Source of the DNA: Candidatus Iainarchaeum sp. | GTDB taxonomy: Archaea; Iainarchaeota; Iainarchaeia; Iainarchaeales; JAXPJC01 | NCBI GenBank assembly: GCA_016187745.1 | Contig: JACPJC010000005.1 | Span: 192,308 to 256,307 of the forward strand | Direction: 5' to 3' | Length of the DNA stretch: 64,000 bases | Part shown: positions 1 to 64,000 of the stretch, one piece after another | How the letters are laid out: each line of letters opens with the position of its first letter | How positions within the stretch are numbered: position 1 is the first letter of the stretch | Notes under the pieces: model-generated | What the model was told of the DNA's origin: nothing | Databases searched by the model: none | The model's input: only the letters and a program-made list of their open reading frames with translations | Made by a program: the position numbers and the translations under genes

Positions 1-422
1 GCCCCGCAGCAGTACTCGCAGGAAATTTGGGTTGTTACCGCAATATATCTCTGCAGCTTCTCCCCTGAAAGCGTTATGCCTGTGTCATAAACAGACATCT
101 TTGCTATTGTCGCATTTGATTTTGCTACATCATTTGTGGAAATATCATCATATCTAACTTGCAGCTCAGCGCCATAAACTGCAGGAACTCCGCTTGGAAT
201 CGCATTTTCATAGCTGCCGGAAACAGCAATTCCTGAATAGCCTGTTCCGCTCCCTGAAACCCCGCCTGAAATATTGAAAAGCATATATTGATTGAAGAGC
301 ATCAGTGCCGCGACAATCCCAATCAGCGCATAGCTGAACTTCATAAGCAGCTTGCTGTCCTTCTTTTCCGCGCCCTTCGCGCCTTTATTTTCTGCCTGCG
401 AATTATTTTGTTCTTCACCCAT
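1..422 (-). CDS. Membrane-anchored protein with CEYCC motif (partial, runs off window start)
   Basis: Hand translation from ATG at 422: MGEEQNNSQAE...YALIGIVAALMLFNQ (TM)...TQISCEYCCG; not in the supplied ORF track. Confidence 0.7.
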   Translation of the reverse strand, partial: MGEEQNNSQAENKGAKGAEKKDSKLLMKFSYALIGIVAALMLFNQYMLFNISGGVSGSGTGYSGIAVSGSYENAIPSGVPAVYGAELQVRYDDISTNDVAKSNATIAKMSVYDTGITLSGEKLQRYIAVTTQISCEYCCG

Positions 423-519
423 AAAACACCTACTCCTTACACTTCTTGAAAAGCTTTACATTATTTGTAAAGCATTCTATTTTTAAACCTTTCACCTGAA
501 CAATTATTTGTGAATTCAG

Positions 520-903
520 ATGGAAATTGACAAAATAAATCTTGACAAGAGCGGGCTTAATTCCCTCTTCTCAGAATTGGAATCAGATATCCTTAATAAC
601 CTTTGGCTGAAGAAGAGCGCAACCGCAAGGGAAGTTTTCACGAAAATAAAAGGCGCGCATAAAATCGCCTATCCGACAGTTGTTGTAACCCTTGACAGGC
701 TTTACGAAAAAGGCCTTGTTGACAGGACAGTTCAGACATGCAGGGGCGGCCTGCGCTATGCCTATGTCCCGAAAATCTCCAGGCAGGAGCTCGCGGAAAA
801 GCTCACGGACAAGATGTTTGTTTTCCTCAGAAGGAGCTTCGGGGAATCCTCAACAGCTTATTTGAGAAAAAAACTCGGCAAGGGGGAGAAGAGTGACTTC
901 TGA
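520..903 (+). CDS. BlaI/MecI/CopY-family transcriptional regulator
   Basis: LESDILNNLW..ATAREV..IAYPTVVVTLDRLYEKGLVDR..YAY winged-helix pattern; coupled to a downstream peptidase. Confidence 0.9.
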   Translation: MEIDKINLDKSGLNSLFSELESDILNNLWLKKSATAREVFTKIKGAHKIAYPTVVVTLDRLYEKGLVDRTVQTCRGGLRYAYVPKISRQELAEKLTDKMFVFLRRSFGESSTAYLRKKLGKGEKSDF

Positions 904-1603
904 ACTCAGCTGCATTGCAACCTGCATTGCAAGCCAGAACCCAGTTATTGCGTTCCTTAATTACATACTTATCGGGATAATAGGCATAAGCGCTTTTGCG
1001 CTGATAGTGTTTGGAAGGCATTTCTCACTCAAAACGAATTTCCTGCTTAAATCAGCATTCCTCACATCACTTTTCCTTTTCCTTATTGTATTGCTTTTTG
1101 CCACTCCCGCATCCGCAAATTCATTGTTTGTTTATACGCACACTTCCCTTCTTTTGCTGATAGTGGGGTATTTCGCCTTTTCCTATCTCTTTGCGCCATT
1201 CATAATGCGCATAGGGCTGAAAAGGACAGCAAATGCTGAAGTTGAAGGAATCATAACAGAAGAGAGCAAAAATCTCAACATCAAAAAGCCCAGCATATTT
1301 GTCTTTGCCGATTCCCAGGCAAGCGCCTTCACAGTTTCAGGCATTAAAAAAGCAGTTTTCATTTCAACGGCGCTTGTTGAAAGGCTGAACAAGGATGAGC
1401 TGAAGGCGGTTTTGACGCATGAATTGCTGCACCTGAAGGGGAATTTCTTCAATCTTAAGAGGTTTTTCTCCTCAGTGCGCGCGGGCTTTTTTGGCCTAAT
1501 CCCAATACAGGTGGAAGAGCTTGACATTCTTGCAGAAGACAAGATTGATGAAAGCATGCCCGGGGAAAAACAGGCCCTTGACCGCGCGAGGGAAAAACTA
1601 TGA
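893..1603 (+). CDS. M48/M56 (BlaR1-like) membrane zinc metallopeptidase
   Basis: Several N-terminal TM helices; AFT motif and LKAVLTHELLH (HExxH). Confidence 0.85.
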   Translation: MTSELSCIATCIASQNPVIAFLNYILIGIIGISAFALIVFGRHFSLKTNFLLKSAFLTSLFLFLIVLLFATPASANSLFVYTHTSLLLLIVGYFAFSYLFAPFIMRIGLKRTANAEVEGIITEESKNLNIKKPSIFVFADSQASAFTVSGIKKAVFISTALVERLNKDELKAVLTHELLHLKGNFFNLKRFFSSVRAGFFGLIPIQVEELDILAEDKIDESMPGEKQALDRAREKL

Positions 1604-2145
1604 ATCCGAGAATTCTAATTTTCGGAATAATTTTGCTATTTGGCATTGGCTTTGTCTCTGCACACGGTGAGGATTTCGAAAATGCAAAGGCCATTGTTGA
1701 CTCAAATGCAAGCTGCAGCAGTCTTACCGAGGCGCAGCTTGAAATGATTGGCGATTACTATATGGAGCAGATGCACCCCGGGGAAGCCCATGAACTCATG
1801 CACAAGATGATGGGCGGAGAGGATTCCGAAACAATAAAATCAATGCACATCCAGATGGCAAAATCCATCTACTGCGGGGAAACAACAGGCATGATGAGCA
1901 TGATGTCAGAGAACGGGATGATGAGTATGATGGGAAGCGGAATGATGGGGATGATGGGCGGCTCAGGAACCCAGGGCATGATGGGCGGCTCGGGCATGAT
2001 GAATTACGGAACGGCCGCTTATTCAGGCATTCCCCTATACATATGGAACTTTTTGTATCTCCTGCTTGTAATAGGCGCGATAGCGCTGATTTTCGTCCTG
2101 ATAGCGAGATTTTCGCTTGATTTGAAAAAGCAGAAAAAGAAATAG
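1600..2145 (+). CDS. Met/Gly-rich exported membrane protein (putative Cu/metal-binding)
   Basis: Signal peptide, MHPGEAHELMH, long MMG repeats, C-terminal TM helix. Confidence 0.75.
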   Translation: MNPRILIFGIILLFGIGFVSAHGEDFENAKAIVDSNASCSSLTEAQLEMIGDYYMEQMHPGEAHELMHKMMGGEDSETIKSMHIQMAKSIYCGETTGMMSMMSENGMMSMMGSGMMGMMGGSGTQGMMGGSGMMNYGTAAYSGIPLYIWNFLYLLLVIGAIALIFVLIARFSLDLKKQKKK

Positions 2146-2146
2146 A

Positions 2147-2878
2147 GTGCTGCACATGAATGAGAAACTCGCCCTTACTGCGCTTTTAGGATTTATAATT
2201 ATTGGCGCTGCGCTTATTGTGTTTTTTTCCTTTCCTTTCGGCAATACTTCAAATTCCGCAACAGGGCAGGGCGCGCTTGCTTCCGCGCATGATTCGGAAA
2301 TGCCATTTACCGCATTTGACAGGGCGCTTGCAGCGGAATTGATGGACAAAGATGGGGATGGAAAATGCGATGCCTGCGGCATGGCAATAAAGGACTGCAT
2401 TGCGTCAAACATGCTGCAGTGCAATATGGACCCCAAAGCAACAATTGGGCTCCTTGGAAGCGCGCATGCGCACGCAGAATTCAGGGTTTATGTTAATGGG
2501 GCGCAAATTGACTTTTCCAAATATGCTGAGCTGCATGAAGAGGCAATGCAGAATAAAAGCGCGGAAACAAGCAGCTTCATCCATGTGCATGAGGAGGAAG
2601 CCCCGCACAAAGCAGGGGAAATTCTGCACATGCACGCGAGCGGCGTTCCCCTGTGGGTTTTCTTTGAAAGCATCGGGATGGAATTCAGCAAAAATTGCCT
2701 GAAAATACAGGCAGGGGAAGAATTCTGCAATGCTCCTGAAAAAACCCTCAAATTTTATGTGAATGGCAGGCAGAACAGTTCATTCGAAAACTATGCGCCA
2801 AAGGATGATGATAAAATACTCATAAGCTATGGCAGTGAATCAGAAGATGAAATAAAAGGGCAGCTTGATTCAGTATGA
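2147..2878 (+). CDS. His/Cys-rich membrane-anchored hypothetical protein
   Basis: N-terminal TM, KCDACG, HAHAEF, HVHEE, HMHA motifs; operon position. Confidence 0.75.
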   Translation: MLHMNEKLALTALLGFIIIGAALIVFFSFPFGNTSNSATGQGALASAHDSEMPFTAFDRALAAELMDKDGDGKCDACGMAIKDCIASNMLQCNMDPKATIGLLGSAHAHAEFRVYVNGAQIDFSKYAELHEEAMQNKSAETSSFIHVHEEEAPHKAGEILHMHASGVPLWVFFESIGMEFSKNCLKIQAGEEFCNAPEKTLKFYVNGRQNSSFENYAPKDDDKILISYGSESEDEIKGQLDSV

Positions 2879-3267
2879 AAGAAAAAATCCTTAATTCATT
2901 CAGCTCCGCAAGCGCCGCGCTCGCAACCTTCGGAAGCTCCTTCCAGCTCTGCCACAACATATGCCTTGCATTTATAGGGATCCTTGCATTTCTTGGAATA
3001 GCAATAGCCGGAATGCCGCTTCTCTTCCTTTTCCAGTACAATATCTATTTCTGGGCATTTGCGATTGCGCTTCTCATTCCCACAGTAATAATGTACATCT
3101 ACAAGAAATGCCTCTCAAGGAATCTTCTGCTTTTCAATATAGGAATAGTAATTGCAGGCACTCCAGAAAATTTTACATTCGGCATTCAGCCAATATTCTG
3201 GATTGTGGGCGGGATTTTAGTAATGATTGCAATTGCATCTATCATATATAAAAAAGCAGTATGCTGA
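2875..3267 (+). CDS. Small polytopic membrane protein (MerC/MerT-like metal transporter candidate)
   Basis: About 4 TM helices with a CHNIC motif in the first helix; ATGA coupling to the upstream gene. Confidence 0.65.
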   Translation: MKEKILNSFSSASAALATFGSSFQLCHNICLAFIGILAFLGIAIAGMPLLFLFQYNIYFWAFAIALLIPTVIMYIYKKCLSRNLLLFNIGIVIAGTPENFTFGIQPIFWIVGGILVMIAIASIIYKKAVC

Positions 3268-3297
3268 AATTTTTGCAAGGTTATTTGTAATTTCCCT

Positions 3298-3537
3298 CTA
3301 AACTGCAATTCCATACACTTGGAATAAAATATGCAAAAAGATGTGAATTATTACCAGGGCTATGAGAGTTATCCTTGTGTATCTGTGATACTTTACCATT
3401 TTATCCCTATATTTCTTAAGAGGGCCCCAATTCAGGCTATTATACCACCAGCAGGTTGATAAGTCTATAAAAAATACAACTGTCAGGGCAACCGCAGCCC
3501 AAAACACCAAATCAAATCCAAAAATTAATGTTACCAT
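3298..3537 (-). CDS. Small membrane protein with His residues in TM helices
   Basis: Two TM segments, YHRY..IIHIFLH; abuts the ferredoxin gene. Confidence 0.65.
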   Translation of the reverse strand: MVTLIFGFDLVFWAAVALTVVFFIDLSTCWWYNSLNWGPLKKYRDKMVKYHRYTRITLIALVIIHIFLHILFQVYGIAV

Positions 3538-3873
3538 CTATTCGCCTTTTAATTCTTCAATTGATTTCGGTTTGCAAACCATTGCTCCGCCTGGAACCGG
3601 GCAAACCTTATGGCAATGGCAATCGCCAAAGCAGTTTTCAGGCCTAATTGCTATGGCAATCTTTTTCTTATTTCCATTTATTATAATTTCCTGCATTTCA
3701 TAGCAATTGCCGAGGCAAACCCTTACGCACATTCCGCAGCCGGTGCACTTGTTTTTATCCACATCCAACAAAAAGGCAGGTATCCATTCTTCACTATCCG
3801 CCTTTCGTGACCTGAACCATTTTCTTTCCGCGCCTACTGGATTTCCCAATATGTCGCAGCATTCTTCTGTCAT
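3538..3873 (-). CDS. 4Fe-4S dicluster ferredoxin-like protein
   Basis: CTGCGMCVRVC and CFGDCHCHKVCP; start moved to ATG 3873, which overlaps the upstream TGA. Confidence 0.85.
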   Translation of the reverse strand: MTEECCDILGNPVGAERKWFRSRKADSEEWIPAFLLDVDKNKCTGCGMCVRVCLGNCYEMQEIIINGNKKKIAIAIRPENCFGDCHCHKVCPVPGGAMVCKPKSIEELKGE

Positions 3874-4379
3874 GCCAGCCCCTGTTTTGATTGCCCTGCT
3901 GTCACTTTGCATTTCTTCATGTCAGCAGAGAGGAAATAAATTGAGGCAGCCAGGAGCACTATGCTCACGGCCTTCAGCTCAAGCCCTCCAAAAGGCATGA
4001 AGAAAAGCGCAAGGGGTTCTCCAACCAGTGCAAAAAGCAGGCTTCCGCACATCGGGCAGCCTGATGCAAATGCCCCAGAAATTATGCCGGCAAAATTGCC
4101 CGAGCCTGCGCAAACGCCCAGCTTTTTTGACTGCCCGAATACAAACAGCATTAATGCAAGGTTGATTCCGAAAAGCACTGCAATAAAGGCATTTGACAGT
4201 AGCGAAAGCAGGCTGAACCAGAAGCCGCTCATCTGGAAATAAACTACAATGCTGTAATCTGCCACATTTGAAAGCATTAGAAAATGCAAAGCAAAGAAGC
4301 TGATGCCCGCGGTTGCAACAGCAGTCAATAGGTATTTCCCATTTCCCAGCACATTCAGCATATTTTGCGTTCTGCCCAT
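3870..4379 (-). CDS. Membrane protein with GCPMC motif
   Basis: About 4 TM helices, FASGCPMCG. Confidence 0.75.
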   Translation of the reverse strand: MGRTQNMLNVLGNGKYLLTAVATAGISFFALHFLMLSNVADYSIVVYFQMSGFWFSLLSLLSNAFIAVLFGINLALMLFVFGQSKKLGVCAGSGNFAGIISGAFASGCPMCGSLLFALVGEPLALFFMPFGGLELKAVSIVLLAASIYFLSADMKKCKVTAGQSKQGLA

Positions 4380-4402
4380 AATTCAATCACATTAATTTGC
4401 TT

Positions 4403-4672
4403 TTATTTTAAAAATTTTCCCTTGCAACCATGCTCAAGGCTGCATTTTGCCAGTTCAGCGTATTCTGGAATGCCCTCAAACATCTTTCTTCCATTTCCAA
4501 CTATTGTTGGAAGCGCCCTGATGCCATATTTTTCTGCCTTTCGCCTGTTTTTCCCTTCTGCAAGGTTGTATGTTCTCAATCTGCATTTTGGGCCCATAAC
4601 TCTCCTTATCATTTTTTCCGTATTGCTGCAGAGATAGCAGTTGCCTGCAAACAATTCCATGTTCATAGCCAT
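4403..4672 (-). CDS. Thioredoxin/glutaredoxin-like protein
   Basis: CYLC motif and KYGIRALPTIV..FEGIP (cis-Pro loop). Confidence 0.8.
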   Translation of the reverse strand: MAMNMELFAGNCYLCSNTEKMIRRVMGPKCRLRTYNLAEGKNRRKAEKYGIRALPTIVGNGRKMFEGIPEYAELAKCSLEHGCKGKFLK

Positions 4673-4683
4673 TTTATTGCCCC

Positions 4684-4887
4684 CTATTTTTTAACTTCTT
4701 TGCGGCGGCCTTCCTTATCATACTCGTAAAGCCTGCCTTCCTCCTCGCCGCTGCAGAGCTTGTGCGAGCCATCGCAGAATGGCTGGTTTTTTGACAGGCC
4801 GCACATGCATATCCATGCAGATTCCTTCTGCGGCTTAATTTCATGAGGCTCCTTTGCCTCTTTTATTACTGCTCTCGCCATTTTCAT
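4684..4887 (-). CDS. CDGSH iron-sulfur domain protein
   Basis: WICMCGLSKNQPFCDGSH. Confidence 0.95.
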   Translation of the reverse strand: MKMARAVIKEAKEPHEIKPQKESAWICMCGLSKNQPFCDGSHKLCSGEEEGRLYEYDKEGRRKEVKK

Positions 4888-5233
4888 CCTCCATCTGAAA
4901 TTTATTTATTACCCCGCAGGGTTTGTTTTTCAGAACCCCGCAGCTTCTGAGCCTTTTGCTGTATCTCTCAATGTGCTTGTCTATGTTTTCCAGAATCGGA
5001 ATTATGTGACTGTTATCCAATGAGTAAACCTTGTTTTTCCCCTTCCAAATGGAAGATACAAACCCGCACGCTTCCAGGCATTTCAGATTGTGCGAAACCC
5101 TGCTCTGCTCAAACCCGAGTAATTTGCATAATTCATTTACGCTTCTCGGTTTCTTTCTAAGCAGTTTAATGATTTCAAACCTTGTTTTATTGGAAAATGC
5201 CTTGAAAAACAGCCTGTATGACAATTCTCTCAT
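4841..5233 (-). CDS. ArsR/SmtB-family transcriptional regulator
   Basis: FKAFSNKTRFEII..SVNELC..QSRVSHNLKCL..G.V..KGKNKVYSL. Confidence 0.9.
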   Translation of the reverse strand: MRELSYRLFFKAFSNKTRFEIIKLLRKKPRSVNELCKLLGFEQSRVSHNLKCLEACGFVSSIWKGKNKVYSLDNSHIIPILENIDKHIERYSKRLRSCGVLKNKPCGVINKFQMEDENGESSNKRGKGAS

Positions 5234-5288
5234 ATGATAATACTGTCATAACAAATTTAAAAGGCTTTCCATTTCCCAAAACTGACAA

Positions 5289-5624
5289 TTACGCAGCCCT
5301 TATTATTCTGCAGTTCCCATCCACTTCCACGAAATGGGAAGCGGTTTTCCCGAATTCAGGGCACTGGTTTGCAGGGCTGTTGTCAATTTCCGCCCTTGGT
5401 GAATGCGCAACATCGCAAACCCAGCCTTCCGCAGCGGAATTGCTTAAGCAAGGCCCTGCGCTCAAATCAGTTCCTTTTCCTTTTTCAATTTCACACAGCG
5501 CAGTGCATTTATCTGAAGCGAGCTCGGCAGGAGTTTTCCCTGCTCCGCCCTGCTGGACGCAGCCGCTAAGCAGAATTAGAATAAATGCCAGCGCAGCAAA
5601 CCCGAAAACAAGCGGCTTTCGCAT
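5289..5624 (-). CDS. Cys-rich lipoprotein
   Basis: Lipobox-like LLSGC; AGPCLS..WVCDVAH.PR..NQC..FVEVD..C. Confidence 0.75.
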   Translation of the reverse strand: MRKPLVFGFAALAFILILLSGCVQQGGAGKTPAELASDKCTALCEIEKGKGTDLSAGPCLSNSAAEGWVCDVAHSPRAEIDNSPANQCPEFGKTASHFVEVDGNCRIIRAA

Positions 5625-5626
5625 GG

Positions 5627-5833
5627 TTATTTGCCTGGGATTATTCTTGCAAGCATGTATGAGATTGGCAGCAGGAAGATTACCACATATGCCCAGTCAA
5701 TGAAAGTATGCACTATCGGATTTTCAGGCTCTGTGATTATCTTTGCCATGTGCAGATAGCCCACAACGAAAGAAGCAATCCAAGCCCCAATCAGGATTCC
5801 AATAATCCAATTTCTCGTGCTGAAACCCTTCAT
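5627..5833 (-). CDS. Small membrane protein
   Basis: Two hydrophobic helices; tight spacing with its neighbour. Confidence 0.55.
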   Translation of the reverse strand: MKGFSTRNWIIGILIGAWIASFVVGYLHMAKIITEPENPIVHTFIDWAYVVIFLLPISYMLARIIPGK

Positions 5834-5880
5834 ATTCGCACCCTCCCCTTATTCATTTATTCAACCATATATAAAAACAT

Positions 5881-6519
5881 TCATTTTCCAGCAATCTCGG
5901 CTATCCTGGCGTTTGACATGCTTTCCTGCGCCATTTTTTCAATGTCAAGCTTTTTCTCTTCCTCCTCAATCTGCCCGCGCCCAGCCTTTGTTGCTGGCCT
6001 TTCCGGGGTTATTTCGCAGCAGCCCGCTGGCTTTGTTGATGCCGTGAAAGTTCCAAAACCCTTCGCAAGCCTTTCAATTTCCAATTTGTCCATCCCGAGC
6101 AACGGGCGCAGAATCGGAAGTTCAGAGGCGGAAAATTCAGCGGCAATATTGCTGAGCGTCTGGGAAGCAACCTGCCCGAGGGATTCCCCCGTAAGAAGCG
6201 CATCCGCCTTTTCCTTTTCCGCAATCCTGCTGGAAATCCTCAGCATCATGCGCCTGCACAGCACGCAAGTGAATTTCCTCTCGCACTTTCTTGAGATTTC
6301 CGTAAGATTCGCCCCGTGCGGAACCACATACAATTTTATTTTCCTTTTGTATTTTCCGGCAAGATGCTTCAAAATCTCAAAAACCTTCTCCTCGGTTTTT
6401 TCGGAGCTATAGGGGGCATTGCTGAAATGCGCGCAAACAACTTCCGCCCCTCCTTCCAATGCAAGCGCTGTTGCTACAGGGGAATCAATCCCCCCGGAGA
6501 TTAATGCAATTGCCTTCAT
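5881..6519 (-). CDS. thiI: ThiI-like tRNA 4-thiouridine synthase catalytic (PP-loop) domain, no THUMP domain
   Basis: LISGGIDSPVA, CVLCRRMM, TGESLGQVASQTLSN, RPLLGMDKLEI, GCC; only 212 aa. Confidence 0.88.
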   Translation of the reverse strand: MKAIALISGGIDSPVATALALEGGAEVVCAHFSNAPYSSEKTEEKVFEILKHLAGKYKRKIKLYVVPHGANLTEISRKCERKFTCVLCRRMMLRISSRIAEKEKADALLTGESLGQVASQTLSNIAAEFSASELPILRPLLGMDKLEIERLAKGFGTFTASTKPAGCCEITPERPATKAGRGQIEEEEKKLDIEKMAQESMSNARIAEIAGK

Positions 6520-6803
6520 GCTCCGCGCCCCGCAATAATTCTTATCAGCTGCATTGCAATCTTCTCTGCGCCTTCCTTGCTCTCAATGTCCTTCACAATC
6601 AGCTTCCCGCTTGCAAAAACCGAAACGCCAGTCCCATTCACTTTCACAATCAATAAGTGCGGGGTATTTGCCTCAACAGCAATATTGCACGCTTCAAGCC
6701 TGCCTGCAAGCGCCCCAAGATCCAGCGCATTCCTCCTTTTCGGGATGAACTCATAGCCAGTACGGCCCCTGCACAATCTCTCCATATACCCCGGAATTTC
6801 CAT
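6516..6803 (-). CDS. Hypothetical protein resembling the C-terminal domain of ThiF/MoeB-type proteins
   Basis: NTPHLLIV..VSVFASGKLIVK pattern; coupled between ttuA and thiI. Confidence 0.6.
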   Translation of the reverse strand: MEIPGYMERLCRGRTGYEFIPKRRNALDLGALAGRLEACNIAVEANTPHLLIVKVNGTGVSVFASGKLIVKDIESKEGAEKIAMQLIRIIAGRGA

Positions 6804-6807
6804 AATT

Positions 6808-7755
6808 TCACTTTTTTACTTTTGCCAGCTGCAGGCAAACGTTGCAGTATTTGTTCTTCTCGGAGGTGATGCTCCTGCATTTTGCGCATTTGTGCAGGCT
6901 TTCTTTCCTTATGTTTTTTTCAAGCAGCGGCTTCATATTCTTGAAGAACGAAAGTATCTTGTATTTTGTGCCCGGGGATTTCTCCTCGAATTTGTCCAGT
7001 TCGCTCCTGAACAGATTGCGCTTCGCCTGCCACTTAAAAGGGCAGCATTCCTCGCTGTAAGATTTGATGCCGTTGAATGAGGCATATGCGATTATGTCCT
7101 TTTCAGGAGTCTCATAAAGCGGCTTTATGCGCGGAACGAACTCAACAATTTCTTCAGTTCCAGCAATTGCCCCAAGCCTCGCAAGGCGCTTTGGGTCATT
7201 GTCAAATATGTTCATTAAAATGCTCTGCGCCTCGTCATCTAAATTGTGCCCGGTCGCGATTTTTGCGCATTTCAATTCCCTTGCAATTTTGTTCAGCAGA
7301 TGGCGCCTCAGCACCCCGCAGAAAGAGCACGTGCTCCCCAAATTCTCATCCTTCGCAATTTTCCTCATTATCTGCATCATTGTAATTCCGAATTCATTTT
7401 TGAAAGTCCTCTTAACATATTTGATTTTCCACTTTTTGCAGTTCTCCTCCGCAATTTTCAGCGCCCTGTCGCGATATTTAGGGATTCCCTCATCAAGCAT
7501 TATTGCAATTATTTCGTTTGATTTCGGGAAAAATTTATTCAGCAGAAAAAGAGTTGCGCTTGAATCCTTCCCCCCTGATAGGCCTACAGCAACCTTCTCC
7601 CCGCGCCTTATTAGCCCGTGCCTGCTTATTGTGCGCCTAACCCTGCGCTCAAAGAACTCAATGAAATGCGCCCTGCAGAAATTGTGCGGCCCATAGGGAA
7701 GGAGAATCTCCGCCTTTTTGCCGCACCTGCCGCATTTCGCCATGCCAAAACCCAA
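6808..7755 (-). CDS. ttuA: tRNA 2-thiolation protein (TtuA/Ncs6/CTU1 family, TIGR00269-like)
   Basis: N- and C-terminal Zn fingers, SGGKDS, CSFCGVLRR, ATGHNLDDEAQ, CPF. Confidence 0.92.
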   Translation of the reverse strand: MGFGMAKCGRCGKKAEILLPYGPHNFCRAHFIEFFERRVRRTISRHGLIRRGEKVAVGLSGGKDSSATLFLLNKFFPKSNEIIAIMLDEGIPKYRDRALKIAEENCKKWKIKYVKRTFKNEFGITMMQIMRKIAKDENLGSTCSFCGVLRRHLLNKIARELKCAKIATGHNLDDEAQSILMNIFDNDPKRLARLGAIAGTEEIVEFVPRIKPLYETPEKDIIAYASFNGIKSYSEECCPFKWQAKRNLFRSELDKFEEKSPGTKYKILSFFKNMKPLLEKNIRKESLHKCAKCRSITSEKNKYCNVCLQLAKVKK

Positions 7756-7841
7756 CCTTTTAAAATCCTTCTTTATCTAATTATTATTGAATAGTTTTTT
7801 ATTATAAGGGCAAATCTGCTTTTATGGATTCTCTGGAATAA

Positions 7842-8414
7842 GTGGTTGAAATGTCTTTCACGCAGCAATTAACAAGGACCTTTGAGAAGGAATACGCAAA
7901 GGAGAAGGGCTTTGCAGACCTCTACCGGCAGCGCCTTATTGAGTTCAGGAAGGAGAAGGAAAGCGCCGTGCGCGTTGAAAAGCCCACAAATCTCGCAAGG
8001 GCGCGCACCCTGGGCTATAAGGCAAAGCAGGGCTTTGTTGTTGTAAGGGTTAGGGTAAGGAAGGGCGGCGGGGTATTCCACAGGCCGGCCAAGGGAAGAA
8101 GGCCAAAAAGAATGGGTGTTACAAAGCTTACGCGCAATATTTCAATCCAGACTATTGCTGAGCAGCGCGCCTCGGAGAAATATCCTAACCTGGAAGTGCT
8201 TAATTCTTACTGGGTGGGGGAAGACGGAAAGAAGAAATATTATGAAATAATAATGGTTGACACAAGCAACCCCTCAATCCTCGCTGACAGGGGCATAAAC
8301 TGGATCTGCAGGAGCACCCAGCGCGGCAGGGTTGAAAGGGGGCTTACAAGCTCGGCAAAGAAGGCGAGGGGCCTGCGCAACAAGGGAAGGGGCGCGGAGA
8401 AAGCTAGCCGATAG
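7842..8414 (+). CDS. rpl15e: 50S ribosomal protein L15e
   Basis: [54 protein letters not shown]. Confidence 0.97.
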
Positions 8415-8417
8415 CAG

Positions 8418-8762
8418 CTACTCAACAACTAATTTTATCGCGTTTTTCTCCTTCATCAATAAGGCGGTTTTTCCCGGCGCAATTTTAAATGCCTTTGCGA
8501 GCGCCTTCGGAATCCTCAGCGCAACAGAATTCCCCCATTTTGAGAATTTCGCCTTTTCAGCCCTTCTGAGAGCGCGCTCCTTCTCCGCAACCTCGTGCAG
8601 CTGCCCCATATCAAGGAACTCATCCCTGCACCGGGGGCAGTGCCAGTATTTATATTCAAGTAAATCTTTGCCGCTGACATCAGTCCTTTCAAGCAGCTCA
8701 ATATTGCATTTATGGCATTTCATGTTCATCTTTTCCATTCGATTGTTACAATCCTGATGCAA
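8418..8762 (-). CDS. Zn-ribbon plus AbrB/MazE-domain protein (putative antitoxin)
   Basis: KCHKC..CPRC and KWGNSVALRIPK. Confidence 0.85.
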   Translation of the reverse strand: MHQDCNNRMEKMNMKCHKCNIELLERTDVSGKDLLEYKYWHCPRCRDEFLDMGQLHEVAEKERALRRAEKAKFSKWGNSVALRIPKALAKAFKIAPGKTALLMKEKNAIKLVVE

Positions 8763-8983
8763 TCACCTTCAATTTCATCCACACAAACAACCTTCCCCCG
8801 CCTGTATTCTTTTACGAATTTCATCCTGTTCTTTCCAAATCTCTTTACCCTTCCTCCATTTATTGTCGCTTCAACCATGCCCCTTGATATTCCCCTGTTG
8901 GTTGCGCGCGCATAGGCGTGCCTTGTTATTTCAATCCTTTTCCCGAACCTCAAAAGATATCCTAAGATATACATGTATATCAA
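8726..8983 (-). CDS. DUF4258-like putative toxin
   Basis: IEITRHAYARATNRGIS..IVTI; overlaps the antitoxin gene. Confidence 0.75.
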   Translation of the reverse strand: MIYMYILGYLLRFGKRIEITRHAYARATNRGISRGMVEATINGGRVKRFGKNRMKFVKEYRRGKVVCVDEIEGDCIRIVTIEWKR

Positions 8984-9141
8984 ACTCCTTTTAATTCTTG
9001 CACAAAAAACCTGATGGGAACAGATTATAAATATATCGTCAATTGCCGTATAGTAATAGAACCGGCATCCTGCAAATTTTGTTTTCCGGCGGCCAAATAA
9101 AACGCAATTGTTTTTTATACTGTTTAATTTACTAATTTTCT

Positions 9142-9654
9142 ATGCCTGTACAAGTAGCGCGCGTAGCCAATGCAAAGACTCTTGCAAGCCTTAGGCGCGG
9201 ATTTATTAGGAACAAAAAGAAGCTTACTATGGATAGGATAGCAGAGATAACAAACGCCCTGCGTAGTTCAAATTATAATATTGCAAGGAAAGTTGTAAGA
9301 AATTTCATTCAAAAGCACCTTTCAAATTTTTTTATAAAGAAGTTCTCAGAATCCCAGAAAAAGTTATTGCAGTATTTATTTGACTATCGTGCAAATATCC
9401 CCCCTAGGGCGGAATTTATAAATGCCTTTGGCAATAAAGAAAAAACAATAATTGCACTGAAGGAAATTGTAAGAGAAATAGACCGCCTGGCAAAAGTGAC
9501 TGGAAAAGCGAGATACAAAGGCGAAAAAATAATTGCAAACCCATATGGGACTGGAAAAACGGACTTAATAAAAGATTTATTCAACAATGCGCTGACCAGC
9601 CCGAGGGGCAGGGCAGAATTAGCAATAAGTAAGCTAGAAAGGGATAGGAAATGA
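9142..9654 (+). CDS. Basic hypothetical protein
   Basis: 170-aa ORF, ATGA-coupled to rnp3; no recognisable motif. Confidence 0.6.
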   Translation: MPVQVARVANAKTLASLRRGFIRNKKKLTMDRIAEITNALRSSNYNIARKVVRNFIQKHLSNFFIKKFSESQKKLLQYLFDYRANIPPRAEFINAFGNKEKTIIALKEIVREIDRLAKVTGKARYKGEKIIANPYGTGKTDLIKDLFNNALTSPRGRAELAISKLERDRK

Positions 9655-10280
9655 TCATAGATTTGGTTTTCTATTCGGATTTGCAGTCGCTTAAGCGCCA
9701 TGCGAAGCTTCTGGGGATTGACGCGATAATAATTGCGCAGAGCTTCAAATCCCAGAGGGACATTGATTCGCTGCGCGCGGAGATAAAAAAATCCAAGTTC
9801 CCCTTCTACATCTGCCATCTGCTCGGGGAGCCGAACCAGAATGACGCGAAACTGTTCAGGGGGAAGGCTGATTTCATTGCAGTTATTGGCGGCAGCGCAA
9901 ATGCGAACAAATTCGCGGTTTCAAGCAATTTTGTTGATTTTCTGATTGCGCCCGCGGGCTATGGGAAGAATGAGTTCGACACTGCAATCGCGCAGATTGC
10001 CTCCGACAACCAGAAGCCCATTGCAATCCCGTTTTCGCAGTTCCTCAACTCCGGCGGCTTCCAGCGGAGCATGCTCTTCAAGAATTATCTTTTTGCTGTG
10101 AAAATAATGAAAAAATTCAGGCTCAATGCGCTTTTCTTTTCCGGAGCGAAAAAGGAAGGCGAACTGCGCGCCCCGCAGGATTTTTCAGCCTTCGCAAATC
10201 TGCTTGGCTTTTCAAAAGAGCAGGGCGGGCGCTTCATCGGGAGATATGCGGAAACAATTTTGCAGAAAGTGGGAAAATGA
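9651..10280 (+). CDS. rnp3: RNase P protein subunit Rpp30
   Basis: FAVSSNFVDFL, FDTAIAQIA..IAIPF, LFFSGAK..ELRAP; position in the exosome superoperon. Confidence 0.8.
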   Translation: MIIDLVFYSDLQSLKRHAKLLGIDAIIIAQSFKSQRDIDSLRAEIKKSKFPFYICHLLGEPNQNDAKLFRGKADFIAVIGGSANANKFAVSSNFVDFLIAPAGYGKNEFDTAIAQIASDNQKPIAIPFSQFLNSGGFQRSMLFKNYLFAVKIMKKFRLNALFFSGAKKEGELRAPQDFSAFANLLGFSKEQGGRFIGRYAETILQKVGK

Positions 10281-10828
10281 ATTCCGAGAAGGCGCTTATT
10301 GAATTTTTCCAAGATGCGGGAAAGCTGAAAAACATAAAGCGCACCGGCTGGAAGTTAATGGGAATAAAAAACCCAGAAAGCGTGGCAGAGCACTCCTTCA
10401 GGCTTGCGGTTATGGCATTTGCGCTTGCCCCGCATTTCCGGCTTGATGCGGAAAAATGCGCGGTTCTTGCGCTCATCCATGACCTGCCTGAAGTTTATAC
10501 TGGTGATATTTCGCATGCTGGCGTTCCGGGCAAAAAGCAGATTGCAAATGAGAGCAAGGCAATGGGAAAATTGCTCTCAAAGCTTGATGCAAAAACAAAA
10601 AACAGGATTTCGGGATTGTGGGCTGAATTTGCAGGTGAAAAAAGCAGGGAAGCGAGATTTGTCCGGCAAATAGACAAGCTTGAAATGGCGCTGCAGGCAT
10701 TTTACTATGAGAAAAAGAAAATCACGCGCAGAAGCCTGCAGGAATTCTTTGATGACGCGAATCTGCAGATAACCGACAAAAGGCTGCTTAAAATGCTGCA
10801 TGCGCTGAATTACATGCGGGGCAGATGA
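10277..10828 (+). CDS. HD-domain hydrolase (YfbR/HDDC2-like)
   Basis: LKNIKRTGW..ESVAEHSFR..IHDLPEVYTGD..DKLEM. Confidence 0.92.
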   Translation: MNSEKALIEFFQDAGKLKNIKRTGWKLMGIKNPESVAEHSFRLAVMAFALAPHFRLDAEKCAVLALIHDLPEVYTGDISHAGVPGKKQIANESKAMGKLLSKLDAKTKNRISGLWAEFAGEKSREARFVRQIDKLEMALQAFYYEKKKITRRSLQEFFDDANLQITDKRLLKMLHALNYMRGR

Positions 10829-10829
10829 T

Positions 10830-11852
10830 ATGGCATCAAAGGTCTATCTTGTGAAGGAGCCGTTCCTCACAAACCTTGAAAAGGCAATGGGCAAATTTGA
10901 TTTGAAGAGGCGCTTTTCAGGAAAATCAACTGCAGTAAAAGCCCACATGGGCGAATATGAAAACCTCAATTATGTGAGGCCTGTGCTTCTGGGGAAGGCT
11001 GTGGAAATTCTGCAAAATGCATATGCAAAGCCATTTGTTTTTGATTCCCCAACTTCATATCACAGGAAGCGCCATACTGTAAGAGATTATATTGATACTG
11101 CACGAAGGAACGGCTTCACAAAGGAAACAATCGGCTGCGAAATTAAAATAAGCGATGAGGCGCTCAAGGAAAAAGGCACAATCCTCAAGCGCGTTAATGT
11201 GTGCAGGGATATTGCGGATGCCGAGGCAATGATTGTATTGAGCCACGGGAAGGGGCATGTCTGCGGCGCGTATGGCGGTGCAATTAAAAATCTGGGGATG
11301 GGCGCGGTTGATATTGCAACAAAGGACGCAATACATGATAATGCTGCTCCGCTGATTGACAGGGAAAAATGCACTGGCTGCGCGGCCTGCATTGAGGTCT
11401 GCCATCCAAAGGCGAATTCCCTGAAAAATAGAAAGATTTCAATTGATTATGATAAGTGCTGGGGCTGCGGCCGCTGCATAAAGGCATGCAAGTATGGCGC
11501 CCTGAAGCCAAAACTTGCATTTTTCAATTATCTGCTTGCTGATTCCGCAGGCGCAGTGCTGAGGAAATTCCAAAGGGAAAATGTGCTTTATGTCACAATG
11601 CTGATGAGCATTGCGCCGAGATGCGACTGCAATCCGCGCAGCGGAATGTCCGCAATGCCTGATATCGGAATACTTGTGAGCGATGACATTGCCGCAATTG
11701 ATGCTGCAGCAATCGATTTGATAAACAAAACCTTCGGGAAGGACTGGTTTGAGAGCCTGAAATACCGCAACCCGAAAGAGCAGATTGAAATGATTGAAAA
11801 ATTGGGCCTGGGAAGCGGCAAATGCAAATTGGAGGAAATCGGAGGGAACTGA
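10830..11852 (+). CDS. DUF362-domain protein with 2x[4Fe-4S] ferredoxin insert
   Basis: KAHMGE, SHGKGH..GGAIKNLGMG, CTGCAACIEVC, CWGCGRCIKAC, CDC, DIAAIDAA. Confidence 0.9.
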   Translation: MASKVYLVKEPFLTNLEKAMGKFDLKRRFSGKSTAVKAHMGEYENLNYVRPVLLGKAVEILQNAYAKPFVFDSPTSYHRKRHTVRDYIDTARRNGFTKETIGCEIKISDEALKEKGTILKRVNVCRDIADAEAMIVLSHGKGHVCGAYGGAIKNLGMGAVDIATKDAIHDNAAPLIDREKCTGCAACIEVCHPKANSLKNRKISIDYDKCWGCGRCIKACKYGALKPKLAFFNYLLADSAGAVLRKFQRENVLYVTMLMSIAPRCDCNPRSGMSAMPDIGILVSDDIAAIDAAAIDLINKTFGKDWFESLKYRNPKEQIEMIEKLGLGSGKCKLEEIGGN

Positions 11853-12164
11853 ATGCAAAAGAAAAATTCAGAAAAATATCCTGATGAGGTAATTACACAA
11901 GATAGGAAAGGAAATCCAGAAATAAGGATTCTACTAGATAAAGGGCAGTTTGTGCGCTATCATTATGCGGACCCAAAAACAGGAAAGCTTCTTGAAAAAG
12001 AAAAATTCACGATACTGCTTAATGATGAAAACGGCAAATTAACGCATTTTTACGCAATTCCAATGCAAAAAGGAAAGCGCTATCTGCTGATTGAAGTGCA
12101 GGAAAAGGGGATTGAAAGAAAGGTTTGGGATGCGCAGAAGAGGAAAGCGGTTAATTTATGGTAA
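11853..12164 (+). CDS. Hypothetical protein
   Basis: 103-aa ORF abutting the DUF362 gene. Confidence 0.65.
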   Translation: MQKKNSEKYPDEVITQDRKGNPEIRILLDKGQFVRYHYADPKTGKLLEKEKFTILLNDENGKLTHFYAIPMQKGKRYLLIEVQEKGIERKVWDAQKRKAVNLW

Positions 12165-12204
12165 AGGCTAAAAAAAGAATTAGGTTGTCGACCGAGAAAC
12201 CACA

Positions 12205-12237
12205 CCGGTTGCCTGGGTTCGAATCCCAACCCTCGCG
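12205..12237 (+). pseudogene. 3' fragment of a Leu/Ser-class tRNA (T-arm plus acceptor 3' strand)
   Basis: CTGGG-TTCGAAT-CCCAA-CCCTCGC-G; no matching GCGAGGG 5' strand or D/anticodon arms upstream. Confidence 0.5.
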
Positions 12238-12287
12238 GTGTGGCCAATTCAAAAGTATATTATAACTTTTTGTGCATACTCTACATT

Positions 12288-12830
12288 ATGAATCTTCCCG
12301 CGCGCAGGGAATGCATTTCACTGCTGAAAGAGCATGAAACCCCCGAGCACATAATAGCGCACAGCATAGTTACAGAAAAGGTCTGCATGCATCTGGGAAG
12401 AAAACTGAAAGCGCATGGCATAAAAATAAATTTGCAGCTTCTGAGCAGGGCAGGCCTGCTCCACGATATTGCGAAATTCAAGACACTGCACAAGGATTTA
12501 CTGCACGGAACCGAAGGGGAAAAAATTCTTAATGAACTGGGCTTTAATGAAATTGCGCGCATCACAAAAAACCACCTGCTCAGCAGGATTCTTGTTAAGG
12601 GCGCTCTGCAGAACTGGGAGGACAAGATTGTTTATTATGCCGACAAGAGAGTTGTGCATGACAGGATAGTTTCACTGGATGAGAGGTTTGATTATCTTAG
12701 AAAGCGCTATGGGACCATAAGCAAAGAGGCAATGCGCAGCATAAATGCAGCATATCTCCCTGTAAAGGAATTGGAAAAACAAATCTTTAACAAGGCAAAA
12801 TGCGATATTTCGCTCAAAGGGCTGATGTGA
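12288..12830 (+). CDS. HD-domain protein
   Basis: AHS..LLHDIAK..HG..H..YYADK; start moved to ATG 12288. Confidence 0.9.
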   Translation: MNLPARRECISLLKEHETPEHIIAHSIVTEKVCMHLGRKLKAHGIKINLQLLSRAGLLHDIAKFKTLHKDLLHGTEGEKILNELGFNEIARITKNHLLSRILVKGALQNWEDKIVYYADKRVVHDRIVSLDERFDYLRKRYGTISKEAMRSINAAYLPVKELEKQIFNKAKCDISLKGLM

Positions 12831-12833
12831 TTT

Positions 12834-13748
12834 ATGCAAGGATTCATGTTTCTTGCGCTGGTTGCGGCATTATTTTTCACATTCTCCTCGTTCCTTGACA
12901 AATTCATTCTCACACACAAGCTGAAAAATGCAGATGCGTATTTCATCCTGCAGGGAATTGCCTCATTCCTGCTGTATCCGATTCTTTTGTTTTTTTCCAC
13001 TGGCATTTCAATTCCGAATGCCGGCGCATGGCCTTTTATTGCAGTTTCAGGCATAACCGCGGCAATAGGGCTAATAATCTACTACAGGCTTATGGGCAGC
13101 GCGGACTATTCCGCAGTTTCCCCGCTGATGCAGGCAAGAATTCTCTTCACAATACCGCTGAGCTATTTTATACTGCAGGAATTCTACGGACTGAATGTTT
13201 TGGCATTCATGCTTCTGATTTTTGCAGGCTCAGTGCTTCTCACAGTGGATGAAAAAAGCAGCCTGCGCACAATAATCTCGAAAAACCGCGTGCTTGCAAC
13301 AGGGCTGCTGATTTGTCTCATCTGGGCATTCTCAAACCTGCTGAGCAAGCCGGTCCTGCAGGCGCTCAGCGTGGAAAATTTCATTTTCTGGAGGAATGTT
13401 TTTTCATTTGCAGTTGTTATTGCCATGCTGCCCGTTCTGCTCAGGGGCAGGGCAAGGGAAGTATTGGCGCAGGACTCCAGGAAGGCGCTTCCATACGTAA
13501 TCCTGCTTTTGTTAGTTGCATTTGCGGGGATGCAGTTCATGTTCTATGCGATGAAATACTCGGTTTCAATAACCGAATCGCTTTTGGGTGTAATAGGCCT
13601 TATGGCAATTGCGCTTGCCTTCCTTCTCTCAAGGACAAACCCGGAAATAATTGCGGAAAAGCACTCAGCAAAAATCTATGCGCTCCGCGCTCTCGGCGCG
13701 CTTCTCGTACTGATAGGGATTTTTAACATCTTGGGCGCAAGAATCTGA
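12834..13748 (+). CDS. EamA/DMT-family transporter
   Basis: About 10 TM helices in two repeats; SAVSPL..ILFT motif. Confidence 0.85.
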   Translation: MQGFMFLALVAALFFTFSSFLDKFILTHKLKNADAYFILQGIASFLLYPILLFFSTGISIPNAGAWPFIAVSGITAAIGLIIYYRLMGSADYSAVSPLMQARILFTIPLSYFILQEFYGLNVLAFMLLIFAGSVLLTVDEKSSLRTIISKNRVLATGLLICLIWAFSNLLSKPVLQALSVENFIFWRNVFSFAVVIAMLPVLLRGRAREVLAQDSRKALPYVILLLLVAFAGMQFMFYAMKYSVSITESLLGVIGLMAIALAFLLSRTNPEIIAEKHSAKIYALRALGALLVLIGIFNILGARI

Positions 13749-13850
13749 GTATGCAATACACAGACAAGTTTACGGCGCTCAGAAGAATTTAAAAGGCGTG
13801 TTGAGAAAGGATATTATGTAAAGATGACCAAGGTCTAAGGCGGAATTAAA

Positions 13851-14006
13851 ATGAGGTTTTTTCAAAGCATAAAAAGAGCACTAGGGAAAGACAATCCGCT
13901 AAAAAAAATCACCAGAACATACCTGCGGTCACATAAGGAAAAACTTGCACTTAAGAGGCTTGATGCCTGGTATAGAAACCACGGTGGTTATGATAACAAG
14001 AAATAA
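13851..14006 (+). CDS. Small basic hypothetical protein (51 aa)
   Basis: Hand translation MRFFQSIKRALGKDNPLKK...GGYDNKK; its stop abuts the rnp2 start. Confidence 0.35.
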   Translation: MRFFQSIKRALGKDNPLKKITRTYLRSHKEKLALKRLDAWYRNHGGYDNKK

Positions 14007-14378
14007 ATGATAAAAATGCCGAAAACAAAGCACTATAAGCAGTCCCTTAAGCCGATTCCCCCCACATTGCGCGGAAAGAAGCGCTATGTCCTTTTTGAAT
14101 TGATTCCCGCGCAGAATGCGAAACTGAGCGAAAAAAACGTGGATGATGCGCTCTGGCGCACTTTTCTTGAATTATACGGAAGCGTGGGAACTGCAAGGCA
14201 GAGGATATGGCCGATTAAATTTGATTCAAGCAGAAATCTGGGAATTGTGCGCTGCGCTCTTGAAGCGCTTGAGGAAGTTAAGGCAGGGCTGCTGTTTGTG
14301 AAGAATGTTAATGGCGCTGAAGTCATTCCGAAAATAATTTCAGTTTCAGGGAGCATAAAGCAGCTGAAGGCAAAATAG
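14007..14378 (+). CDS. rnp2: RNase P protein subunit Pop5/Rpp14
   Basis: PPTLRGKKRYVLF..LYGSVG..GIVRC..VSGSIK. Confidence 0.92.
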   Translation: MIKMPKTKHYKQSLKPIPPTLRGKKRYVLFELIPAQNAKLSEKNVDDALWRTFLELYGSVGTARQRIWPIKFDSSRNLGIVRCALEALEEVKAGLLFVKNVNGAEVIPKIISVSGSIKQLKAK

Positions 14379-14451
14379 GGCTGTTTTATAAATATCGGCT
14401 TTTGACGGAAAAATAGGAATATTTAAAAACCTGTTTGTGCATATATTTCTC

Positions 14452-14868
14452 ATGCCCAACAGGACATTTCACATTTCCAATTCTGTGCATGATGTGAGCT
14501 GCAGAAACTACATTATGGCATTGCTATTGCAGGCAGGCTTTGATAGAGGTACAGCAATAAACACGGAGGATGAGAACGGGAGAAAACTAGTTGAGTTTAG
14601 GGTTTCTGGCGATGATAAAAAAATTGATGATTTCCTGCCTAAGCTTGAGAAGGAACTCGGCGAGGAATTCAAAGGCGATATAAAAATTGTTGAAATTAAA
14701 ATTGGTAACGGGAATTGCGATGTTCCGGACATAATGCGCAGCTCCCAAGCGCATTTGCTGCTGCAATTCAAAAAAGCCACAGATGTGCTTATTGACATGA
14801 ATAAAAGCCTGAATGAGAAGCTTGATAACCTGCCGTCAGCAATTGCAAGGGCGATAAAAGGGGCTTAA
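14452..14868 (+). CDS. Acylphosphatase-like domain protein with C-terminal coiled coil
   Basis: VHDVSCRNYI..G.A.N..VEFRVSG resembles the acylphosphatase fold; the QGVGFR loop is degenerate. Confidence 0.55.
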   Translation: MPNRTFHISNSVHDVSCRNYIMALLLQAGFDRGTAINTEDENGRKLVEFRVSGDDKKIDDFLPKLEKELGEEFKGDIKIVEIKIGNGNCDVPDIMRSSQAHLLLQFKKATDVLIDMNKSLNEKLDNLPSAIARAIKGA

Positions 14869-14931
14869 TTCCAATTGCAGAATTAGTAAAGACCGCGGCG
14901 CTGCGATGCTTTGGTGCATAAGCAATTTATT

Positions 14932-15516
14932 TTACGGGGCTGACATCCCCAGGGCGATTGATGTGAGATAGTAGCATTTTGGCTGCCCCTTCATCATTTC
15001 AATCCCTGCGGCGGCCTGCTGCCTCGTTTCCTCATCCGGAAATCCGCCTTTTGTAATGTTTGTGCTGTTGTCTTTCAAATCAGCTTCAATTATGAGGAAT
15101 TCTTCCGGCTCTATTCCTGTAATTCCCGGGGATTCGCAATCTTCGGAAATTTTAAAGGAATAGCTGATTGTATATTCCCTCTCCGCGGTTTTTTTCGCTT
15201 CCTTTGCAACTGCAACTTCAGGGAAGCATTTTTTTGCGATTTCAAAATTCCCTTCAAGCGCTGCCATGATTTCAGGGCCCACATTGGCGTCATTTGCAAC
15301 TATTATGCCAACGGCATCCTCTATGGTGCAGGTTTTCTCGCCTGCAAAAAACTCCCCGAATGCGATTGCAATTTTCGCCTCTGCGGTATTGTCCGCAAGC
15401 CTGACTGCGGCATCCTGGTCGGCCTTGCCTGAATCTATGCAGCCTGCCAGAAACAAGAGCGCAACCAGCCCGATTAAAACCAAAATCGCCTTATTCACGC
15501 TATTATTGCAGCACAA
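14932..15516 (-). CDS. Lipoprotein of unknown function
   Basis: Hydrophobic signal ending FLAGC; acidic body. Confidence 0.7.
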   Translation of the reverse strand: MCCNNSVNKAILVLIGLVALLFLAGCIDSGKADQDAAVRLADNTAEAKIAIAFGEFFAGEKTCTIEDAVGIIVANDANVGPEIMAALEGNFEIAKKCFPEVAVAKEAKKTAEREYTISYSFKISEDCESPGITGIEPEEFLIIEADLKDNSTNITKGGFPDEETRQQAAAGIEMMKGQPKCYYLTSIALGMSAP

Positions 15517-15529
15517 AGAGTTTTTAAGG

Positions 15530-16276
15530 TTATATTTCTATTTTTTCGAACAGATAGCTTCCCGCTGCAAATACAGCAAGCGTCAATGCGCCCAGCACAA
15601 TAAAATCAATCCAGATTCCAAAGGTTGAAATTCCGCCCAGCATCGCATGCAGCGCATCAACCCCATATGAAAGCGGATTGAAGAGCGCGATTACCATTAT
15701 CGCATCAGGCAGTCCCACAAGGGGAAAGAGCGCGCCGGAAAGGAAAAACAGGGGCATTATGATGAAATTCATTATGAGGGGGAATGCCTGCATGTCCTCA
15801 AGCATTGATGCGATTGCGGTTCCAAGGGCAGTGAAGAGCAATGCAATCAGGAACATGAAAAAGAGCGCAAGCGGCAGCAGAATCAAATCAGAGATTCTGA
15901 AGCCCACAAGCATTGAAATTGCGAGCACAATAATTCCCTGTATTACGGCAACTGTTGCGCCCCCCAGGGTCCTTCCAAGCATTATCTGCAGGCGCGATAC
16001 TGGCGCTACCAAAGTTTCCTTGAGGAATCCGAACTGCCGATCCCATATTACCTCAATTCCGGAGAACATTGCTGCAAATAAGATTGTCATTGCAGTAACC
16101 CCCGGAGCGAGGAACTGTATGTAATCCCCGCCGCCCGCCTTCTGGTAAATCGGCCCGAAGCCAAACCCAAGCGCAACAAGGAACAGCAACGGCAGGCCAA
16201 GCATTCCAACCATCCTCGGCTTTGAGCGCCAGTAGCGCTTTAATTGCCTGAGCCACATAACATATAAAATTCCCAT
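15530..16276 (-). CDS. ABC-2 type permease (DrrB-like)
   Basis: YIQFLAPG, WDRQFGFLKETLVAPVSR, FLSGALFP, NPLSYGVD. Confidence 0.95.
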   Translation of the reverse strand: MGILYVMWLRQLKRYWRSKPRMVGMLGLPLLFLVALGFGFGPIYQKAGGGDYIQFLAPGVTAMTILFAAMFSGIEVIWDRQFGFLKETLVAPVSRLQIMLGRTLGGATVAVIQGIIVLAISMLVGFRISDLILLPLALFFMFLIALLFTALGTAIASMLEDMQAFPLIMNFIIMPLFFLSGALFPLVGLPDAIMVIALFNPLSYGVDALHAMLGGISTFGIWIDFIVLGALTLAVFAAGSYLFEKIEI

Positions 16277-16279
16277 GAG

Positions 16280-17101
16280 CTAGCGCCTCCATAATCTTCT
16301 GTCAAGCCTCATCCTGTCCTTCGGGGAGGAATTCTCCTCGCGGATGTGATGGCCTGTAAGTTTAAGGAAGGATTCTTCAAGGGACTTTGATTTCGTTGTT
16401 TTTTTGAGCTCGCCTGCAGTTCCCTGCGCAACTATCTTCCCGTTGTCAATAATTGCAATCCTGTCAGCAACTTTTTCCGCCTCGTCCATGTAATGCGTTG
16501 TGAAGAAAATTGTCATGCCCTCTTTTTTGTTCAAGCTTTTTACATATTCCCATATTTTGTTCCTTGTCTGCGGGTCAAGGCCAAGCGTAGGCTCATCAAG
16601 GAAGAGGATTTTCGGGTGGTGCAGCAAGCCCCGCGCAATCTCAAGCCTGCGCTTCATGCCCCCGGAAAATGTCCTTACAAGGCTGTTTTTCCTTTCTGAA
16701 AGCTCAACAAGATCCAGGAGATATGAAATCCTCTCCCTTCTCAGCACATTGGGGATGCCATAGAGGACCCCGTGAAATTCCATGTTCTCTTGCGCAGTCA
16801 GCTCATCGTCCAGGCTCGGGTCCTGGAACACAATGCCGAACGAATGCCTTGCTGCGTCCTTTTCATGCACGGGGTCAAAGCCATTAACCATCATTTTCCC
16901 TCTTGTGGGATGCAGGAGGGTTGTTAGCATCTTTATTGTTGTGGTTTTTCCCGCGCCGTTAGGGCCCAAAAACGCGAAAATTTCCCCTGAGGAAACTTCA
17001 AATGAAATCCCATCAACCGCGGTGAAATTCCCGAATTTCCTGAAGAGGCTTTCAACGCTTATTGCCGCCTTCTGCCCCGCCCTTTTCATTATCTCCCCCA
17101 T
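16280..17101 (-). CDS. ABC transporter ATP-binding protein (DrrA-like)
   Basis: GPNGAGKTT, FSGGMKRR, LFLDEPT, TTHY. Confidence 0.97.
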   Translation of the reverse strand: MGEIMKRAGQKAAISVESLFRKFGNFTAVDGISFEVSSGEIFAFLGPNGAGKTTTIKMLTTLLHPTRGKMMVNGFDPVHEKDAARHSFGIVFQDPSLDDELTAQENMEFHGVLYGIPNVLRRERISYLLDLVELSERKNSLVRTFSGGMKRRLEIARGLLHHPKILFLDEPTLGLDPQTRNKIWEYVKSLNKKEGMTIFFTTHYMDEAEKVADRIAIIDNGKIVAQGTAGELKKTTKSKSLEESFLKLTGHHIREENSSPKDRMRLDRRLWRR

Positions 17102-17183
17102 AATTCACAAATAGCATCATTTATATAGATTATGTTTATAGAATATTATTAATAGAGAGAATAGAAAGGAAAAGGGGAGAATT

Positions 17184-17915
17184 ATGTATCCTGTTTCTCA
17201 AAGGTCGGCTGCATATGACAGGGCAGCAACAATGTTCAGCCCTGATGGAAGGCTCTATCAGGTTGAATATGCGAGCAAGATTGTGGCCCAGGGAACTTTG
17301 GGAGTGGGAATGATTTACGATTCCGGAGTTTTGTTCGGCGCTGACAAGAAAGTGCCCAGCAGGCTTGCGCTTCCGGACTCGATAGAAAAGATGTTCAAGA
17401 TTGACGAGCATATCGCCGCAATTTCCGCAGGGCTTGTGGGGGATGCAAGAAGGCTTATACAGATTGCAAGGCAGAAAGCACAGGAAAACACAATGTACTA
17501 TGAGGAGCCCATACAGGTTGAGCTGCTGGTCAAGGAAATAAGCAACATAAAGCAGATTTTCACCCAATACGGGGGCATGCGCCCCTTCGGGATTTCATTC
17601 ATTATCGGAGGCATAGACGAAACAGGTAAAAGGCTTTTTGAGACCGAGCCTTCCGGAGCGCTTGCGGAATACAAGGCAATCGCAATAGGAAAAGGAAGGA
17701 ACGAGGCAATGGCATTCCTCGAGAAGGAATACTCGGACAATATAAATTTTGACAGTGCGATTGCGCTTTCAATGAAGGCGCTGCAGAAGGGGCTGGACGA
17801 AAAGGAGAAAATCTCCGCGGAAAGGCTTGATTTCGGTTACATAGATGAGAAGAAAAAAAGATTCAACAAAATACCCAAGGAAAAGCTCAAATCTTTTTTG
17901 GGAAACCTTAAATAA
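17184..17915 (+). CDS. psmA: Proteasome subunit alpha
   Basis: YDRAATMFSPDGRLYQVEYA, RPFG, ETEPSG. Confidence 0.97.
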   Translation: MYPVSQRSAAYDRAATMFSPDGRLYQVEYASKIVAQGTLGVGMIYDSGVLFGADKKVPSRLALPDSIEKMFKIDEHIAAISAGLVGDARRLIQIARQKAQENTMYYEEPIQVELLVKEISNIKQIFTQYGGMRPFGISFIIGGIDETGKRLFETEPSGALAEYKAIAIGKGRNEAMAFLEKEYSDNINFDSAIALSMKALQKGLDEKEKISAERLDFGYIDEKKKRFNKIPKEKLKSFLGNLK

Positions 17916-17977
17916 ATTTAGCAAATTTTAAAATTCGGGACCAATAAGGGCATCATGCCCTTATAGAAAGACCTCCT

Positions 17978-18676
17978 ATGGTAAAGCTTGAAGATGCGGT
18001 AATAGCAAGGATGGACAAGGGCGGGATGAAGTTTGAGATACTGGTTGACCCGGAACTCGCAATGGAGCTGAAGAAAGGGATGAACATAAACATGGATGAG
18101 CTGCTTGCATTTGAAACGATATTCAAGGACGCAAACAAGGGGGAGGAAGCCTCCGAGCAGAACATTGCAAAGGCCTTTGGGGCAACAGATGTTAAGGAAA
18201 TTGCAAAAAAGATAATCCTGCAGGGGGAGGTTCAATTAACAACCGCCCAGCGAAAGGAAATGCTTGAGGCGCGCAGAAGGGAAATAATTGCAACGATTGC
18301 AAGGGACGCAATCAATCCGCAGACAAATGCGCCCCATCCGCCATTGAGGATAGAAAACGCAATGAACGAGTCAAGGATCACGATTGACCCCTTCAAGTCA
18401 GCAAATGAGCAGATTCCCGCAATACTCAAGGAAATAAGGAAATTAATCCCCATATCCTTCGAGAAAATGCGCATTGCGGTAAGGATTTCCGCGGAATTCG
18501 CGGGAAAGGCGAATGTCATCCTGCACAAATACGAGCTGAAGCAGGAGGAATGGCAGAACGACGGGAGCTTAGTGGCGGTTGTTGAAGTGCCCGCAGGGGT
18601 AAAGGCGCAGCTCTTCGATGAGCTGAACCATCTTACACACGGAACAGTCGAGTCAAAATTATTGGAAAATAAATAA
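17978..18676 (+). CDS. Ribosome maturation factor SBDS/Sdo1
   Basis: FEILVDP, IFKDANKG, QLTTAQR, NPQTNAPHPP. Confidence 0.96.
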   Translation: MVKLEDAVIARMDKGGMKFEILVDPELAMELKKGMNINMDELLAFETIFKDANKGEEASEQNIAKAFGATDVKEIAKKIILQGEVQLTTAQRKEMLEARRREIIATIARDAINPQTNAPHPPLRIENAMNESRITIDPFKSANEQIPAILKEIRKLIPISFEKMRIAVRISAEFAGKANVILHKYELKQEEWQNDGSLVAVVEVPAGVKAQLFDELNHLTHGTVESKLLENK

Positions 18677-18760
18677 AATTAAAAAAATAAAATTGAAAAA
18701 GCGGAAGGTATCGGAAACGAAGGGTTTCTGATAAACAAACGGAACGGAGGAAAGAGAAAA

Positions 18761-19477
18761 ATGCCAAGAACAATAGTAACTCCCGGGGAGCTTATAACCT
18801 CGGAAAGGAAGAAGCTTGGAAGCAACGTGCACATGCACGAAGGCAGGATATATTCAACATGCATAGGCCTTGTTGAGGAAGGGACGGATTTCATAAATGT
18901 GATTCCCCTTGAGGGGAGATACAGGCCCATGATTGATGATTTGGTTGTGGGAATAGTCACTTCAGAAAGGTTCGGGGGCTATGGGACCGACATAAATTCA
19001 TATTACCCGGCATACATCTCAAGGAAGGAAGTGGATGAGAGCCTGAGGCCGGGAAGCATAATCTCCGCGAAAATCGCAAAGGTAAACGAGATAAATGAAG
19101 TGGAGCTGATGAACGTAAGGGTATTTTACGGCGGGGAAATAATTTCAGTAAGCCCCGTGAAAGTTCCGAGGATAATGGGCAGGAACAACAGCATGCTGGA
19201 ACTTCTGAAGCAGGGGACAAATGCTAACATCCTTATCGGAAAAAACGGAAGGATATGGGCAAAGGGCGGCAACACAAAGCTGCTTGAAAAGGCGATTGCG
19301 AAAATAGAGAGGGAAGCGCACATGGAAAACCTGACAAACAAGATTGCGGATTTCCTGAGGGCCGAGAACAAGGGCGCAGGCGCCCCGATTTCAGCTGCAA
19401 ATGGGAAAATTCCTCTTGAGCAGACAAAGCATGCCGACAGCAGATCAATGGAAATGAGCGAGGGAAGAGACATATGA
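18761..19477 (+). CDS. rrp4: Exosome RNA-binding subunit Rrp4
   Basis: [19 protein letters not shown] (S1), [15 protein letters not shown] (KH). Confidence 0.93.
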
Positions 19478-28582: not shown

Positions 28583-30106
28583 TTATACCTTCCTTTTATT
28601 TCTATAATCCTCAATAGCCCTCTTCAGCCCGTCCATTGCAAGGACAGAGCAGTGCATCTTGTTCGGGGGCAGCCCATCAAGCTCCTTTGCGATTTTCTCC
28701 TTGTTGATTTTAAGCGCATCCTCCAGCATCATGCCCTTTGCCATCTCTGTAAGCTTGCTGCTTGTCGCCAAAGCTGCGACGCATCCAAAAGTTTTAACCT
28801 TTATATCTTTAATTGTTTCTTGCCCCTTTTTATTTTTTCCCACCTTGATATAAACCCACATTAAATCTCCGCAATTATGCACACATAAGGATTCTGTTGT
28901 ATAAGACATTGAATTGGCAACTTCTAGATTTACAACAGCGCCATTGTAATCAAACTTTTCAATATCTGTTATTAAAGTATACAAATAATTTTCATCAAAC
29001 CAAGAATGCACTAATTCTGGTTTTTCTGCCTTAAAATCTATCCCCAAGATTTTTGCAAGATTCTCCAGGCCTTTTCTTTCACCTATATGAATCCTCCAAG
29101 CCTTTTGATGTTTTACTCCATCTTTACTGATTTTTGGTTTATCAATATATATAGAGGGAGCAATTTTTTGTCTCAGCAAGAGCGTAACTATCTGCTGAGT
29201 CAGTTGATATGAAATTGTAGCATAACATGCTCTCGGCCTTTTTTCATTAAAATAGCCATCGCCCTTCCACAATCCATAAATAAGGCTCTTTTGTTTTTCT
29301 GCTGGGAGCAGCATCATCCAGTGCGGAAGCTTCTTTTCTGCGGCGCCTTTCCCGAATAGAGATTTGAATAATCTAACAAACCATACGCTATTCACATTCA
29401 CAATAAGGGTATTTCTCTTTGGAACATATAATTTTTTTGCTTCAATTCCAAAATTATTTTTTACAATATATACTACATCATTTGCCAAATCCTCTTCATT
29501 TAAATTAAAGCTGAAACTAACTAGCGTTTTTGTTACAAGGTCCCTAAGCCCCCCCTCTGCCAGATAGTAGCCTGCAAGCCTGAGAAAATCATCATTTATT
29601 CCTATTTTTTCAGGAATTTTTTTACTTCGGAAGTCCCATTTCTTCCCAACTTGCTTAAATTCAATGGATTCTACATTCTTTTCTTCTTTCATTATTGGAT
29701 AAACTGACAAATCCCCCCCACTTAGTTCATCAGCATGATGCCATTCAATTGGAAGTGTTTTTTTATTTCTTGAGAAAGTATACTTCCATCTTTTTGGGAC
29801 CTTAACAGCTAAAACTTCATGCTCCGGAGTAACAATAGTTTTTCCCAATTTATTCTTAATGCTTAAAAGTTTTCCTGAATAACTTCTTTTAGGAATTCTT
29901 ACAACTTCATTATATAATCCATCATGCCCCAAAACCTTTATTCCTGCAGTAATTTCATCTATTTTAGTAAATTCATCATTTGCATGGATTTTTGTTTCAG
30001 GCACTAAACACACAGGATTGCCAATCTTTCCCAGCCCGTCTGGATTCTTTATTTCGCCTATATTATGCGGGCGCCTGAATTCTTTCATTACCTTTTCTGA
30101 GTACAT
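28583..30106 (-). CDS. iscU: IscU/NifU-N Fe-S scaffold protein interrupted by an intein (128 aa after splicing)
   Basis: The exteins rejoin as ..GNPV|CGD..KTFGC..LPPNKMHCS, giving all three conserved Cys. Confidence 0.95.
   Translation of the reverse strand: MYSEKVMKEFRRPHNIGEIKNPDGLGKIGNPVCLVPETKIHANDEFTKIDEITAGIKVLGHDGLYNEVVRIPKRSYSGKLLSIKNKLGKTIVTPEHEVLAVKVPKRWKYTFSRNKKTLPIEWHHADELSGGDLSVYPIMKEEKNVESIEFKQVGKKWDFRSKKIPEKIGINDDFLRLAGYYLAEGGLRDLVTKTLVSFSFNLNEEDLANDVVYIVKNNFGIEAKKLYVPKRNTLIVNVNSVWFVRLFKSLFGKGAAEKKLPHWMMLLPAEKQKSLIYGLWKGDGYFNEKRPRACYATISYQLTQQIVTLLLRQKIAPSIYIDKPKISKDGVKHQKAWRIHIGERKGLENLAKILGIDFKAEKPELVHSWFDENYLYTLITDIEKFDYNGAVVNLEVANSMSYTTESLCVHNCGDLMWVYIKVGKNKKGQETIKDIKVKTFGCVAALATSSKLTEMAKGMMLEDALKINKEKIAKELDGLPPNKMHCSVLAMDGLKRAIEDYRNKRKV
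28874..30010 (-). mobile_element. Intein (379 aa) with LAGLIDADG homing endonuclease
   Basis: Cys1 CLVPET, block B TPEH, LAGYYLAEG and IYGLWKGDG, block F VVNLEV, terminal HN followed by Cys+1; AT-rich. Confidence 0.95.
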
Positions 30107-30175
30107 CTTTTTGCTCCTTAATAATTCAAAACCTTGTAATTTTTAAACATTCCTAGAGTAAACCGCCACTGAACA

Positions 30176-31390
30176 CTAATGCGCATGCCCCTCATGCGTG
30201 TGCTCAATCTTCCCTTCAAACTCGCTTATGTCAATGCCCTTCCTCAGCGGGCTCATTTCCCTCAACCTTGCGATTATTGCGGGAAGCACATTCAGCAAAT
30301 AATCAATGTCCTTTGTTGTTGTGTCTCGCCCAAGAGTCAATCTCAATGAGCCGTGGCATTTCACATGCGGCAGCCCTATTGCGCGCAATACATGGCTCGG
30401 CTCAAGGCTTTTTGTGCTGCATGCGCTTCCTGTTGAGGCAGCAATCCCCTTCTCATCAAGCATTATCACTATGCTCTCCCCCTCGACAAAATCAAATCCA
30501 AGATTAGCATTTCCCGCCAAGCGATTTTTCAATGAGCCATTTAGCCATGAATCCTTGATTTTCAAGCAGCCCTTAATTAATTTATTCCTTAATTTGAGCT
30601 CGCGCGCATTCTCTTTTCCCATTTCCTTTATTGAGATTTTCAGCGCCTCGGCCATCCCAATAATTCCCGCAACATTCTCAGTTCCGCTTCTCAATCCATT
30701 CTCCTGCCCGCCCCCGTGCATTAGAGGATGGATGTTTGTTCCTTTCCTAACGTACAAAAAGCCAACCCCCTTCGGGCCGTAGAACTTGTGCGCGCTCGCG
30801 GAAAGCAAATCAATGTTCATCTTCTTCACATCAATCTGAATTTTCCCAAGCGTCTGAACGGCATCGGTATGGAAATAAATCCCCCTTTCCCTGCAAATTT
30901 TCCCTATTTCCCCAATAGGCTGTATTGTTCCGATTTCATTGTTCGCATGCATCACGCTTACAAGGATTGTCTTTTCAGTTATTGCGGATTCCAGCTCCTT
31001 TGGATTAATGAAGCCCCTGCTGTCCACTTCAAGATAGGTTACTTTGAATCCATCCTTCTCAAGGAATTTGCAGGTATGCAGTACAGCATGATGCTCAAAC
31101 ACGCTTGTGATTATGTGGTTTCCATTTTTTGAATTTGCATATGCAATTCCCTTTATTGCAAGGTTGTCGCTTTCTGTGCCCCCGGAAGTGAAAATTATCT
31201 CATTCGGCTCGGCATTTATCGCCCTAGCAATTTCCGCGCGCGCATTTTCCATTGCCTTTTTCGCTTCTGTCCCGAAATAATGCAAAGAGCCCGCATTCCC
31301 GTATTTCTCGCTGAAATATGGCCTCATTTTTGCAAGCGCCCTTCCATCAATTGGGGTAGTTGCCGCGTGGTCAAGATAAATGCGCCTCAT
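30176..31390 (-). CDS. iscS: Cysteine desulfurase IscS/NifS (group I)
   Basis: YLDHAATTP, FTSGGTESDN, HTDAVQ, SAHKFYGPKG, TGSACS; His-rich tail. Confidence 0.97.
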   Translation of the reverse strand: MRRIYLDHAATTPIDGRALAKMRPYFSEKYGNAGSLHYFGTEAKKAMENARAEIARAINAEPNEIIFTSGGTESDNLAIKGIAYANSKNGNHIITSVFEHHAVLHTCKFLEKDGFKVTYLEVDSRGFINPKELESAITEKTILVSVMHANNEIGTIQPIGEIGKICRERGIYFHTDAVQTLGKIQIDVKKMNIDLLSASAHKFYGPKGVGFLYVRKGTNIHPLMHGGGQENGLRSGTENVAGIIGMAEALKISIKEMGKENARELKLRNKLIKGCLKIKDSWLNGSLKNRLAGNANLGFDFVEGESIVIMLDEKGIAASTGSACSTKSLEPSHVLRAIGLPHVKCHGSLRLTLGRDTTTKDIDYLLNVLPAIIARLREMSPLRKGIDISEFEGKIEHTHEGHAH

Positions 31391-31716
31391 GCTCCGTGCT
31401 CCTTGCTGCAGACCCTGCAGACATTCTGCTTGTAGAATGCTATCGCATCCAATATGCCGCTCCTTGCCTTCATTTTTCCGAAGTTTTCGCTTATGGAGTA
31501 TATGCGCCCCTTCCCCCTCTTATCAACATGCACAAACCTGCATTTCCTCAGCACCTGCAGCGCATGGCTTATTTTGCTCTGCTCCTCATGCAGGGAACCA
31601 GCAAGCCCGAGGACTGTTTTAGGATTTTTTTTCAGTTCGGAAATGATTTTCAGGCGCAGGGGGTTCGCAAGAACCTCGAAGCACCTGTAATTGGAAACAG
31701 ATGAATCAGCTTTCAT
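31387..31716 (-). CDS. ArsR-family regulator heading the isc operon
   Basis: LANPLRLKII..QSKISHAL..V..RGKGRIYS; ATGA-coupled to iscS. Confidence 0.88.
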   Translation of the reverse strand: MKADSSVSNYRCFEVLANPLRLKIISELKKNPKTVLGLAGSLHEEQSKISHALQVLRKCRFVHVDKRGKGRIYSISENFGKMKARSGILDAIAFYKQNVCRVCSKEHGA

Positions 31717-31755
31717 ATGAATATTGCATCATATAAGTTTATAAGGATTGTGGAA

Positions 31756-32652
31756 TTAGCGCCTTGCGGTTGTCGGGCGTTTTTCATAGATTCTTTTCAT
31801 GGAGCCCCTTCTGAACCTTGACTTCTTTGCCCTTGTTGTCTCTGAGAACTGGTCAATTACATAAGTTTGGCCCTTTTCTCCTGGCCTGTCCCTCAATTTG
31901 ATTAATATGTTTGGCGAAACAAAATCAGGGCTCGGATAAGCTAAGCCCGCACTTTCATAATGCCTGATAAGCCGGCCTTGCGCATTATAAATTGATTTTC
32001 CAAATCCCACTACCAGCCCCCAAGCCTCGTGCTTTAAATCACTAGGCAATTGCCCTAATGACAATGGATCCTTTATGTATCGCATTGCGAGAAAAGGCCC
32101 TTTGTAGGCGATTACTTCTGCCACTCTCAACTCGAAATTTTTTGACTCCGGAAGCATTTTGTTTGCTGTCAGCCAGTTATATATTTTATGCAGGCTGTGC
32201 AGGGTTTTTGCCTGGTTTTCTGGGCTGCTCCTTGCGCCCTTCTTGAATTTTTTAATTATCAAATCATACCAATGCATTCCGCTTGAAGAAACGAAAACAT
32301 TTTCCTTGCCCAAATGAAAATGCCTTACTTCACCCTCTCCCCCGCCGCCGATTCTTGGCAATTTCAGGAAGAACTCATTAGTGAAAATCCCAGGAAACTG
32401 CCGCTCCAGTTTTGCCCTGTTGTATCTCCATTTTTCAATGCGCCCCAGCCAATCTACTTTTAAATCAGGCAACGGACTCCCCAATGGCGCACCCAACCCC
32501 TGCTTTTTTTCCAAATATCCTTTCACACTTTTCGGAAGCCTTTCAGTTTCAAACAACTTCCTTCTTCTTTCCCTTTCTAATCCCTTTATCCATTTAGGTC
32601 TTGCCATTTTTAACAGCCTCTTGCCTGTCAAGTATCTGACCAAGCGCTTCAA
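31756..32652 (-). CDS. Protein-kinase-like fold protein with basic N-terminus
   Basis: IGGGGEGEV (Gly loop), IIKK, DFVSPNIL (catalytic-loop-like), VIDQ. Confidence 0.55.
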   Translation of the reverse strand: MKRLVRYLTGKRLLKMARPKWIKGLERERRRKLFETERLPKSVKGYLEKKQGLGAPLGSPLPDLKVDWLGRIEKWRYNRAKLERQFPGIFTNEFFLKLPRIGGGGEGEVRHFHLGKENVFVSSSGMHWYDLIIKKFKKGARSSPENQAKTLHSLHKIYNWLTANKMLPESKNFELRVAEVIAYKGPFLAMRYIKDPLSLGQLPSDLKHEAWGLVVGFGKSIYNAQGRLIRHYESAGLAYPSPDFVSPNILIKLRDRPGEKGQTYVIDQFSETTRAKKSRFRRGSMKRIYEKRPTTARR

Positions 32653-33175
32653 TCAGATTGAGCGCCTGCTTCTTTCTCTTAACAACAGTTTCAAAGTTTG
32701 TTTCGGTTTCAAAGCGCTTTGTTACGTGCATAACAATATTCCTAAATGCGCTTATTGCCTTCAAATCCTCCCTGAATTCCTTTTTGCTCCTGTAAATTTC
32801 CTGCTGGGAGAACAAATTCCCGTTTTCAAGCAGGCATCTGATAAAATCATTCATATTTTTTTCATTCAGTTCCTTAACCGGATTATTGCACCATTCATTA
32901 ACCCTGTATAACTTTGACTCTATTTCGCTCAGCAGAACAAAAAATGCGATTCTCAGGGGCCGTTTAAGCAAAAATGCGCGCTCAACCACCCTTCCATCAT
33001 CAAGCATCAGGCATTCATTCTTTTCAAGCAAATCAAGCGCATCAAAAACCGGGAGCTTTCCATCAACAGCTGCGGAAGTGCAGTAATTTTTCCCGCCATT
33101 TTTTCTTGCAAGCAAATCAACAGTCATCTGGCCTGAAATGCTGCTGAAAAACTTCTCAAAATCTCCTTTGCGCAT
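32594..33175 (-). CDS. Hypothetical protein
   Basis: 193-aa ORF; the C-terminal FRNIVMH resembles a HEPN RxxxxH motif. Confidence 0.65.
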   Translation of the reverse strand: MRKGDFEKFFSSISGQMTVDLLARKNGGKNYCTSAAVDGKLPVFDALDLLEKNECLMLDDGRVVERAFLLKRPLRIAFFVLLSEIESKLYRVNEWCNNPVKELNEKNMNDFIRCLLENGNLFSQQEIYRSKKEFREDLKAISAFRNIVMHVTKRFETETNFETVVKRKKQALNLIEALGQILDRQEAVKNGKT

Positions 33176-33178
33176 ATG

Positions 33179-33961
33179 TCAATTACCTTCCTTAAGTATT
33201 ATTATATTTCCCCTTCCGCGCTTTATCTTCTTTACTATTCCCGCATCTTCAAGCTCGCTCAGTATCAGGGAAATTTTCGCCTCCCCTATCCCGGTTATTT
33301 TGTCGCGCAGCTCTTTCTGCGTCAATCTGTTGCCTGATTTGCGCAATGCCTCAATAACCTCTTTCGCATACTTGTCCGGCGCATATTGCGCATTCCGCTG
33401 CTCCGCCTGCTGCGCCCCATGCGCTGCTTTTTCCGGATCCCATCTTATTGGGACTGCAGTTTCCTCAATATTCCTTATCCGCCCCCTGAAGAAAAGGAAA
33501 ACTGCTGCAATTACAGCAATGAATGCGGCAAAGGCAATGGCAAAATAAAGCGGGTTGAACCCCCCCGCGCTTAATCCATCCCTAATATCAATATCAGCAT
33601 CAGGGAATTCAGGCAAAGCCCCATCATCAATTGCAGGCAGCATTATCAAGTCAATAATGTAATTCCCGTCCTCAACAATAAGCACATTCTCATCCGCAGA
33701 ATATTTCAGCGCAGAATCCTCATAATACTCCGCATGAAGGCTGTAATTTCCCCTTGGAAGGAAAAATTCATAATCCCCGTTTTTTGAAACATACCTCTGC
33801 TCCGGAACAGAATTCACATCAATTACAACATTGTCAAGCTCATTCAGCGAGAACCACTCATACACCTTCCCATGCACATATGCCGAATCGGCGTTGCTGA
33901 GCAGAAAAACCAGAATTGCAGCAACCGCAAGCAATTTCTTCATTAAAATCATTTCCCACAA
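33179..33961 (-). CDS. One-component membrane regulator-like protein: extracellular beta domain, TM helix, C-terminal winged helix
   Basis: Signal peptide, VHGKVY..GDYEF.LPRG.Y, TM, LTQKELR..EAKISLILSELE..KKIKRGRGNII. Confidence 0.8.
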   Translation of the reverse strand: MWEMILMKKLLAVAAILVFLLSNADSAYVHGKVYEWFSLNELDNVVIDVNSVPEQRYVSKNGDYEFFLPRGNYSLHAEYYEDSALKYSADENVLIVEDGNYIIDLIMLPAIDDGALPEFPDADIDIRDGLSAGGFNPLYFAIAFAAFIAVIAAVFLFFRGRIRNIEETAVPIRWDPEKAAHGAQQAEQRNAQYAPDKYAKEVIEALRKSGNRLTQKELRDKITGIGEAKISLILSELEDAGIVKKIKRGRGNIIILKEGN

Positions 33962-34138
33962 AAAGTAATTTAAACCGAGCGTAAATCTTAAGCGGCGCGC
34001 ATAAACCTTAATTTAGCGCAAAAAGCCCGCATAAAGCTTTGTTTTTTGCTGCACAAAAAGAATGTATTTAAATAAACCCGGCAGCATTATCTGCGTGCAG
34101 GAAAGCACAAATTCAAAATAAGAAGGGAGGCAAATAAA

Positions 34139-35689
34139 ATGAACGCAAAAATAATTCCAGCCCTGGTTGCCATGCTTTTCCTATTCAGCATTCTGCCAAC
34201 GGCAATTGCTGCCGAAAAGGGCGCCGAGAGCGGCAAGGCAATGGATGCCAGCAAGCTTGAAATATTGAAAGAACTTAAAGACCTCAAGAAGGGAGAATTG
34301 GACAAATACAAGGACTTAAAAAGCGATGAAATAGATAAATTCCAGAATCTGCGCAGGGAAGCCTTCAGGCGCATAAATGCGCTGAGCAAAGATGAAATAG
34401 AGAAGCTCAAGGAACTTTCAAAAGAGGACATAAACGGCTTCGGGCAGCTCGTGAGCGGCAAACTGCGCATTTTGGTCCAGCTGCGCAAGGAAGATTTGGA
34501 AAAACTGAAAGGCCTGAAAAAAGAGCAGCTCTACAAGATTGCTGCGCTGAAAAAGGAAGAGCTCAACAAACTGAAGGAGCTGAAAAAAGTCGACATAAAC
34601 AATTTCAGCGAGCTTGATATGGAAACGCTGCAGAATATGCTCGAACTGAACAAGGAGGAACTTGAGAAGTTTGGCGGATCAAGCGGCAGGGGGCTTGACA
34701 AGCTTTCGCAGCTGGGCAAGGAAGGCATACGCAAACTGGCACTGCTTTCCCGCGATGAAATAAAATCCATAGTCTCAAAACTTCCTGAAATGTACAAGTA
34801 CAGGAAGAACTACCTTGAGGCAAAAGAAAACTACAAGGTCCTGAGGGAGGAATTCATCGAAGCCAGAAAATACTTCATGGATTCGAAATCCGACTTCCTC
34901 AAGGCAAGAAACGCCTACAGGGATGCGAATGCAGATGCAGACAGGGAAGCGCTGAAGGAAGAGCTAAGGAAAAGGGCAATTGAAGCGCTTTTGGACCAAG
35001 TGGATGCAGCAATAAAGCATCTCCAAACTTTGAAGGAAAAGGGCATTGCCACTGAGAGCGTGGATGCAGAGATTGCGGGCTTCGAGGCGCACAAGCCAGT
35101 CCTTGAAAACCCAGAGGTTACGGCAGAGCAAATAGTTCAGGAATCCAAAAAAATAAATGCGCATCTTGCAAAGGTTAAAAAGGCGTCAAAACTGCAGGCA
35201 GGCAAGTCCCTTGACAACAGGATTGCAGCAATAATAAGGCAGGCTGAAAATGCCTACACAAAAATCTCTGCCCTGCTTGACAAGCTGGAATCCCGCGGAA
35301 AAGATGCAAGCGAATTGCGCGATGCGCTTTCCGCATTCGCAGAGGACATAAACAAAACAAGGGAAGCATATGAAAATGCAAAGGAGAAATGGGAAGCGGC
35401 AGAAACAGCGGAAGATGCAGACAAAATCCTCAGGGAAGGCCACGAGTATGTGAAGAACGCGCACAGGAGATTGAAGCACGCATTCCACATCCTGAAACAG
35501 ATAATACACAACTACAACAAGCTTCAGAGCGGGGAAGAAACAGAAGCAATAGAGATAGAGCCGATAACAGATGCGCCGGTTGAGATAACTGCGGATGCAG
35601 ACCAAACAAATGCAGATACCAGCGGGGGGCTGGTTCAGCCGGCATCGGCAGATGCAAACACTGATGCAGAAGTGGGTGAAGCAGAATGA
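34139..35689 (+). CDS. Large secreted coiled-coil protein with ~11-residue Lys/Glu/Leu repeats
   Basis: Signal peptide; recurring LKxLKKEDLE-type units; acidic tail. Confidence 0.8.
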   Translation: MNAKIIPALVAMLFLFSILPTAIAAEKGAESGKAMDASKLEILKELKDLKKGELDKYKDLKSDEIDKFQNLRREAFRRINALSKDEIEKLKELSKEDINGFGQLVSGKLRILVQLRKEDLEKLKGLKKEQLYKIAALKKEELNKLKELKKVDINNFSELDMETLQNMLELNKEELEKFGGSSGRGLDKLSQLGKEGIRKLALLSRDEIKSIVSKLPEMYKYRKNYLEAKENYKVLREEFIEARKYFMDSKSDFLKARNAYRDANADADREALKEELRKRAIEALLDQVDAAIKHLQTLKEKGIATESVDAEIAGFEAHKPVLENPEVTAEQIVQESKKINAHLAKVKKASKLQAGKSLDNRIAAIIRQAENAYTKISALLDKLESRGKDASELRDALSAFAEDINKTREAYENAKEKWEAAETAEDADKILREGHEYVKNAHRRLKHAFHILKQIIHNYNKLQSGEETEAIEIEPITDAPVEITADADQTNADTSGGLVQPASADANTDAEVGEAE

Positions 35690-35949
35690 AGCTATCTTGC
35701 ATAATCCCAATAGTATTGATTGCAGTCCTGCTTCTGCTTTTCGGCTGCGTGCAGAACGGAAAAACAGGCGATGCTGAAGGAGTTCTTGCAAGCGCGCAGC
35801 TTGAGGGAACCGGAAGCTCCGCATCAGACATTACCGCGGAAAATGTTTCGGACATAGGCACAAGCATAGATGCAACAGCAGATGCCATTGAGGGCTTTGA
35901 GGATACCGAGCTTGAGGAACTCCCAATAGATGAAACAACCTTCCAGTAA
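35686..35949 (+). CDS. Small acidic lipoprotein
   Basis: Lipobox LLFGC; acidic mature part. Confidence 0.7.
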   Translation: MKLSCIIPIVLIAVLLLLFGCVQNGKTGDAEGVLASAQLEGTGSSASDITAENVSDIGTSIDATADAIEGFEDTELEELPIDETTFQ

Positions 35950-36072
35950 ATCGGATTGTTGTTTCATTTTTTTCTTTTTTTATTTTTAACCGGCTATTGT
36001 GCAATTACGGTTTCTCGGAAACGGACCACAGAAGCCCGAAATATTTCCTGTAAGTTGAACTTCTCCAGCGTT

Positions 36073-36906
36073 TTATTGCGCAGCATCAAAATTCCTTGCG
36101 ATTTTTGATAGGATTTTGTTGCTTTGCTTCATGTCCCTGCCCATGCGCTTCACGCTGCCGCCCATAGTTTTTATACTATTGTTTATGCCCTTCAGGGTCT
36201 TGGAAACAGAGCCATACTTGCCGTCTAACTTGCTGAAGTTATTGGAGGTTTCTTTCCTGAAGGAGTCAGTTTTTCCCCCAAGTGTAGACCCAAGCCTCTT
36301 GAAATTATTTGAAGTTTCTTTCCTAAATGTGTCCGTTTTGCCGCCCAAAGTATTTTCAAGCCTTTTGAAATTGCTTGAAGTTTCCTTCCTGAATGAGTCC
36401 GTCTTTCCACCCAGGGTATTTTCAAGCCGTTTTAAATTATTGGAGCTCTCTTTCCTGAATGATTTTGTTTCTGACATTAGCGAGTCGGTTTTTGAGTTCA
36501 GGGAATGCATCATCAGCGTTGCAATTTCCGCCTTTTCTATCATCTCCCTATTTTCAAGGCTAAGCTCTTTCCCATAATCTATTTCAAAGACCCCAAGCCC
36601 CCTGCCTGGCATTATAAATTCCTCATCCCCCCCAAAGAGAACCTTAATCTTCCCAACATGAAGCGATAACGGATCTGAAGGATTGCCTTTGATGTTTATT
36701 TTTTCTATGAAGGCGTATGTTTCCGGTTTCGCCGCTCGCGCATAAATTTCCACAGAACCATCATCCAGATTGCGCGCAAAGCCCCTAATTTGCATGTTCT
36801 TCGCTATCTGCTTTGCATATGCGCGGAAGCCAACGCCCTGAACATTCCCGAAAACCAGAATTCTTGCTATTGCCAAGTTTTCACATAAATACTTGCATGC
36901 AACCAA
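36073..36906 (-). CDS. Acylphosphatase-domain protein with 22-aa tandem repeats
   Basis: GNVQGVGFR..GFARNLDDGSVE; four GGKTDSFRKETSxNFKRLENTL-type repeats. Confidence 0.85.
   Translation of the reverse strand: MVACKYLCENLAIARILVFGNVQGVGFRAYAKQIAKNMQIRGFARNLDDGSVEIYARAAKPETYAFIEKINIKGNPSDPLSLHVGKIKVLFGGDEEFIMPGRGLGVFEIDYGKELSLENREMIEKAEIATLMMHSLNSKTDSLMSETKSFRKESSNNLKRLENTLGGKTDSFRKETSSNFKRLENTLGGKTDTFRKETSNNFKRLGSTLGGKTDSFRKETSNNFSKLDGKYGSVSKTLKGINNSIKTMGGSVKRMGRDMKQSNKILSKIARNFDAAQ
36232..36475 (-). repeat. In-frame tandem repeat, 66-bp period, about 4 copies
   Basis: The S/T-FRK codons end at 36462, 36396, 36330 and 36264. Confidence 0.9.
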
Positions 36907-36953
36907 TATTTAAGCATTCCTATTTTTACGCTTATTGCCGATACTTTAAATTG

Positions 36954-37964
36954 TCAGGTTTCAGCCCTGCGGAGCAGCCTTCTCTTTATTTTTCCCGCCT
37001 TTTCCCCTATTGCGCGCTTCCCGATCCTTTCTGCAATCTTCTCCTTTATTTTGCGCCTTCCCACAACGCTTTTTGTAGCGTACTTCAAACCCTGCAGAAT
37101 TTCCTTCCTGTGCAATGGCTCAACCGCGGGCTCGTAAATATTGCTTTTAAGCTCCTTCATCAGCGGCCCCGCCCATATCACATTCCTTTTGTCCTGCAGC
37201 GCGCGCAGCAGAAATTCATTTGTAATTTCCTTTGTTTCATCGACCCTCATCCTCAGCATCCCGCAGCCTATCCTTTCCGCGGAATGCGCGTCGCTCCCTG
37301 CGGTAATGAAAGCGGCCTTCTCCCCCAGTTCTATTGGGGCAACGCAGCGGTTTACCAGCTCCGAGCTTTTCGCATCAATCTTCTTCCTCATTTTTGCCCC
37401 TATTTTCCCTATTGCAATCCTTCTCGCGACCCTGTTCCTCTCAAGGAAGCCGAAGAACTTCAATGGCCTCTTTATCCAGCCCGAATCCAGCACATACCTG
37501 TACAAGCTTCCTATCATCCCGTCGTATGTTTCCACCCCGATATAATTGCGCTCGACAATCCTCTCAAGGCTTTTCCTCCCTATCAAGTAAGCCGCGCTGT
37601 CCTGGCTGAATCCCCAGGGGTGCGCAATGCTAAGGAGCAAATTATTCTCTTTTGCAATTTCAATTGCCCTTTCTATTGGCAGATCAATTTGAAGCAGCTC
37701 GGGAATTCCATAAATGCTTTCATCCTTGCAGTAAGCAATTACATGCCCTATGTTTGTTTTCAGCTCAATCCCCGGAATAAGAAGCACGCCCTCCGGCTTC
37801 TCCGCTGCAATCCTCTCATATGCCTCCTTGGGGTTGTGCTCCGCGTGTTCCGTAATTGCAACGGCATCCAGGCCTATCTCAAGTACGCGCTTCCAGTACT
37901 CAGAGGCTTTAGTGTCCTTTTCAATTGCGTGAGTGTGAAGGTCCGCGCTGATGGTTTTGTGCAT
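36954..37964 (-). CDS. PHP-domain metallophosphoesterase
   Basis: DLHTH, AITEH, GIE, GHV, AHP, GSDAH. Confidence 0.88.
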   Translation of the reverse strand: MHKTISADLHTHAIEKDTKASEYWKRVLEIGLDAVAITEHAEHNPKEAYERIAAEKPEGVLLIPGIELKTNIGHVIAYCKDESIYGIPELLQIDLPIERAIEIAKENNLLLSIAHPWGFSQDSAAYLIGRKSLERIVERNYIGVETYDGMIGSLYRYVLDSGWIKRPLKFFGFLERNRVARRIAIGKIGAKMRKKIDAKSSELVNRCVAPIELGEKAAFITAGSDAHSAERIGCGMLRMRVDETKEITNEFLLRALQDKRNVIWAGPLMKELKSNIYEPAVEPLHRKEILQGLKYATKSVVGRRKIKEKIAERIGKRAIGEKAGKIKRRLLRRAET

Positions 37965-38016
37965 TATAATTAGATATGCAGAAAGTTATTTATAGGTTTA
38001 CAAACCCAATTCTACA

Positions 38017-38403
38017 ATGAGCAGGAATTTTGATGATGTTGCAAAACTCATAGATAAAATGCTTTCCAAAAAAGGGGATGTTGCTGACAGGAGTTTATCG
38101 CTCAGCGCGGAAGCAGATAATTTAATTGAAGAGGCAAGGGAAGTCAAGCAGGAAACACTCAGGCGCAGGATTGATGCAAAGTGCTTGAAAGAAGAAATTG
38201 GTGATGTTCTCTGGGATGTCATCCTCCTGAGCAAGATTTCCGAAAAGAAAAAATTGTTTACGCTTGATGAGATGCTTAAAGCGCTGAAAATTAAAATAAA
38301 AAAACGCAACCCGCATGTTTTCGGGAAGGAAAAGGCGAATTCACTGGAAGAGGCGGTTGAAGCAAAGAGAAGGGCAAAAAAGGAGTGGAAAGCAGAACAA
38401 TAG
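38017..38403 (+). CDS. MazG-family nucleotide pyrophosphohydrolase
   Basis: EEARE..LKEEIGDVLW..K.KKRNPHVFG. Confidence 0.9.
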   Translation: MSRNFDDVAKLIDKMLSKKGDVADRSLSLSAEADNLIEEAREVKQETLRRRIDAKCLKEEIGDVLWDVILLSKISEKKKLFTLDEMLKALKIKIKKRNPHVFGKEKANSLEEAVEAKRRAKKEWKAEQ

Positions 38404-38456
38404 TGCATTTTCAAGCCCAGAATTAATCATAATCTATTTAATTACTCCGCAGTAAT

Positions 38457-39089
38457 ATGCAAATACAAGCAAAAGGGGATTGTCGTATGGGAATATACTC
38501 GCTAGTTCTGGTCCCTAATGCAGGGGATATAAGGCTTTTTGAAAAATTAATGGAAAGCGCTTCTGCCATTTCAGGCGCAAAGAAAAAGGGGATTCCCCCG
38601 CACATTTCACTAAGGGAAACATTTGAAACAAGGGATATTGATGGCCTGATGAACGAGATTTCCGGATTTGTAAATAAATTTTTTCCCATTAAAATAAGTT
38701 TTGATGGATATAAAATCCTGCACAGGGAATACGCAGTCCTGGAAGCAGTTAAAACAAGAAAACTTCAGGAGCTGCACAAAAAGACAGTAAAAGCAGTAGA
38801 CAAGTACAGGACAAATTATGTCCTGGAGAAATACAAAAAAGGCAAAGCCAGCCTTACCAAAAAACAAAAGGCCTATCTGAATCTGCACGGCTATCCTTAT
38901 TGCCTTTATTTTTATCTGCCCCACATGACATTGGTCTATGGGATTAACCCGAAGAAACTTGCAAAAGCCAAGGCGTTTCTGGGCAAGCAGAAAATCCCAA
39001 AAAGCATAAGGATTGGTGCGATTACGCTGCTCAAAAAGAGCAATGCCAGAAAGATGGAGTGGGCTAAAAAGCTCATCATATCAAAATAA
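38457..39089 (+). CDS. 2H phosphoesterase (2'-5' RNA ligase family)
   Basis: Two HxS/T motifs, PPHISL and LPHMTL; likely start is ATG 38487. Confidence 0.85.
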   Translation: MQIQAKGDCRMGIYSLVLVPNAGDIRLFEKLMESASAISGAKKKGIPPHISLRETFETRDIDGLMNEISGFVNKFFPIKISFDGYKILHREYAVLEAVKTRKLQELHKKTVKAVDKYRTNYVLEKYKKGKASLTKKQKAYLNLHGYPYCLYFYLPHMTLVYGINPKKLAKAKAFLGKQKIPKSIRIGAITLLKKSNARKMEWAKKLIISK

Positions 39090-39121
39090 CAAATAGCCTT
39101 GCTGTTGGTTTGTATATTATA

Positions 39122-40411
39122 TTATTTTCTAGGCTCATTCTCTATTAACCACTGCCATGCGGGTTTGACTATTATTTTTTTGTTAGATCTTGTTAGTTGT
39201 TGCTCCTGATATAACGTCAATATAATGCCCTGTTTTGCCTTTATCTGCCCCATAGCCTCTGTTAGGCCTTTAATTTCTCTGGATATGTTGCTTTCATTTA
39301 ATTCATAGCATGCTTGCATCGCTTGTTTATCATCAACAATTACGAAATCACATTCCGCATTAGTCTTTCCCTTGTAATAGTAAAACTCTTTTCCAAGCCT
39401 TTTCAATTGTATTGCTATAAGATTCTCCAGCAATACCCCTTTTTTTTCATTTATGTTCGGGGTGTTTTTCATCATTATTCCATTATCTATGCAATATACC
39501 TTCTTGGGATTTTTGTCAAATCGTTTAATTTTTCTTTCATATTTGTGCGTTGTAAATATGATATAGGACTCTTCTGCGCATCCGATATATTTTTGGATGG
39601 TATTAATACTTTTTATGCCGAAATTGTTTATTATCGACCTATAAGTTATTGGATTCGCAACATTTGCTATTAGGAATTTCAGCACCGCCTTAAGTTCAAC
39701 AGGTTTCCTTATATTATGCCTGCTTACTATGTCTTTCTGTATTATGTCATTTATTACCTGGGTCAGAACCGCAGTGTTTGAAAACACAACCAATTCAGGC
39801 ATGCCGCCATTTTCAAAATATTCCCTGAATTTTTTTGAGAAGAGGGCCCTTTCTTGCGTAGAATAAAGGCCTTTTTCAGGCAGCTTTATCTTGCATGCCC
39901 TGAGGAATTCTGTAAATGAAAAAGGATAAAGCTCTATGTCAACATGTCTTCCAGTAAGGTGTGTGCCAAGTTCCCTGCTCAGGAGATTTGCATTAGATCC
40001 CGTAATAAATACAGTGTAGCCTTCCCTCAATATCCTATTTATGAAAAGCTCCCAACCATTAATGTTTTGTATCTCATCAAAGAATACATTTCTCCTTTCT
40101 CCGAATAGCTCAATAAAGATTTCCATCAATGTCTGAAAATCTTCAGACTTGAAACCAGTTATTCTTTCATCATCAAAGTTAAAATAGTAAAAATTATTCT
40201 CAAATTTCGCCCTGATTATCTGCTTCAAAAGAGTGCTTTTTCCGCATCTCCTTAATCCCTTGATTACAAATGCCGAAGTTCCCTTATACGAGGATATTTC
40301 AGGAAAGACGCTTCTTGGTACAGAATCTTCCAGAGATTCAAATTCCCTCAACTGGTCCTTTATTACAGTCCCCAAGACTGACCTTGGAATCATAAAGATA
40401 ATATGCAACAA
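39122..40411 (-). CDS. AAA_14-type ATPase with DUF4143-like C-terminal domain
   Basis: GLRRCGKST, FFDEIQ, ITGSNA, LTGR, KVYCIDNG, LENL, ECDFV. Confidence 0.92.
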   Translation of the reverse strand: MLHIIFMIPRSVLGTVIKDQLREFESLEDSVPRSVFPEISSYKGTSAFVIKGLRRCGKSTLLKQIIRAKFENNFYYFNFDDERITGFKSEDFQTLMEIFIELFGERRNVFFDEIQNINGWELFINRILREGYTVFITGSNANLLSRELGTHLTGRHVDIELYPFSFTEFLRACKIKLPEKGLYSTQERALFSKKFREYFENGGMPELVVFSNTAVLTQVINDIIQKDIVSRHNIRKPVELKAVLKFLIANVANPITYRSIINNFGIKSINTIQKYIGCAEESYIIFTTHKYERKIKRFDKNPKKVYCIDNGIMMKNTPNINEKKGVLLENLIAIQLKRLGKEFYYYKGKTNAECDFVIVDDKQAMQACYELNESNISREIKGLTEAMGQIKAKQGIILTLYQEQQLTRSNKKIIVKPAWQWLIENEPRK

Positions 40412-40532
40412 AAGGTATATAAATATTGACTATTGTAATGAACAATAATGCCTAGTATTGTTCAATATAATGAACATTATTAAGAGGGCAGGAAGTTGTG
40501 GCGGATAAGGGAAATTTAAGCAGATTTGATTT

Positions 40533-40575
40533 TAAACCAAATGGTTGATTTTTGTTCAACCGCAGGTATATTAAT
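40533..40575 (+). promoter_or_regulatory. Palindromic operator-like site plus TATA-like box, copy A
   Basis: TAAACC-AAAT-GGTTGA-N7-TCAACC-GCAGG-TATATTAAT, 23 bp before ATG 40599. Confidence 0.8.
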
Positions 40576-40894
40576 CCTCAGAGCAGGGATTCTGAAAGAT
40601 GAGTGCAATGTATGAAATGACAAGAGTTCTTTCAGCAAAAACTGCAAAGCGCAGGACCCTTGCAGACCTTGCAGTTGCCATCCTGGGAAAGGAATGGCCT
40701 CTTTCCTTAAATGCCATACATCAAAGAATAACCAAAGGGCATGGAAAAGCCGCATCAATCCAGGCAACCCATAAGAGCCTTGCAAGGCTTGTAAAGCAGA
40801 ACATTCTTCTGAAGCAGAAAAAACGCTACAGATTGAGCCCGAAATGGCTTGAGCAAGTCAATAATTTCAGCATGCAGACAAAAGAGGCATATGC
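40533..40894 (+). repeat. ~360-bp direct repeat, copy 1 (operator, promoter and short wHTH gene)
   Basis: Matches 57263-57624; the offset is 16,730 bp at both ends. Confidence 0.95.
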
Positions 40895-40916
40895 AACCGG
40901 AGGCATTAAAAAATGA
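40599..40916 (+). CDS. Short 'EWPLS' winged-helix protein (DNA-binding domain only)
   Basis: ILGKEWPLS..SIQATHKSL..L..Y.L...W aligns with the N-termini of the five proteins at 52960-57225. Confidence 0.85.
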   Translation: MSAMYEMTRVLSAKTAKRRTLADLAVAILGKEWPLSLNAIHQRITKGHGKAASIQATHKSLARLVKQNILLKQKKRYRLSPKWLEQVNNFSMQTKEAYATGGIKK

Positions 40917-41093
40917 AGAGAGCCGCCCATTTGTTCTGCAATTCTCCAGCATTTATAATTACTTGCGGCAATAGTATAAATCGGGGTCGTGGGGGTTTGA
41001 GGCAGTTGATAGGGAGAAATGGGATTCTTGCGATATGTAGGTAAATCAATCAACATAATTTTACACTATAATTAATTCAAAAACAGCAAAAGA

Positions 41094-42695
41094 GTGAAAA
41101 AGAACATGCAATTTAATATGTCAAATAGTCAAATTTATGTGGCTGGTTCTCCAGCAGTAGGAAAAAACCTATTTTGCCCATTATTATCAGAAAAGACAAA
41201 CTCAAAATACATAAGATTTAATACCTTAATAAATAATAAGAATAAATTTCGTGTATCGGATTATATTGTTGAATACAAGAAAAATAACGTTTTTGCCTAT
41301 TATAATTATAAAACACTCCAAGTGGTTTACGGAAAAAAGAAGCTTAAACGAATAATGGATGAATATAAAAAACCTAAAAATTTGAAAACCTATCTTGCAA
41401 AGTCCTCAACAAAAAACACTACACTAAAAACAATTCTTAATACACTCATCCGTGAAGAATACTTAGTTAGTGGAACTGAAGGCCCGATTTTAAATAATGC
41501 GAAACTTGAAGAACGCAATCGAATCAACCCAAATTTATTACGAATTTTACTGACGTTTGATTGCAATCTAGAATGCAAATACTGTCAAATCAGAACCAAT
41601 CTTTTTAGTGAGTATAACAAACCAGTTACTAAAGAAGAAATCGACAAAGCCTTTGCATTGTTCAAGAAAAACAATAATGAATACAATATAATTTCTTTGT
41701 CTGGTGGAGAACCAATGCTCACTTTTGATTTAGTAAAGTATGTCGTAGAAAAATCCAAAAAAGAATTCAAACCTGGAAAATACCATATAGTATTGTCCTC
41801 TAATGGAACACTGATTACAGACTGCATCGCAGAGTATGTTGCCAAAAAAAACTTGTTGCCAATTATTTCCCTGGATGGTCAAGAAAAAGACAACAAAATG
41901 CGCATTTACCACAACGGCTTAGAATCCTACAAAAACATTCTTGCCGGAATTGAAACCCTAAAAAGACACAACTGCAAAAACATTGCCATTTCAATGACAA
42001 TCGGAGCTCACAACATAAAAAACATCAAAAAAACAATGCAAAACATTATCAACAAAATCAATCCAGTAAGCGTTGGCTACAATTTCGTTCACTATCCCTA
42101 CTTTAATAATCAACATTACTCTCTTCCTGATATTAATGATTACTCAAAAGCAGTCATTCACATTTTTACCGAACTTCGAAAGCACAAAATTTATGATGAG
42201 CAATTTTTCCGAAGACTCCAACCTTTTGTAGAACGAAAAATCCGAATAAAAGAATGCTCGGCACTCGGCGGCGCACTTAACCTCGTTCCTGGTGGCTTCA
42301 TTGGTCCATGCAAAACACTCTTGGCAAGCAAACACTTCTCCCAACCAATTGATAAAACAGAAAACTTAGGGGGTTCCAAGATTTTTACTGCATTTTCGAA
42401 CCGAAGCACATTAACATTGGATGAGTGTAAGAATTGTGTAGCCAGAACCATTTGTGGTGGAGGATGTACATTTGATTCCTTTGTAACGTATCACGATATT
42501 TTCCATGTAGACAAACGGAACTGCGAATATATCAGAAAAGTATTAGAATTTATGATTTGGGATCTATACAGACTAACTTCAAAGAAAAAAACTGATGTTT
42601 TGATTCCGACCAACAAGGATCGCAAAAAAATGTATGGGGGCATTAAACTTTTGAGTACCACCCTTACAGAATCCGTTGGCCATAAAATATATTGA
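41094..42695 (+). CDS. Radical SAM/SPASM-domain protein
   Basis: CNLECKYC, SGGEPML, SSNG, SLDG; SPASM-type ECSA..PC..CKNC..CGGGC..C. Confidence 0.93.
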   Translation: MKKNMQFNMSNSQIYVAGSPAVGKNLFCPLLSEKTNSKYIRFNTLINNKNKFRVSDYIVEYKKNNVFAYYNYKTLQVVYGKKKLKRIMDEYKKPKNLKTYLAKSSTKNTTLKTILNTLIREEYLVSGTEGPILNNAKLEERNRINPNLLRILLTFDCNLECKYCQIRTNLFSEYNKPVTKEEIDKAFALFKKNNNEYNIISLSGGEPMLTFDLVKYVVEKSKKEFKPGKYHIVLSSNGTLITDCIAEYVAKKNLLPIISLDGQEKDNKMRIYHNGLESYKNILAGIETLKRHNCKNIAISMTIGAHNIKNIKKTMQNIINKINPVSVGYNFVHYPYFNNQHYSLPDINDYSKAVIHIFTELRKHKIYDEQFFRRLQPFVERKIRIKECSALGGALNLVPGGFIGPCKTLLASKHFSQPIDKTENLGGSKIFTAFSNRSTLTLDECKNCVARTICGGGCTFDSFVTYHDIFHVDKRNCEYIRKVLEFMIWDLYRLTSKKKTDVLIPTNKDRKKMYGGIKLLSTTLTESVGHKIY

Positions 42696-42823
42696 AATAT
42701 ACTTCCCACATACCTTCTCCAACATATTGAGCGTCTTTCGTTCATGAATTATGATCTATTCAATAACACAACGAAAAACCTTTGTATTTATATTAATTTT
42801 CAAATAGAATAATATTGATAAAA

Positions 42824-44119
42824 ATGATTAATCCAAAACTTATTCGAAAAGAATTTGAGTTTGTCAAGAAAAACTTGGAAAGACGCAGAGACCAAAAAAC
42901 AATACAAATTCTGACAGACTGGTATGCTCAAGACAAAGAATTACTCCCACTTCAACAAGAAATAGATTTTTTGAGATCAAAAATAAATAAAATCAATCAA
43001 CAAATAATAGTAGAAAAACTAAGCGAAAAAGATATTAAACCACTTGTAGCCGAAGCAAAAATAACAGCCCAGGTTATTAAAGAAAAAGAAGTACGTCTTA
43101 GTGCCTTAAAAATAACTCATCGTGATTTACTGATGCGAATTCCAAACCTACTAGATGAATCGGTTCCAGTGGGAAATGATGGTAGCGAAAATCAAGTCAT
43201 AAAAAGAGTGGGGAGTATAATTGAACCGGATTTTGAACCGAAACATCACGGGCAATTAGCTACAGAACTTGGTGTAACCGATTTTGAAAGGGCCGTTAAC
43301 CTATCGGGTGCAGGTTTTTACATTTTGAAAGGAGACTTAGCACTCTTAAATTTAGCAATAGTAAACTACGCAGTGAACAAATTAGCAAAAAAAGGGTTTA
43401 CCTTTGTCATCACACCAGGCATGATAAAACGAAAACCCTATGAAGGAGTAATTAATCTTGCAGACTTCCAAGATATGTTATATAAGGTAGAGAAAGAAGA
43501 CTATTACCTCATTGCAACTGCCGAACATCCTTTAATCGCAATGCACATAGGCGAAACATTTGACTCTAAAGATTTACCTATAAAATACATGGGATACACA
43601 ACGAACTACAGAAAAGAAATTGGTGCCCACGGATTAGATGAAAGAGGGCTTTTTCGATTACACCAATTTGATAAAGTAGAACAAACAATTATTTGTGAAC
43701 CGGAAGAAAGCAAAAAATGGCATGAAGAATTATTAAAAAACGCTGAAGAAATAGTCAACGATTTTGAAATACCTTACCAGGTCATTTCAATTTGTGATGG
43801 AGACATTGGACTAGTCGCAGCTAAGAAGTATGATATTGAGGCATGGTCACCGCGTGAAAAAAAATACTTTGAAACTCATTCCTTATCAAATTGCACAACT
43901 TATCAATCGTTGCGATTAAATATTAAGTACAAAAACAGCAAAATAAAGGATTATGTTCACACCCTAAATGCAACTGCAGTTGCTGTACCTCGCATGCTAA
44001 GAGCAATCATCGAAAATTATCAAACAAAGGATGGAACAATAAAAATTCCAAAAGTGTTGCAACCAAATATGGGTGGAAAAAAAGAAATAATGAAGAGCCG
44101 TCCAGAAAGAATAAACTAG
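42824..44119 (+). CDS. serS: Seryl-tRNA synthetase
   Basis: IPNL, LIATAEHPL, YRKEIG..RGLFRLHQFDKVE, KKYDIEAW, SNCT.YQ..RL, HTLNATA..R. Confidence 0.96.
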   Translation: MINPKLIRKEFEFVKKNLERRRDQKTIQILTDWYAQDKELLPLQQEIDFLRSKINKINQQIIVEKLSEKDIKPLVAEAKITAQVIKEKEVRLSALKITHRDLLMRIPNLLDESVPVGNDGSENQVIKRVGSIIEPDFEPKHHGQLATELGVTDFERAVNLSGAGFYILKGDLALLNLAIVNYAVNKLAKKGFTFVITPGMIKRKPYEGVINLADFQDMLYKVEKEDYYLIATAEHPLIAMHIGETFDSKDLPIKYMGYTTNYRKEIGAHGLDERGLFRLHQFDKVEQTIICEPEESKKWHEELLKNAEEIVNDFEIPYQVISICDGDIGLVAAKKYDIEAWSPREKKYFETHSLSNCTTYQSLRLNIKYKNSKIKDYVHTLNATAVAVPRMLRAIIENYQTKDGTIKIPKVLQPNMGGKKEIMKSRPERIN

Positions 44120-45285
44120 TCGAACAACTTCTCCAAAAACTCTTCTGTAATTACATTATTTCCCCCGTTTGATTTCTTATACTTTTTAAAAGCTTGGAAA
44201 ATGTCATTGTCAGATTTCTTGATTCCAAATGACTTAAGTGTTTTAATGAAACAGCCTAAACTACTATTAATGGTAAGAGGAAAATCAGTCCGTTTCCCCC
44301 ATTGTTCGAAATTGACTACTTGAAAAGAAAATGGATCTTTTTTCATCCAGTCTTGGTGAATACCTGACGCGTGTTTTGACACCCACTCCCCAACAACCGG
44401 TGTGTGCAACGAAAGGGGGTTATATTTAATTATTTTTTTTAAAGCTTCAACAGCCAGCAAGGCATTTTCAGATTGAAAGTTTATTTTTTTATGAAAATAA
44501 TCCCTTCGGCTTAAAAGGCTGGCAATAACTGCTTCTTTTTGCGCGTTTCCCGCCCTCTCACCAATACCCGCAACAGTAACTTCTGCTTGTTTTGCACCAG
44601 CTTGAATTCCTAAAATAGTGTTTGCAACAGCTAATCCTAAATCATTGTGGGTATGAACACTTAATATTGTCCTGTCTCTCACTTTTTCTTTAACTCGTTT
44701 AACTAAAGAATAGTATTCTAACGGTAATGCAAAGCCAGGGCTGTCTGCCAAAGTAATAATTTTAGCCCCTGCTGATTCAGCAGCAAGTACAGTAAGCAAA
44801 AGGTATTTCCAATTTAATCGAACTGCATCAACCGCACAATATTGAATTTGTAAGCCGGGATAAAGTTCTTTAGCATACTTAATACTCTCTACAATTTGCT
44901 TTTTTGCCGACTTTATGTTCAGCCCTAATGTTTTATCTTTTTTTGTCGTGCTCCCTGCAATGAACAGATAAATTCTACCCCTTCCAGAAGAAATTGCCGG
45001 TTCAAGTGCCGCAACTGTTTTTTCAACATCCTCCAATTTACACCTTGAAATAGCAGAAATTACAACAGGCCACTTCTCAAGTGCGCAAGATTCGCTTATT
45101 TTTTTAACTGCTTTAAAATCTTGGCCGTGTGCGGCAGGAAATCCACATTCAATGACGTCCGCTTGTCTGTTCTTTCCAAGAAAACGCGCAAATTTTAGCT
45201 TTTGTTTCCAGTTTAAATTACCCTCTGCTGTTTGAACTCCATCACGCAAAGTTGTATCATACACAAATATCTTGTTCACACGCAT
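44116..45285 (-). CDS. DRE-TIM acyl-CoA condensing enzyme (isopropylmalate/homocitrate/citramalate synthase-like), no regulatory domain
   Basis: DTTLRDGVQ, HTHNDLGLAVAN, GIGERAGN, HASGIHQD; 389 aa. Confidence 0.9.
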   Translation of the reverse strand: MRVNKIFVYDTTLRDGVQTAEGNLNWKQKLKFARFLGKNRQADVIECGFPAAHGQDFKAVKKISESCALEKWPVVISAISRCKLEDVEKTVAALEPAISSGRGRIYLFIAGSTTKKDKTLGLNIKSAKKQIVESIKYAKELYPGLQIQYCAVDAVRLNWKYLLLTVLAAESAGAKIITLADSPGFALPLEYYSLVKRVKEKVRDRTILSVHTHNDLGLAVANTILGIQAGAKQAEVTVAGIGERAGNAQKEAVIASLLSRRDYFHKKINFQSENALLAVEALKKIIKYNPLSLHTPVVGEWVSKHASGIHQDWMKKDPFSFQVVNFEQWGKRTDFPLTINSSLGCFIKTLKSFGIKKSDNDIFQAFKKYKKSNGGNNVITEEFLEKLFD

Positions 45286-45533
45286 TTAGTTACCTTTTTT
45301 ATTCTCTTCTCTAGAAAGTTAATTATATCCCCGACTTTTTCAACTTCAATAATCTGTTTCAATGACATCTTAACTCCAAATTCCTTTTCAATAGCATCAA
45401 TGAGTTTTATGTGATTTAACGAATCCCACGATTGAAAATCATTTGGAGTCATTTTTGGAGAAATATTGATTGTTTTGTCTCCAAAAAAATCCCTAAAAAC
45501 TTTGTTCAATCGTATTGAGATATCACTTTTCAT
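45276..45533 (-). CDS. Acyl carrier protein
   Basis: WDSLNHIKLI..IEKEFGV; start moved to ATG 45533. Confidence 0.92.
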   Translation of the reverse strand: MKSDISIRLNKVFRDFFGDKTINISPKMTPNDFQSWDSLNHIKLIDAIEKEFGVKMSLKQIIEVEKVGDIINFLEKRIKKVTKCV

Positions 45534-47343
45534 TTGACTCACACACATGTACTTTCAACGGTTTAAAGTTTGAAACATTCAGCACCCAAACAGAATTGTT
45601 TTTTGTTGAACTCTTTCTTGAAAAACCTAATTTACCATACAAATCACGAACTATCTCATTTTTTTGAGTCTTGTTATACTTTCCAATAACAAACTTCTTC
45701 TTCAATCTAATGGCCTGTTTAATGACCCAATTAATTACAAACTTTTCGATGTCTCTAGAAAAAACTCTGCAACTCATTACCCAATTGAGAATAACCAATG
45801 CATCATTTTTCTGTTGTAGCACCATTGCGCTAATAGATCCTGAATCTCCAAATTTATCATTTAAATCAAAGACCGTAAACATTTTCAAATTATTGTCTTT
45901 TAATTCTGTTTCTGAAAACCTTTCCCCCGTGAGATTAAATTGATTGCATCGCTGAAACAGTTGTACGGCTCTTGGAGCATAAAAATCTTCATTATAATGA
46001 ATATTACAAACCATGGTAAGGCTATCTAAAAACTCCCCTAAATCTTTAAACTTTGATTTGTGTTCATTTCTCAAAGTATTTACTTTATAATATTCCGTTC
46101 TTCGAACGTCTTCTTCAGTAAACGAAGCCGACTCAAACAGATTTAGCTCTTGTAAAAATGTGATATACTCAACAGGGTCTTCCGGCAAGTCAGGAACACA
46201 GATCCCCCAACAGCAGCTTTCTACCAATTCTCGTTCAACAGGATCATCGTCAAAAAAAACCATTGAATCTATTTCGATGTTCAACTCTTTAGCTATTTTT
46301 TTTATGTTGGTTGCTTTATCTTGCCAATTTATTGCAAAAAATGAAATATCATTTTCTCTCAAAATCATATCTGGGTGTTCTCGGAAAACTTTTATTGCAT
46401 TCTCAAATGAATTCTTGCTACAAACAGCCAGTATTATCCCTCTCTGCTTCAAATTTTTCAAGTATTGTTGAATTCGTGTGAAAGCTTCTCCGAAAGCAGT
46501 TCCCCCTATTGCAATCTTTTCAATACCGTCCTCTGCCACTATACCGCCCCACACAAAATTATCCAAATCAAATACAACACATTTTTTTGTTTTTCCTTTT
46601 ACTGCCAAAATTATATCACAAATGTTTTTGGCAATATGGGCAGTAAAATCCAGGGAAGGATAACTTTTTGAGTAATGCCATATGCGATAGTCCGTCCAAT
46701 TTTTTCTCCCAAAATAAGAGGATAAAAAGTCTACGTCGTTTATGAAAACATTTTTGTAGGTTCTAGCGACGGATGAGATTTCTAAGTTTAATCGGATTAT
46801 TGCTTCTTTAAAGGAAAAAAGTTTGTTTTCGTAATTGCCAAACTCTCTCCAAGTATCTACTTCGAAATTGCTCTGAATAATACTGCATGTAATTCTTTCA
46901 TTAATTGAGTTCCAAAGTGAAATGATTTTTTTAGTTTCTTGTTTTACAAAAGTGTTAAACTCCCTTTTGTTAGCAAAAATAAAATTTTTTCTATTAAGCA
47001 ACAAGAGATTATTGTTAATCACAACTATCTGGGGTTTGAAAGTAATCAGCTTTGAATCACGGTTCAAAAATTCCTGTATCGTTGAGTTAAAATTACCAAA
47101 ATAGAATTTTGGCGAAAAACCATTGATCAATAAGAATGACTTTAGTGCGGGTTCAAATAGTTTAGAAGCACTATTGCCAAAAATAGCAATACGTATTATT
47201 GGCAACCCTTTCGAATCCATTTCTTCTGCAATTTTGCATATTTCATTGTATGACTGCATTCTATCACACGACCGAAAGTACTGCCTTACCACTATGGCTG
47301 GCTGGTGAACGGTTGCTTTTATCTCTTTCTTGAAATATTTCAT
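45523..47343 (-). CDS. FkbH-like HAD-IIIC phosphatase/glyceryl transferase
   Basis: VFDLDN..WGG, CSKN, INWQDK, FFDD.P.ER, LFQRCNQFNLT, DKFGDSG, MSCRV. Confidence 0.93.
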   Translation of the reverse strand: MKYFKKEIKATVHQPAIVVRQYFRSCDRMQSYNEICKIAEEMDSKGLPIIRIAIFGNSASKLFEPALKSFLLINGFSPKFYFGNFNSTIQEFLNRDSKLITFKPQIVVINNNLLLLNRKNFIFANKREFNTFVKQETKKIISLWNSINERITCSIIQSNFEVDTWREFGNYENKLFSFKEAIIRLNLEISSVARTYKNVFINDVDFLSSYFGRKNWTDYRIWHYSKSYPSLDFTAHIAKNICDIILAVKGKTKKCVVFDLDNFVWGGIVAEDGIEKIAIGGTAFGEAFTRIQQYLKNLKQRGIILAVCSKNSFENAIKVFREHPDMILRENDISFFAINWQDKATNIKKIAKELNIEIDSMVFFDDDPVERELVESCCWGICVPDLPEDPVEYITFLQELNLFESASFTEEDVRRTEYYKVNTLRNEHKSKFKDLGEFLDSLTMVCNIHYNEDFYAPRAVQLFQRCNQFNLTGERFSETELKDNNLKMFTVFDLNDKFGDSGSISAMVLQQKNDALVILNWVMSCRVFSRDIEKFVINWVIKQAIRLKKKFVIGKYNKTQKNEIVRDLYGKLGFSRKSSTKNNSVWVLNVSNFKPLKVHVCESNEK

Positions 47344-47540
47344 TGTTGTCGCGCGCAGCCGCCAAAGGTGGCCCTCTAGTGGCGGGATAGGAGACTAAGC
47401 TATGGATAAAATAAATGGCATAAGCTATAAAAAAGGGAATGATACAAGAAGCAACTGGATAATGTTCATTAAAACATTCGTTACTTGTGCCCTTAACGAT
47501 ACGGCCTTCGCTAATTGGCTCCGATTATTCTAAGCTCTTT

Positions 47541-47918
47541 TTAGGTTTCTTTATAATCTCGCTTCTTTGGGAGCATTATTGTCATAGCAATGGCAAAATC
47601 TGCTGAATGGGAAATGCTAGATAAAAAAGAAACACGGGGGAGTTTTTTTACTGAAATTAAAATTGCCCTGTCTTTTTTGGGTTCAATTCGGATGTCTTTT
47701 AATCCTAGTTTTACGGTATTCGCGCAAGCTTTTATTGTAGCTTCTTTGGCACAAAAGATTCCTGCAAAAGAAGCGGCTGTGTTTTTTCTTTTTTTAAGGC
47801 AGTACTTAATTTCATTTTCTAAAAATATTTTTTTAAAGAACATTTTATTTTCTTTGTAACTTTTGTTGAATCGGCTTATCTTTTCAATGTCAATTCCCAC
47901 CCCTTGCATTTTTTTCAC
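47541..47918 (-). CDS. acpS: Holo-ACP synthase (AcpS-type PPTase)
   Basis: GVGIDIE.ISRF, F.AKEA.IK, SISHS. Confidence 0.92.
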   Translation of the reverse strand: MKKMQGVGIDIEKISRFNKSYKENKMFFKKIFLENEIKYCLKKRKNTAASFAGIFCAKEATIKACANTVKLGLKDIRIEPKKDRAILISVKKLPRVSFLSSISHSADFAIAMTIMLPKKRDYKET

Positions 47919-48857
47919 CTAGATTATATCTTCTATCTTCCAATAAGCATATGTGTGCTGGTATTCTCGGGGGAAGTCTGCTTCTATTTCAGACAAAAAT
48001 TCTGTTAATGGAATGTTAGAGTTGACTAGAATATTCTGAGAAAATTGGTCTTTGGTCTCAAAGAGAAGTTTTGTGAAAAGGATTTTACGTTTTTTGTATA
48101 TTTCTACAGCCTTTTTTCTTCTATAATGCAATAGGTAGTGTAGTCGTAACCAGTCTTTTTCATTCTTAACATAATCGTTTAGATAAGTAGTTGCATAGCT
48201 TGGAAGGTCTCCCTTGAGGAGTTCAAAAGGAGTTAAAGGGTTGACACTTTTTTTAGAAAACGAGGGCTGTTTAAGTTTAATCAGTTTTGATATTACAAAG
48301 TGTCTCCATTTGAGGTTTGGGGGGGCACGATTTCGTTCTAGAAACCACACAATTTCCTGGTGATCTGCGCACATCATTCTGGAGAATTTACAATCAAATT
48401 GCGCTATCCATTGCAAAAATTTCTTTTCTTCTTGAATATATTCGTTTTTCAATACCAGAAATTTTTTTGAAGCTGTTTTTTTAATGTTCTTAAATCGCTT
48501 AGAAGGGTCATAAATTGGCGTAAGCTTTTGAATCCACCAAAAAATGTATGGGTTTACTATTGGGGTTTGAATATTTTCCAGAATATCAAAATAAGAGGAT
48601 TTGTCATCTTGGAAATGTAAACGAATTCCCCCTTTAACCAGAACTCTTGGGGAGAGCATCCTTGAAATTCTCTCTGCGTCTTCTGAGACTGCTGTTGTAT
48701 CTGAGCCAGAAATTATCAGGTCCAAATCAGAATATTGGTCAATTTGAATGTTCTTCGTTGAAGCCCCTAACAAAATCATATATTTGCCAGGATAATTTTT
48801 AGTCAATAGTTTGGCAAATTTTTTTGAAATTTTAATGCTATTTTTTGCAAAATCCAA
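47919..48857 (-). CDS. Pol-beta-superfamily nucleotidyltransferase-domain protein
   Basis: LLGAS...YSDLDLII (G[GS]..DxD pattern). Confidence 0.6.
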   Translation of the reverse strand: MDFAKNSIKISKKFAKLLTKNYPGKYMILLGASTKNIQIDQYSDLDLIISGSDTTAVSEDAERISRMLSPRVLVKGGIRLHFQDDKSSYFDILENIQTPIVNPYIFWWIQKLTPIYDPSKRFKNIKKTASKKFLVLKNEYIQEEKKFLQWIAQFDCKFSRMMCADHQEIVWFLERNRAPPNLKWRHFVISKLIKLKQPSFSKKSVNPLTPFELLKGDLPSYATTYLNDYVKNEKDWLRLHYLLHYRRKKAVEIYKKRKILFTKLLFETKDQFSQNILVNSNIPLTEFLSEIEADFPREYQHTYAYWKIEDII

Positions 48858-49461
48858 AAAGCAACACCACCTTTCTTAAGAACATTTGTTCATTTTTGGG
48901 GATAAGATTAATTAGAAAAACGTTCTGTTGTTTCAAAAGCTGCTTTTCAAATTTAAGGTAGTTTTTGATTCTTTTTCTAAGGATTTGCTTGTCATCATCG
49001 GCGCGTATGCCTAATTTCCCATGGCAACGGGGGCATTTCTTGTGAATCCTTTTATTATATGTTTCGAGACATCTTGGGCAAAACCTACGATTTAAGGCAT
49101 TCTTAAAAATTGTTTCTTTATCGTAGTACGTAATTACAAATATGATTCCGTCGCTGCAAAGCTTGGCTTGACTTGCGGTGCGAGGAAATCCATCTACAAT
49201 ACAAAATGCCGGGAGTTGTGAAAAGGCTTTTTTTACTTCATAGTTTGATGCTAAAGCCGCTCTTTCTTTTTTCTTCAATTGCAAGCTAAAGTTAATTAAT
49301 GGCAGTCCGGTTATTTTAGATAACAAAAAGGAGAAAAATGTTTTACCGATTGCTGGAGGTCCAGTGATATATATTCTCATAATTTTTACTCTTTTTGTAT
49401 AAAATAAATCAACATAACTTCTTTTAAAATACTGTTTTTTGGGTAATAATTTTTTGAACAT
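48838..49461 (-). CDS. Adenylate kinase-like P-loop nucleotide kinase
   Basis: GPPAIGKT, DGFPRT, Zn-lid CPRC..CPRC, RADD. Confidence 0.88.
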   Translation of the reverse strand: MFKKLLPKKQYFKRSYVDLFYTKRVKIMRIYITGPPAIGKTFFSFLLSKITGLPLINFSLQLKKKERAALASNYEVKKAFSQLPAFCIVDGFPRTASQAKLCSDGIIFVITYYDKETIFKNALNRRFCPRCLETYNKRIHKKCPRCHGKLGIRADDDKQILRKRIKNYLKFEKQLLKQQNVFLINLIPKNEQMFLRKVVLLFGFCKK

Positions 49462-49546
49462 GTTGCAATCTTGCAGTTCTCAAAGAAACTCAAATTAACC
49501 GGGATAATGCCCTGCTGCATTGGGCTTCATTGAAGTCTCTTTTTTC

Positions 49547-49678
49547 TCACCCAATCCTGAGATTGTCCGCTATCATGCATAGCAGTATCTCTTTGCGTTG
49601 TTGGGTTGCTTTGTGTAGGTAGAGAAACCCTCCATAGCGGCGTTTAAGTCTGCCGATTGCAGACTCGCTTATACTGCG
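49547..49678 (-). mobile_element. IS5-family (DDE) transposase C-terminal remnant
   Basis: Hand translation RSISESAIGRLKRRYG..QRKEILL..IADNL*; no intact N-terminus; possible terminal repeat GGCTTCATTGAAGTC at 49523-49537. Confidence 0.7.
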
Positions 49679-49831
49679 CCTTAGGCTTTTCGTTATGCAT
49701 ATTGCTAAGTTTTTTGCCTGACATATTTATCCTCTAATTTTATGAGCATACTCATATGCAACATTCTCTTTCCCTGTCATCCCCCCAGCTAATTTCTATC
49801 TGAATTTATCCCTTCTTGGTAAATCTTTTAC

Positions 49832-49932
49832 TAAAGAACCTTGGCGCTGAACGCTCCGCTTTTCAAAGCGGAGATGAAAGCTATTGTACTTATCATAATT
49901 AAACGCCTTGGCATTTATGCCAAGGTTCTTTA
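49832..49932 (-). repeat. ~100-nt structured element with 14-bp terminal inverted repeats, copy 1
   Basis: TAAAGAACCTTGGC...GCCAAGGTTCTTTA with two internal hairpins; homologous to 62625-62728. Confidence 0.85.
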
Positions 49933-50000
49933 CATTCCTGCAATTCATCGCAGAACTTGCAGTTGAACTGGTAGCTTGCATACTGCCCAAAACAGGCCAT
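49899..50000 (-). CDS. Cys-rich mini-protein, copy 1 (33 aa; C-terminus supplied by the structured element)
   Basis: MACFGQYASYQFNCKFCDELQEC..., paralogous to 63163-63312. Confidence 0.5.
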   Translation of the reverse strand: MACFGQYASYQFNCKFCDELQECKEPWHKCQGV

Positions 50001-50261
50001 TCCCTGCTTTTCCTTATGCGTGCCATGCCAAATTCATATTTGTGCCTCCTGCAGGCAAGGCGGTTAAGGCACATAATCTATCAGAACTTGCAAAATTTTT
50101 TGTAAATAAATTCGGGAAATCCTGACTTAGGCAATAAATGGCATCAGCCAGAGCCATGTTATGTATAATCATTTGCTTCCCGCCCCATCAAAAGGTTTTT
50201 ATATAATGGAATTATTATTAATTAAGCGGAATCTGGAATGATTTTCGGAAAGTGAAAAGCA

Positions 50262-51044
50262 ATGCCAAAGGACGGGATTGAAAGGGTTGAGACGGGGATA
50301 AAGGGCTTGGACAAGGCGCTTAATGGCGGCGTTCCCCGCGGCAATTTAGTTCTTATTTCAGGCGGAGCAGGCACTGGAAAGAGCACGCTCTCCCTGCAAT
50401 TCGTTTACAACGGCGCAAAGCTCTATGGCGAAAAAGGCGTTTATTTTACCACAGAGCAGAGGGAAGATGAGCTTAGAAAACAAGCCACAAGATTCGGCTG
50501 GGATCTGGCAGCATTGGAAAAGAAAGGGCTGCTAAAGCTGATTTTCCTTGATATTGTGCACAAGGTGAATTTCTATGAAACAATTGAAACAACCATCAGA
50601 ACCTTCAAGCCTGAGAGAGTAGTAGTGGATTCAATGGTAACGCTTGCAGACAGCATGAGCATAACAGACTTCAAGGACCTTACTGCAATCTCATTTGCAC
50701 AGCTCTTGGAAAACGTGGGACCGCAGGCGCAGGTGCAGCAAGCGGAGAAGCTCATAACGCGCAATATTCTTTACAATCTCTACAGCGCGCTGAAGCAGGC
50801 GAATGTAACAGCGCTTCTGGTTTCAGAGCTGCCTGAAAAGAGCGATTTCCTGAGCGCTGATGAGATAAGTGAATTTATAAGTGATGGAGTTATTTTGTTG
50901 CATTATTTAGGCATTGGCAGCGCAGAGTTCAGATCATTACAAATTAGGAAAATGCGCTACACAACACATGAGAAAGATTACATTTTGTATGACATCGCTA
51001 ATACAGGAATTGAAATTAAAAAAGAAGCAGAAATAAAAGTTTGA
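50262..51044 (+). CDS. KaiC/RAD55-like RecA-superfamily ATPase
   Basis: TGIKGLD, GGAGTGKS, RVVVDS, SDGVILL, RSLQIRKMR. Confidence 0.93.
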   Translation: MPKDGIERVETGIKGLDKALNGGVPRGNLVLISGGAGTGKSTLSLQFVYNGAKLYGEKGVYFTTEQREDELRKQATRFGWDLAALEKKGLLKLIFLDIVHKVNFYETIETTIRTFKPERVVVDSMVTLADSMSITDFKDLTAISFAQLLENVGPQAQVQQAEKLITRNILYNLYSALKQANVTALLVSELPEKSDFLSADEISEFISDGVILLHYLGIGSAEFRSLQIRKMRYTTHEKDYILYDIANTGIEIKKEAEIKV

Positions 51045-51088
51045 ATGAACGAATTAAAATTTCTCTCAATAAAAGATGGAGAAGAACA

Positions 51089-51703
51089 ATGGGTGTTTTT
51101 GGAATAGAATATGGGGAGATAGCAAAACTTTTAATTGGTGGGCAACTTACGTTTAAAGAAGGAAAAATAGAGCTACTTGGAGAAGGCGTTACTTTTGTTC
51201 CACTTACAGACCACATCGCAGAAATAAAATATTATGAAAATATGAATGCGGAGAATGGAATATATATTGGAGCCAAATATACTGGTCTTACTTGGAATGA
51301 AAAAATGTTAACTAAATATAAAACAAAAACACCTAGGGAGATTTTTGAGTGGGGAAATAAAGTTATGAATCTTGCAGGCTACGGTGAATTCAAAGTTTAT
51401 AAAGAAAATAAAGATAGGACTGAATGGATCTGGAGAATTTATAATAGCCAAATAGCTGAAGCATACCTCAAGAAGTATGGAAAAGCAAAATGGCCAGTTT
51501 GCCACAGGGTTAGGGGCTACTTCGCCGGAGCAGCAAGCTTTGTAGCTAGAGTTGACTTGGATGCTGTGGAAGTAAAATGCAAAGCAAAAGGGGACTCATA
51601 TTGTGAATTTGTCATTAAAAAAAATAAAAAATTTAATATAGCAACTACATTAGTAAAAAAACAACTTAAAGATATAGGTCAGGAGTCATATGCAAGAGAA
51701 TAA
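51089..51703 (+). CDS. V4R (4-vinyl reductase-like) ligand-binding domain protein
   Basis: AGYGEF, PVCH..RGYFAG, EVKCKAKGDSYCEF; start moved to ATG 51089. Confidence 0.9.
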   Translation: MGVFGIEYGEIAKLLIGGQLTFKEGKIELLGEGVTFVPLTDHIAEIKYYENMNAENGIYIGAKYTGLTWNEKMLTKYKTKTPREIFEWGNKVMNLAGYGEFKVYKENKDRTEWIWRIYNSQIAEAYLKKYGKAKWPVCHRVRGYFAGAASFVARVDLDAVEVKCKAKGDSYCEFVIKKNKKFNIATTLVKKQLKDIGQESYARE

Positions 51704-52682
51704 ACCAATTAAGCTAAATGCATTAAAAAATCATGAGTCAAACTGGAAAACATTAGAACATACTGTTAAACTCTATAAAGAAGTTGGAAAACGCAACATA
51801 TATCTCTTTGATTGGCTTCTTTATATGTGGGAAAATTTATATCTTTCTTGTGTTGATTTAAAATGCATTGACTCATTAAGCACCACTAAAACAAAGGTTG
51901 CTATTCTTGATACTCTTATTGATGATGTTGCAGATAGTACTAAAATAGAAGATGATTTTTTTTTAAATGAACTTTCTAAGTTTGCTTTTGAAAGAAAGTA
52001 TATTGAATGGAATAAACTAAATCAATACCAAATAAAGTATATTAAAAATACCTTGGCTGTATGGGATGACATTATTGAAACTATCAAGAAATACCCCCGA
52101 TTTGAAGAATTTAAGAGAATTCTCGAATGGGATGTTAATCAAGTAATTAATTCAATGAAGTTTGCTCATTTAGTGAATACTGTCCCTAATCTCAATAACT
52201 TGGTTGAAAATAGAGCTTATGGACACCATAGTATGACAGTAATCATGTGTGGTACAATAGATTTAATGTGTTCTCCCTCATTCGATATGCGAGATTTTTC
52301 TAAAATTAGAAAAGTTCTATATTATGCCCAACAGTTAGCTAGAATTGGAAATATGATTAATACTTATCCAAGAGAAATAAATGAGGAGGATATCTCAAGT
52401 GAGATTCTCACAATGGCCATTGAAGATAAGATTATTGACTCAGAAAAATTAAAAAATAGTCTAAGGGATAAAAATAATGTTGTCTTAATTACTCAGTTAG
52501 TGAAAAAGTTTGATGAGTATTGGGATGATCTCTATTTTAAGATAAAAGAGGTAGGTAGAGATATAAAGTCTATTGATATTAATGAGTTTTTGAGAGAAAG
52601 AAAATTCATTCAACAGAAATATGAGGAACGAGTAAAATATTGGTTGAAAGATTATGCCGATAAACGATTCGTTGAATTTTAA
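51690..52682 (+). CDS. Class I terpene synthase/isoprenoid-fold protein
   Basis: DDxxD motif IDDVAD and NSE/DTE-like motif RIGNMINTYPRE at the expected spacing. Confidence 0.7.
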   Translation: MQENKPIKLNALKNHESNWKTLEHTVKLYKEVGKRNIYLFDWLLYMWENLYLSCVDLKCIDSLSTTKTKVAILDTLIDDVADSTKIEDDFFLNELSKFAFERKYIEWNKLNQYQIKYIKNTLAVWDDIIETIKKYPRFEEFKRILEWDVNQVINSMKFAHLVNTVPNLNNLVENRAYGHHSMTVIMCGTIDLMCSPSFDMRDFSKIRKVLYYAQQLARIGNMINTYPREINEEDISSEILTMAIEDKIIDSEKLKNSLRDKNNVVLITQLVKKFDEYWDDLYFKIKEVGRDIKSIDINEFLRERKFIQQKYEERVKYWLKDYADKRFVEF

Positions 52683-52707
52683 TGTTTTTTTAAGGTGCTG
52701 AAGACTA

Positions 52708-52920
52708 ATGGAAGACTCACATAAACGTTCTTTGGTTAAATCAATTACATATAGAGCAAGTGCAACATTAGCTTTAGCGATAATTTCTTGGTTTTATACA
52801 GGAAATCTTCTTGAGACATCGTTCATTACAATAATTTTTACTATAGTAGCGACTATAATTTACTACTTCCATGAGAGGGTTTGGGATAGAATTAAGTGGG
52901 AAAGACACATAAGAAAATAG
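52708..52920 (+). CDS. DUF2061-domain membrane protein
   Basis: RSLVKSITYR..YYFHERVWDRIKW. Confidence 0.9.
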   Translation: MEDSHKRSLVKSITYRASATLALAIISWFYTGNLLETSFITIIFTIVATIIYYFHERVWDRIKWERHIRK

Positions 52921-52959
52921 TTATTGGACAATCTCTTTGTAATTTAATTGTCATACCAT

Positions 52960-53823
52960 TTACCTGAAATATTTCATCAACTGTTTCTTCAAAAACTTTG
53001 CCATATCAGGATTTCTTGTTATTGTGAGGTCAAAATGCATCGGAGTTTTTAGTGTATTTCTGAAATATACCTCCCTGAAAAGGTCTGTAAGATTTTTGTT
53101 TCTGTTATACACTTCATCCAATATTTGTTTAGTTTCTGCAGAAGATACAACTTCAATTATACAATCTCCTTGAACATACAGCGAGTCATCGAATAGTTGT
53201 TCCTTTGTGCCTATTTTTACATTGCTTACACCTGCTCTTAGAAATTGTTTTTGAAGCCATTTATCAAATGGGCTGGCCAATGAAACAATAGCGTAAGTCT
53301 TCTTACAGTTTCTGGCAACGCCTTGCAAAATCGCAAAATCTTTGAAATTGAATCTTAATGGCCAATACATGTGCCTGAACCAAGCAATTGCTGTTGGGTC
53401 ACTATCTCCTGCTAAGATTCTATTTGCAAGCAACTCTGCTATAAAAACGGATAAAACGCTAAAGTCATTAAACTCCAATTTAATAGTCCCCTTGAAATTC
53501 GGATCAATGTCATAAATCATCCCTTCTTTGTTGTATAGTTTTTCCAAATTTGTAGAGAATTTCTTTATATTTGAAATCCAATCCTTGTTCAACTCATATT
53601 TTGCTCCCGCCCTGTAAATAATTCTGTTTTCTTCAAGCTGTTTTAAACTTTTATGGATAGCCTGGTAAGAAACATTTAACGAGAGCTGCCTCTTGGTTCT
53701 GCCATAAATTTCCTTAGCGCTCAATGGCCACTCCTGGCTTAGTATGGAGATGATGGCGTCTTTGGTGGTATTTTGTTTGGTGTTCAATTGCGGAATTATG
53801 GGATTAACCGGCATCTTATTCAC
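52960..53823 (-). CDS. 'EWPLS' winged-helix regulator, paralog 5
   Basis: IPQL..TKDAIISILSQEWPLSAKEIY..VSYQAIHK plus ~190-aa C-terminal domain. Confidence 0.85.
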   Translation of the reverse strand: MNKMPVNPIIPQLNTKQNTTKDAIISILSQEWPLSAKEIYGRTKRQLSLNVSYQAIHKSLKQLEENRIIYRAGAKYELNKDWISNIKKFSTNLEKLYNKEGMIYDIDPNFKGTIKLEFNDFSVLSVFIAELLANRILAGDSDPTAIAWFRHMYWPLRFNFKDFAILQGVARNCKKTYAIVSLASPFDKWLQKQFLRAGVSNVKIGTKEQLFDDSLYVQGDCIIEVVSSAETKQILDEVYNRNKNLTDLFREVYFRNTLKTPMHFDLTITRNPDMAKFLKKQLMKYFR

Positions 53824-54676
53824 TCCTGAAATATTTCATCAATTGCCTTTTCAAAAATTTTGCCATTGAAGGGTCCCGTGTTATTGTAACCTCAAAATGC
53901 ATTGGAGCCTTTAACGCGTCCCTGAAATACACTTCCCTGAAAAGATCTGTAATATTCTTGTTTCTGTTGTATATCTCATCCAATATCTGTTTAGTTCTTT
54001 GGGAGGCATTGAATTTTATCACGCTATCCCCGTGAACTATTAAATCATAATCAAATAGCTCTTCCCCAATCCCTATTTTTACACCTTTGAAACCGGCTTT
54101 CAAATACTGCTTCTGGACCCATTTATCAAACAAGCTGGCTGAAGAGGCAATAACATAGGCATTTTTGCAGTTTTTGCCTATGCGTTGAAGAAGCTCGAAA
54201 TCCTTAAAGTTAAATCTTAGCGGCCAATAGAGGTGCCTAAGCCAGCCAATTGCCATGGGGGCGCTATCTCCCACCAACGTATTGCTTGAGAGTATTTCCG
54301 CAAAAGTAACAATCATAACTGCATAATCATTAAACTGCCACTTAATTGTCCCCCTAAAGTTCCGGTCAATTTCATAAACCATCTCGTCTTTATTGTATAA
54401 TTTCTCCAGGTTTGTAAAAGATTTCTTTGTGTTTGAGATCCAGCTTCTGTTCAGCTCATATTCCCGCCCGACCTTGGAAATAATTCCCTCTTTTTCAAAT
54501 TGCTTTATTGTTTTGTGGACGGCCTGATAGGAAACATTCAAGGAAAGCTGCCTTCGGGCCCTGTTGTGGATTTCTTTTGCGGATAGGGGCCATTCTTGGC
54601 TAAGAATTGAGACAATTGCATCTTTGGCAGTTTTTTGCTTGGGATTTAATTGCGGAATTACAATATTGGTTGTCAT
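53816..54676 (-). CDS. 'EWPLS' winged-helix regulator, paralog 4
   Basis: Same architecture; closest to paralog 5 (RHLYWPLRFNFKDF). Confidence 0.85.
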   Translation of the reverse strand: MTTNIVIPQLNPKQKTAKDAIVSILSQEWPLSAKEIHNRARRQLSLNVSYQAVHKTIKQFEKEGIISKVGREYELNRSWISNTKKSFTNLEKLYNKDEMVYEIDRNFRGTIKWQFNDYAVMIVTFAEILSSNTLVGDSAPMAIGWLRHLYWPLRFNFKDFELLQRIGKNCKNAYVIASSASLFDKWVQKQYLKAGFKGVKIGIGEELFDYDLIVHGDSVIKFNASQRTKQILDEIYNRNKNITDLFREVYFRDALKAPMHFEVTITRDPSMAKFLKRQLMKYFRSE

Positions 54677-55533
54677 TTTTTATCGCCTTCAAAATACTTC
54701 AAATATTCCTCTCTTATCTGGTCAGCAAGAACCTGGTTCCTTGTTATGACCATGTTGATTATCGGCTTTGCATCCCTCATTCTGTCCAGATGGGATGCCA
54801 GATTGAATTCAGTAATGGTTTTCGGCGATTTGTTCTGCAAATACCATGCGTGCCTGAAATCAGGCGAATACCATATCTGCCCTACATAATCCCCTATAAC
54901 TATCGTATCGCACAAGGGAGTAGCGCACTCAACCCCAAACATGATGTGCTTTGCCCCGAAACCTTTCAAGCCATCTGCAAACATCCTGTCCAATAAATTA
55001 TCTTCCTGCGAGAAGATATAGTATGGAGTTTTTGCAAAAACCTCTTTTAATTCCGCATAATCCTCGTCTTTCAGGCCGACTATTGAGTAAATATTCCTCC
55101 ATAAGCAGATATTCGGCTTGTTTTTTGGGTTTGGATACTGCATATATATTCCAATCAGGAATCTTGCAAGCTCCAGAATTCCGATGAATGTGAGATTGGC
55201 AACATCCTTTTTGTGCAGGTCTTTAAGCTCATTAATCCCGATCTTGCCGGAATAATGCAGGTCCAGCGTGGCTGCGGAATGTTTGACTCTTTTGATCCAG
55301 TCCTTGTTCAGGGAATATTCATTCTCTTGCTTTTCCAATACTTTGTCATCCAGCAGCTGCAGAAGCAATTTGTGCACCGCCTGATAGCTGACATTCAGGC
55401 CATGCTCCCTAATAACTTTATTGTAAATCTTCTTTGCACTAAGCGGCCATTCCTGGCTTAAAATTGAGATAATTACGTCCTTGGTAGATTTATTCTTAGA
55501 AGCCAGCTGCGGAATTTGAATATCATCAATCAT
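54673..55533 (-). CDS. 'EWPLS' winged-helix regulator, paralog 3
   Basis: TKDVIISILSQEWPLSAKKIY..VSYQAVHK. Confidence 0.85.
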   Translation of the reverse strand: MIDDIQIPQLASKNKSTKDVIISILSQEWPLSAKKIYNKVIREHGLNVSYQAVHKLLLQLLDDKVLEKQENEYSLNKDWIKRVKHSAATLDLHYSGKIGINELKDLHKKDVANLTFIGILELARFLIGIYMQYPNPKNKPNICLWRNIYSIVGLKDEDYAELKEVFAKTPYYIFSQEDNLLDRMFADGLKGFGAKHIMFGVECATPLCDTIVIGDYVGQIWYSPDFRHAWYLQNKSPKTITEFNLASHLDRMRDAKPIINMVITRNQVLADQIREEYLKYFEGDKK

Positions 55534-56381
55534 TTTCTCTCTCCCTTGAAATATTCCATTGTCTGTTCCCTGATTCTGTCTGCAACTTCCCGATTCTTTG
55601 AAACTATAACATTGAACTTATCACTATGCTCATATATGAGCATCAGCAGTTTGCTAAGTCTCAGTTTGTCTAAAATTCTAGCAATTTTGCAGTATCTAAG
55701 CCAGTCCTTTCTGAATTTTGGTGAGAAATAAATTAGCCCAACGTAATCTCCCTGGACCATCGTGTCAGGATTAAAGGGAATATCAGCCCCCAATAGAACT
55801 TTTGCCCCAAGACCTGTGAAGTTTTCAGCAAATATCTTGTCCATTGTTGTCTGGTTGTGCCCCAACATATAGTATTGTGTTTGTGAAAGCCTTTGCCTTA
55901 ATCTCCGGTATTCCGAATCGGAAAGGCTGATTGGGGGGTAGATGCTCCACCAATGACAAATTCCTGGCTTCTTGTCAGGATTTGGATATGCAAAAAATAC
56001 ATCCAAGATGAATCTCGCCAGATCCATAGGGTCATTAAATGTGAAATTGAATACTTCCTGATTTTCAGAATGTTTCATTGATGCAGGAATTTTAGTTATG
56101 TATGCCCTTTCTATGAATTCCCCGAAATTCTTAATGCTTCTAATCCAATCCAGGTTTAACATAAATCCTTTTTCAATCTTCTTTATTTGCCCTGCACTTT
56201 CCATCTCATTCAAAGTTTTATGAACTGCCTGATATGAAATCGCAATCGTACGCTTTCTAAGCAAGCGATTGCAAATCTCTTTGGCACTCAAAGGCCACTC
56301 TTCAGCCAAGATTGCAATAATTTGGTCTTTCGTTGATTTTGATTTAGAATTCAGCTGTGGGATTGAAATGTCCATAGCCAT
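55530..56381 (-). CDS. 'EWPLS' winged-helix regulator, paralog 2
   Basis: TKDQIIAILAEEWPLSAKEI..ISYQAVHK. Confidence 0.85.
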   Translation of the reverse strand: MAMDISIPQLNSKSKSTKDQIIAILAEEWPLSAKEICNRLLRKRTIAISYQAVHKTLNEMESAGQIKKIEKGFMLNLDWIRSIKNFGEFIERAYITKIPASMKHSENQEVFNFTFNDPMDLARFILDVFFAYPNPDKKPGICHWWSIYPPISLSDSEYRRLRQRLSQTQYYMLGHNQTTMDKIFAENFTGLGAKVLLGADIPFNPDTMVQGDYVGLIYFSPKFRKDWLRYCKIARILDKLRLSKLLMLIYEHSDKFNVIVSKNREVADRIREQTMEYFKGERK

Positions 56382-56382
56382 T

Positions 56383-57225
56383 TTACTCCCCCTTCCTGAA
56401 ATATGACAAGGTCTGCTTTTTCAGGAATTGCGCAAGCCCTTTGTTGCGGTTGATTACCACAGGGATCCTGACCTTTTTCTCAAACACGTTCCTGAAAAAC
56501 CCGTCAGCATCAATGTCATTTGCGCCTGATGCGCGCTCATAAACCTTGTCAATTTCGTATTTTATTGCCTGGGGGTAAAAGACCTCTGCTACAATGTCCT
56601 TGTATATTACCATGTCAATAGTGGATGCTGAGTCAACACCGCACTTTGCATGAATTCCTTTCTTACGCCAAAAATTGCAGAACTGCCTGTCAATTGCGGT
56701 ATTGCCCCTTGTTATGGAATATGTATTGCATGCAGCCAGGATTTCATTCATCTGCCTGTATTCCTCCATAAACATAAAAAGCGGTATCCAGAAATGGGTC
56801 CAGTGCAGGCAAAGAACCTCTTTTTTGCCTGAGATTTCCTTCTTCCCAAATCCTATAAGGAATTTGTCCACATCATAAACCGAATTAAACATGAGATTCA
56901 ATGGATTGGCGTTTGGATTCTGCGGCTCATTTAACGCATATGCTGTTTCCAGATGCTCGCTGAATTCCTTAATATTCTTTATCCATTCGTTGTCCAGCAG
57001 ATATGCCATGCCCTGGCTTGCTATTATCCTGTGCGATTGAAGCGTATTGAGCGTCTTATGAACCGCCTGATAGGAAATGCCGATTGCCTGCTGCCTGCGG
57101 AGCTTGTTGTAAATCTGCTTGGCTGTAAGGGGCCACTCTTCGCTGAGTATTGAAATAATCGCGTCCTTCGTGGAGCCTGCTTTTGAACCGAATTGCGGCA
57201 GGATTGGGCTTGAGCCTGTAGGCAT
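56383..57225 (-). CDS. 'EWPLS/T' winged-helix regulator, paralog 1 (first gene of the array)
   Basis: TKDAIISILSEEWPLTAKQIY..ISYQAVHK; start moved to ATG 57225. Confidence 0.85.
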   Translation of the reverse strand: MPTGSSPILPQFGSKAGSTKDAIISILSEEWPLTAKQIYNKLRRQQAIGISYQAVHKTLNTLQSHRIIASQGMAYLLDNEWIKNIKEFSEHLETAYALNEPQNPNANPLNLMFNSVYDVDKFLIGFGKKEISGKKEVLCLHWTHFWIPLFMFMEEYRQMNEILAACNTYSITRGNTAIDRQFCNFWRKKGIHAKCGVDSASTIDMVIYKDIVAEVFYPQAIKYEIDKVYERASGANDIDADGFFRNVFEKKVRIPVVINRNKGLAQFLKKQTLSYFRKGE

Positions 57226-57262
57226 AATAAGTAAATATAGTGGAGGGGAAGCTTTTTTAAAT

Positions 57263-57305
57263 TCAACCATTTAGTTGATTTCTGTTCAACCGCAGGTATA
57301 TTAAT
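57263..57305 (+). promoter_or_regulatory. Palindromic operator-like site plus TATA-like box, copy B (divergent promoter region)
   Basis: TCAACC-ATTT-AGTTGA-N7-TCAACC-GCAGG-TATATTAAT, 23 bp before ATG 57329. Confidence 0.8.
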
Positions 57306-57624
57306 CCTCAGAGCGGGAATTCTGAAAGATGAGTGCAATGTACGAAATGACAAGGCTTCTTTCAGCAAAAACTGCAAAGCGCAAAACTCTTGCAGACCTT
57401 GCAGTTGCTATCCTGGGCAGGGAATGGCCCCTTTCCTTAAATGCCATACACCAGAAAATAACCAAAGGACATGGAAAAGCCGCATCAATCCAGGCAACCC
57501 ATAAAAGCCTTGCAAGGCTTGTAAGGCAAAATGTTCTTCTGAAAAGTAAAAAACGCTACAGACTGAGCCCGAAATGGCTTGAGCAGGTAAATAATTTCAG
57601 CATGCAGACGAAAGAGGCTTATGC
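57263..57624 (+). repeat. ~360-bp direct repeat, copy 2
   Basis: Matches 40533-40894. Confidence 0.95.
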
Positions 57625-57643
57625 GTTGTCATGTAACAGCTAA
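57329..57643 (+). CDS. Short 'EWPLS' winged-helix protein, copy 2
   Basis: 7 substitutions versus 40599-40916 over the first 99 aa, then a different tail. Confidence 0.85.
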   Translation: MSAMYEMTRLLSAKTAKRKTLADLAVAILGREWPLSLNAIHQKITKGHGKAASIQATHKSLARLVRQNVLLKSKKRYRLSPKWLEQVNNFSMQTKEAYALSCNS

Positions 57644-57658
57644 ACACACATTGAGACT

Positions 57659-60280
57659 GTGATGAAAATGAATGAATTTTACCATGCTAGAAGACTTAAG
57701 ATTCTTGAACTCATGAAACAAGAAAAGACACAACACCCCAACAAAAATTATCTTTCTATTCACAAACAGGTATGTAGTTATCCTGTTTTGTCAATCGTTG
57801 CTCCAGTCGTAGACAGCTATCAGGATAAAATAGAGTTTCCTGGCGACCCAATGTGCTTGTACACTGCCCTCGCTTACCCAATCAAGCAAGTAGTGGACCA
57901 CGTTGATAAAGTTTCAAAAGAGTTTGATCAATTTCCAGAGAGAAAAATTGGCTTCTACAACGACCTTTTCCCACAATGGTTTCAACTTCCATCTAACGGC
58001 TACAGAAACTTTGCTTCCGAAGAACAAATATCAAAGTATGACTACAAAGACGGTGACTTTTTTAACACAGACCAACTAGTTTTTGATCCGCGAGCATGGA
58101 CACCTGATACCAAAGATTGTCTAAATAGGCTGTTGAACTTTATAGATCCAAAAGTCGTATTGATTAGTGGGGTTTCTTCGGCGCAAAAATTTGTAGTTGA
58201 AATTGCAAAGATCGTGAAAGACTATAATGATAAAATAATAATCATAGTGGGGGGACGGCACGCAGATGAAACAATAAAAGAAAAAAATGGTGAAATTGTT
58301 TTTGAACAGGCTAGCATAGTAAGTGCTATTGCAGAAAAAAGAATACTGCCCGTAATTGACATTGTGTTATCTGGCGAGGGCTATTATGCGTTAGATTTTC
58401 TCATGAAAACAATATCCCAAAGTATGGATATTGAAAAAAAGATTGTTTTGGATTCAAAGATTTTGCTTGAATCGCTTACAAAAAAAGAGCATTTGTTAGC
58501 AAAGGTTCTAGGAAAGGCAATCATCACCTGTCTTATCGGAGGAAAAATACGATTTTTTGTGACAAGTGGGAAAAAAACAAGATTGGAATACCCCTTTGTA
58601 ATTAGAGCACGTTTTTCTGTATTCTCTGAAAAAGAGAATAAACCGCCAATAACCGCCCACATAAATACTTCACACACTTGCCTTTACAGTTGCTTATATT
58701 GTTCAGAAGGCAAAAATGTCGTCAATCGAAATGTGTATGCTAGCGAAAAAAGATACTTTAAAAAAACAATCAAAGACTATTTGGATTATGGGGCATTGGC
58801 ATTCTTTTTTGATGATTCAGTCCTTTGCGGTGGGAACATTGCAAGAATTGGAATTTTGCTAGAAGCGCTTTCAGAATTAAGGGAAGAAGCGAAAAAGAAA
58901 ATGAAAACATTCTCCTATTTGGATCCCTGTCTTGAGAAAGTGTACAGGACAGCAAATTTTGAATGGGGGGCTCAGCTAACATTTGATTCAATTACAACAG
59001 TCTTGCCAAAGGAAGAAGCGAGAAACATTCTGAAAAAAATGAATGAAACTGGTTGCAGATACTTGTATTTTGGCATTGAGAGCCTTGCTGAAAAAGTAAT
59101 AAGAAATGTCCACAAGAACTTGCCCAACAAGGATGCTGATTGGCTGGAAAAAACAATAAAAGCGCTGGAACTAGTTAAAGAGGCAAATATCCGTGCAGGT
59201 GCTTCCGTTTTATTTGGGTTGCCTGGAGAAACAATGCAAACAATAGACTTCACCATCAATGAGGTCGCAAAACTGGTGCGAAAAAACCTTCTTTTAATAG
59301 TCAGCCCAAACATCCTTTCATATCATCCAGGAACACTAATAACTGAAATGGATTCTGCGAAGGAGAAAATAGATTATTTTAACCAAATAGAGGATATCAG
59401 TCCACCCTATTCTTATTTTGAAGAAGCATTCAGATGCCTTGTTTCAATAAGGCTAACCGAGGAAATGATTTGGCACATTCATAATCAAACAAAATTAAAA
59501 TGGAAAAAACACCGCAACATGAATTTAATGAAGATCCCCAGACTTCCGATGGATATCACAAAAGAAAGACTGGTGAGTTTTTATTCCACTATTGGAAATA
59601 GGCTTGTAGAACAAAAAAATTATCCCCCCGAAATCAATGAATTTCTTGAACTAGAAAAAAAGTTGTTTAAAGACTTGGTTAAAAAAGAAAACTGCAAAAT
59701 TATTGTTGAAGTTGGTTGCATGGATACTGGGTTCATTCTTCAAGAAACCATAGAAGCTGGACTTTCCTATATTGGAATAGATGTGGTTAAGGAATTGGTT
59801 GAAAAACTAAATACAACAATATCCAATTCTGCTTTTGATAAAGGCATAAACACAGCAATAGCCTATAATCAGGGGGTGGAAGAACTGTCGAAAATTATCA
59901 AAAAAAGTAAATTGACTGCTGGAGAAACATTAGCTGTCTTTCCATTCAACAGTTTTGGCAATATCACAGACCCAGAAAAAGCAGTTAATGAAATATGCAA
60001 ACTTGGAATGAACATGGCAGTATTTACCTACAAAACAGATCCTCAAACAACAAAAATCAGAAAAAAATATTATTTCAACTGCGACTACAAGAATACAAAA
60101 GAGTTAAAAGAAGATAAAGGGATATTATTTCAGTCGGAAGATGGTTTAATGTCTTACGCCTATAAGGAGTCATACATAAAAAAATTGTTGTCCAAAAGAG
60201 ACTATGAATACAAATTAATCAAGTTTGGTGCAATTGGAGCCTTATATTTTTGCAAAAAAAGGAGGATGCCAAATGGATAA
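57659..60280 (+). CDS. B12-binding-type radical SAM protein fused to a C-terminal methyltransferase-like domain
   Basis: IIVGGRHA, GEG, CLYSCLYC, FFDD, GIESL, LFGLPGET; C-terminal IVEVGC..YIGIDV..FNSFGN. Confidence 0.85.
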   Translation: MMKMNEFYHARRLKILELMKQEKTQHPNKNYLSIHKQVCSYPVLSIVAPVVDSYQDKIEFPGDPMCLYTALAYPIKQVVDHVDKVSKEFDQFPERKIGFYNDLFPQWFQLPSNGYRNFASEEQISKYDYKDGDFFNTDQLVFDPRAWTPDTKDCLNRLLNFIDPKVVLISGVSSAQKFVVEIAKIVKDYNDKIIIIVGGRHADETIKEKNGEIVFEQASIVSAIAEKRILPVIDIVLSGEGYYALDFLMKTISQSMDIEKKIVLDSKILLESLTKKEHLLAKVLGKAIITCLIGGKIRFFVTSGKKTRLEYPFVIRARFSVFSEKENKPPITAHINTSHTCLYSCLYCSEGKNVVNRNVYASEKRYFKKTIKDYLDYGALAFFFDDSVLCGGNIARIGILLEALSELREEAKKKMKTFSYLDPCLEKVYRTANFEWGAQLTFDSITTVLPKEEARNILKKMNETGCRYLYFGIESLAEKVIRNVHKNLPNKDADWLEKTIKALELVKEANIRAGASVLFGLPGETMQTIDFTINEVAKLVRKNLLLIVSPNILSYHPGTLITEMDSAKEKIDYFNQIEDISPPYSYFEEAFRCLVSIRLTEEMIWHIHNQTKLKWKKHRNMNLMKIPRLPMDITKERLVSFYSTIGNRLVEQKNYPPEINEFLELEKKLFKDLVKKENCKIIVEVGCMDTGFILQETIEAGLSYIGIDVVKELVEKLNTTISNSAFDKGINTAIAYNQGVEELSKIIKKSKLTAGETLAVFPFNSFGNITDPEKAVNEICKLGMNMAVFTYKTDPQTTKIRKKYYFNCDYKNTKELKEDKGILFQSEDGLMSYAYKESYIKKLLSKRDYEYKLIKFGAIGALYFCKKRRMPNG

Positions 60281-61079
60281 CAGAATAAAAATAAATGTAA
60301 AAGAGAATTTTGAAGAAAGACTCTCCGGGCTGGAAATAGGTTACATATACTTCTATGGAGTGAATAATACTGCCAACAATCCAATCGTTGACGATGCAAT
60401 AAGGACTGCTTGCAAAGAAGTAATCGAAAGATACAAAGACACAAACACTATTGCAGAAAACCCCGCAATAAAAGGAATACGCTCACTGTTCTCAAAAATA
60501 GGGATTGACCCAACGAAAGAAAGACCGTCCGGAGAAGCACTCATCAGAAGAGTCACAAGTGGCAAAGGAATATACCGAATAAACCCGGTCGTAGACATAA
60601 ACAATGTTGTATCTATTCTATCAGGCTATCCCTGCGGGGTCTATGATGCTGAAAAAATTGCCGGAAATGAGATTAAAGTTTCTATTGGCGGAAAAGGTTT
60701 AATCTTTGAGGGCATCGGAGGAAGACCGATAAATGGCGAAGGCAGAATTCTCACAGAGGACAGCCATTCTGTTTTCGGTGGGCCAGTAGCAGACTCAAAA
60801 AGAACCTCCATCACACCACGAACAACAAAAGTACTAATGCTAATATACCACCCAAGCAACGCACCAAAAGAACTACTCAAAAAAGCAATTGAACTAGCAC
60901 AAACTAAAATGGCTTCCGCCGTTAAGGCCAATATAGCTTATGCAGATGTCTGCCGCATAGGCCAAAACCCCCATTCCCAAACACCACTACCTAACATAAA
61001 GCGGTTTATGGAGAAAGAAAGAACCCTTAAAAAAAATTATTTCAACATAAGCAGAAAAAGACCAAAACCACTTATTTAG
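60273..61079 (+). CDS. B3/B4 (PheRS editing-like) domain protein
   Basis: R.LF.KIGIDPTKERPSGEAL.RR, INPVVD.NN, G.YD, GGP..DS.RT; start moved to ATG 60273. Confidence 0.9.
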   Translation: MDNRIKINVKENFEERLSGLEIGYIYFYGVNNTANNPIVDDAIRTACKEVIERYKDTNTIAENPAIKGIRSLFSKIGIDPTKERPSGEALIRRVTSGKGIYRINPVVDINNVVSILSGYPCGVYDAEKIAGNEIKVSIGGKGLIFEGIGGRPINGEGRILTEDSHSVFGGPVADSKRTSITPRTTKVLMLIYHPSNAPKELLKKAIELAQTKMASAVKANIAYADVCRIGQNPHSQTPLPNIKRFMEKERTLKKNYFNISRKRPKPLI

Positions 61080-61088
61080 AGGGATTAA

Positions 61089-61385
61089 ATGAAACTAGTA
61101 AGGGATAAAATTCCAGAAATAATGGACGCAAAAGGAAAGAAGCCAATAATTCATACCGCCAGTGCTGATGAGTTTAAGAGGAATCTGATTGAAAAGCTTA
61201 ATGAAGAAGTATTAGAAATAAAAAAAGAGTTAAATGCTGAGGAATTGGCAGATCTGCTTGAAGTTATATATTCTTTGGGCAAATTAATTTGGCTGACACC
61301 GCAAGACCTTGAAAAGATAAGAATAAAAAAAGCTGAAGAGAACGGCGACTTTTCAAAAAAGATAATATTGGAAAACCCGAAATAA
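61089..61385 (+). CDS. MazG-like/PRA-PH-like nucleoside triphosphate pyrophosphohydrolase
   Basis: KLVRDKIPEI..KL.EE..E..EELADLLEV..R..K..G.F. Confidence 0.9.
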   Translation: MKLVRDKIPEIMDAKGKKPIIHTASADEFKRNLIEKLNEEVLEIKKELNAEELADLLEVIYSLGKLIWLTPQDLEKIRIKKAEENGDFSKKIILENPK

Positions 61386-61420
61386 GCTAAAAACAATTCC
61401 AAAATAATGCTTCTTAGCAT

Positions 61421-61463
61421 TAAACCATTTAGTTGATTTCTGTTCAACCGCAGGTATATTAAT
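61421..61463 (+). promoter_or_regulatory. Palindromic operator-like site plus TATA-like box, copy C
   Basis: TAAACC-ATTT-AGTTGA-N7-TCAACC-GCAGG-TATATTAAT, 32 bp before ATG 61496. Confidence 0.8.
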
Positions 61464-61495
61464 GCCAAAATTCTATGTATAAAAAGTGAGGTAGA

Positions 61496-62236
61496 ATGAT
61501 GCTGAAGAGAAATGTTTTGTTGTGCCTTTCAATGCTGCTGTTAAGCCCATTTGTTTCTGCAATAGGCTCTGAATTGAATGGCAGTGAAAACTACAATTAT
61601 AATCTTGCAGAGTTGAACAAACTACTGCCGTATATGGCTCTGAATAAGGATTATTCTGTAAAATTTGATTCTGTCGTGGCAAAAGCAGAGCTGCCGGAGA
61701 AGTATGTAAAATTGGGAAAGCTTTATGAAGAATATCATAACAACTTTATTCAGGCTGCAAAGGCCAATGGAGTTTACTCGAACAAAATAAAAGAATTGCC
61801 GGACAATCAATTCTTCAGCAATTTCTTCGAGTCTAAAAGCACAATGACAGCTCAAGCCACAATCTCTGCAAGCAGCCTGGTTTGCGGGGGAAGCCAGCAG
61901 CAGCCGCATCAATGCCCTGCAAGGGTAAATTCAGGGATATCCAAGAAAAGCCAGACAGAAATATCAAATTATTTAAAGGGCATGGGATTCCACAATACTT
62001 ATTGGCCAGGCTGCGGGCCGCAGGGATATACCTGCTCAACAGACTTTACAAAGTGGATAAGTGCATATAATTGCACTTGGGGCTCTTTCAGAACCCAGGC
62101 AAATATCTTTCAAAGCGGAACAAAATGGACTTACAGAACACAATCCCCTGAGCCGAATCCGGAGATTTTCAGCTATTCATGGCCAGTATACTGGTGGGGA
62201 ACTTATGTTTCATGGTGGCACTTATCTTGCAACTGA
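61496..62236 (+). CDS. Secreted Cys/Trp-rich hypothetical protein
   Basis: Signal peptide ending VSA; C-terminal PEPNPE..Y.WP.YWW..YV.WWH. Confidence 0.8.
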   Translation: MMLKRNVLLCLSMLLLSPFVSAIGSELNGSENYNYNLAELNKLLPYMALNKDYSVKFDSVVAKAELPEKYVKLGKLYEEYHNNFIQAAKANGVYSNKIKELPDNQFFSNFFESKSTMTAQATISASSLVCGGSQQQPHQCPARVNSGISKKSQTEISNYLKGMGFHNTYWPGCGPQGYTCSTDFTKWISAYNCTWGSFRTQANIFQSGTKWTYRTQSPEPNPEIFSYSWPVYWWGTYVSWWHLSCN

Positions 62237-62262
62237 ATTATTGTAAATCAGGAGAACTAAAT

Positions 62263-62592
62263 ATGAAAGAAAAATTACAGAAATTCCTCTTTCCAACCAA
62301 GATAAAGATTGCAGTCTTTTTAATTTTTATGCTTTTGGTTGCACTTGCAACAATACAAGCATGGGGATTTGCAGATCAGCAGGGTCCAAAGCCATTTTTA
62401 TATGATGCAATCAGACAGATTCCTTTCTGGGCGGCGTTGGCATATCTCCTCGCCCCGATAATGATAATAACCGTTCCACTATCGCAAGTGGGTTTGGGGC
62501 TGCTGATTTTTCCTATTGCAATAGTCTATCTATATTTGTTCTCCTGCTTAATTGGCCTAATTCTCGAAAGATATCTTCTACAGAAACGCTAG
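62263..62592 (+). CDS. Small membrane protein
   Basis: GGAG RBS, ATG 62263, about 3 TM helices. Confidence 0.7.
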   Translation: MKEKLQKFLFPTKIKIAVFLIFMLLVALATIQAWGFADQQGPKPFLYDAIRQIPFWAALAYLLAPIMIITVPLSQVGLGLLIFPIAIVYLYLFSCLIGLILERYLLQKR

Positions 62593-62624
62593 TATCGATA
62601 AGGATAACTATCTTCTGTATTTAC

Positions 62625-62728
62625 TAAAGAACCCTGGCGCTGAACGCTTCGTTCTTCAGAACTGAGATGAAAACTATTCTGATTGTTGTCATTCCTAAAC
62701 GCCCTGGCATTTATGCCAAGGTTCTTTA
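62625..62728 (-). repeat. ~100-nt structured element with terminal inverted repeats, copy 2
   Basis: Homologous to 49832-49932, with G-U and compensatory changes. Confidence 0.85.
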
Positions 62729-62741
62729 CGAATCAGGGGAC

Positions 62742-62784
62742 TAAACTATTTGGTTGATTTCTGTTCAACCTCACATATATTAAT
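62742..62784 (+). promoter_or_regulatory. Palindromic operator-like site plus TATA-like box, copy D
   Basis: TAAACT-ATTT-GGTTGA-N7-TCAACC-TCACA-TATATTAAT, 32 bp before ATG 62817. Confidence 0.75.
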
Positions 62785-62816
62785 CCTCAGGGCGCGGGTT
62801 ATAATGGGGGTGTGCT

Positions 62817-63170
62817 ATGGGAAAAATTGTTTTGAATATTCTGGAGCTTGCCTGCTTCAGGATTGCAAAGGAGCAGGGAATCAGGTGGTTTGAATTGCCC
62901 CATGCAAAAGTCTTATCAGGCTTGTGCAATGGTAGGAAGCAGGGCCCTGAGGAAATTGCAGAAAATGCAGGAATTTCAAGGGACGAGGCATTTGGGGCGC
63001 TTGATGCGCTGGTTGCGAACAAGGCGCTCAGCTACGATGGCAACAGGTATTTTGCTGAAGATGCCCTGCAGGCAGTAAATATGCTGATTGACCTCGCGGA
63101 AGCAAAGCAAATAAAGCAGCCAATAGTGCAAATGCAGAAGGAGACTGAACTGCTGGAAGAATATGCCTGA
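62817..63170 (+). CDS. TrmB-like helix-turn-helix protein
   Basis: AKVLSGL..EEIAENAGISRDEAFGALDAL..RYFA. Confidence 0.75.
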   Translation: MGKIVLNILELACFRIAKEQGIRWFELPHAKVLSGLCNGRKQGPEEIAENAGISRDEAFGALDALVANKALSYDGNRYFAEDALQAVNMLIDLAEAKQIKQPIVQMQKETELLEEYA

Positions 63171-63312
63171 TGAAAAATCAAAAGTGCCGGAAATGGTCTG
63201 CTTCGGGCAGTACGCGAGCTATTACTTCAACTGCAAGTTCTGCGATTCCCTGCAGGAATGCAGGGAATTTACAACCGCAAGGCGCGGGCGGGCAAAAACA
63301 AAACATTTATAG
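63163..63312 (+). CDS. Cys-rich mini-protein, copy 2 (49 aa)
   Basis: Hand translation MPDEKSKVPEMVCFGQYASYYFNCKFCDSLQECREF...; overlaps the upstream stop. Confidence 0.65.
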   Translation: MPDEKSKVPEMVCFGQYASYYFNCKFCDSLQECREFTTARRGRAKTKHL

Positions 63313-63352
63313 TCTTTATGACTATAATATACTTTATGACTTGGCGGATGCA

Positions 63353-63556
63353 ATGTTCAGGGAAGTCAGGAAGAGCGCCCATTTCGAGGAATGCCATAAA
63401 GGAGCTTTGGCATGGAGCGACATCCTGCGCCTGATTTACAAAATCAAGAGCAAGAGGAAAAAAGGGAACAGGATAGAAATTGAGGACAGGAGATTTTATA
63501 TCCTGTGCGAGCTTAAAAAAGGCATCCTCTATGTCATAAATGTGAAAAGGAAATAG
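63353..63556 (+). CDS. Small DUF4258/RelE-like putative toxin
   Basis: C-terminal part of the listed ORF (MFREVRKSAHF..LYVINVK); upstream of a Zn-ribbon/AbrB gene. Confidence 0.55.
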   Translation: MFREVRKSAHFEECHKGALAWSDILRLIYKIKSKRKKGNRIEIEDRRFYILCELKKGILYVINVKRK

Positions 63557-63566
63557 ATGGTCAGAA

Positions 63567-63887
63567 ATGAAGTGCCCGAAATGCAATTCAGGAATGAAAG
63601 AGGCCAGGGTAAGGATTCAGGACGCGAAAAGCCCTGTAATCAGCCATCAGTGCGCCAAATGCGGCTATTTTGATTTTGAGGAAAAGTCAATAAATAATGC
63701 CATCAGGGAAATCAAAATAATGGAAGCCCCGCTGAGCATAAAGCAAAAAATAATAAAATTGTCCCACGGGCGATTGGGGATGTATTTAAGCAAGGATATC
63801 GCAAGGAGCCTGAATCTGAGGGGCGGGGAGGAAGTTTATGTTTGCGTCCCCGATAAAAAGCATCTGCTGGTCAGCATAAGCTGTTAG
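63567..63887 (+). CDS. Zn-ribbon plus AbrB-like protein (putative antitoxin)
   Basis: MKCPKC..CAKC; LGMYLSKDIARSLNLRGGEEV. Confidence 0.8.
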   Translation: MKCPKCNSGMKEARVRIQDAKSPVISHQCAKCGYFDFEEKSINNAIREIKIMEAPLSIKQKIIKLSHGRLGMYLSKDIARSLNLRGGEEVYVCVPDKKHLLVSISC

Positions 63888-63893
63888 TTGTTA

Positions 63894-64000
63894 TTATTGC
63901 TTCACAACCCTCGCATCAACTGCAAGCACTTCATTCCCAAAAGCGAACAAGGGGTTGATGTCAAGCTCAGCGATTTTTTCCTTTTGCATCAATTTTGAAA
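63894..64000 (-). CDS. ATP-grasp C-terminus of an acetate-CoA ligase (ADP-forming)-like protein (partial)
   Basis: Hand translation ..IAELDINPLF....LAVDARV*. Confidence 0.8.
   Translation of the reverse strand, partial: SKLMQKEKIAELDINPLFAFGNEVLAVDARVVKQ

What the first reader, a model, noticed from the sequence alone, without database searches (positions are those of the whole stretch)
40533..57624. ~360-bp direct repeats 16,730 bp apart, each followed by a different AT-rich radical-SAM cassette
Seen: the operator, promoter and short wHTH gene are duplicated. Similarity stops at the codons for EAYA, and unrelated AT-rich sequence follows (rSAM/SPASM after copy 1, B12-rSAM after copy 2). Six of the 7 amino-acid differences are conservative. 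Inference: a portable expression header that captures or swaps biosynthetic cassettes. The repeats could also excise or amplify the 16.7-kb segment by homologous recombination.
Basis: partly seen in the sequence, partly recalled or inferred. Interest (0 to 1): 0.75.

Follow-up and report, generated by a model that had tools for sequence, protein, structure and literature searches.

The report
Duplicated regulator gene heading variable operons
An uncultured groundwater archaeon carries two near-identical copies of a small DNA-binding regulator gene with its own promoter and binding site; the copies are kept alike by recombination, and the genes behind them differ between close relatives, so this is a gene-swapping hot spot rather than a proven mobile element.

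Summary
Positions 40533-40894 and 57263-57624 are a 362-bp direct repeat, 90.3% identical and 16,730 bp apart. Each copy has a palindromic operator, a TATA-like box and a 104/105-aa gene of an unannotated winged-helix-like family. Both copies are real: copy-specific contigs occur at single-copy depth in four metagenome runs.

New findings:
- The 43-nt operator/promoter occurs four times in the window, and about eight times per genome by k-mer depth.
- Header copies group by lineage, while their tails and downstream genes group by locus. This is concerted evolution by gene conversion, and it ends at the EAYA codons because homology ends there.
- Behind copy 1, 144 bp of native DNA continues to 41038 (tail, a conserved small ORF, the first codons of a giant S8 protease gene). 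Only then does the AT-rich island start, so the island replaced the protease gene.
- In close relatives the same upstream flank and header precede four different genes: B12-rSAM, small ORF plus S8, another rSAM, and a phosphoribosyltransferase. The junction positions differ.

"Swappable cassettes behind a constant header" is therefore supported as a pattern. A dedicated portable element is not: no recombinase, fixed junction, circle or deletion joint was found. DNA binding and co-transcription are inferred.

The parts
40533..40894 (+). Direct repeat copy 1: operator/promoter plus the conserved core of header gene 1
   Evidence: 362 bp, 90.3% identical to copy 2, with sharp boundaries.
57263..57624 (+). 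Direct repeat copy 2: operator/promoter plus the conserved core of header gene 2
   Evidence: Its upstream flank is orthologous to those of L012 and L019.
40533..40575 (+). Operator/promoter element, copy at header 1. It has three half-sites (TTAAACC / GGTTGA / TTCAACC) abutting the TATA-like GTATATTAAT.
   Evidence: family D3. The exact GTTGAN6TTCAACC match is at 40544.
57263..57305 (+). Operator/promoter element, copy at header 2. It lies in the divergent intergenic region shared with long paralogue 5.
   Evidence: It is identical to the op3 copy over 41 consecutive nt.
61421..61463 (+). Operator/promoter element, third copy (op3). No header gene follows. The ATG of ORF 61496-62236 is at the same distance (+75) as in the other copies.
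62742..62784 (+). Operator/promoter element, fourth copy (op4), before ORF 62817-63170 (117 aa). The ATG is again at +75.
40599..40916 (+). Header gene 1: 105-aa small winged-helix-like protein with tail TGGIKK
   Evidence: No Pfam family. Homologous to the N-terminal 95 aa of the long paralogues (BLASTP E=1e-13).
57329..57643 (+). Header gene 2: 104-aa paralogue with tail LSCNS
   Evidence: The tail and downstream DNA are orthologous to L010.
40913..41044 (+). Small ORF overlapping the header stop (ATGA). It is 31-32 aa in relatives (MK..AHL.CNS.AFIITC.NSIN). Here a 1-nt difference fuses it to the first ~10 codons (LIGRNGILAIC) of a lost giant S8 protease gene.
   Evidence: This is the best-conserved stretch between L001 and L008 (89-91%).
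41039..49460 (.). AT-rich island (34% GC) that replaced the S8 protease gene. It holds an rSAM/SPASM peptide-maturase-like gene (41094-42695), SerRS, a LeuA-like synthase, FkbH, AcpS, an unknown gene and an adenylate-kinase-like gene.
   Evidence: The left breakpoint at 41038/41039 comes from alignment to L001, L008 and L012. There is no S8 remnant in the window. The right limit is approximate.
57659..61385 (+). Operon behind header 2: B12-binding/rSAM/methyltransferase fusion (57659-60280), B3/4-domain protein (60225-61079) and a MazG-like 98-aa ORF (61089-61385). It ends 36 nt before op3.
   Evidence: It is orthologous in L010 (89.8% aa, dS 0.23).
52960..57225 (-). Five tandem 283-295-aa paralogues. 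Their N-terminal domain is homologous to the header and has a similar recognition-helix motif (S.QA.HK.L).
   Evidence: (family D2).

Best explanation
The repeat is two paralogous copies of one regulatory module in an archaeon. Earlier scan notes call the genome DPANN; I did not verify that. The module has three parts:
- a 43-nt operator/promoter with three TTCAACC-type half-sites that run into the BRE/TATA position
- a short or absent 5' leader
- a ~105-aa winged-helix-like protein with a C-terminal helix

Inferred mechanism: the protein binds the operator as a dimer and blocks TBP/TFB access. It would thereby repress its own transcription and that of the genes co-transcribed behind it. It would also act on the other promoters that carry the same operator (four in this window, about eight per genome). 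The logic resembles ArsR/SmtB-type operons that begin with the repressor gene.

Both copies have the same predicted recognition helix, so they should serve the same operators. The five neighbouring long paralogues probably do so too; these add a ~190-aa C-terminal domain.

Shown by comparison:
- The two header loci are old. The header-to-B12-rSAM and header-to-small-ORF-to-S8 arrangements exist in other lineages.
- The header cores are homogenised within each lineage by gene conversion. Conversion tracts stop where homology stops, at the operator on the 5' side and at the EAYA codons on the 3' side. That explains the sharp repeat borders.
- The DNA behind the header has been replaced repeatedly in close relatives, at differing junctions. 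In the window an AT-rich island displaced the S8 gene 144 bp beyond the repeat.

The header is thus the conserved edge of a gene-replacement hot spot and a substrate for homologous recombination. It is not a demonstrated self-mobile cassette platform.
For: Repeat and selection:
- The repeat is confirmed.
- dN/dS is 0.10, so both copies are under purifying selection.

Operator:
- Exact GTTGAN6TTCAACC matches occur four times in the window. None of 100 shuffles reached the observed total of 14 matches at up to 2 mismatches.
- All four sites share a 43-nt block, with the ATG at the same +75 distance.
- The same block lies downstream of the most distant close homologue, in L013.
- k-mer depth is about 8 times single-copy over the operator core, against 2 times over the header CDS, in four runs.

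Protein:
- It is homologous to the N-terminal domain of the five long paralogues (E=1e-13).
- In a profile search, the significant hits are 96 short proteins. Where they are named at all, they are called predicted transcriptional regulators, some from Micrarchaeota.
- Weak hits go to Sso10a (E=0.06), Fur and ZitR.
- The AF2 model shows a three-helix core plus a long C-terminal helix.
- The best Foldseek hits, though weak, are mostly winged-helix domains.

Concerted evolution:
- Quartet site counts in the core favour within-lineage grouping: 23:5:4 (c1,c2|L008,L010), 14:0:5 (c1,c2|L001,L019) and 23:4:4 (L001,L019|L008,L010). L008 and L010 also share a 9-nt insertion.
- Downstream of EAYA, 72:0:0 sites group by locus.
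- The maximum-likelihood tree joins L008 and L010 with 97/97 support.

Variable downstream genes behind an orthologous flank.

Breakpoint of the island at 41038, and no S8 remnant in the window.
Against: - No experiment or transcript data exist. No RNA run holds the locus. Binding, repression and co-transcription are therefore inferred.
- The winged-helix assignment rests on non-significant structural and sequence matches and a low-confidence model (pLDDT 64).
- The concerted-evolution argument assumes that two contigs from one sample (L008/L010, and L006/L019) come from one genome.
- Within the window the 35 mismatches are evenly spread. The longest identical run is 35 nt, about what chance predicts. 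The last conversion here is therefore not recent (dS 0.39).
- Between the window and L010, the header core is more diverged (dS 0.79) than the adjacent rSAM gene (dS 0.23). Simple vertical descent plus conversion does not predict this.
- Contexts of the relatives are short contigs (0.9-6.8 kb).
Confidence: 0.62

Rival explanations
1. Anchor-mediated cassette exchange. The conserved header, possibly together with the other operator copies, serves as the homologous anchor through which foreign or sister-lineage DNA is integrated (homology-facilitated illegitimate recombination). Whole operons would then be swapped between lineages behind a ready-made, regulated promoter. This is the mechanistic form of the first reader's idea.
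For: - The same upstream flank and header are followed by four unrelated genes in relatives whose upstream flank is about 8-19% diverged in nucleotide sequence from the window's.
- The left junctions cluster within about 30 nt of the end of the header homology but are not identical. That is the pattern expected for one-sided anchoring.
- The downstream DNA is AT-rich (34-37% GC, against 45% for the rest of the window).
- Divergence between the window and L010 steps from about 80% identity in the header to about 93% in the B12-rSAM operon, exactly at the gene boundary (dS 0.79 against 0.23). The cassette therefore seems to have a younger shared history than the header.
- The operon behind header 2 ends 36 nt before the next operator copy.
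- Fragments of the island occur at 96-99% identity in a run from another study.
Against: - No donor, transfer intermediate or recombinant joint was seen.
- In copy 1 the island joins 144 bp beyond the header, inside another gene. The header end was not the junction there.
- There is no genome-wide divergence baseline between lineages, so the step could instead reflect fast header evolution.
- Only about six independent contexts are known.
Confidence: 0.2
2. Plain paralogy without recombination. One duplication in the window's lineage copied the regulator in front of a second operon. The copies then diverged on their own, and the differences in relatives reflect ordinary gene-order decay.
For: - Mismatches between the copies are evenly spread, with no long identical tract.
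- Both copies are under purifying selection (dN/dS 0.10).
- Cluster-situated regulator paralogues are common.
Against: - Both locus types, with their distinct tails (GGIKK against LS[CR]N[ST]) and downstream genes, already exist in other lineages. The duplication therefore predates the lineage splits.
- Yet the cores group by lineage (23:5:4, 14:0:5, 23:4:4; tree 97/97; shared 9-nt insertion), while the flanks group by locus (72:0:0).
- Independent, identical duplications into the same two sites in three lineages is far less parsimonious than conversion.
Confidence: 0.08
3. Integron-like site-specific cassette platform. The header would play the role of the platform, with a promoter and an attachment site at its 3' end, and a recombinase would insert the cassettes.
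For: A constant promoter-bearing module is followed by variable, co-oriented genes. A repeated element stands at the start of successive gene groups.
Against: - No tyrosine or serine recombinase domain appeared in any ORF scanned between 38 and 64 kb.
- No attC-like repeat lies at cassette ends.
- Junctions lie at three different positions relative to the header end.
- The repeated element is at a fixed distance from the start codons and contains a TATA-like box, so it is a promoter/operator.
- Neither the element nor the protein family was found in 2.9 million viral contigs.
Confidence: 0.05
4. Assembly artefact. One header would have been placed twice, or the flanks mis-joined across a repeat.
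For: - Logan contigs break at the 32-nt and 35-nt identical stretches, so short-read graphs cannot phase flank, middle and flank.
- One public contig (L011) joins the 5' half of copy 1 to the 3' half of copy 2, exactly across the 35-nt identical stretch.
Against: - Two different 215-nt middle unitigs (16 differences) each have single-copy depth in four runs. The shared 35-mer has about double depth.
- Each copy's 3' junction is reproduced in independent metagenomes (L010; L001, L008, L012). Copy 2's 5' junction is reproduced in L012 and L019.
Confidence: 0.03

Closest known systems
Operons that begin with a small autoregulatory winged-helix repressor (ArsR/SmtB type), and archaeal repressors that bind over the BRE/TATA region (MDR1, LrpA, Phr, TrmB; from general knowledge)
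   Same: - The first gene encodes a ~100-aa HTH-type protein.
- A palindromic site abuts or overlaps the core promoter.
- The downstream genes are close or overlapping and co-oriented.
   Different: - No sequence membership in ArsR, MarR, PadR, Fur or TrmB families (no Pfam hit).
- No metal- or ligand-binding motif is evident.
- The operator has three half-sites.
- Binding is untested.
Sso10a (Sulfolobus solfataricus; PDB 1r7j/1xsx; described in PMC4941522)
   Same: It is a ~95-aa archaeal protein with a winged HTH followed by a C-terminal helix that forms a dimerising coiled coil. It is the best PDB sequence match, and the match covers the recognition helix, the wing and the C-terminal helix.
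   Different: - The match is not significant (E=0.06).
- The abstract of PMC4941522 reports architectural, chromatin-type DNA binding for Sso10a proteins, not operator-specific binding.
- No structural confirmation: pLDDT 64, and Foldseek found nothing significant.
Concerted evolution of dispersed paralogues by gene conversion (for example duplicated tuf genes and rRNA operons in bacteria; from general knowledge)
   Same: Paralogues within a genome are more alike than positional orthologues between genomes. The boundaries are sharp where homology ends, and the flanks keep the orthologous signal.
   Different: - The converted unit here is a regulator gene together with its own promoter and operator.
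- The copies head different operons.
- The current copies are already 10% diverged, so conversion is infrequent.
Integrons, and replacement hot spots filled by homology-facilitated illegitimate recombination (from general knowledge)
   Same: A constant promoter-bearing edge is followed by variable, co-oriented, compositionally foreign genes.
   Different: - No integrase and no attI/attC.
- Junction positions are variable.
- One island joins 144 bp past the header.
- The mechanism has not been observed.

Membership tests
Winged helix-turn-helix DNA-binding proteins (general fold class) | Three-helix bundle with a recognition helix, followed by a beta-hairpin wing, recognisable by profile or by structure | tested here: inconclusive
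   No Pfam family at E<0.01. The PDB profile search gave only weak hits: Sso10a 0.06, Fur 0.3, ZitR 1.2. AF2 gave helices at 21-31, 37-47 and 54-66, a long helix at 81-101, no confident wing, and pLDDT 64. Foldseek found nothing with E<2, but the top hits are mostly winged-helix domains. Long paralogue 5 has a sub-threshold FUR hit (E=0.0018).
Sso10a family | Winged HTH plus a C-terminal antiparallel coiled-coil dimerisation helix, with significant sequence similarity | tested here: inconclusive
   E=0.06 over profile positions 42-97. The architecture is compatible. The match is not significant.
Autoregulated repressor-first operon | Palindromic operator overlapping the core promoter of the regulator's own gene | tested here: met
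   Half-sites TTCAACC / GGTTGA / TTCAACC end 6 nt before the TATA-like GTATATTAAT. The block is conserved in all close homologues and occurs four times in the window. This is sequence evidence only.
Autoregulated repressor-first operon | The protein binds the operator and represses transcription, and the downstream genes are co-transcribed | not testable with these tools
   No RNA run holds the locus. The gaps are short or overlapping: 15 nt between header 2 and the rSAM, and an ATGA overlap between the header and the small ORF.
Paralogues under concerted evolution (gene conversion) | Within-genome copies group together against positional orthologues, while the flanking DNA groups by locus | tested here: met
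   Core quartets are 23:5:4, 14:0:5 and 23:4:4. Flank quartets are 72:0:0. L008 and L010 share a 9-nt insertion and join with 97/97 support in the ML tree. Caveat: same sample is taken to mean same genome.
Paralogues under concerted evolution (gene conversion) | Recent conversion tracts, seen as long identical runs between the copies | tested here: not met
   The longest identical run is 35 nt, about what chance predicts for 35 mismatches in 362 nt. The last homogenisation in this genome is old (dS 0.39).
Integron-like cassette platform | An adjacent site-specific recombinase | tested here: not met
   Pfam and NCBIfam scans of the ORFs between 38 and 64 kb found no integrase or recombinase.
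Integron-like cassette platform | A fixed attachment-site junction and attC-like repeats bounding the cassettes | tested here: not met
   Junctions lie directly after EAY-A (B12 type), about 21 nt later (L019), at the next gene's ATGAAGA (L020), and 144 bp later (the window's island). The only recurring element is the promoter/operator.
Excising or amplifying segment bounded by direct repeats | Deletion or circle/duplication joints in sequence data | tested here: inconclusive
   No such joint was found in the contigs of four runs, and depth is even across the 16.7 kb. However, contigs break inside the repeat. L011 has the structure expected for a deletion joint, and L012 that expected for a duplication or circle joint, but neither can be verified.
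RiPP cluster (precursor peptide plus rSAM/SPASM maturase) behind header 1 | The maturase reaches a curated family cut-off, and a cognate precursor lies adjacent | tested here: inconclusive
   The best NCBIfam hits are peptide maturases (FibroRumin 141 bits against a cut-off of 400; PapB 118 against 340), all below cut-off. The adjacent Cys-containing small ORF is conserved in relatives that have S8 instead of the rSAM, so the pairing is secondary.

The most novel reading that the evidence does not exclude
The header and its dispersed operator copies act as a lineage-specific 'landing pad' system. A conserved regulator-promoter module of about 360 bp serves as the homologous anchor through which whole operons are exchanged between related archaeal lineages and put at once under an existing regulatory circuit. 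The exchanged operons include rSAM enzymes, proteases and nucleotide-metabolism genes. Gene conversion keeps the pads alike, so that any pad can accept any cassette. This would be a recombinase-free functional analogue of an integron in small-genome archaea.
Probability: 0.2. Interest if true: 0.75.

Novelty: new member of a known kind. Interest (0 to 1): 0.45.

Why it matters
Gene regulation and genome plasticity in uncultured DPANN-type archaea are almost unstudied. This locus gives a concrete, testable regulon: an unannotated small DNA-binding protein family (no Pfam model), a precisely defined 43-bp operator/promoter present about eight times per genome, and seven related proteins encoded within 17 kb. 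It is also a clear natural case of a regulator gene and its promoter evolving in concert at two loci while the genes behind them are replaced between close relatives. If the anchor-exchange reading holds, it would explain how such small genomes try out accessory enzymes (radical SAM enzymes, a giant surface protease) under ready-made control without dedicated mobile-element machinery.

Tried and rejected
I could not count header or operator copies outside the window except by k-mer depth.
- The scan of GTDB species genomes gave only two spurious bacterial hits.
- The JGI metagenome scan added nothing beyond L003 and two distant 34-35% relatives.
- Viral contigs gave no match for the operator pattern or the protein family.
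- Rfam found no family in the window.
- Pfam at E<=5 gave nothing meaningful for the header, the op3/op4 genes or the long paralogues. A suspected transposase C-terminal remnant at about 49.53-49.70 kb was not confirmed there.
- Two AF2 runs gave low confidence (pLDDT 60 and 64), and Foldseek against the PDB was not significant.
Its rSAM part is identical to the window over 359 codons. It switches copies exactly in the 35-nt identical stretch, so I treat it as a probable k=31 assembly chimera and not as evidence.
- The depth ratios of the two 215-nt middle unitigs vary between runs, but within noise.
- No RNA-seq run holds the locus.
- The rSAM/SPASM has one other homologue (77% identity), with no contig on record.
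- A more distant subfamily (P0037, 43% identity) has the same downstream genes in 8 of 9 contigs (Cas6-like, Bro-N). These contigs are near-identical, from two related groundwater projects, and so are uninformative.

Full report
**1. Observation**

The repeat finder reports a two-copy direct repeat with a start-to-start spacing of 16,730. An alignment and a base-by-base comparison set the limits at 40533-40894 and 57263-57624. This is 362 bp without gaps, with 35 mismatches (90.3% identity). Outside these limits, identity is at chance level.

Each copy contains three features:
- a palindromic site (GGTTGAttttTgTTCAACC in copy 1)
- a TATA-like GTATATTAAT 6 nt further on
- an ORF of 105 aa (40599-40916) or 104 aa (57329-57643)

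The proteins differ at 7 of 98 shared residues, and 6 of the changes are conservative. The predicted recognition helix (residues 53-65) is identical. dS is 0.39, dN is 0.039 and dN/dS is 0.10, so both genes are under purifying selection.

The window comes from an archaeon, shown by the exosome subunits Rrp4/41/42 and SBDS. It is present in groundwater metagenomes. Earlier scan notes call the genome DPANN; I did not verify this.

**2. Not an assembly artefact**

In four runs of the source study, the Logan contigs break at the 32-nt and 35-nt identical stretches inside the repeat. Two different 215-nt middle unitigs (16 differences) are each present at single-copy depth, and the shared 35-mer has about the summed depth.

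Each copy's 3' junction is reproduced in independent metagenomes. Copy 2's 5' junction is reproduced too. No contig shows a deletion or circle joint, and depth is even across the 16.7 kb. Contigs cannot phase across the identical stretches, however.

**3. The operator/promoter belongs to a regulon**

The pattern GTTGAN6TTCAACC has four exact matches in the window, at 40544, 57274, 61432 and 62753. All four sit in a shared 43-nt block, TAAACCATTTAGTTGATTTCTGTTCAACCGCAGGTATATTAAT. In each case an ATG follows at exactly +75 from the block start.

The third copy precedes a 246-aa Cys-rich ORF with a hydrophobic, signal-peptide-like N-terminus (judged by eye) (61496-62236). The fourth precedes a 117-aa ORF (62817-63170). 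Copy 2 and the third copy are identical over 41 nt.

k-mer depth over the operator core is about 8 times single-copy in all four runs. Depth over the header CDS is 2 times. The genome therefore probably holds about eight such promoters but only two header genes. In the most distant close homologue (L013), the same block lies downstream of the regulator gene.

**4. The protein**

No Pfam family matches. The protein is homologous to the N-terminal ~95 residues of the five tandem 283-295-aa paralogues at 52960-57225 (BLASTP E=1e-13; alignment). These share the motif EWPL...S.QA.HK.L.

A profile search finds 96 significant short relatives. Where they are named at all, they are called 'predicted transcriptional regulator', and some come from Micrarchaeota. 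Close relatives (at least 60% identity) number only eight in 5.8 billion proteins.

Structural support for a winged helix is weak:
- The best PDB sequence hit is Sso10a at E=0.06.
- The AF2 model has pLDDT 64, with a three-helix core and a long C-terminal helix.
- Foldseek finds nothing significant, though its top hits are mostly winged-helix domains.

**5. Comparison with relatives**

I fetched contigs for all eight close homologues and aligned them. This gave three results.

*(a) Copy 1's native locus extends beyond the repeat.* Positions 40895-41038 (44% GC) are orthologous to L001-L007, L008 and L012. They contain the tail GGIKK and a small ORF that overlaps the header stop (ATGA). In relatives this small ORF also overlaps the start of the next gene (TTGA). 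The stretch ends with the first ~10 codons (LIGRNGILAIC) of a giant S8 protease (1,933 aa in L008).

At 41039 the window switches to 34%-GC DNA that begins with the rSAM/SPASM gene. No S8 remnant exists anywhere in the window. The island therefore replaced the protease gene, and it did not join at the end of the header.

*(b) Copy 2's tail and operon are orthologous to L010.* The tail is LS[CR]N[ST]. The B12-rSAM is 89.8% identical in amino acids, and the B3/4 gene follows it.

*(c) The same upstream flank and header precede four different genes.* This flank is the orthologue of long paralogue 5, read divergently. It is 91.6% identical between the window and L019. Behind it and the header lie:
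- the B12-rSAM fusion (window)
- the small ORF plus S8 (L012)
- a different rSAM with CSYSCKHC (L019)
- a phosphoribosyltransferase-like gene (L020)

The junctions differ:
- directly after EAY-A for the B12 type
- about 21 nt later in L019
- at the ATGAAGA start of the next gene in L020

The tails of L019 and L020 are recognisably derived from GGIKK.

**6. Concerted evolution**

Parsimony-informative sites in the header core support grouping by lineage:

| Quartet | Sites for lineage grouping : alternative 1 : alternative 2 |
|---|---|
| c1,c2 vs L008,L010 | 23 : 5 : 4 |
| c1,c2 vs L001,L019 | 14 : 0 : 5 |
| L001,L019 vs L008,L010 | 23 : 4 : 4 |

L008 and L010 also share a 9-nt insertion. The 250 columns after EAYA support grouping by locus at 72:0:0. 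A maximum-likelihood tree joins L008 and L010 with 97/97 support.

Both locus types therefore predate the lineage splits, yet the cores have been homogenised within each lineage. Gene conversion limited by the extent of homology explains both sharp borders of the repeat.

Two caveats apply. Contigs from the same sample are assumed to come from the same genome. Within the window, no recent conversion tract is visible.

**7. An unexplained point**

Between the window and L010, the header core is 80-82% identical (dS 0.79). The adjacent rSAM gene is 93% identical (dS 0.23), and the step lies at the gene boundary. Either the header evolves unusually fast, or the operon has a younger shared history through transfer between lineages. 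I could not obtain a genome-wide baseline.

**8. Recombinant-looking contigs**

L011 (P0001) combines the 5' half of copy 1 with the 3' half of copy 2 and the B12-rSAM. This is the structure of a deletion or conversion product. However, it is the same strain as the window (0 differences in 359 codons), and it switches exactly in the 35-nt identical stretch. I therefore regard it as a probable k=31 chimera.

L012 combines copy 2's upstream flank with copy 1's downstream type. This is the structure expected for a duplication or circle junction. It could equally be an older arrangement.

**9. Mechanism**

*Shown:*
- the duplicated module and purifying selection on both copies
- multiple operator copies at a fixed distance from start codons
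- homology to the long paralogues
- concerted evolution of the header cores
- variable downstream genes with differing junctions

*Inferred:*
- The protein binds the three-half-site operator as a dimer or as a higher oligomer.
- Because the operator abuts the BRE/TATA position, binding blocks TBP/TFB. This is the usual mode of archaeal repressors (general knowledge).
- The header is co-transcribed with the genes behind it. The gaps are 15 nt or overlapping, and no T-rich stretch was seen by eye.
- The two short forms and the five long forms compete for, or cooperate at, the same sites.

**10. Comparison with known systems**

In logic this is a repressor-first, autoregulated operon of the ArsR/SmtB type. 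In evolution it is a case of paralogues under gene conversion, sitting at a replacement hot spot.

It is not an integron. There is no recombinase, no att-type repeats and no fixed junction.

The protein family itself is unannotated.

**11. Verdict**

The best-supported reading is a new member of known kinds. The anchor-exchange reading (probability about 0.2) would be more novel.

Noticed in passing
window 58588: Contigs of all four source-study runs carry an 18-nt insertion (ACACTTCCACTGCCGTAT) after 58588 relative to the window. This is a 6-codon indel inside the B12-rSAM fusion gene. Either the window assembly dropped it or it is a population variant.
   Followed up: no
window 49827-49933 and 62620-62729; also 49926-50007 vs 63186-63267: A ~107-nt element occurs as a direct repeat (80-89% identity). 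It has about double k-mer depth and several different flanks in the runs, so more copies exist. The second copy lies immediately 5' of the fourth operator. The first copy is joined to an 82-nt segment that is the reverse complement of DNA just after the 117-aa gene. This suggests an inversion or deletion at an operator site.
   Followed up: partly
window 40913-41044; L001 2173-2268; L008 387-485: A conserved 31-32-aa ORF (MK..AHL.CNS.AFIITC.NSIN...) is translationally coupled between the header and the S8 gene (ATGA and TTGA overlaps). It is the most conserved stretch between the L001 and L008 lineages (89-91% nt). It also contains two TATA-like motifs, so it could instead be an internal promoter.
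   Followed up: partly
window 57329-57623 vs 57668-60280, compared with L010: Between the same two lineages, the header core has dS 0.79 and the adjacent B12-rSAM gene has dS 0.23. The identity step lies at the gene boundary. This is unexplained.
   Followed up: partly
window 42815-44119: A full-length seryl-tRNA synthetase (TIGR00414, 446 bits against a cut-off of 302) sits inside the AT-rich island, next to FkbH, AcpS and a LeuA-like synthase. I could not tell whether it is the genome's only SerRS or an extra copy, for example one conferring self-resistance.
   Followed up: no
window ~49530-49700 (minus strand): A frame-broken stretch reads ...SESAIGRLKRRYGGFLYLHKATQQRKEILLCMIADNLRIG. From memory it resembles the C-terminus of IS4/IS5-type transposases. 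It lies at the right edge of the AT-rich island. Pfam did not confirm it.
   Followed up: partly
window 41159-41471 and 46547-46944: A groundwater run from a different study (X5) holds low-depth fragments 96-99% identical to the island's rSAM/SPASM and FkbH genes. Nothing from that run lay over the header. Depth is only about 2, so the absence means little.
   Followed up: no
L021-L029: A more distant short-form subfamily (P0037, 43% identity) lies divergent from an AsnC/Lrp-type regulator and upstream of a Cas6-like gene and a Bro-N gene. One contig (L021) has a 141-aa gene in place of the Cas6-like gene and carries a Y1 transposase nearby.
   Followed up: no
window 56383-57270 (minus strand): The longest ORF of long paralogue 5 starts at 57270, inside the operator of copy 2. 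Alignment with the other four paralogues and with L019 and L020 suggests the true start is Met16 (57225).
   Followed up: partly

What the first reader, a model, noticed from the sequence alone, without database searches (positions are those of the whole stretch)
41094..49461. AT-rich biosynthetic-type island: rSAM/SPASM and SerRS converging on kinase, NTase, AcpS, FkbH, ACP and a LeuA-like synthase
Seen: eight tightly packed AT-rich genes bounded by a direct repeat and an IS remnant; the LeuA-like enzyme lacks the regulatory domain. Established: FkbH with ACP and a PPTase makes glyceryl-ACP. Unregulated DRE-TIM synthases occur in natural-product pathways such as FrbC. SerRS copies act as a resistance gene (albomycin AbmK) or a seryl donor (valanimycin VlmL). 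Inference: a pathway for an unknown, possibly nucleotide-linked metabolite, which is unexpected in a probable DPANN genome.
Basis: partly seen in the sequence, partly recalled or inferred. Interest (0 to 1): 0.72.

Follow-up and report, generated by a model that had tools for sequence, protein, structure and literature searches.

The report
Carrier-protein gene cassette beside archaeal serS
A tiny DPANN archaeon carries an AT-rich 8.4-kb block in which its ordinary seryl-tRNA synthetase gene is flanked by a mobile radical-SAM gene and a bacterial-type FkbH/ACP cassette joined to a truncated LeuA-like synthase, so the synthetase is a neighbour of the cassette, not shown to be part of a pathway.

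Summary
The eight genes, their tight packing and their AT-richness are real: GC3 is 0.27-0.33 against about 0.55 in core genes. The LeuA-like enzyme does lack the regulatory domain.

SerRS does not look pathway-specific. It scores as a canonical serS. Its nearest relatives are Iainarchaeota/DPANN proteins (58-64% identity). It sits in the same PHP-serS-V4R slot beside the exosome superoperon as in two relatives. Its codon usage is nevertheless island-like, which suggests it was imported or replaced in place together with the block.

The block is a mosaic:
- **Radical-SAM/SPASM gene:** a 77% identical copy lies in another DPANN contig, in a glycan-type operon with no serS or FkbH nearby.
- **FkbH-ACP pair:** all best relatives are bacterial. 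In 80 bacterial FkbH loci, ACP is present in 74-76 and MBOAT in 65. A LeuA-like gene occurs in 1 (weak) and AcpS in 1.

The "NTase" is an ORFan with no detectable homologue. The kinase is only weakly adenylate-kinase-like. The "IS remnant" is unverified. The 363-bp repeat does not flank the block.

Verdict: an unusual accessory cassette in a variable hotspot; its product is unknown.

The parts
36954..37964 (-). PHP-domain gene; left anchor of the conserved backbone. It is directly adjacent to serS in the relatives.
   Evidence: Pfam PHP/PHP_C. 36% identical and collinear with the gene next to serS in L005 and L010. GC3 is 0.60.
38017..40411 (.). Accessory insert between PHP and serS: MazG-like gene, 2H phosphoesterase and an AAA_14/DUF4143 ATPase.
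   Evidence: Pfam. The ATPase matches PADLOC candidate defence family PDC-S01 at 350 bits. These genes are absent from this slot in L005 and L010.
40532..40916 (+). Copy A of a 363-bp repeat, made of a promoter region plus a 105-aa wHTH gene (40599-40916). Copy B at 57262-57625 precedes a second radical-SAM cassette.
   Evidence: blastn gives 90% identity over 363 bp, confirmed by alignment. The Logan unitig breaks here.
41094..42695 (+). Radical-SAM/SPASM enzyme (gene caller start at 41106). It appears to be an independently mobile accessory gene.
   Evidence: Pfam Radical_SAM. NCBIfam peptide-maturase models match full length but below their cutoffs. The best PDB match is CteB, 5wgg. A copy 77% identical in protein and 78% in DNA lies in L091, in an operon of APH kinase, a GT2-B12-rSAM fusion and rSAM/SPASM, with no serS or FkbH beside it. 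GC3 is 0.33.
42815..44119 (+). serS, a canonical seryl-tRNA synthetase (ATG at 42824, 431 aa). It is the positional orthologue of serS in the relatives.
   Evidence: TIGR00414 scores 446 bits against a cutoff of 302. All best hits are DPANN/Iainarchaeota at 58-64% identity. It falls in a clade with 99% support. Synteny is conserved and divergence is congruent with core genes. However, GC3 is 0.27 and its codon usage (RSCU) correlates at r=-0.12 with core genes.
44116..45285 (-). Truncated LeuA-type (DRE-TIM) 2-alkylmalate synthase of 389 aa, with no regulatory domain.
   Evidence: PF00682 scores 198 bits, with a weak HCS_D2 match and no LeuA_dimer domain. All LeuA/CimA/HCS equivalog cutoffs are missed. 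The best relatives are genuine bacterial LeuA at only 33-40% identity. The top PDB matches are IPMS 3rmj and MAM synthase 6e1j. The motifs DTTLRDG, HTHND and SGIHQD are read directly from the sequence.
45276..45548 (-). Acyl carrier protein with a DSL serine motif (gene caller range 45276-45533).
   Evidence: PF00550 and NCBIfam ACP models match. It is 44% identical to the ACP next to a bacterial FkbH in L008. It overlaps both neighbouring genes.
45523..47343 (-). FkbH-like loader: FkbH_N domain, HAD-IIIC phosphatase domain and a C-terminal FkbH transferase domain. The called form is 578 aa, starting at 47259.
   Evidence: TIGR01686 scores 279 bits against a cutoff of 147, and TIGR01681 also matches. 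All columns invariant in 18 homologues are kept, including DLDN, CSKN, DD and SCR. Best relatives are 35-42% identical and all bacterial. The PDB match is BF1531, 3slr.
47541..47918 (-). AcpS-type 4'-phosphopantetheinyl transferase.
   Evidence: PF01648 scores 64 bits and TIGR00556 scores 70 bits against a cutoff of 45.
47919..48857 (-). ORFan protein (called as 286-295 aa).
   Evidence: No hit in Pfam, NCBIfam, PDB, PHROGs or PADLOC. Only a self-hit among 1.84 billion representative proteins. The single-sequence AlphaFold model is unusable, with pLDDT of 37.
48838..49461 (-). P-loop protein (GPPAIGKT) with an adenylate-kinase-like Zn-ribbon lid.
   Evidence: TIGR01351 scores 58 bits against a cutoff of 168. 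The PDB match to adenylate kinases has E=3e-7 and covers residues 88-186 only.
49480..50200 (.). Degenerate, non-coding right edge. It holds a multi-copy element of about 100 nt at 49826-49937. Transposase ancestry is not demonstrated.
   Evidence: Depth is doubled, and unitigs break here. Copies lie at 62620-62729 and 63186-63260. No Pfam or plasmid tblastn hit was found for the ORF fragments.
50262..51703 (+). KaiC-like ATPase and a V4R protein; right anchor of the backbone, rearranged relative to the relatives.
   Evidence: Pfam. KaiC is 48-50% and V4R 29-33% identical to the genes near serS in L005 and L010.

Best explanation
The AT-rich block is a mosaic that has built up in a variable hotspot around the housekeeping serS gene of a DPANN (Iainarchaeota-like) archaeon. 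It is not one biosynthetic island that recruited a SerRS.

(1) serS is the lineage's own type of SerRS and lies in the ancestral PHP-serS-V4R position. It serves translation. Its island-like codon usage suggests the serS DNA was imported or replaced in place together with neighbouring AT-rich DNA from a low-GC relative. This step is inferred.

(2) The radical-SAM/SPASM gene upstream is a separately mobile accessory gene shared with another DPANN lineage.

(3) Downstream lie two tight operons: kinase-like, ORFan and AcpS; then FkbH, ACP and the LeuA-like gene. Together they form a self-sufficient carrier-protein cassette of ultimately bacterial origin.

Likely mechanism, all inferred from family knowledge:
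- AcpS converts apo-ACP to holo-ACP.
- FkbH takes a glycolytic C3 unit (1,3-bisphosphoglycerate in characterised FkbH enzymes), dephosphorylates it and loads it as glyceryl-S-ACP.
- The unregulated LeuA-type enzyme performs a Claisen-type condensation of an acyl thioester with a 2-oxo acid, giving a hydroxy-di- or tri-carboxylic acid building block.
- The kinase-like protein and the ORFan tailor or activate the product.

The bacterial relatives of the FkbH-ACP pair feed an MBOAT that acylates surface glycans. That MBOAT is missing here and a LeuA-like synthase stands in its place, so the product is probably a small soluble hydroxy-acid conjugate of unknown structure.
For: - **SerRS type and position:** it reaches the serS equivalog score. 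All of the best 120 hits that carry a name are DPANN archaea. It lies in a 99%-supported clade with Ainarchaeum and Diapherotrites sequences.
- **Collinear synteny:** the order proteasome, SBDS, Rrp4/41/42, L37ae, RpoP, prefoldin, DHH, DUF1699, PHP, serS is shared with L005 and with L010, which is a 985-kb contig.
- **Congruent divergence:** SerRS is 60-63% identical between the window and the relatives, and 77% between the two relatives. Rrp41 shows the same pattern (66% and 85%), as do the other core genes.
- **Active site:** the window's SerRS has 1 private change at an otherwise invariant column, as do 13 of the 120 sequences in the alignment.
- **rSAM mobility:** its homologue in L091 is 77% identical, against 29-55% for core genes, and lies in a different operon.
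- **FkbH origin:** all 80 best loci from a one-genome-per-species collection are bacterial. Within 10 kb of them, ACP is found in 74-76 of 80, MBOAT in 65, a LeuA-like gene in 1 (27% identity) and AcpS in 1. rSAM, serS, the kinase and the ORFan are found in 0.
- **Intact enzymes:** catalytic motifs are kept in FkbH and in the LeuA-like enzyme.
- **Operon structure:** starts and stops overlap.
- **Fixed in the population:** the block is at the same depth as its flanks in four metagenomes, and no island-free joint was seen.
- **Hotspot character:** a PDC-S01 defence-type ATPase lies in the same gap.
Against: - serS shares the block's composition. Its GC3 of 0.27 is the lowest of the eight genes. 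Its codon usage (RSCU) correlates at r=0.70-0.73 with the rSAM gene and the cassette, but at r=-0.12 with core genes.
- serS overlaps the LeuA-like gene by 4 nt, so a shared history, and conceivably a shared function, is not excluded.
- serS copy number in the genome could not be checked.
- No homologous cluster exists to support any step of the proposed chemistry.
- LeuA-type enzymes are not known to me to use ACP thioesters.
- Two of the six cassette proteins have no assignable function.
- No condensing, ligating or export enzyme is present.
Confidence: 0.55

Rival explanations
1. The eight genes form one biosynthetic island, and SerRS is a functional member. It would be either a self-resistance copy against a seryl-adenylate-mimicking, nucleotide-linked product (AbmK-like) or a supplier of seryl-tRNA (VlmL-like).
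For: - serS has the same AT-rich composition and codon usage as the other seven genes.
- It overlaps the LeuA-like gene's stop by 4 nt.
- It sits on a long terminal branch of 0.7 against a median of 0.19.
- It carries T325D and T330L in the otherwise conserved CTGDIGT segment.
- A kinase-like protein and a protein with a loose NTase-like motif are present.
Against: - serS occupies the ancestral housekeeping slot.
- Its divergence is congruent with core genes.
- Its private substitution count is ordinary.
- The NTase call is unverified.
- Neither the rSAM gene's close homologue nor any of 80 FkbH loci has serS nearby.
- DPANN genomes of about 1 Mb normally hold a single serS; this is background knowledge and was not tested here.
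Confidence: 0.1
2. The cassette has no coherent pathway. FkbH-ACP, AcpS, the LeuA-like gene, the kinase-like gene and the ORFan would be unrelated or decaying horizontally acquired genes that merely lie together in a hotspot.
For: - The combination is unique, with LeuA-like and AcpS each found in only 1 of 80 FkbH loci.
- The usual MBOAT partner is missing.
- The ORFan has no relatives.
- There is a gap of 197-281 bp between the two sub-operons.
- No expression data exist.
Against: - All six reading frames are intact.
- Invariant catalytic residues of FkbH and LeuA-type enzymes are retained.
- FkbH/ACP/LeuA-like and kinase/ORFan/AcpS have overlapping or abutting starts and stops.
- A dedicated PPTase next to an ACP makes functional sense in an archaeon that otherwise has little use for one.
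- The block is fixed at full depth in four samples.
Confidence: 0.2
3. Assembly artefact. The AT-rich 9.1-kb unitig would belong to another, low-GC organism and would have been joined into this contig at shared repeats.
For: - The block is bounded by the two places where the assembly graph branches (40555-40769 and 49826-49937). Both are repeats.
- The composition differs sharply from the flanks.
Against: - Depth tracks the flanks across four samples. The block reads 48.5, 22.8, 43.1 and about 10; the flanks read 56, 24.6, 41.7 and 10.4.
- The unitig itself runs about 350 bp into normal-GC sequence on each side.
- Without the block, the backbone would lack serS in its conserved slot.
Confidence: 0.05

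Closest known systems
Bacterial FkbH-ACP-MBOAT cassettes in surface-glycan loci (uncharacterised; examples L002 Leptospiraceae, L008, L079 Flavobacterium; structure BF1531/3slr)
   Same: These are the closest relatives of both the FkbH (35-42% identity) and the ACP (44% identity). They have the same three-domain FkbH architecture with the ACP gene immediately downstream.
   Different: The window has no MBOAT or glycosyltransferase context. Instead it has a LeuA-type synthase, its own AcpS, a kinase-like protein and an ORFan, and the host is an archaeon.
Characterised FkbH-type glyceryl-ACP loaders (FkbH of FK520, OzmB, tetronate Tmn16/RkD-type systems)
   Same: The window's protein has the FkbH domain and HAD-IIIC domain with the DxDxT-type motif and the SCR cysteine. 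It also has a dedicated ACP. Loading of a C3 glycolytic unit is therefore expected.
   Different: There are no FkbG/I/J/K genes for methoxymalonyl-ACP, no FabH-like tetronate-forming enzyme, and no PKS or NRPS nearby.
Unregulated LeuA-family enzymes of specialised metabolism (methylthioalkylmalate synthase 6e1j; FrbC of FR-900098; NifV/AksA-type homocitrate synthases)
   Same: It has the catalytic DRE-TIM domain plus subdomain and lacks the C-terminal feedback domain. MAM synthase is among the two best PDB matches.
   Different: Identity to any relative is only 33-40%. The substrate is unknown, and pairing with FkbH/ACP has no precedent in the 80 loci examined or in the literature searched.
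BGC-borne second SerRS copies (albomycin AbmK; valanimycin VlmL)
   Same: A serS gene lies physically beside biosynthetic-type genes and shares their composition.
   Different: Here serS sits in the conserved housekeeping slot and is of the host lineage's own type. There is no evidence of a second copy, of a resistant active site, or of conserved clustering.

Membership tests
Housekeeping bacterial/archaeal-type SerRS (TIGR00414) | Full-length match above the curated equivalog cutoff | tested here: met
   446.3 bits against a cutoff of 301.65, covering residues 4-417.
Housekeeping bacterial/archaeal-type SerRS (TIGR00414) | Positional orthology and divergence congruent with host core genes | tested here: met
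   The PHP-serS-V4R slot is conserved in L005 and L010. The identity pattern matches Rrp41, Rrp42, PHP and the other core genes.
Housekeeping bacterial/archaeal-type SerRS (TIGR00414) | Only serS copy in the genome | not testable with these tools
BGC-associated accessory SerRS (AbmK/VlmL-like) | An extra copy in addition to the housekeeping gene, conserved within homologous clusters | tested here: not met
   No serS lies near any of the 80 FkbH loci or near the close rSAM homologue. The gene sits in the housekeeping slot. Copy number itself is untested.
FkbH family (TIGR01686) glyceryl-ACP loaders | FkbH domain and HAD-IIIC domain above cutoff, with invariant catalytic motifs | tested here: met
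   279.3 bits against 146.65, and 72 bits against 35.75. DLDN, CSKN, DD and SCR are all retained.
FkbH family (TIGR01686) glyceryl-ACP loaders | Dedicated ACP encoded adjacently | tested here: met
   The ACP gene overlaps the FkbH stop. The same pairing occurs in 74-76 of 80 relatives.
FkbH family (TIGR01686) glyceryl-ACP loaders | Converts 1,3-bisphosphoglycerate to glyceryl-S-ACP | not testable with these tools
   This needs an enzyme assay or intact-protein mass spectrometry.
Methoxymalonyl-ACP (FkbGHIJK) or tetronate cassettes | FkbK/FkbI dehydrogenases and FkbG O-methyltransferase, or a FabH-like tetronate synthase | tested here: not met
   None of these domains occurs in any ORF from 36 to 61 kb.
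2-isopropylmalate synthase LeuA (equivalog) | Score above the equivalog cutoff, with the C-terminal LeuA_dimer regulatory domain | tested here: not met
   The best score is 276 bits against a cutoff of 532. The match ends at profile position 380 of 516, and PF08502 is absent.
DRE-TIM metallolyase Claisen-condensing enzymes | HMGL-like barrel with the RDG, HxH and SGIHQD motifs | tested here: met
   PF00682 scores 197.6 bits. The motifs are read directly from the translation.
Radical-SAM/SPASM RiPP maturases | Full-length similarity including the CxxxCxxC and SPASM cysteines | tested here: met
   NCBIfam maturase models align across residues 147-494, and CteB 5wgg across 148-489. The cysteine motifs are visible. 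All equivalog cutoffs are missed.
Radical-SAM/SPASM RiPP maturases | Cognate precursor peptide nearby | tested here: inconclusive
   The only candidate is an unsupported 43-aa ORF at 40913-41044. The close homologue in L091 sits in a glycan-type operon without such an ORF.
Pol-beta-fold nucleotidyltransferase | Detectable homology to an NTase family or fold | tested here: not met
   No hit in any library or among 1.84 billion representative proteins. The structure model is unusable.
Adenylate kinase | Score above the adk cutoff across the core, NMP-binding and lid regions | tested here: not met
   58 bits against a cutoff of 168, and only residues 87-176 align.
Horizontally acquired genomic island | Atypical composition and absence from related genomes at the same site | tested here: met
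   GC3 is 0.27-0.33 against about 0.55. The cassette is absent from L005, L010 and L091.
Horizontally acquired genomic island | Integrase, flanking direct repeats or a tRNA target | tested here: not met
   There is no tRNA in the window, no integrase domain, and no flanking repeat beyond a single 11-mer.

The most novel reading that the evidence does not exclude
The whole 8.4-kb block, including its serS allele, was imported as one unit because the cassette makes a seryl-adenylate-like or serine-derived antimetabolite. The co-transferred SerRS, with CDGDIGL in place of the conserved CTGDIGT, would be the immunity determinant. This would be a self-protected toxin-metabolite module moving among DPANN archaea and displacing the resident housekeeping synthetase.
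Probability: 0.07. Interest if true: 0.8.

Novelty: new variant of a known kind. Interest (0 to 1): 0.4.

Why it matters
DPANN archaea are thought to have minimal biosynthetic capacity, and surveys report only a few BGCs in them, mostly RiPP-type (PMC12153355). A self-sufficient, bacterial-type phosphopantetheine carrier cassette with a previously unseen FkbH plus LeuA-like pairing would add a new piece of small-molecule or surface chemistry to an episymbiont lineage.

The case also shows a housekeeping aaRS gene that is positionally ancestral yet compositionally foreign. That is a possible example of in-place replacement of an essential gene inside an accessory-gene hotspot. The widespread bacterial FkbH-ACP-MBOAT cassette that surfaced as the closest relative appears uncharacterised in the literature I searched, and it is itself worth study.

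Tried and rejected
- **Whole-genome tools:** the serS count and the genome download were both closed.
- **First lookups:** an exact-protein lookup of the 606-aa FkbH form found nothing because of a start-codon difference; the 578-aa form worked. The first genome scan with a single FkbH protein found nothing. The alignment-based scan worked.
- **ORFan:** the HMMER search against 1.84 billion representatives, Pfam at E up to 10, PDB, PHROGs, PADLOC and a single-sequence AlphaFold model all gave nothing usable.
- **IS remnant:** Pfam on six ORF fragments and tblastn against plasmids found no hits. By eye the fragments faintly resemble IS1595-type ends, but I do not claim this.
- **Flanking direct repeats:** only one shared 11-mer, which is at chance level.
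- **Island-free population variant:** none seen. The one 'skip' joint (41246 to 51620) has a 20-nt side in a single run and is probably chance in AT-rich DNA.
- **Viral origin:** there are no viral relatives of serS or the rSAM gene, and only 30-33% identical giant-virus FkbH-like genes.
- **RNA runs:** none available.
- **Literature:** no paper in the searched library holds both 'FkbH' and 'isopropylmalate synthase'. Nothing relevant was found for FkbH with MBOAT, archaea or polysaccharide.
- **Resistance-type SerRS substitutions:** T325D is the only private change at an invariant column, and 13 of the 120 sequences in the alignment have one such change. I rejected this as evidence.

Full report
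**Observation**

ORF listing and HMM scans confirm eight genes at 41094-49461:
- a radical-SAM enzyme aligned end to end with SPASM peptide maturases, below every equivalog cutoff;
- a canonical SerRS (TIGR00414, 446 bits against a cutoff of 302);
- on the opposite strand, a 207-aa P-loop protein with an adenylate-kinase-like zinc lid;
- a 286-312-aa protein with no family;
- AcpS;
- a three-domain FkbH (TIGR01686, 279 bits against a cutoff of 147);
- an ACP;
- a 389-aa LeuA-type DRE-TIM synthase that stops where the regulatory domain would begin.

Genes overlap or abut, except for a 119-128-bp gap before serS and a 197-281-bp gap before FkbH. All eight have GC3 of 0.27-0.33, whereas nearly all other genes of the window have 0.45-0.62.

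An independently assembled 9111-bp Logan unitig covers 40745-49855. It therefore spans both junctions with normal-GC DNA. In four groundwater metagenomes the block's depth equals that of its flanks, and no island-free joint appears.

**What was not confirmed**

- **The 'NTase'.** It is an ORFan. Pfam (even at E up to 10), NCBIfam, PDB, PHROGs and PADLOC give nothing. An exhaustive HMMER search of 1.84 billion representative proteins returns only the protein itself. A single-sequence structure model was useless.
- **The 'IS remnant'.** The stretch at about 49480-50200 gave no transposase signal. What is there is a multi-copy element of about 100 nt at 49826-49937, with doubled depth and copies at 62620-62729 and 63186-63260.
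- **The 'direct repeat'.** It is a 363-bp, 90% identical duplication of a small wHTH gene with its upstream region. Copy A is at 40532-40895 and copy B at 57262-57625, in front of a second radical-SAM cassette. It does not flank the block. The two edges share only one 11-mer.

**Is SerRS part of a pathway?**

The best 120 SerRS relatives are 49-64% identical. All that carry a name are DPANN archaea: Ainarchaeum, Diapherotrites, Micrarchaeota, Altiarchaeota and Woesearchaeota. In a tree, the window's protein falls in a 99%-supported clade with the Ainarchaeum and Diapherotrites sequences, on a long terminal branch.

Two relatives, L005 and L010 (the latter a 985-kb contig), share a collinear backbone with the window. 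The order is proteasome alpha, SBDS, Rrp4, Rrp41, Rrp42, L37ae, RpoP, Pcc1/prefoldin, DHH, DUF1699, PHP, serS and V4R, with KaiC nearby. In the relatives PHP and serS are adjacent. In the window they are separated by 4.8 kb, holding a MazG-like gene, a 2H phosphoesterase, an AAA_14/DUF4143 ATPase, the wHTH gene and the rSAM gene. The ATPase matches PADLOC candidate defence family PDC-S01 at 350 bits. serS is followed by the six-gene cassette before KaiC-V4R.

SerRS identity is 60-63% between the window and the relatives, and 77% between the two relatives. The core neighbours show the same pattern: Rrp41 is 66% and 85%, and PHP is 36% and 57%. The window's SerRS differs from consensus at 7 of 100 highly conserved columns, within the control range of 1-8. 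Its one private change at an otherwise invariant column (T325D in CTGDIGT) is matched by 12 other sequences that each have one such change.

By type, position and divergence, this is the housekeeping serS.

**A loose end**

serS has the lowest GC3 of the block (0.27). Its codon usage (RSCU) correlates at r=0.70-0.73 with the rSAM gene and the cassette, but at r=-0.12 with core genes. A long-resident gene should not look like this.

The simplest reconciliation is that the serS DNA came in with adjacent AT-rich DNA from a low-GC relative and replaced the resident copy within this hotspot. L010's serS, for comparison, has GC3 of 0.19.

**The block is a mosaic**

The rSAM/SPASM protein has one close homologue, in JGI contig Ga0209541_10000659 (L091). 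It is 77% identical in protein and 78% in DNA, while the core genes of that contig are only 29-55% identical to the window's. There it is the last gene of an operon made of an APH-type kinase, a GT2-B12-rSAM fusion and the rSAM/SPASM gene. An HD protein, an S51 peptidase and an NAD-dependent epimerase lie beside it, between DHH and DUF1699/PHP. There is no serS or FkbH next to it. So this gene moves on its own among DPANN lineages. In that setting it looks glycan- or small-molecule-directed rather than RiPP-directed. No convincing precursor peptide is present here. Only a 43-aa ORF at 40913-41044 could be considered.

**The cassette**

FkbH's best relatives are 35-42% identical. Every named hit, and all 80 best loci from a one-genome-per-species collection, are bacterial. 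Within 10 kb of those 80 FkbH genes I counted the following:

| Neighbour | Loci out of 80 |
|---|---|
| ACP homologue | 74-76 |
| MBOAT | 65 |
| LeuA-like gene | 1 (27% identity over 157 aa; a different HMGL subfamily next to a cytidylyltransferase) |
| AcpS | 1 |
| rSAM, serS, kinase-like, ORFan | 0 |

Examples inspected in detail lie in glycan loci. The window has no MBOAT.

The LeuA-like protein has no close relative at all. The best are genuine LeuA enzymes of leucine operons at 33-40% identity. The best solved structures are N. meningitidis IPMS and the regulatory-domain-less plant MAM synthase. FkbH keeps every residue invariant in 18 homologues, including DLDN, CSKN, DD and SCR. The LeuA-like protein keeps DTTLRDG, HTHND and SGIHQD.

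**Mechanism (inferred)**

- AcpS primes the ACP.
- FkbH loads a glycolysis-derived C3 hydroxyacyl unit on it, as characterised FkbH enzymes do with 1,3-bisphosphoglycerate.
- The feedback-free LeuA-type enzyme condenses an acyl thioester with a 2-oxo acid.
- The kinase-like protein and the ORFan tailor or activate the product.

Only the domain identities and motif conservation are shown. Every chemical step is inference, and the link between glyceryl-ACP and the LeuA-like enzyme is the weakest step.

**Rivals**

- The accessory-SerRS reading keeps about 0.1, because of the shared composition and the 4-nt overlap.
- 'No coherent pathway' keeps about 0.2.
- An assembly chimera is unlikely (0.05), given depth covariation across four samples and unitigs that cross both junctions.

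**Novelty and interest**

BGCs are rare but not unknown in DPANN (PMC12153355). I found no paper linking FkbH with isopropylmalate synthase, MBOAT cassettes or archaea. This is a new variant of a known kind: an FkbH/ACP loader cassette in an unprecedented partnership and host. The more striking claim about SerRS is not supported. Interest is moderate.

Noticed in passing
window 40532-40895 and 57262-57625: A 363-bp repeat, 90% identical, holds a promoter region plus a wHTH gene of about 105 aa. Each copy sits directly upstream of a different AT-rich radical-SAM cassette: rSAM/SPASM-serS, and the B12-rSAM-methyltransferase fusion with a B3/4 gene. The first 44-52 nt also recur at 61420-61463 and 62742-62793.
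   Followed up: partly
L091 2581-10169 (JGI contig Ga0209541_10000659): The rSAM/SPASM homologue (77% protein identity) lies in an operon with an APH-type kinase and a GT2-B12-binding-radical-SAM fusion. An HD protein, an S51 peptidase and an NAD-dependent epimerase lie beside it. This indicates recent exchange of the gene between DPANN lineages and a likely glycan or small-molecule substrate.
   Followed up: partly
window 39122-40411 (-): The AAA_14/DUF4143 ATPase matches PADLOC candidate defence family PDC-S01 at 350 bits. The PHP-serS gap therefore looks like a defence and accessory hotspot.
   Followed up: no
window 49826-49937; copies 62620-62729 and 63186-63260: A multi-copy element of about 100 nt has doubled assembly depth. 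It causes unitig breaks in all four metagenomes, and several different sequences join it there (loose ends).
   Followed up: partly
window 40913-41044 (+): A 43-aa ORF with three Cys residues has its ATG overlapping the stop of the wHTH gene, just upstream of the rSAM/SPASM gene. It is a possible precursor peptide, but it has no support and is not conserved in L091.
   Followed up: no
window 42824-44119 (SerRS residues 323-331): The segment reads CDGDIGL where 119 relatives have CTGDIGT (T325D, T330L). The count of private changes at invariant columns is not unusual.
   Followed up: yes
window 51041-52682 (+): The V4R gene and a terpene-synthase-like gene have the lowest GC3 in the window (0.24-0.25). 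The change is sharp at the 4-nt overlap with the normal-GC KaiC gene.
   Followed up: no
L002, L008, L079 and 65 of 80 bacterial loci L011-L090: An FkbH-ACP-MBOAT cassette, often with MaoC dehydratase and SDR genes, is widespread in bacterial surface-glycan loci. I found no paper describing it in the searched library.
   Followed up: partly
window 50186-50336: A minor variant contig with 6 SNPs has depth 3.7-8.4 against 49-61. It appears in two of the four metagenomes and indicates a low-abundance sister strain.
   Followed up: no
L005 18225-20561: In a relative, class I LysRS is fused to a B3/4 domain. The window's free-standing B3/4 protein (60225-61079) is 31% identical to that domain.
   Followed up: no

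What the first reader, a model, noticed from the sequence alone, without database searches (positions are those of the whole stretch)
49832..62728. Two copies of an unknown ~100-nt structured element with covariation and strand-specific G-U pairs
Seen: 49832-49932 and 62625-62728 share 14-bp terminal inverted repeats (TAAAGAACCTTGGC). They also share a CCTTGGCAT-AA-ATGCCA(A/G)GG palindrome and a TGAA-loop hairpin that changes from CTCCGCTT/AAGCGGAG to CTCAGTTC/GAACGAAG, with two compensatory pairs and two new mismatches. Two A-to-G changes in copy 2 give G-U pairs only on the minus strand. Similarity ends sharply, and in copy 1 the element replaces the end of a mini-gene. Inference: a minus-strand folded ncRNA or ssDNA element such as a MITE, a PATE/REP-like element or a non-canonical attC-like site.
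Basis: partly seen in the sequence, partly recalled or inferred. Interest (0 to 1): 0.68.

Follow-up and report, generated by a model that had tools for sequence, protein, structure and literature searches.

The report
Gene-less IS200/IS605-type mini-transposon family
The two ~100-base look-alikes are copies of a small, protein-less jumping DNA element that has spread through a few tiny groundwater DPANN archaea; its ends are built like those of the well-known IS200/IS605 single-strand transposons, so it is a new family of a known kind, not a new RNA gene.

Summary
The genome holds 9 copies: 4 long (101-104 nt) and 5 internally deleted (55-70 nt). Sister-population contigs hold 5 more. Three other genomes of the same order hold diverged subfamilies of 6, about 20 and 1 copies.

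Two filled-versus-empty comparisons show precise insertion right after a TTTAC-like site with no classical target duplication. Across 37 copies only the left flank (TTTAC) and the base after the right end (C) are conserved.

The long form has the IS608-type plan: TTTAC | 18 nt - AACG - hairpin ... AACG - hairpin - TTCT - TTAC |. The 4-nt "guides" obey the IS608 guide/cleavage pairing rule. They co-vary with the cleavage sites: GACG goes with TCAC, once at the right end and once at a target. Three TnpB insertion sequences in the same genome have the same right-end plan.

Most likely this is a non-autonomous IS200/IS605-type element moved in trans by a Y1 transposase. It is unusual in having a 14-nt terminal inverted repeat and mobile one-hairpin mini-forms. 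No matching transposase gene was found. The minus-strand RNA reading, a small ORF and an attC site are not supported.

The parts
49827..49831 (+). TTTAC target motif (TAM-like) flanking copy 1 on the left; host DNA, not part of the element
   Evidence: In 37 copies, positions -5..-1 are T32 T35 T31 A34 C36. A TTTAC-like sequence is already present in the two empty sites.
49832..49933 (+). Copy 1, long form (102 nt), top (presumed active) strand = window + strand
   Evidence: 95 bits with model R1.
49832..49845 (+). Left terminal arm TAAAGAACCTTGGC. It is complementary to the last 14 nt before the final C, and its CCTTGGC is a direct repeat of the 5' arm of the right hairpin.
   Evidence: 90.9% of cells paired over 27 copies, and 3 pairs with changes on both sides.
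49850..49853 (+). AACG, presumed left guide (G_L), immediately 5' of the foot of hairpin 1
   Evidence: AACG in 23 of 27 long copies. It fits the IS608 rule with TTAC.
49854..49873 (+). Hairpin 1 (presumed IP_L): CTCCGCTT-TTCA-AAGCGGAG. Its foot lies 22 nt from the left end.
   Evidence: Five of 8 pairs show compensatory changes over 27 copies.
49874..49901 (+). Variable interior (ATGAAAGCT...). It forms a second hairpin in only some family members. The apparent mini-ORF start lies here.
   Evidence: mean z -0.86, inconsistent. The reading frame is not kept.
49902..49905 (+). AACG, presumed right guide (G_R), immediately 5' of the foot of hairpin 2
   Evidence: AACG in 21 of 27 copies. It is GACG where the terminal motif is TCAC.
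49906..49925 (+). Hairpin 2 (presumed IP_R): CCTTGGCAT-TT-ATGCCAAGG
   Evidence: 91.6% of cells paired, and 3 pairs with changes on both sides.
49930..49933 (+). Terminal TTAC (TEM-like cleavage motif). The cleavage point lies 8 nt from the hairpin foot.
   Evidence: TTAC in 21 of 27 copies, and TCAC in the G174 subfamily.
49899..50000 (-). 33-aa Cys-rich mini-ORF, MACFGQYASYQFNCKFCDELQEC|KEPWHKCQGV*. The element supplies the third base of its last Cys codon, its last 10 codons and its stop codon.
   Evidence: Paralogues lie at 63193-63312 and at G000 C2:~67912.
62620..62624 (+). TTTAC target motif flanking copy 2 on the left
62625..62729 (+). Copy 2, long form (105 nt), same orientation as copy 1. 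It lies 32 nt after the stop of ORF 62179-62592.
   Evidence: 86 bits.
62643..62646 (+). AACG, presumed left guide of copy 2
62647..62666 (+). Hairpin 1 of copy 2: CTTCGTTC-TTCA-GAACTGAG (one C/T mismatch and one T-G pair on this strand)
62698..62701 (+). AACG, presumed right guide of copy 2
62702..62721 (+). Hairpin 2 of copy 2: CCCTGGCAT-TT-ATGCCAAGG
62726..62729 (+). Terminal TTAC of copy 2

Best explanation
The two sequences are members of a family of gene-less mobile elements of the IS200/IS605 type (PATE-like). They are found in a few groundwater DPANN archaea.

Shown:
- The element is dispersed.
- It is precisely present or absent at orthologous sites.
- It always sits directly 3' of a TTTAC-like pentanucleotide.
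- It ends in T(T/C)AC.
- It makes no classical target duplication.
- It carries two hairpins kept by compensatory changes, each preceded by the tetranucleotide AACG.

Inferred:
- The window's + strand is the active 'top' strand.
- A Y1 (HUH) TnpA transposase supplied in trans binds the two hairpins in single-stranded DNA.
- The AACG guides pair with the TTAC cleavage motifs by the IS608 rule (C1:G2, C2:G1, C4:G4).
- The element is cut out as a single-stranded circle and pasted 3' of another TTTAC ('peel and paste').

The 14-nt terminal complementarity is atypical for this family. So are the 55-70-nt derivatives that have lost hairpin 1 yet occur at several loci. The role of these features is not explained.

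In this compact genome copies survive mainly at gene 3' ends, where the terminal TAA often serves as the neighbour's stop codon.
For: 1. Copy number and spread.
- Nine copies in the genome.
- Five more distinct copies in contigs 85-92% identical to this genome.
- A covariance model finds subfamilies in G174 (5 matches plus one cut off at a contig end), G087 (17 matches; 21 copies aligned) and G025 (1 copy). That is 5 of 196 genomes of the order.

2. Insertion.
- L070 is filled where G000 C5:~103376 is empty. L066 is filled where G000 C1:~213606 is empty.
- The insert is TAAAG...CTTTAC, placed after TTCTAC or TTTTGC, with nothing duplicated beyond at most one base.

3. Asymmetric flanks. Over 37 copies the left flank is TTTAC and the right flank is only +1 C. 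In G174 the flank is TTTAC but the element end is TTCAC, so the right motif belongs to the element.

4. Tandem dimer. In G087:C65 the second copy starts directly after the first copy's terminal TTTAC.

5. IS608-like geometry.
- Hairpin 1 starts 22 nt from the left cleavage site; IS608 has 19 nt.
- The right cleavage site lies 8 nt after hairpin 2; IS608 has 10 nt.
- A 4-nt guide sits 5' of each hairpin foot. The rule comes from PMC3201880.
- The rule is met in 23 of 27 left ends and 21 of 27 right ends.

6. Guide/cleavage covariation. In G174 the right guide is GACG and the terminal motif is TCAC. In copy C3:10743 the left guide is GACG and the target is TCAC. All 3 G-first guides face a C, against 4 of 51 A-first guides (my arithmetic).

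7. The three TnpB insertion sequences of the same genome end in the same way: AAAG-hairpin-TAGT-TTAC, and GAAG-hairpin-TAAT-TCAC twice.

8. Hairpin covariation. 89.7% of cells are paired, and 8 of 16 pairs change on both sides. No shuffle of 500 reaches the score. Slid controls give 31-48% paired.

9. Y1 TnpA genes occur in the other four genomes with model matches (G087, G174, G025 and the weak G121), against 54 of 196 genomes of the order.
Against: - No transposase gene with matching ends was found.
- G000 has no Y1 TnpA at all.
- The TnpA and TnpB loci examined share no sequence with the element ends.
- The element has a 14-nt terminal inverted repeat that itself co-varies. IS200/IS605 elements and PATEs are defined as lacking one (PMC3119063).
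- The two hairpins do not resemble each other. IS608's two hairpins, as I recall, are near-identical.
- Short forms lack hairpin 1 and the left guide. Yet three of them share one deletion junction at three different loci, so they seem to have moved.
- Four copies have TCAC opposite an AACG guide, a C/A clash.
- The two guide covariation events are few. The G174 copies are related by descent.
- A one-base duplication (C...C, and T...T in copy C1:108187) cannot be excluded.
Confidence: 0.7

Rival explanations
1. It is a classical MITE: a cut-and-paste element whose 14-nt terminal inverted repeats are bound by a DDE transposase encoded elsewhere. The internal hairpins would be incidental.
For: The termini form a perfect 14-nt inverted repeat, kept by paired changes between subfamilies: TAAAG/CTTTA, TGAAG/CTTCA, TAAAA/TTTTA and CCTTGG/CCATGG. 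Short forms keep little more than the termini and one palindrome and still occur at several loci.
Against: Two filled/empty pairs show no target duplication. The flanks are strongly asymmetric: a 5-nt motif on one side only. No longer element with these termini exists in G000, G087, G174 or G025. The model explains neither the AACG motifs nor their covariation with the cleavage motifs.
Confidence: 0.1
2. It is an 'orphan' small mobile repeat like the SMR elements of Haloquadratum. It would be moved by an unknown enzyme, for example a recombinase acting on the palindromic right-end/left-end junction GCCAAGGTTCTTTA-C-TAAAGAACCTTGGC and a TTTAC-containing target.
For: It shares the SMR description: about 110 bp, prominent inverted termini, no target duplication, strong target preference, no related transposon (PMC3119063). 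The joined ends would form a near-perfect 29-nt palindrome (read from the sequence).
Against: SMR-A elements target IS605/PATE palindromes, not TTTAC. No mechanism is known for them, so this reading predicts nothing specific. The IS608 guide rule and geometry would be coincidence.
Confidence: 0.12
3. It is a functional gene: a structured small RNA or riboregulator, or a short hydrophobic peptide (MKAIVLIIIKRLGIYAKVLY...) whose GGAG ribosome-binding site is held in hairpin 1, as in type I toxin mRNAs.
For: Compensatory changes occur in both hairpins. GGAG-(A/T/G)TGAA is conserved across subfamilies. Three of the four long copies in G000, plus L062, keep one reading frame with conservative hydrophobic substitutions and a 3-nt indel.
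Against: The frame is broken in C2:4481, L114 and L117. The start codon is CTG, ACG or ATA in L070, L139, L110, L120 and L124. Many G087 copies carry an in-frame TAG or end after 13 codons. The peptide's conserved part is encoded by the hairpin and terminus, which are conserved anyway. Copies lie in both orientations relative to neighbouring genes. Short forms lack the region entirely. No Rfam family matches. No RNA data exist.
Confidence: 0.05
4. It is an integron attC-like recombination site.
For: The size (55-105 nt) and the imperfect inverted repeats that fold as a single strand.
Against: The termini are AAAGAAC/GTTCTTT, which do not fit RYYYAAC/GTTRRRY (attC consensus from my own knowledge). 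Copies are single and scattered over 8 contigs at unrelated gene ends, not in same-orientation cassette arrays. Insertion is next to TTTAC.
Confidence: 0.01

Closest known systems
IS608 / IS200-IS605 family single-strand transposons and their gene-less derivatives (PATEs; Dyall-Smith 2011 PMC3119063; Meers 2023 PMC10055086; He 2011 PMC3201880)
   Same: Insertion 3' of a fixed TTAC/TTTAC motif with no classical target duplication. A similar motif, T(T/C)AC, forms the right terminus. Subterminal hairpins lie 22 nt from the left cleavage site and 8 nt from the right one. A 4-nt guide sits 5' of each hairpin foot and obeys the IS608 pairing rule and co-varies with the cleavage motif. The element is too short to encode protein. 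Bona fide TnpB insertion sequences in the same genome share its right-end plan.
   Different: It has a 14-nt terminal inverted repeat. Its two hairpins are unlike each other. At 102 nt it is very small, and it has 55-70-nt one-hairpin derivatives that seem to be mobile. No autonomous relative or matching TnpA has been identified.
SMR-A small mobile repeats of Haloquadratum walsbyi (HqIRS42/43/55; PMC3119063)
   Same: About 110 bp, prominent inverted termini, no target duplication, strong target-site preference, no transposon with related termini, archaeal host.
   Different: SMR-A elements insert into the near-terminal palindromes of PATEs and IS605 elements, not after TTTAC. No guide/hairpin layout is described for them. 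There is no sequence similarity that I could test.
Classical bacterial and archaeal MITEs (e.g. Correia elements, IS630-derived MITEs; census in PMC11602168)
   Same: Short, non-coding, with inverted termini, dispersed near genes, sometimes supplying stop codons or C-terminal tails. MITE-rich DPANN genomes have been reported.
   Different: MITEs make 2-10-bp target duplications and derive their termini from a DDE transposon. Neither holds here.
REP/BIME elements mobilised by RAYT (a Y1 HUH transposase)
   Same: Short extragenic palindromes thought to be handled as single-stranded hairpins by a Y1 enzyme.
   Different: REPs are about 35-nt units with a conserved 5' GTAG-type tetranucleotide, often in inverted pairs flanking a RAYT gene (from my own knowledge). 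No such unit, arrangement or gene is seen here.

Membership tests
IS200/IS605-type element (IS608 paradigm) | Inserts 3' of a specific 4-5-nt motif and creates no target duplication | tested here: met
   Two filled/empty pairs. The flank logo is TTTAC on the left only, over 37 copies. A tandem dimer shares one TTTAC. A single duplicated base cannot be excluded.
IS200/IS605-type element (IS608 paradigm) | Subterminal hairpins at both ends on one strand, with cleavage sites at some distance (IS608: 19 nt on the left, 10 nt on the right) | tested here: met
   Hairpin 1 lies 22 nt from the left end and hairpin 2 lies 8 nt from the right end. Both are supported by compensatory changes. Short forms lack hairpin 1.
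IS200/IS605-type element (IS608 paradigm) | A 4-nt guide 5' of each hairpin foot pairs with the cleavage motif (C1:G2, C2:G1, C4:G4, C3 = A) | tested here: met
   AACG pairs with TTAC at 23 of 27 left ends and 21 of 27 right ends. GACG pairs with TCAC in two independent cases. There are four C/A exceptions.
IS200/IS605-type element (IS608 paradigm) | Mobilised by a Y1 HUH TnpA through a single-stranded circular intermediate | not testable with these tools
   No TnpA in G000. TnpA is present in G087, G174, G025 and G121 but with unrelated flanks. No biochemical or read-level test was possible.
IS200/IS605-type element (IS608 paradigm) | No terminal inverted repeats | tested here: not met
   A 14-nt terminal complementarity, 90.9% paired over 27 copies, with paired changes. 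For this reason I file the element as a variant, not as a plain member.
PATE (Dyall-Smith 2011) | Too short to encode a transposase; near-terminal palindromes related to those of IS605-type transposons of the host | tested here: inconclusive
   It is too short to code. The right-end plan is the same as in the host's three TnpB insertion sequences, but there is no sequence similarity.
SMR-A (Haloquadratum) | About 110 bp, inverted termini unrelated to any transposon, no target duplication | tested here: met
SMR-A (Haloquadratum) | Preferential insertion into near-terminal palindromes of PATEs and IS605 elements | tested here: not met
   The targets are TTTAC sites at gene ends. A different nested hairpin element does behave this way towards this family.
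MITE (DDE-dependent) | Target-site duplication of 2-10 bp and termini derived from a known transposon | tested here: not met
Integron attC | R''/R' core sites RYYYAAC...GTTRRRY, arranged in cassette arrays next to intI | tested here: not met
   The termini are AAAGAAC...GTTCTTT, and the copies are scattered.
Any Rfam RNA family | Match at or above the gathering score | tested here: not met
   No matches in the window. The best sub-threshold hit scores 19.7 bits against a cut-off of 45.

The most novel reading that the evidence does not exclude
The terminal complementarity may be functional rather than incidental. By pairing, the two ends would bring the TTTAC target motif and the terminal TTAC together. 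A single guide-plus-hairpin module would then suffice, and the 55-58-nt forms would be the smallest substrates of a Y1 transposase. This would give a mechanism for the 'enigmatic' inverted-repeat, duplication-free small mobile repeats (SMRs) of archaea. A further possibility is that RNA read out of the right end acts as a guide for the genome's orphan TnpB nucleases at TTTAC-flanked sites.
Probability: 0.2. Interest if true: 0.6.

Novelty: new variant of a known kind. Interest (0 to 1): 0.35.

Why it matters
It explains a conspicuous structured repeat in very small DPANN genomes as selfish DNA, not as a new regulatory RNA. That prevents mis-annotation of the repeat as an sRNA gene, a terminator or a mini-protein.

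It shows that IS200/IS605-type single-strand transposition is active in these reduced symbiont genomes. It also shows the element reshaping gene ends: it donates stop codons to at least five genes and a 10-residue tail to a Cys-rich mini-protein.

The covariation between a 4-nt internal guide and the flanking target (GACG with TCAC) is a natural example of the re-targeting shown experimentally for IS608.

The inverted termini and the mobile one-hairpin mini-forms do not fit the textbook element. If they are functional, they could link the unexplained archaeal SMR repeats to the same machinery. They would also define a minimal substrate useful for engineering ssDNA transposases.

Tried and rejected
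- **Rfam.** The gathering-score search of the whole window and the permissive search of the element gave nothing meaningful.
- **Exact-pattern scans.** Scans of viral contigs and of 185,579 species genomes returned only chance matches. The metagenome scan gave 37 hits, of which 9 loci were real.
- **Autonomous copy.**
  - The two lone near-perfect termini in G000 (C1:22856 and C5:142939) have no partner within 6 kb.
  - A pattern scan of G087, G174 and G025 found only MITE-sized pairs and contig-end fragments.
  - Flanks of five TnpA genes and three TnpB genes show no similarity to the element.
  - My strict search for left ends of the TnpB elements found nothing.
- **TA-duplication (IS630-type) model.** Rejected, because it would need an extra TAC in the empty sites.
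- **5-bp TTTAC duplication.** Rejected, because the right motif stays constant while the left flank varies, and in G174 the two differ.
- **Small-ORF reading.** Rejected on frame shifts, lost start codons and stops.
- **Second interior hairpin.** Present in some copies only, with mean z -0.86.
- **Population polymorphism of the two window copies.** Eight groundwater runs are kept only as contigs, which break inside the repeat. No empty-site form was seen.
- **Orthologous loci for copy 2.** Three more distant relatives lack the element, but gene order downstream differs, so there is no base-level empty site.
- **RNA evidence.** No RNA runs were found.
- **Literature.** No paper holds the element's sequence words. 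The supplements of the MITE census are not held.
- **Replication-strand bias.** Not testable on a 10-contig assembly.

Full report
**Observation**

They share three features:
- A 14-nt terminal complementarity, TAAAGAACC(T/C)TGGC ... GCCAAGGTTCTTTA.
- A 20-nt palindrome, CC(T/C)TGGCAT-TT-ATGCCAAGG. It gives 4 matches with up to 3 mismatches against 0.04 expected.
- An 8-bp hairpin with a TTCA loop whose arms differ between the copies but still pair.

Similarity stops abruptly. Outside the element only TTTAC on the left and C on the right are shared. Either strand folds much better than shuffled sequence, with z between -4.8 and -6.5. The window has no Rfam match at gathering score. A permissive scan of the element gives only sub-threshold noise.

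**Not two copies but a family**

The window lies in a 964-kb, 10-contig assembly of a groundwater organism. Earlier notes of this scan call it a DPANN archaeon.

- The genome holds nine copies with both termini: four long (101-104 nt) and five shorter (55-70 nt). The shorter ones are internal-deletion derivatives of the long form.
- An exact-word scan of public metagenome contigs found nine more loci, which are five distinct copies. They lie on contigs 85-92% identical to and syntenic with this genome.
- I built a covariance model from 14 copies and searched 196 genomes of the same order. It found diverged subfamilies in genomes of other families: G174 (5 matches plus one cut off at a contig end; termini TGAAGAACCATGGC), G087 (17 matches, 21 copies aligned; termini TAAAAAACCTTGGC), G025 (one short copy) and a weak hit in G121.
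- A phylum-wide search added nothing.
- Viral contigs and 185,579 species genomes gave only chance matches.

**It is mobile, and how it sits in its target**

Two contigs of the sister population carry a copy where this genome has none. L070 is filled where G000 C5:~103376 is empty. L066 is filled where G000 C1:~213606 is empty. In both, the insert is TAAAG...CTTTAC, placed directly after a TTTAC-like sequence that is already present in the empty site (TTCTAC, TTTTGC). Nothing is duplicated beyond, at most, one base.

Over 37 copies, positions -5 to -1 read T32 T35 T31 A34 C36. On the right only +1 is conserved, as C in 32 of 37. Where the left flank deviates (TTCAC, AGCAC, TTAAC, CCTAC, TTTGC), the right end stays TTTAC. 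In G174 the flank is TTTAC while the element ends in TTCAC. The left motif is therefore the target, and the right motif belongs to the element.

In G087:C65 two different copies lie head to tail. The second starts directly after the first one's terminal TTTAC. This is expected if that motif is the target.

These facts exclude a TA duplication (IS630-type) and a 5-bp duplication.

**Anatomy of the long form**

On the window's + strand the long form reads:

TTTAC | TAAAGAACCTTGGCGCTG - AACG - [CTCCGCTT TTCA AAGCGGAG] - ATGAAA...variable... - AACG - [CCTTGGCAT TT ATGCCAAGG] - TTCT - TTAC |

This is the layout of IS608, the reference IS200/IS605 element, as described by He et al. 2011 (PMC3201880):
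- Cleavage occurs 3' of TTAC, 19 nt before the foot of the left hairpin.
- The right cleavage site lies 10 nt after the foot of the right hairpin.
- The four bases 5' of each hairpin foot are guides that pair with the cleavage motif.
- The stated contacts T-4:A-34 and C-3:G-35 give the rule C1:G2 and C2:G1, with the third base (A) unpaired. I take C4:G4 from the AAAG/TTAC pair.

Here the distances are 22 and 8 nt. With TTAC the rule predicts a guide A-A-N-G, and AACG is found at both places. In 27 long copies the rule is met fully at 23 left ends and 21 right ends.

The guide's first base is G in only three cases: the right guide of two G174 copies and the left guide of copy C3:10743. In all three, the facing cleavage motif is TCAC instead of TTAC. 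Among the 51 guides that start with A, only four face TCAC (my arithmetic). The G174 copies share ancestry, so this amounts to two independent events. In the C3 case the changed motif is the flanking target, which is the re-targeting shown experimentally for IS608.

The three TnpB insertion sequences of this genome end in the same way:
- AAAG-CCAACGCC..GGTGTTGG-TAGT-TTAC
- GAAG-CCATAACC..GGTTATGG-TAAT-TCAC
- GAAG-CCAC..GGTGG-TAAT-TCAC

Similarity between the two most alike copies stops just after that motif, two bases further on. Meers et al. 2023 describe the same pair of a transposon-adjacent motif and a transposon-encoded motif that differ slightly. They report a TTCAC terminal motif and gene-less PATE-like relatives (PMC10055086).

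**Structure support**

On the alignment of 27 long copies, RNAalifold predicts exactly the two hairpins. Counting pairs gives:
- 89.7% of cells paired.
- 8 of 16 pairs with changes on both sides (40 cells).
- No shuffle of 500 reaching the covariation score.
- 31-48% of cells paired when partners are slid by 1-3 columns.

The terminal stem is also kept, at 90.9% paired with three pairs changed on both sides. It competes with hairpin 2 for the same right arm.

G-T pairs do not single out the minus strand. Hairpin 1 has 11 on the plus-sense strand against 5 on the other. Hairpin 2 has 8 against 7. In the IS608 layout the active strand of both window copies is the + strand.

Compensatory change in a palindrome can also arise by template switching without selection, so I do not rest the case on it alone.

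**What does not fit**

- IS200/IS605 elements and PATEs are defined as lacking terminal inverted repeats (PMC3119063). This family has a co-varying one.
- The two hairpins are unlike each other.
- Short forms have lost hairpin 1 and the left guide. Yet three of them (C5:28485, C8:86552, C10:5247) share one deletion junction at three different loci, so they seem to have transposed.
- No transposase gene with matching ends was found. G000 has no Y1 TnpA.
- G087, G174, G025 and G121 do have TnpA, against 54 of 196 genomes in the order. That is a modest enrichment, about 0.02-0.07 by my binomial arithmetic.
- The flanks of those TnpA genes, and the 3' ends of the TnpB elements, share no sequence with the element.
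- These assemblies are fragmented and break at repeats. An autonomous copy could easily be missing.

**Other readings**

- **Classical DDE-dependent MITE.** Contradicted by the missing duplication and the one-sided flank motif.
- **Haloquadratum SMR-A class.** The description fits on the surface: about 110 bp, inverted termini, no duplication, strong target preference, mechanism 'enigmatic'. However, those elements target IS605/PATE palindromes, and that class explains nothing further.
- **Small ORF.** GGAG-ATG-AAA followed by hydrophobic codons looked tempting in G000. But the frame is broken in C2:4481, L114 and L117. The start is CTG, ACG or ATA in five copies. Many G087 copies carry in-frame stops. 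The A/T/G variation at the first 'start' base sits where, by analogy with IS608, the bases 3' of the left hairpin contact the guide. This last point is inference.
- **attC site.** Excluded by the core sequences and by the scattered, single-copy distribution.
- **RNA function.** Cannot be tested, because no RNA runs hold this DNA.

**Effects on genes**

In this compact genome the copies lie at gene ends.
- The terminal TAA (or its complement at the other end) is the stop codon of the adjacent gene at C1:108187, C2:4481, C5:28485, C8:86552 and C10:5247.
- At C6:7679 a 358-aa ORF reads through the whole element.
- Copy 1 sits inside a paralogue of a small Cys-rich protein. The intact paralogue at window 63193-63312 is MVCFGQYASYYFNCKFCDSLQECREFTTARRGRAKTKHL. 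Homology stops at the element boundary.
- The interrupted ORF (49899-50000, minus strand) keeps its fourth Cys through the element's first T. It then reads KEPWHKCQGV and an element-borne stop.
- Whether the old tail persists beyond the element is not demonstrable.
- Copy 2 lies 32 nt after ORF 62179-62592. Three more distant relatives lack an element after the orthologous gene, but their downstream genes differ.

**Verdict**

This is a real, dispersed, recently mobile, gene-less element family whose ends are built like those of IS200/IS605 transposons. I file it as a new variant of a known kind. By my reading it works like a PATE (about 0.7). However, it fails the 'no inverted termini' criterion, it has unexplained mobile one-hairpin forms, and its transposase is unidentified.

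I found no publication that holds its sequence. A 2024 census notes MITE-rich DPANN genomes without detail that I could check.

Interest is moderate to low for a specialist. The open points are the terminal pairing and the minimal forms.

Noticed in passing
window 62742-62794; also 40533-40584, 57265-57315, 61421-61463: A different ~50-nt repeat occurs four times in the window (84-88% identity). One copy lies 13 nt after the right end of copy 2. It appears to be the palindrome-plus-TATA motif of another first-stage finding, and it is unrelated in sequence to the element studied here.
   Followed up: partly
window 63193-63312 (+), 49899-50000 (-); G000 C2:~67912-68030: A family of small Cys-rich proteins (about 39 aa, C-x10-C-x2-C-x5-C, e.g. 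MVCFGQYASYYFNCKFCDSLQEC...). It has three paralogues in the genome and no Pfam match for the surrounding ORFs. The longer ORFs listed mechanically over them (92 aa and 128 aa) are in other frames.
   Followed up: partly
L120 (G174:C17:13938-14112) and L142 (G174:C61:1-50): A second, unrelated hairpin element of about 55 nt (CAACGCTTTAAGC...GCGCTTAAAGCGTTG) is inserted inside the right hairpin of two copies of the family in G174. This recalls how Haloquadratum SMR-A repeats insert into the near-terminal palindromes of PATEs.
   Followed up: no
G000 C1:262318-263544, C1:264891-266141 (6-10 kb beyond the window's end) and C8:69456-70601: Three TnpB (IS605 OrfB-type) genes have canonical right ends (guide, hairpin, 4-nt linker, TTAC or TCAC). 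The assembly has no Y1 TnpA gene, so these elements also depend on a transposase that is not in the assembly.
   Followed up: partly
L042 373-1189 (also L046, L060) versus G000 C3:88139-88147: Sister-population contigs carry an extra ~815-bp segment that encodes a 223-aa multi-pass membrane protein. A short copy of the element directly follows this segment, and the whole block is absent from this genome at that position.
   Followed up: no
window 49826-49934 and 62616-62731: In all eight groundwater runs, Logan contigs end or switch partners inside the element. Summed depth there rises 5- to 10-fold. The repeat is therefore a likely cause of contig breaks in assemblies of these organisms.
   Followed up: no

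What the first reader, a model, noticed from the sequence alone, without database searches (positions are those of the whole stretch)
52960..57225. Tandem array of five paralogous wHTH sensor-type regulators with diverged C-terminal domains
Seen: five ORFs of about 280-287 aa with overlapping or abutting stops and starts. The N-terminal IPQL..TKD.II.IL..EWPLS...SYQA.HK domain is conserved, while the ~190-aa C-terminal domains diverge (shared H/R.YW, Y and .GD.I motifs), and paralogs 4 and 5 are a recent pair. Inference: a diversifying repertoire of one-component sensors that read different ligands through a shared operator. I cannot assign a named family.
Basis: partly seen in the sequence, partly recalled or inferred. 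Interest (0 to 1): 0.72.

Follow-up and report, generated by a model that had tools for sequence, protein, structure and literature searches.

The report
TrmBL2-like regulator array sharing one operator
Five neighbouring genes in a tiny groundwater (DPANN) archaeon encode related DNA-binding proteins from a large, unnamed family; they share one DNA-reading helix and one conserved DNA target site but have different tail domains, which gives a directly testable gene-control circuit in organisms whose gene regulation is largely unknown.

Summary
Five co-directional, overlapping or abutting ORFs (280-287 aa) lie at 52960-57225 on the minus strand. Their wHTH domains are 50-57% identical and their C-domains 16-34%.

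They match no Pfam, NCBIfam, PADLOC or PHROG family. An exhaustive profile search still finds 2,360 representative clusters, mostly in DPANN archaea.

Two AlphaFold models (pLDDT 85 and 90) both match TrmBL2 over their full length (E about 1e-8), then PLD-fold proteins. The HKD catalytic motif is absent.

The five copies represent four ancient subfamilies, each with orthologues in arrays of other lineages. dN/dS is 0.05-0.12, so this is a conserved cassette and not a young diversifying repertoire.

The recognition helix (S/T-Y-Q-A-V-H-K) is 94-100% invariant in 140 members. A palindrome, GGTTGA-N7-TCAACC, lies just upstream of BRE/TATA at the array's divergent promoter and at three other promoters in the window. 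It recurs upstream of family genes across phyla (10 observed against 0.33 expected). A reverse search from the operator alone recovered family genes in 16 of 80 loci.

Arrays are linked to KaiC-like ATPase, V4R and isoprenoid-enzyme genes. The signal input (ligand or partner protein) is untested. I rate it a new variant of a known kind, of moderate to high interest.

The parts
56383..57225 (-). Paralog 1 (280 aa from ATG 57225), subfamily B: wHTH + coiled-coil helix + PLD-like domain
   Evidence: ORF; profile match hmm5-285, E 3e-95; falls in clade B with L024, L001, L006 and L005 members (98* SH-aLRT)
55530..56381 (-). Paralog 2 (283 aa), subfamily C; used for the second structure model
   Evidence: sister to L006_9093 (96*); AF2 pLDDT 89.6; Foldseek puts TrmBL2 first at E 1.7e-8; 90% identical orthologue in L200
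54673..55533 (-). Paralog 3 (286 aa), subfamily D
   Evidence: clade with L010, L015, L020 and L031 members (99*); 81% identical orthologue in L200
53816..54676 (-). Paralog 4 (286 aa), clade A (the KaiC-linked subfamily); used for the first structure model
   Evidence: AF2 pLDDT 85; Foldseek puts TrmBL2 first at E 1e-8, then NucT, PLD and PPK; clade A has 100% support and 11/40 members KaiC-adjacent against 4/100 for the rest
52960..53823 (-). Paralog 5 (284-287 aa), clade A; closest relative of paralog 4 (66% identity)
   Evidence: orthologues P0005 and P0007 at 84-98% identity by segment
57253..57305 (.). Divergent promoter with central operator: TATA(-) 57253-57261, half-sites TCAACC 57263-57268, AGTTGA 57273-57278 and TCAACC 57286-57291, TATA(+) 57297-57305
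   Evidence: Sequence; repeat family D2; alignment A4; motif statistics; same module upstream of the L006 short form
57329..57643 (+). Short form 2 (104 aa): wHTH plus dimerisation helix only, with Y50 replaced by Ile; heads the B12-rSAM/methyltransferase cassette
   Evidence: (hmm10-96, E 3e-23); Pfam of the downstream gene
40533..40916 (+). Operator/promoter copy (palindrome 40543-40561) plus short form 1 (40599-40916, 105 aa), heading an rSAM and SerRS cassette; 89% nucleotide-identical duplicate of 57255-57554
   Evidence: D1 and D2 repeats
61421..61498 (+). Third copy of the operator/TATA module (palindrome 61431-61449), upstream of a 246-aa predicted secreted Cys-containing protein (61496-62236)
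62742..63170 (+). Fourth copy of the operator/TATA module (palindrome 62752-62770), upstream of a small 117-aa wHTH-like protein (62817-63170); its relatives lie beside arrays in 11 loci
   Evidence: the relative in L011 matches Pfam TrmB PF01978 at 2e-6
50262..51703 (+). KaiC-like ATPase (50262-51044) and V4R-domain protein (51041-51703), the recurrent partners of the family, converging on the array
   Evidence: Pfam KaiC 5e-57 and V4R 2e-12; KaiC in 37 of 78 loci and V4R in 25; same convergent layout in the close relative L200

Best explanation
The five genes form one translationally coupled operon of paralogous transcription regulators. They belong to a large, uncurated, DPANN-centred family with the TrmBL2 architecture: an N-terminal winged helix, a long amphipathic helix that would dimerise the protein, and a non-catalytic PLD-like alpha/beta domain. 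All paralogs keep the same recognition helix (S/T-Y-Q-A-V-H-K), so all should bind the same palindrome, GGTTGA-N7-TCAACC. This operator lies as a cluster of three half-sites between two divergent TATA boxes at the array's own promoter, which implies autoregulation. It also lies directly upstream of BRE/TATA at three other promoters in the window: two short-form + radical-SAM cassettes, a secreted protein, and a small wHTH protein. The four ancient C-domain subfamilies, each under purifying selection, would supply different inputs to this single regulon. Each input could be a small ligand or, given the genomic linkage, the neighbouring KaiC-like ATPase/V4R signalling pair, so the array would integrate several signals on shared promoters. 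The wHTH-only short forms keep the dimerisation helix but have lost Tyr50, and would modulate the system as competitors or heterodimer partners. Shown here: the ORFs, family size and distribution, predicted fold, absence of the HKD motif, subfamily phylogeny, selection regime, operator enrichment in both search directions, and synteny. Inferred: actual DNA binding, the sign of regulation, the nature of the inputs, and heteromerisation.
For: ORFs and coupling. N-domain conserved and C-domain diverged. No curated family. Family size 2,360 clusters. DPANN distribution. Fold: two AF2 models, with Foldseek placing TrmBL2 first (E 1e-8, prob 1.0, full length) and then NucT, Nuc, PLD, Zucchini and PPK. 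TrmB-family layout and key Tyr50: PMC4158304. Recognition helix 94-100% invariant in 140 members and no HxK(x)4D. Four ancient subfamilies. Purifying selection, dN/dS 0.05-0.12. Operator: four copies in the window, 0 of 100 shuffles reach that count. Ten hits in 98 upstream regions against 0.33 expected (P=3e-12), zero hits for 29 control half-site permutations, and seven hits in other genomes with a TATA box 5-6 nt downstream. Reverse test: 16 of 80 operator-selected metagenome loci encode the family. KaiC and V4R linkage. Precedent for palindrome position deciding repression or activation in TrmB/TrmBL1: PMC4706686.
Against: There is no experimental or expression evidence; no RNA run holds the locus. 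The link to TrmBL2 is by predicted fold only. Global TM-scores are 0.32-0.38 because the domain orientation differs, sequence identity is about 10%, and no Pfam TrmB or Regulator_TrmB match reaches threshold. TrmBL2 itself is a largely non-specific chromatin protein without a known ligand, so the word 'sensor' is not justified by the fold. The operator could in principle be bound by another factor, such as the small wHTH or the short form. However, full-length family genes are the only common denominator in several operator-bearing loci (L035, L061, L069, L071). Only 10 of 98 upstream regions carry an exact palindrome. I could not examine a pocket because no model coordinates were available.
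Confidence: 0.65

Rival explanations
1. One reading: independent one-component sensors. Each paralog is a homodimeric regulator whose PLD-like domain binds a different small ligand. Given the neighbouring GGR, UbiA and terpene-synthase-like genes, the ligand could be a phosphate-bearing or isoprenoid/lipid metabolite. The paralogs would compete for the shared operator.
For: The C-domains are deeply diverged yet each is under purifying selection. Semi-conserved polar residues H148, D184, D211, D217 and N268 could line a site. TrmB and TrmBL1 sense sugars (PMC4158304). Isoprenoid enzymes recur beside the arrays.
Against: The proteins end after the PLD-like domain and lack the C-terminal subdomain that, in TrmB, carries the sugar-binding part. 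TrmBL2 lacks those 70 residues and has no known effector. No pocket analysis was possible. The KaiC/V4R linkage offers a separate sensor.
Confidence: 0.3
2. Hetero-oligomeric architectural or chromatin complex. As with TrmBL2 tetramers and filaments, the co-translated paralogs assemble into one multi-subunit DNA-coating or DNA-bridging complex, nucleated at the GGTTGA sites. Under this reading they are not separate regulators.
For: TrmBL2 is the best structural match and acts as a chromatin protein and global repressor (PMC4158304; PMC4877046 listed). Translational coupling of four ancient subfamilies suggests stoichiometric co-production. The hydrophobic positions of the helix are conserved across subfamilies (W79 95%, I80, F86, Y94). 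Half-sites occur in clusters of three.
Against: About half of the loci carry a single copy (39 of 72), so a fixed hetero-complex is not required. A specific, promoter-proximal palindrome conserved across phyla argues for sequence-specific regulation. Array size and order vary.
Confidence: 0.15
3. wHTH-PLD nuclease or defence module, by analogy with the PLD-wH type IV restriction fusions.
For: The PLD fold is fused to a winged helix. PLD-wH endonucleases exist in bacteria (PMC11037411). The region is AT-rich and island-like.
Against: No HxK(x)4D or variant catalytic motif is conserved. There are no PADLOC or PHROG hits, and the family is absent from 2.9 million viral contigs. The domain order is the reverse of PLD-wH. 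Orthologues are conserved and under purifying selection, and there is a promoter-linked operator.
Confidence: 0.03

Closest known systems
TrmBL2 (P. furiosus PF0496 / T. kodakarensis TK0471; PDB 5bpd, 5bpi, 5bqt, 5box)
   Same: Same length class (264 vs 280-287 aa). Same three-part layout: winged helix, long helix, then a PLD-like alpha/beta domain without the extra sugar-binding subdomain. Best Foldseek match for two diverged paralogs (E about 1e-8). A Tyr at position 50 at the start of the recognition helix.
   Different: About 10% sequence identity and no Pfam TrmB or Regulator_TrmB match. TrmBL2 is a single-copy, abundant, largely non-specific chromatin protein of Thermococcales. This family is in DPANN archaea, occurs in tandem arrays of up to 8 copies, and is tied to a specific palindromic operator and to KaiC/V4R genes.
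TrmB / TrmBL1 sugar-sensing regulators (Pfam PF01978 + PF11495)
   Same: wHTH plus coiled-coil dimer binding a palindrome near BRE/TATA (TGM TATCAC-N5-GTGATA). The operator's position decides repression or activation (PMC4706686).
   Different: TrmB and TrmBL1 carry an additional C-terminal sugar-binding part (about 70 aa more). The operator sequence differs. They have no arrays and no KaiC linkage.
KaiC-like ATPase signalling neighbourhoods of archaea (Makarova, Galperin & Koonin 2017, mBio 8:e01959-17; cited from memory and, because the paper was not readable here)
   Same: A single-domain KaiC-like ATPase sits next to putative sensor domains (V4R, FIST, Roadblock-like) and DNA-binding proteins.
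   Different: I could not verify whether this particular wHTH-PLD-like family, or its arrays and operator, were described there.
PLD-wH type IV restriction endonucleases (Aba4572I, CbaI; PMC11037411)
   Same: A winged helix combined with a PLD-fold domain.
   Different: Those are bacterial, have the opposite domain order, and keep catalytic His/Lys motifs. The family here lacks the motif and shows a regulatory, not a defence, context.
Single-domain TrmB-like regulators and dominant-negative HLH proteins (analogy for the short forms)
   Same: The short forms are a DNA-binding or dimerisation module without the C-domain. MreA and OxsR-type single-wHTH TrmB proteins exist (PMC4158304; PMC9426492, listed).
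   Different: The short forms here are paralogs of the array proteins. They have lost the invariant Tyr50 in one conserved subgroup (window x2, L006, L019) and sit directly behind the shared operator.

Membership tests
TrmB family (Pfam PF01978 TrmB wHTH) | N-terminal wHTH matches PF01978 at the gathering threshold | tested here: not met
   None of the 5 window paralogs matches. Only 2 of 64 family members match, at E 0.004 and below cut-off. The best weak hits are to FUR and HTH_12.
TrmB family (Pfam PF11495 Regulator_TrmB C-domain) | C-terminal effector domain matches PF11495 | tested here: not met
   No hit in 64 members at E<=0.01. The profile search against PDB sequences finds no TrmB or TrmBL2 chain.
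TrmB superfamily architecture (TrmBL2 type) | wHTH, then a long coiled-coil helix, then a PLD-like alpha/beta domain | tested here: met
   AF2 secondary structure: H17-63 plus wing 66-75, helix 77-94/96, alpha/beta domain 110-280. Foldseek full-length hits to 5bpd, 5bpi, 5bqt and 5box at E 1e-8 to 2e-7. Caveat: these are predicted models, and the global TM is 0.32-0.38.
TrmB superfamily | Key DNA-contacting Tyr (Y50 in TrmB) in the recognition helix | tested here: inconclusive
   Y50 is 99% conserved at the start of the predicted recognition helix, and TrmB Y50 is described in PMC4158304. Residue-level structural equivalence was not checked.
TrmB / TrmBL1 sugar sensors | Additional C-terminal sugar-binding subdomain | tested here: not met
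   The proteins end right after the PLD-like domain, at 280-287 aa, like the 264-aa TrmBL2.
TrmBL2 chromatin proteins | Abundant, largely sequence-non-specific DNA coating | not testable with these tools
   There is no expression or binding data. The conserved specific palindrome argues against purely non-specific binding.
PLD superfamily enzymes and nucleases (HKD) | Catalytic HxK(x)4D(x)6G(S/G)xN motif | tested here: not met
   Column statistics on 140 members: H148 is 74% conserved but has no Lys two residues on. If D217 is taken as the motif Asp, the positions where His and Lys would sit relative to it are Tyr and Leu in paralog 4.
PLD superfamily | PLD/nuclease fold of the C-domain | tested here: met
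   Foldseek hits to NucT 6ehi, Nuc 1byr, PLD 7e0m, PLD3/4, Zucchini 4ggj and PPK1, with prob 0.98-1.0 and TMt 0.53-0.61 for the small nucleases.
KaiC-like ATPase signalling neighbourhoods | Conserved adjacency to a KaiC-like ATPase gene | tested here: met
   KaiC is present in 37 of 78 loci. Clade A members are directly adjacent in 11 of 40 cases, against 4 of 100 for the others, p=2e-4. The same layout is present in the window, L001 and L200.
Known anti-phage defence or viral families | Match to PADLOC or PHROG models, or presence on viral contigs | tested here: not met

The most novel reading that the evidence does not exclude
DPANN archaea may run a combinatorial transcription-factor system. 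In it, paralogous TrmBL2-like proteins from four ancient subfamilies would heterodimerise through a common coiled-coil helix on one shared operator. Tyr50-less short forms would act as dominant-negative partners, analogous to Id-type or microProtein inhibitors. The PLD-like tails would dock onto a KaiC-like ATPase/V4R hub, or bind isoprenoid or phospholipid-type phosphates. The system would couple membrane-lipid or host-derived signals to radical-SAM cassettes and surface proteins.
Probability: 0.15. Interest if true: 0.85.

Novelty: new variant of a known kind. Interest (0 to 1): 0.62.

Why it matters
DPANN archaea are ultra-small, mostly uncultured symbionts, and almost nothing is known about their gene regulation. 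This analysis defines a large family (at least 2,360 clusters at 50% identity) that no database names. It assigns the family a fold (TrmBL2-like) and predicts its operator (GGTTGA-N7-TCAACC, immediately upstream of BRE/TATA), with support from two independent search directions. It also outlines a candidate regulon (the family's own arrays, short forms, radical-SAM cassettes, secreted and surface proteins) and a candidate upstream module (KaiC-like ATPase, V4R, FIST, Roadblock-like, isoprenoid enzymes).

All of this can be tested with recombinant proteins and synthetic DNA, without cultivating the organism. The arrangement is several ancient paralogs with an identical DNA-reading head and different tails, kept in tandem and translationally coupled. 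I know of no close parallel among described archaeal transcription factors, so it may be a simple prokaryotic case of combinatorial signal integration on one operator.

Tried and rejected
- **Curated family assignment:** Pfam, NCBIfam, PADLOC and PHROGs gave only sub-threshold wHTH hits.
- **Sequence link to solved structures:** none was found with two profiles.
- **Word-indexed homologue search:** it found only 27 relatives. This proved a large underestimate once the exhaustive profile search returned 2,360 clusters.
- **Nuclease or defence reading:** rejected, because there is no HKD motif, no defence-model hit, and no presence on viral contigs.
- **Recent diversifying expansion with positive selection:** rejected for the array as a whole.
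- **Homology between the window's V4R or terpene-synthase-like genes and the L001 genes at the same positions:** none. The partners are conserved at the family level only.
- **Expression evidence:** no RNA runs hold the locus; DNA runs are groundwater metagenomes only.
- **Makarova et al. 2017 KaiC paper:** not held in the library, so prior description of this neighbourhood could not be checked. No other paper found describes the family.

Full report
**1. Observation**

The window carries five co-directional ORFs on the minus strand: 56383-57270, 55530-56381, 54673-55533, 53816-54676 and 52960-53823.
- The first ORF most likely starts at ATG 57225 (CAT at 57223-57225). The 15 extra residues are not conserved in homologues and would run into the operator.
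- The junctions are a 1-nt gap, two ATGA overlaps, and an 8-nt overlap or 1-nt gap. This is consistent with one translationally coupled operon.
- Pairwise identities by domain: wHTH 50-57%, linker helix 25-50% and C-domain 16-34% between distinct paralogs. For the closest pair (53816/52960) they are 71, 75 and 64%.
- A sixth, wHTH-only relative lies divergently at 57329-57643 and a seventh at 40599-40916.

**2. No curated family, but a large one**
- Pfam, NCBIfam, PADLOC and PHROGs give only sub-threshold wHTH matches (FUR, HTH_12) and nothing for the C-domain. This holds for the window proteins and for 64 diverse members.
- The word-indexed search found only 27 unnamed relatives.
- The exhaustive profile search found 2,360 representative clusters at E<=1e-3, of which 593 are at <=1e-30.
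- Among named genomes the family is overwhelmingly DPANN: 20 Iainarchaeota loci, then Woesearchaeota, Aenigmatarchaeota, Micrarchaeota, Pacearchaeota and Nanoarchaeota. A few contigs are binned as Methanosarcinales, and three short contigs carry implausible labels.
- The window itself comes from groundwater metagenomes. Earlier notes on the same genome call it a DPANN archaeon.
- The family is absent from 2.9 million viral contigs.

**3. Fold**
- I modelled two paralogs from the two most diverged C-domain classes with family alignments: 53816-54676 (pLDDT 85.1) and 55530-56381 (pLDDT 89.6).
- Both show a winged helix (three helices plus a beta-wing, residues about 17-75), a long helix (77-96) and an alpha/beta domain (110-280).
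- Foldseek against the PDB ranks TrmBL2 chains first for both models, over the full length (E 1e-8 to 2e-7, probability 1.0).
- PLD-fold proteins follow, matching the C-domain only: NucT, Nuc, PLD, PLD3/4, Zucchini and polyphosphate kinase.
- Global TM-scores are low (0.32-0.38) because the relative domain orientation differs. For the small nucleases, TM normalised by target length is 0.53-0.61.
- The TrmB review (PMC4158304) describes exactly this layout for the TrmB family. It notes the key DNA-contacting Tyr50, and that TrmBL2 (264 aa) lacks the roughly 70-residue sugar-binding part.
- In this family Tyr50 is 99% conserved at the start of the predicted recognition helix.
- The PLD catalytic HxK(x)4D motif is absent. 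A semi-conserved polar set remains (H148, D184, D211, D217, N268).
Membership of the Pfam TrmB families fails at the sequence level.

**4. The array is an old cassette, not a young expansion**
- Tandem arrays are a family trait. Of 72 loci, 33 hold two or more full-length copies. Of 38 loci of at least 15 kb, 19 hold two or more and 13 hold three or more. The maximum is 8 copies plus a short form (L006).
- In a maximum-likelihood tree, the window's five copies fall into four well-supported subfamilies, each containing members of arrays from other lineages. Only 52960 and 53816 are each other's closest relatives.
- Even that pair has saturated synonymous sites.
- A close relative (L200) has separate orthologues of paralogs 2-5 at 73-90% identity, with paralogs 2 and 3 in swapped order.
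- Orthologue dN/dS is 0.05-0.12 in both domains of all four pairs. Each diverged C-domain is thus functionally constrained, and I see no gene-wide positive selection.
- What does look dynamic is recombination within clade A. For paralog 5, dS jumps from 0.72 in the N-domain to 2.71 in the C-domain.
- One metagenomic protein (P0003) is a three-way mosaic of paralogs 1, 4 and 5. Because its contig ends 21 nt upstream, an assembly artefact cannot be excluded.

**5. Shared operator**

Window evidence:
- The recognition helix S/T49-Y50-Q51-A52-V53-H54-K55 is 94-100% invariant at five of the seven positions and 68-80% at the other two, across 140 full-length members from all subfamilies.
- The window holds four copies of a roughly 45-nt module, TAAACCATTTRGTTGATTTCTGTTCAACCGCAGGTATATTAATCC, at 40533, 57263, 61421 and 62742.
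- The core palindrome GTTGA-N7-TCAAC gives 5 matches at up to 3 mismatches, against 0.36 expected; 0 of 100 shuffles reach that count.
- At the array's promoter the geometry is TATA(-) 57253-57261, TCAACC 57263-57268, AGTTGA 57273-57278, TCAACC 57286-57291, TATA(+) 57297-57305, then ATG 57329. Three half-sites are thus sandwiched between divergent TATA boxes.

Evidence from other genomes:
- GTTGA-N6-8-TCAAC occurs 10 times in 98 upstream regions of family genes (20.5 kb), against 0.33 expected from the rest of the same loci (Poisson P=3e-12). None of 29 control permutations of the half-site occurs at all.
- Seven of those hits are in other phyla. Their spacers are unrelated, the extended half-site is GGTTGA/TCAACC, and in most of them a TATA-like box follows 5-6 nt downstream.
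- The Iainarchaeum locus L006 has almost the same full module in front of its own short form.
- Reverse test: I scanned metagenome contigs for TCAACC-N5-GTTGA-N7-TCAACC alone. Sixteen of the 80 loci returned encode a family member, usually within 30-1,500 nt. Roughly 0.005 would be expected from the family's frequency.
- In several operator-bearing loci the full-length family gene is the only recurrent DNA-binding gene (L035, L061, L069, L071). This makes the family the most parsimonious binder.

Other genes preceded by the operator:
- radical-SAM genes (the window via its short forms, L006 and L071);
- secreted or giant surface proteins;
- small wHTH proteins.

**6. Context**
- Within 6-10 kb of family genes the most frequent neighbours are: a single-domain KaiC-like ATPase (37 of 78 loci), V4R proteins (25), a GGR-like FAD oxidoreductase (19), FIST (15), a Roadblock-like small protein (12), a membrane protein (11) and a UbiA prenyltransferase (10). 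They often form blocks such as FIST-GGR-Roadblock-membrane-KaiC-family-V4R.
- Clade A, which contains paralogs 4 and 5, is the KaiC-adjacent subfamily: 11 of 40 members against 4 of 100, p=2e-4.
- In the window the KaiC-V4R-(terpene-synthase-like)-DUF2061 operon converges on the array. In L200 the same position holds KaiC-V4R-V4R-UbiA.

**7. Mechanism**

Most likely (0.65): the five proteins are sequence-specific regulators that share one operator and autoregulate from a divergent promoter.
- *Input.* Their four kinds of C-domain convey different inputs. The fold's nearest relative has no ligand, and the genes are wired to KaiC/V4R. I therefore regard partner-protein input and direct ligand binding as about equally plausible.
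- *Sign of regulation.* This is open. The palindrome centre lies about 44 nt upstream of the expected start of the plus-strand transcript and abuts the BRE. By TrmB precedent that would repress through steric hindrance; by TrmBL1 precedent it would activate (PMC4706686).
- *Short forms.* They retain the dimerisation helix. In a conserved subgroup (window x2, L006, L019) they have replaced Tyr50, which fits a competitor or heterodimer role.
- *Rivals.* These are independent ligand sensors (0.3, a sub-variant of the main reading), a hetero-oligomeric TrmBL2-like architectural complex (0.15), and a wHTH-PLD nuclease (0.03).

**8. Novelty and verdict**

This is a new, family-level variant of a known kind: TrmB-superfamily-type archaeal regulators, TrmBL2 architecture.
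- Several features appear undescribed in the literature I could search. These are the tandem multi-subfamily arrays, a cross-phylum operator, the short forms and the KaiC/V4R/isoprenoid linkage.
- I could not read Makarova et al. 2017 on KaiC neighbourhoods, so prior mention of the neighbourhood cannot be excluded.
- Interest is 0.62. It is not a categorically new mechanism, but it is a large dark-matter family turned into a concrete, testable regulon in a poorly understood group of organisms.

Noticed in passing
L200:1-3305 (Logan contig, close relative) vs window 52960-56381: The relative has orthologues of paralogs 2-5 (73-90% identity), but paralogs 2 and 3 are in swapped order. For paralog 5, dS is 0.72 in the N-domain and 2.71 in the C-domain, which indicates a replaced (mosaic) C-domain.
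   Followed up: partly
L199:22-882 (protein P0003): A three-way mosaic protein: the N-terminus is paralog-1-like (78%), the helix paralog-4-like (96%) and the C-domain paralog-5-like (97%). It lies next to DUF2061 as paralog 5 does. It could arise by recombination through the conserved SYQAVHK-coding repeat (D5 family at 53648, 54510, 55367, 56215 and 57053) or be an assembly chimera, since the contig ends 21 nt upstream.
   Followed up: partly
window 51690-52682; L200:3322-4170; many loci: The gene after KaiC-V4R is an isoprenoid enzyme of varying type: terpene-synthase-like with IDDVAD and NMINTYPRE motifs in the window, UbiA in L200. GGR-like FAD oxidoreductases (19 loci) and UbiA (10 loci) recur beside the arrays. 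This hints that the module is tied to isoprenoid or lipid metabolism.
   Followed up: partly
window 57659-60280, 41094-42695; L006:12678-13682; L071:8036-9406: The operator, or a short form preceded by it, heads different radical-SAM genes in the window and in two other phyla. It also precedes secreted or giant surface proteins (L005, L015, L033, L061, window 61496-62236).
   Followed up: partly
window 49827-49933 and 62620-62729: Two copies of a roughly 100-nt repeat (D6/D8, 80-89% identity), with an 82-nt inverted partner at 63186-63267. One copy lies just upstream of the KaiC operon, the other just upstream of the fourth operator copy.
   Followed up: no
window 38000-64000: The whole 26-kb stretch holding the arrays, KaiC operon and radical-SAM cassettes is AT-rich (GC 0.33-0.43, against 0.43-0.50 over most of the first 38 kb), which is island-like. 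Even so, the KaiC/V4R/array synteny is conserved across DPANN lineages.
   Followed up: no
proteins P0028, P0029, P0030, P0037, P0043, P0060: Representative proteins of 445-644 aa match the family profile two or three times. They are either naturally fused tandem copies or gene calls that read through between adjacent copies.
   Followed up: no
L050, L052, L023: Short contigs (2-3 kb) that carry the family are labelled Pseudomonadota, Falkowbacteria and Thaumarchaeota. They are probably mis-binned DPANN fragments.
   Followed up: no
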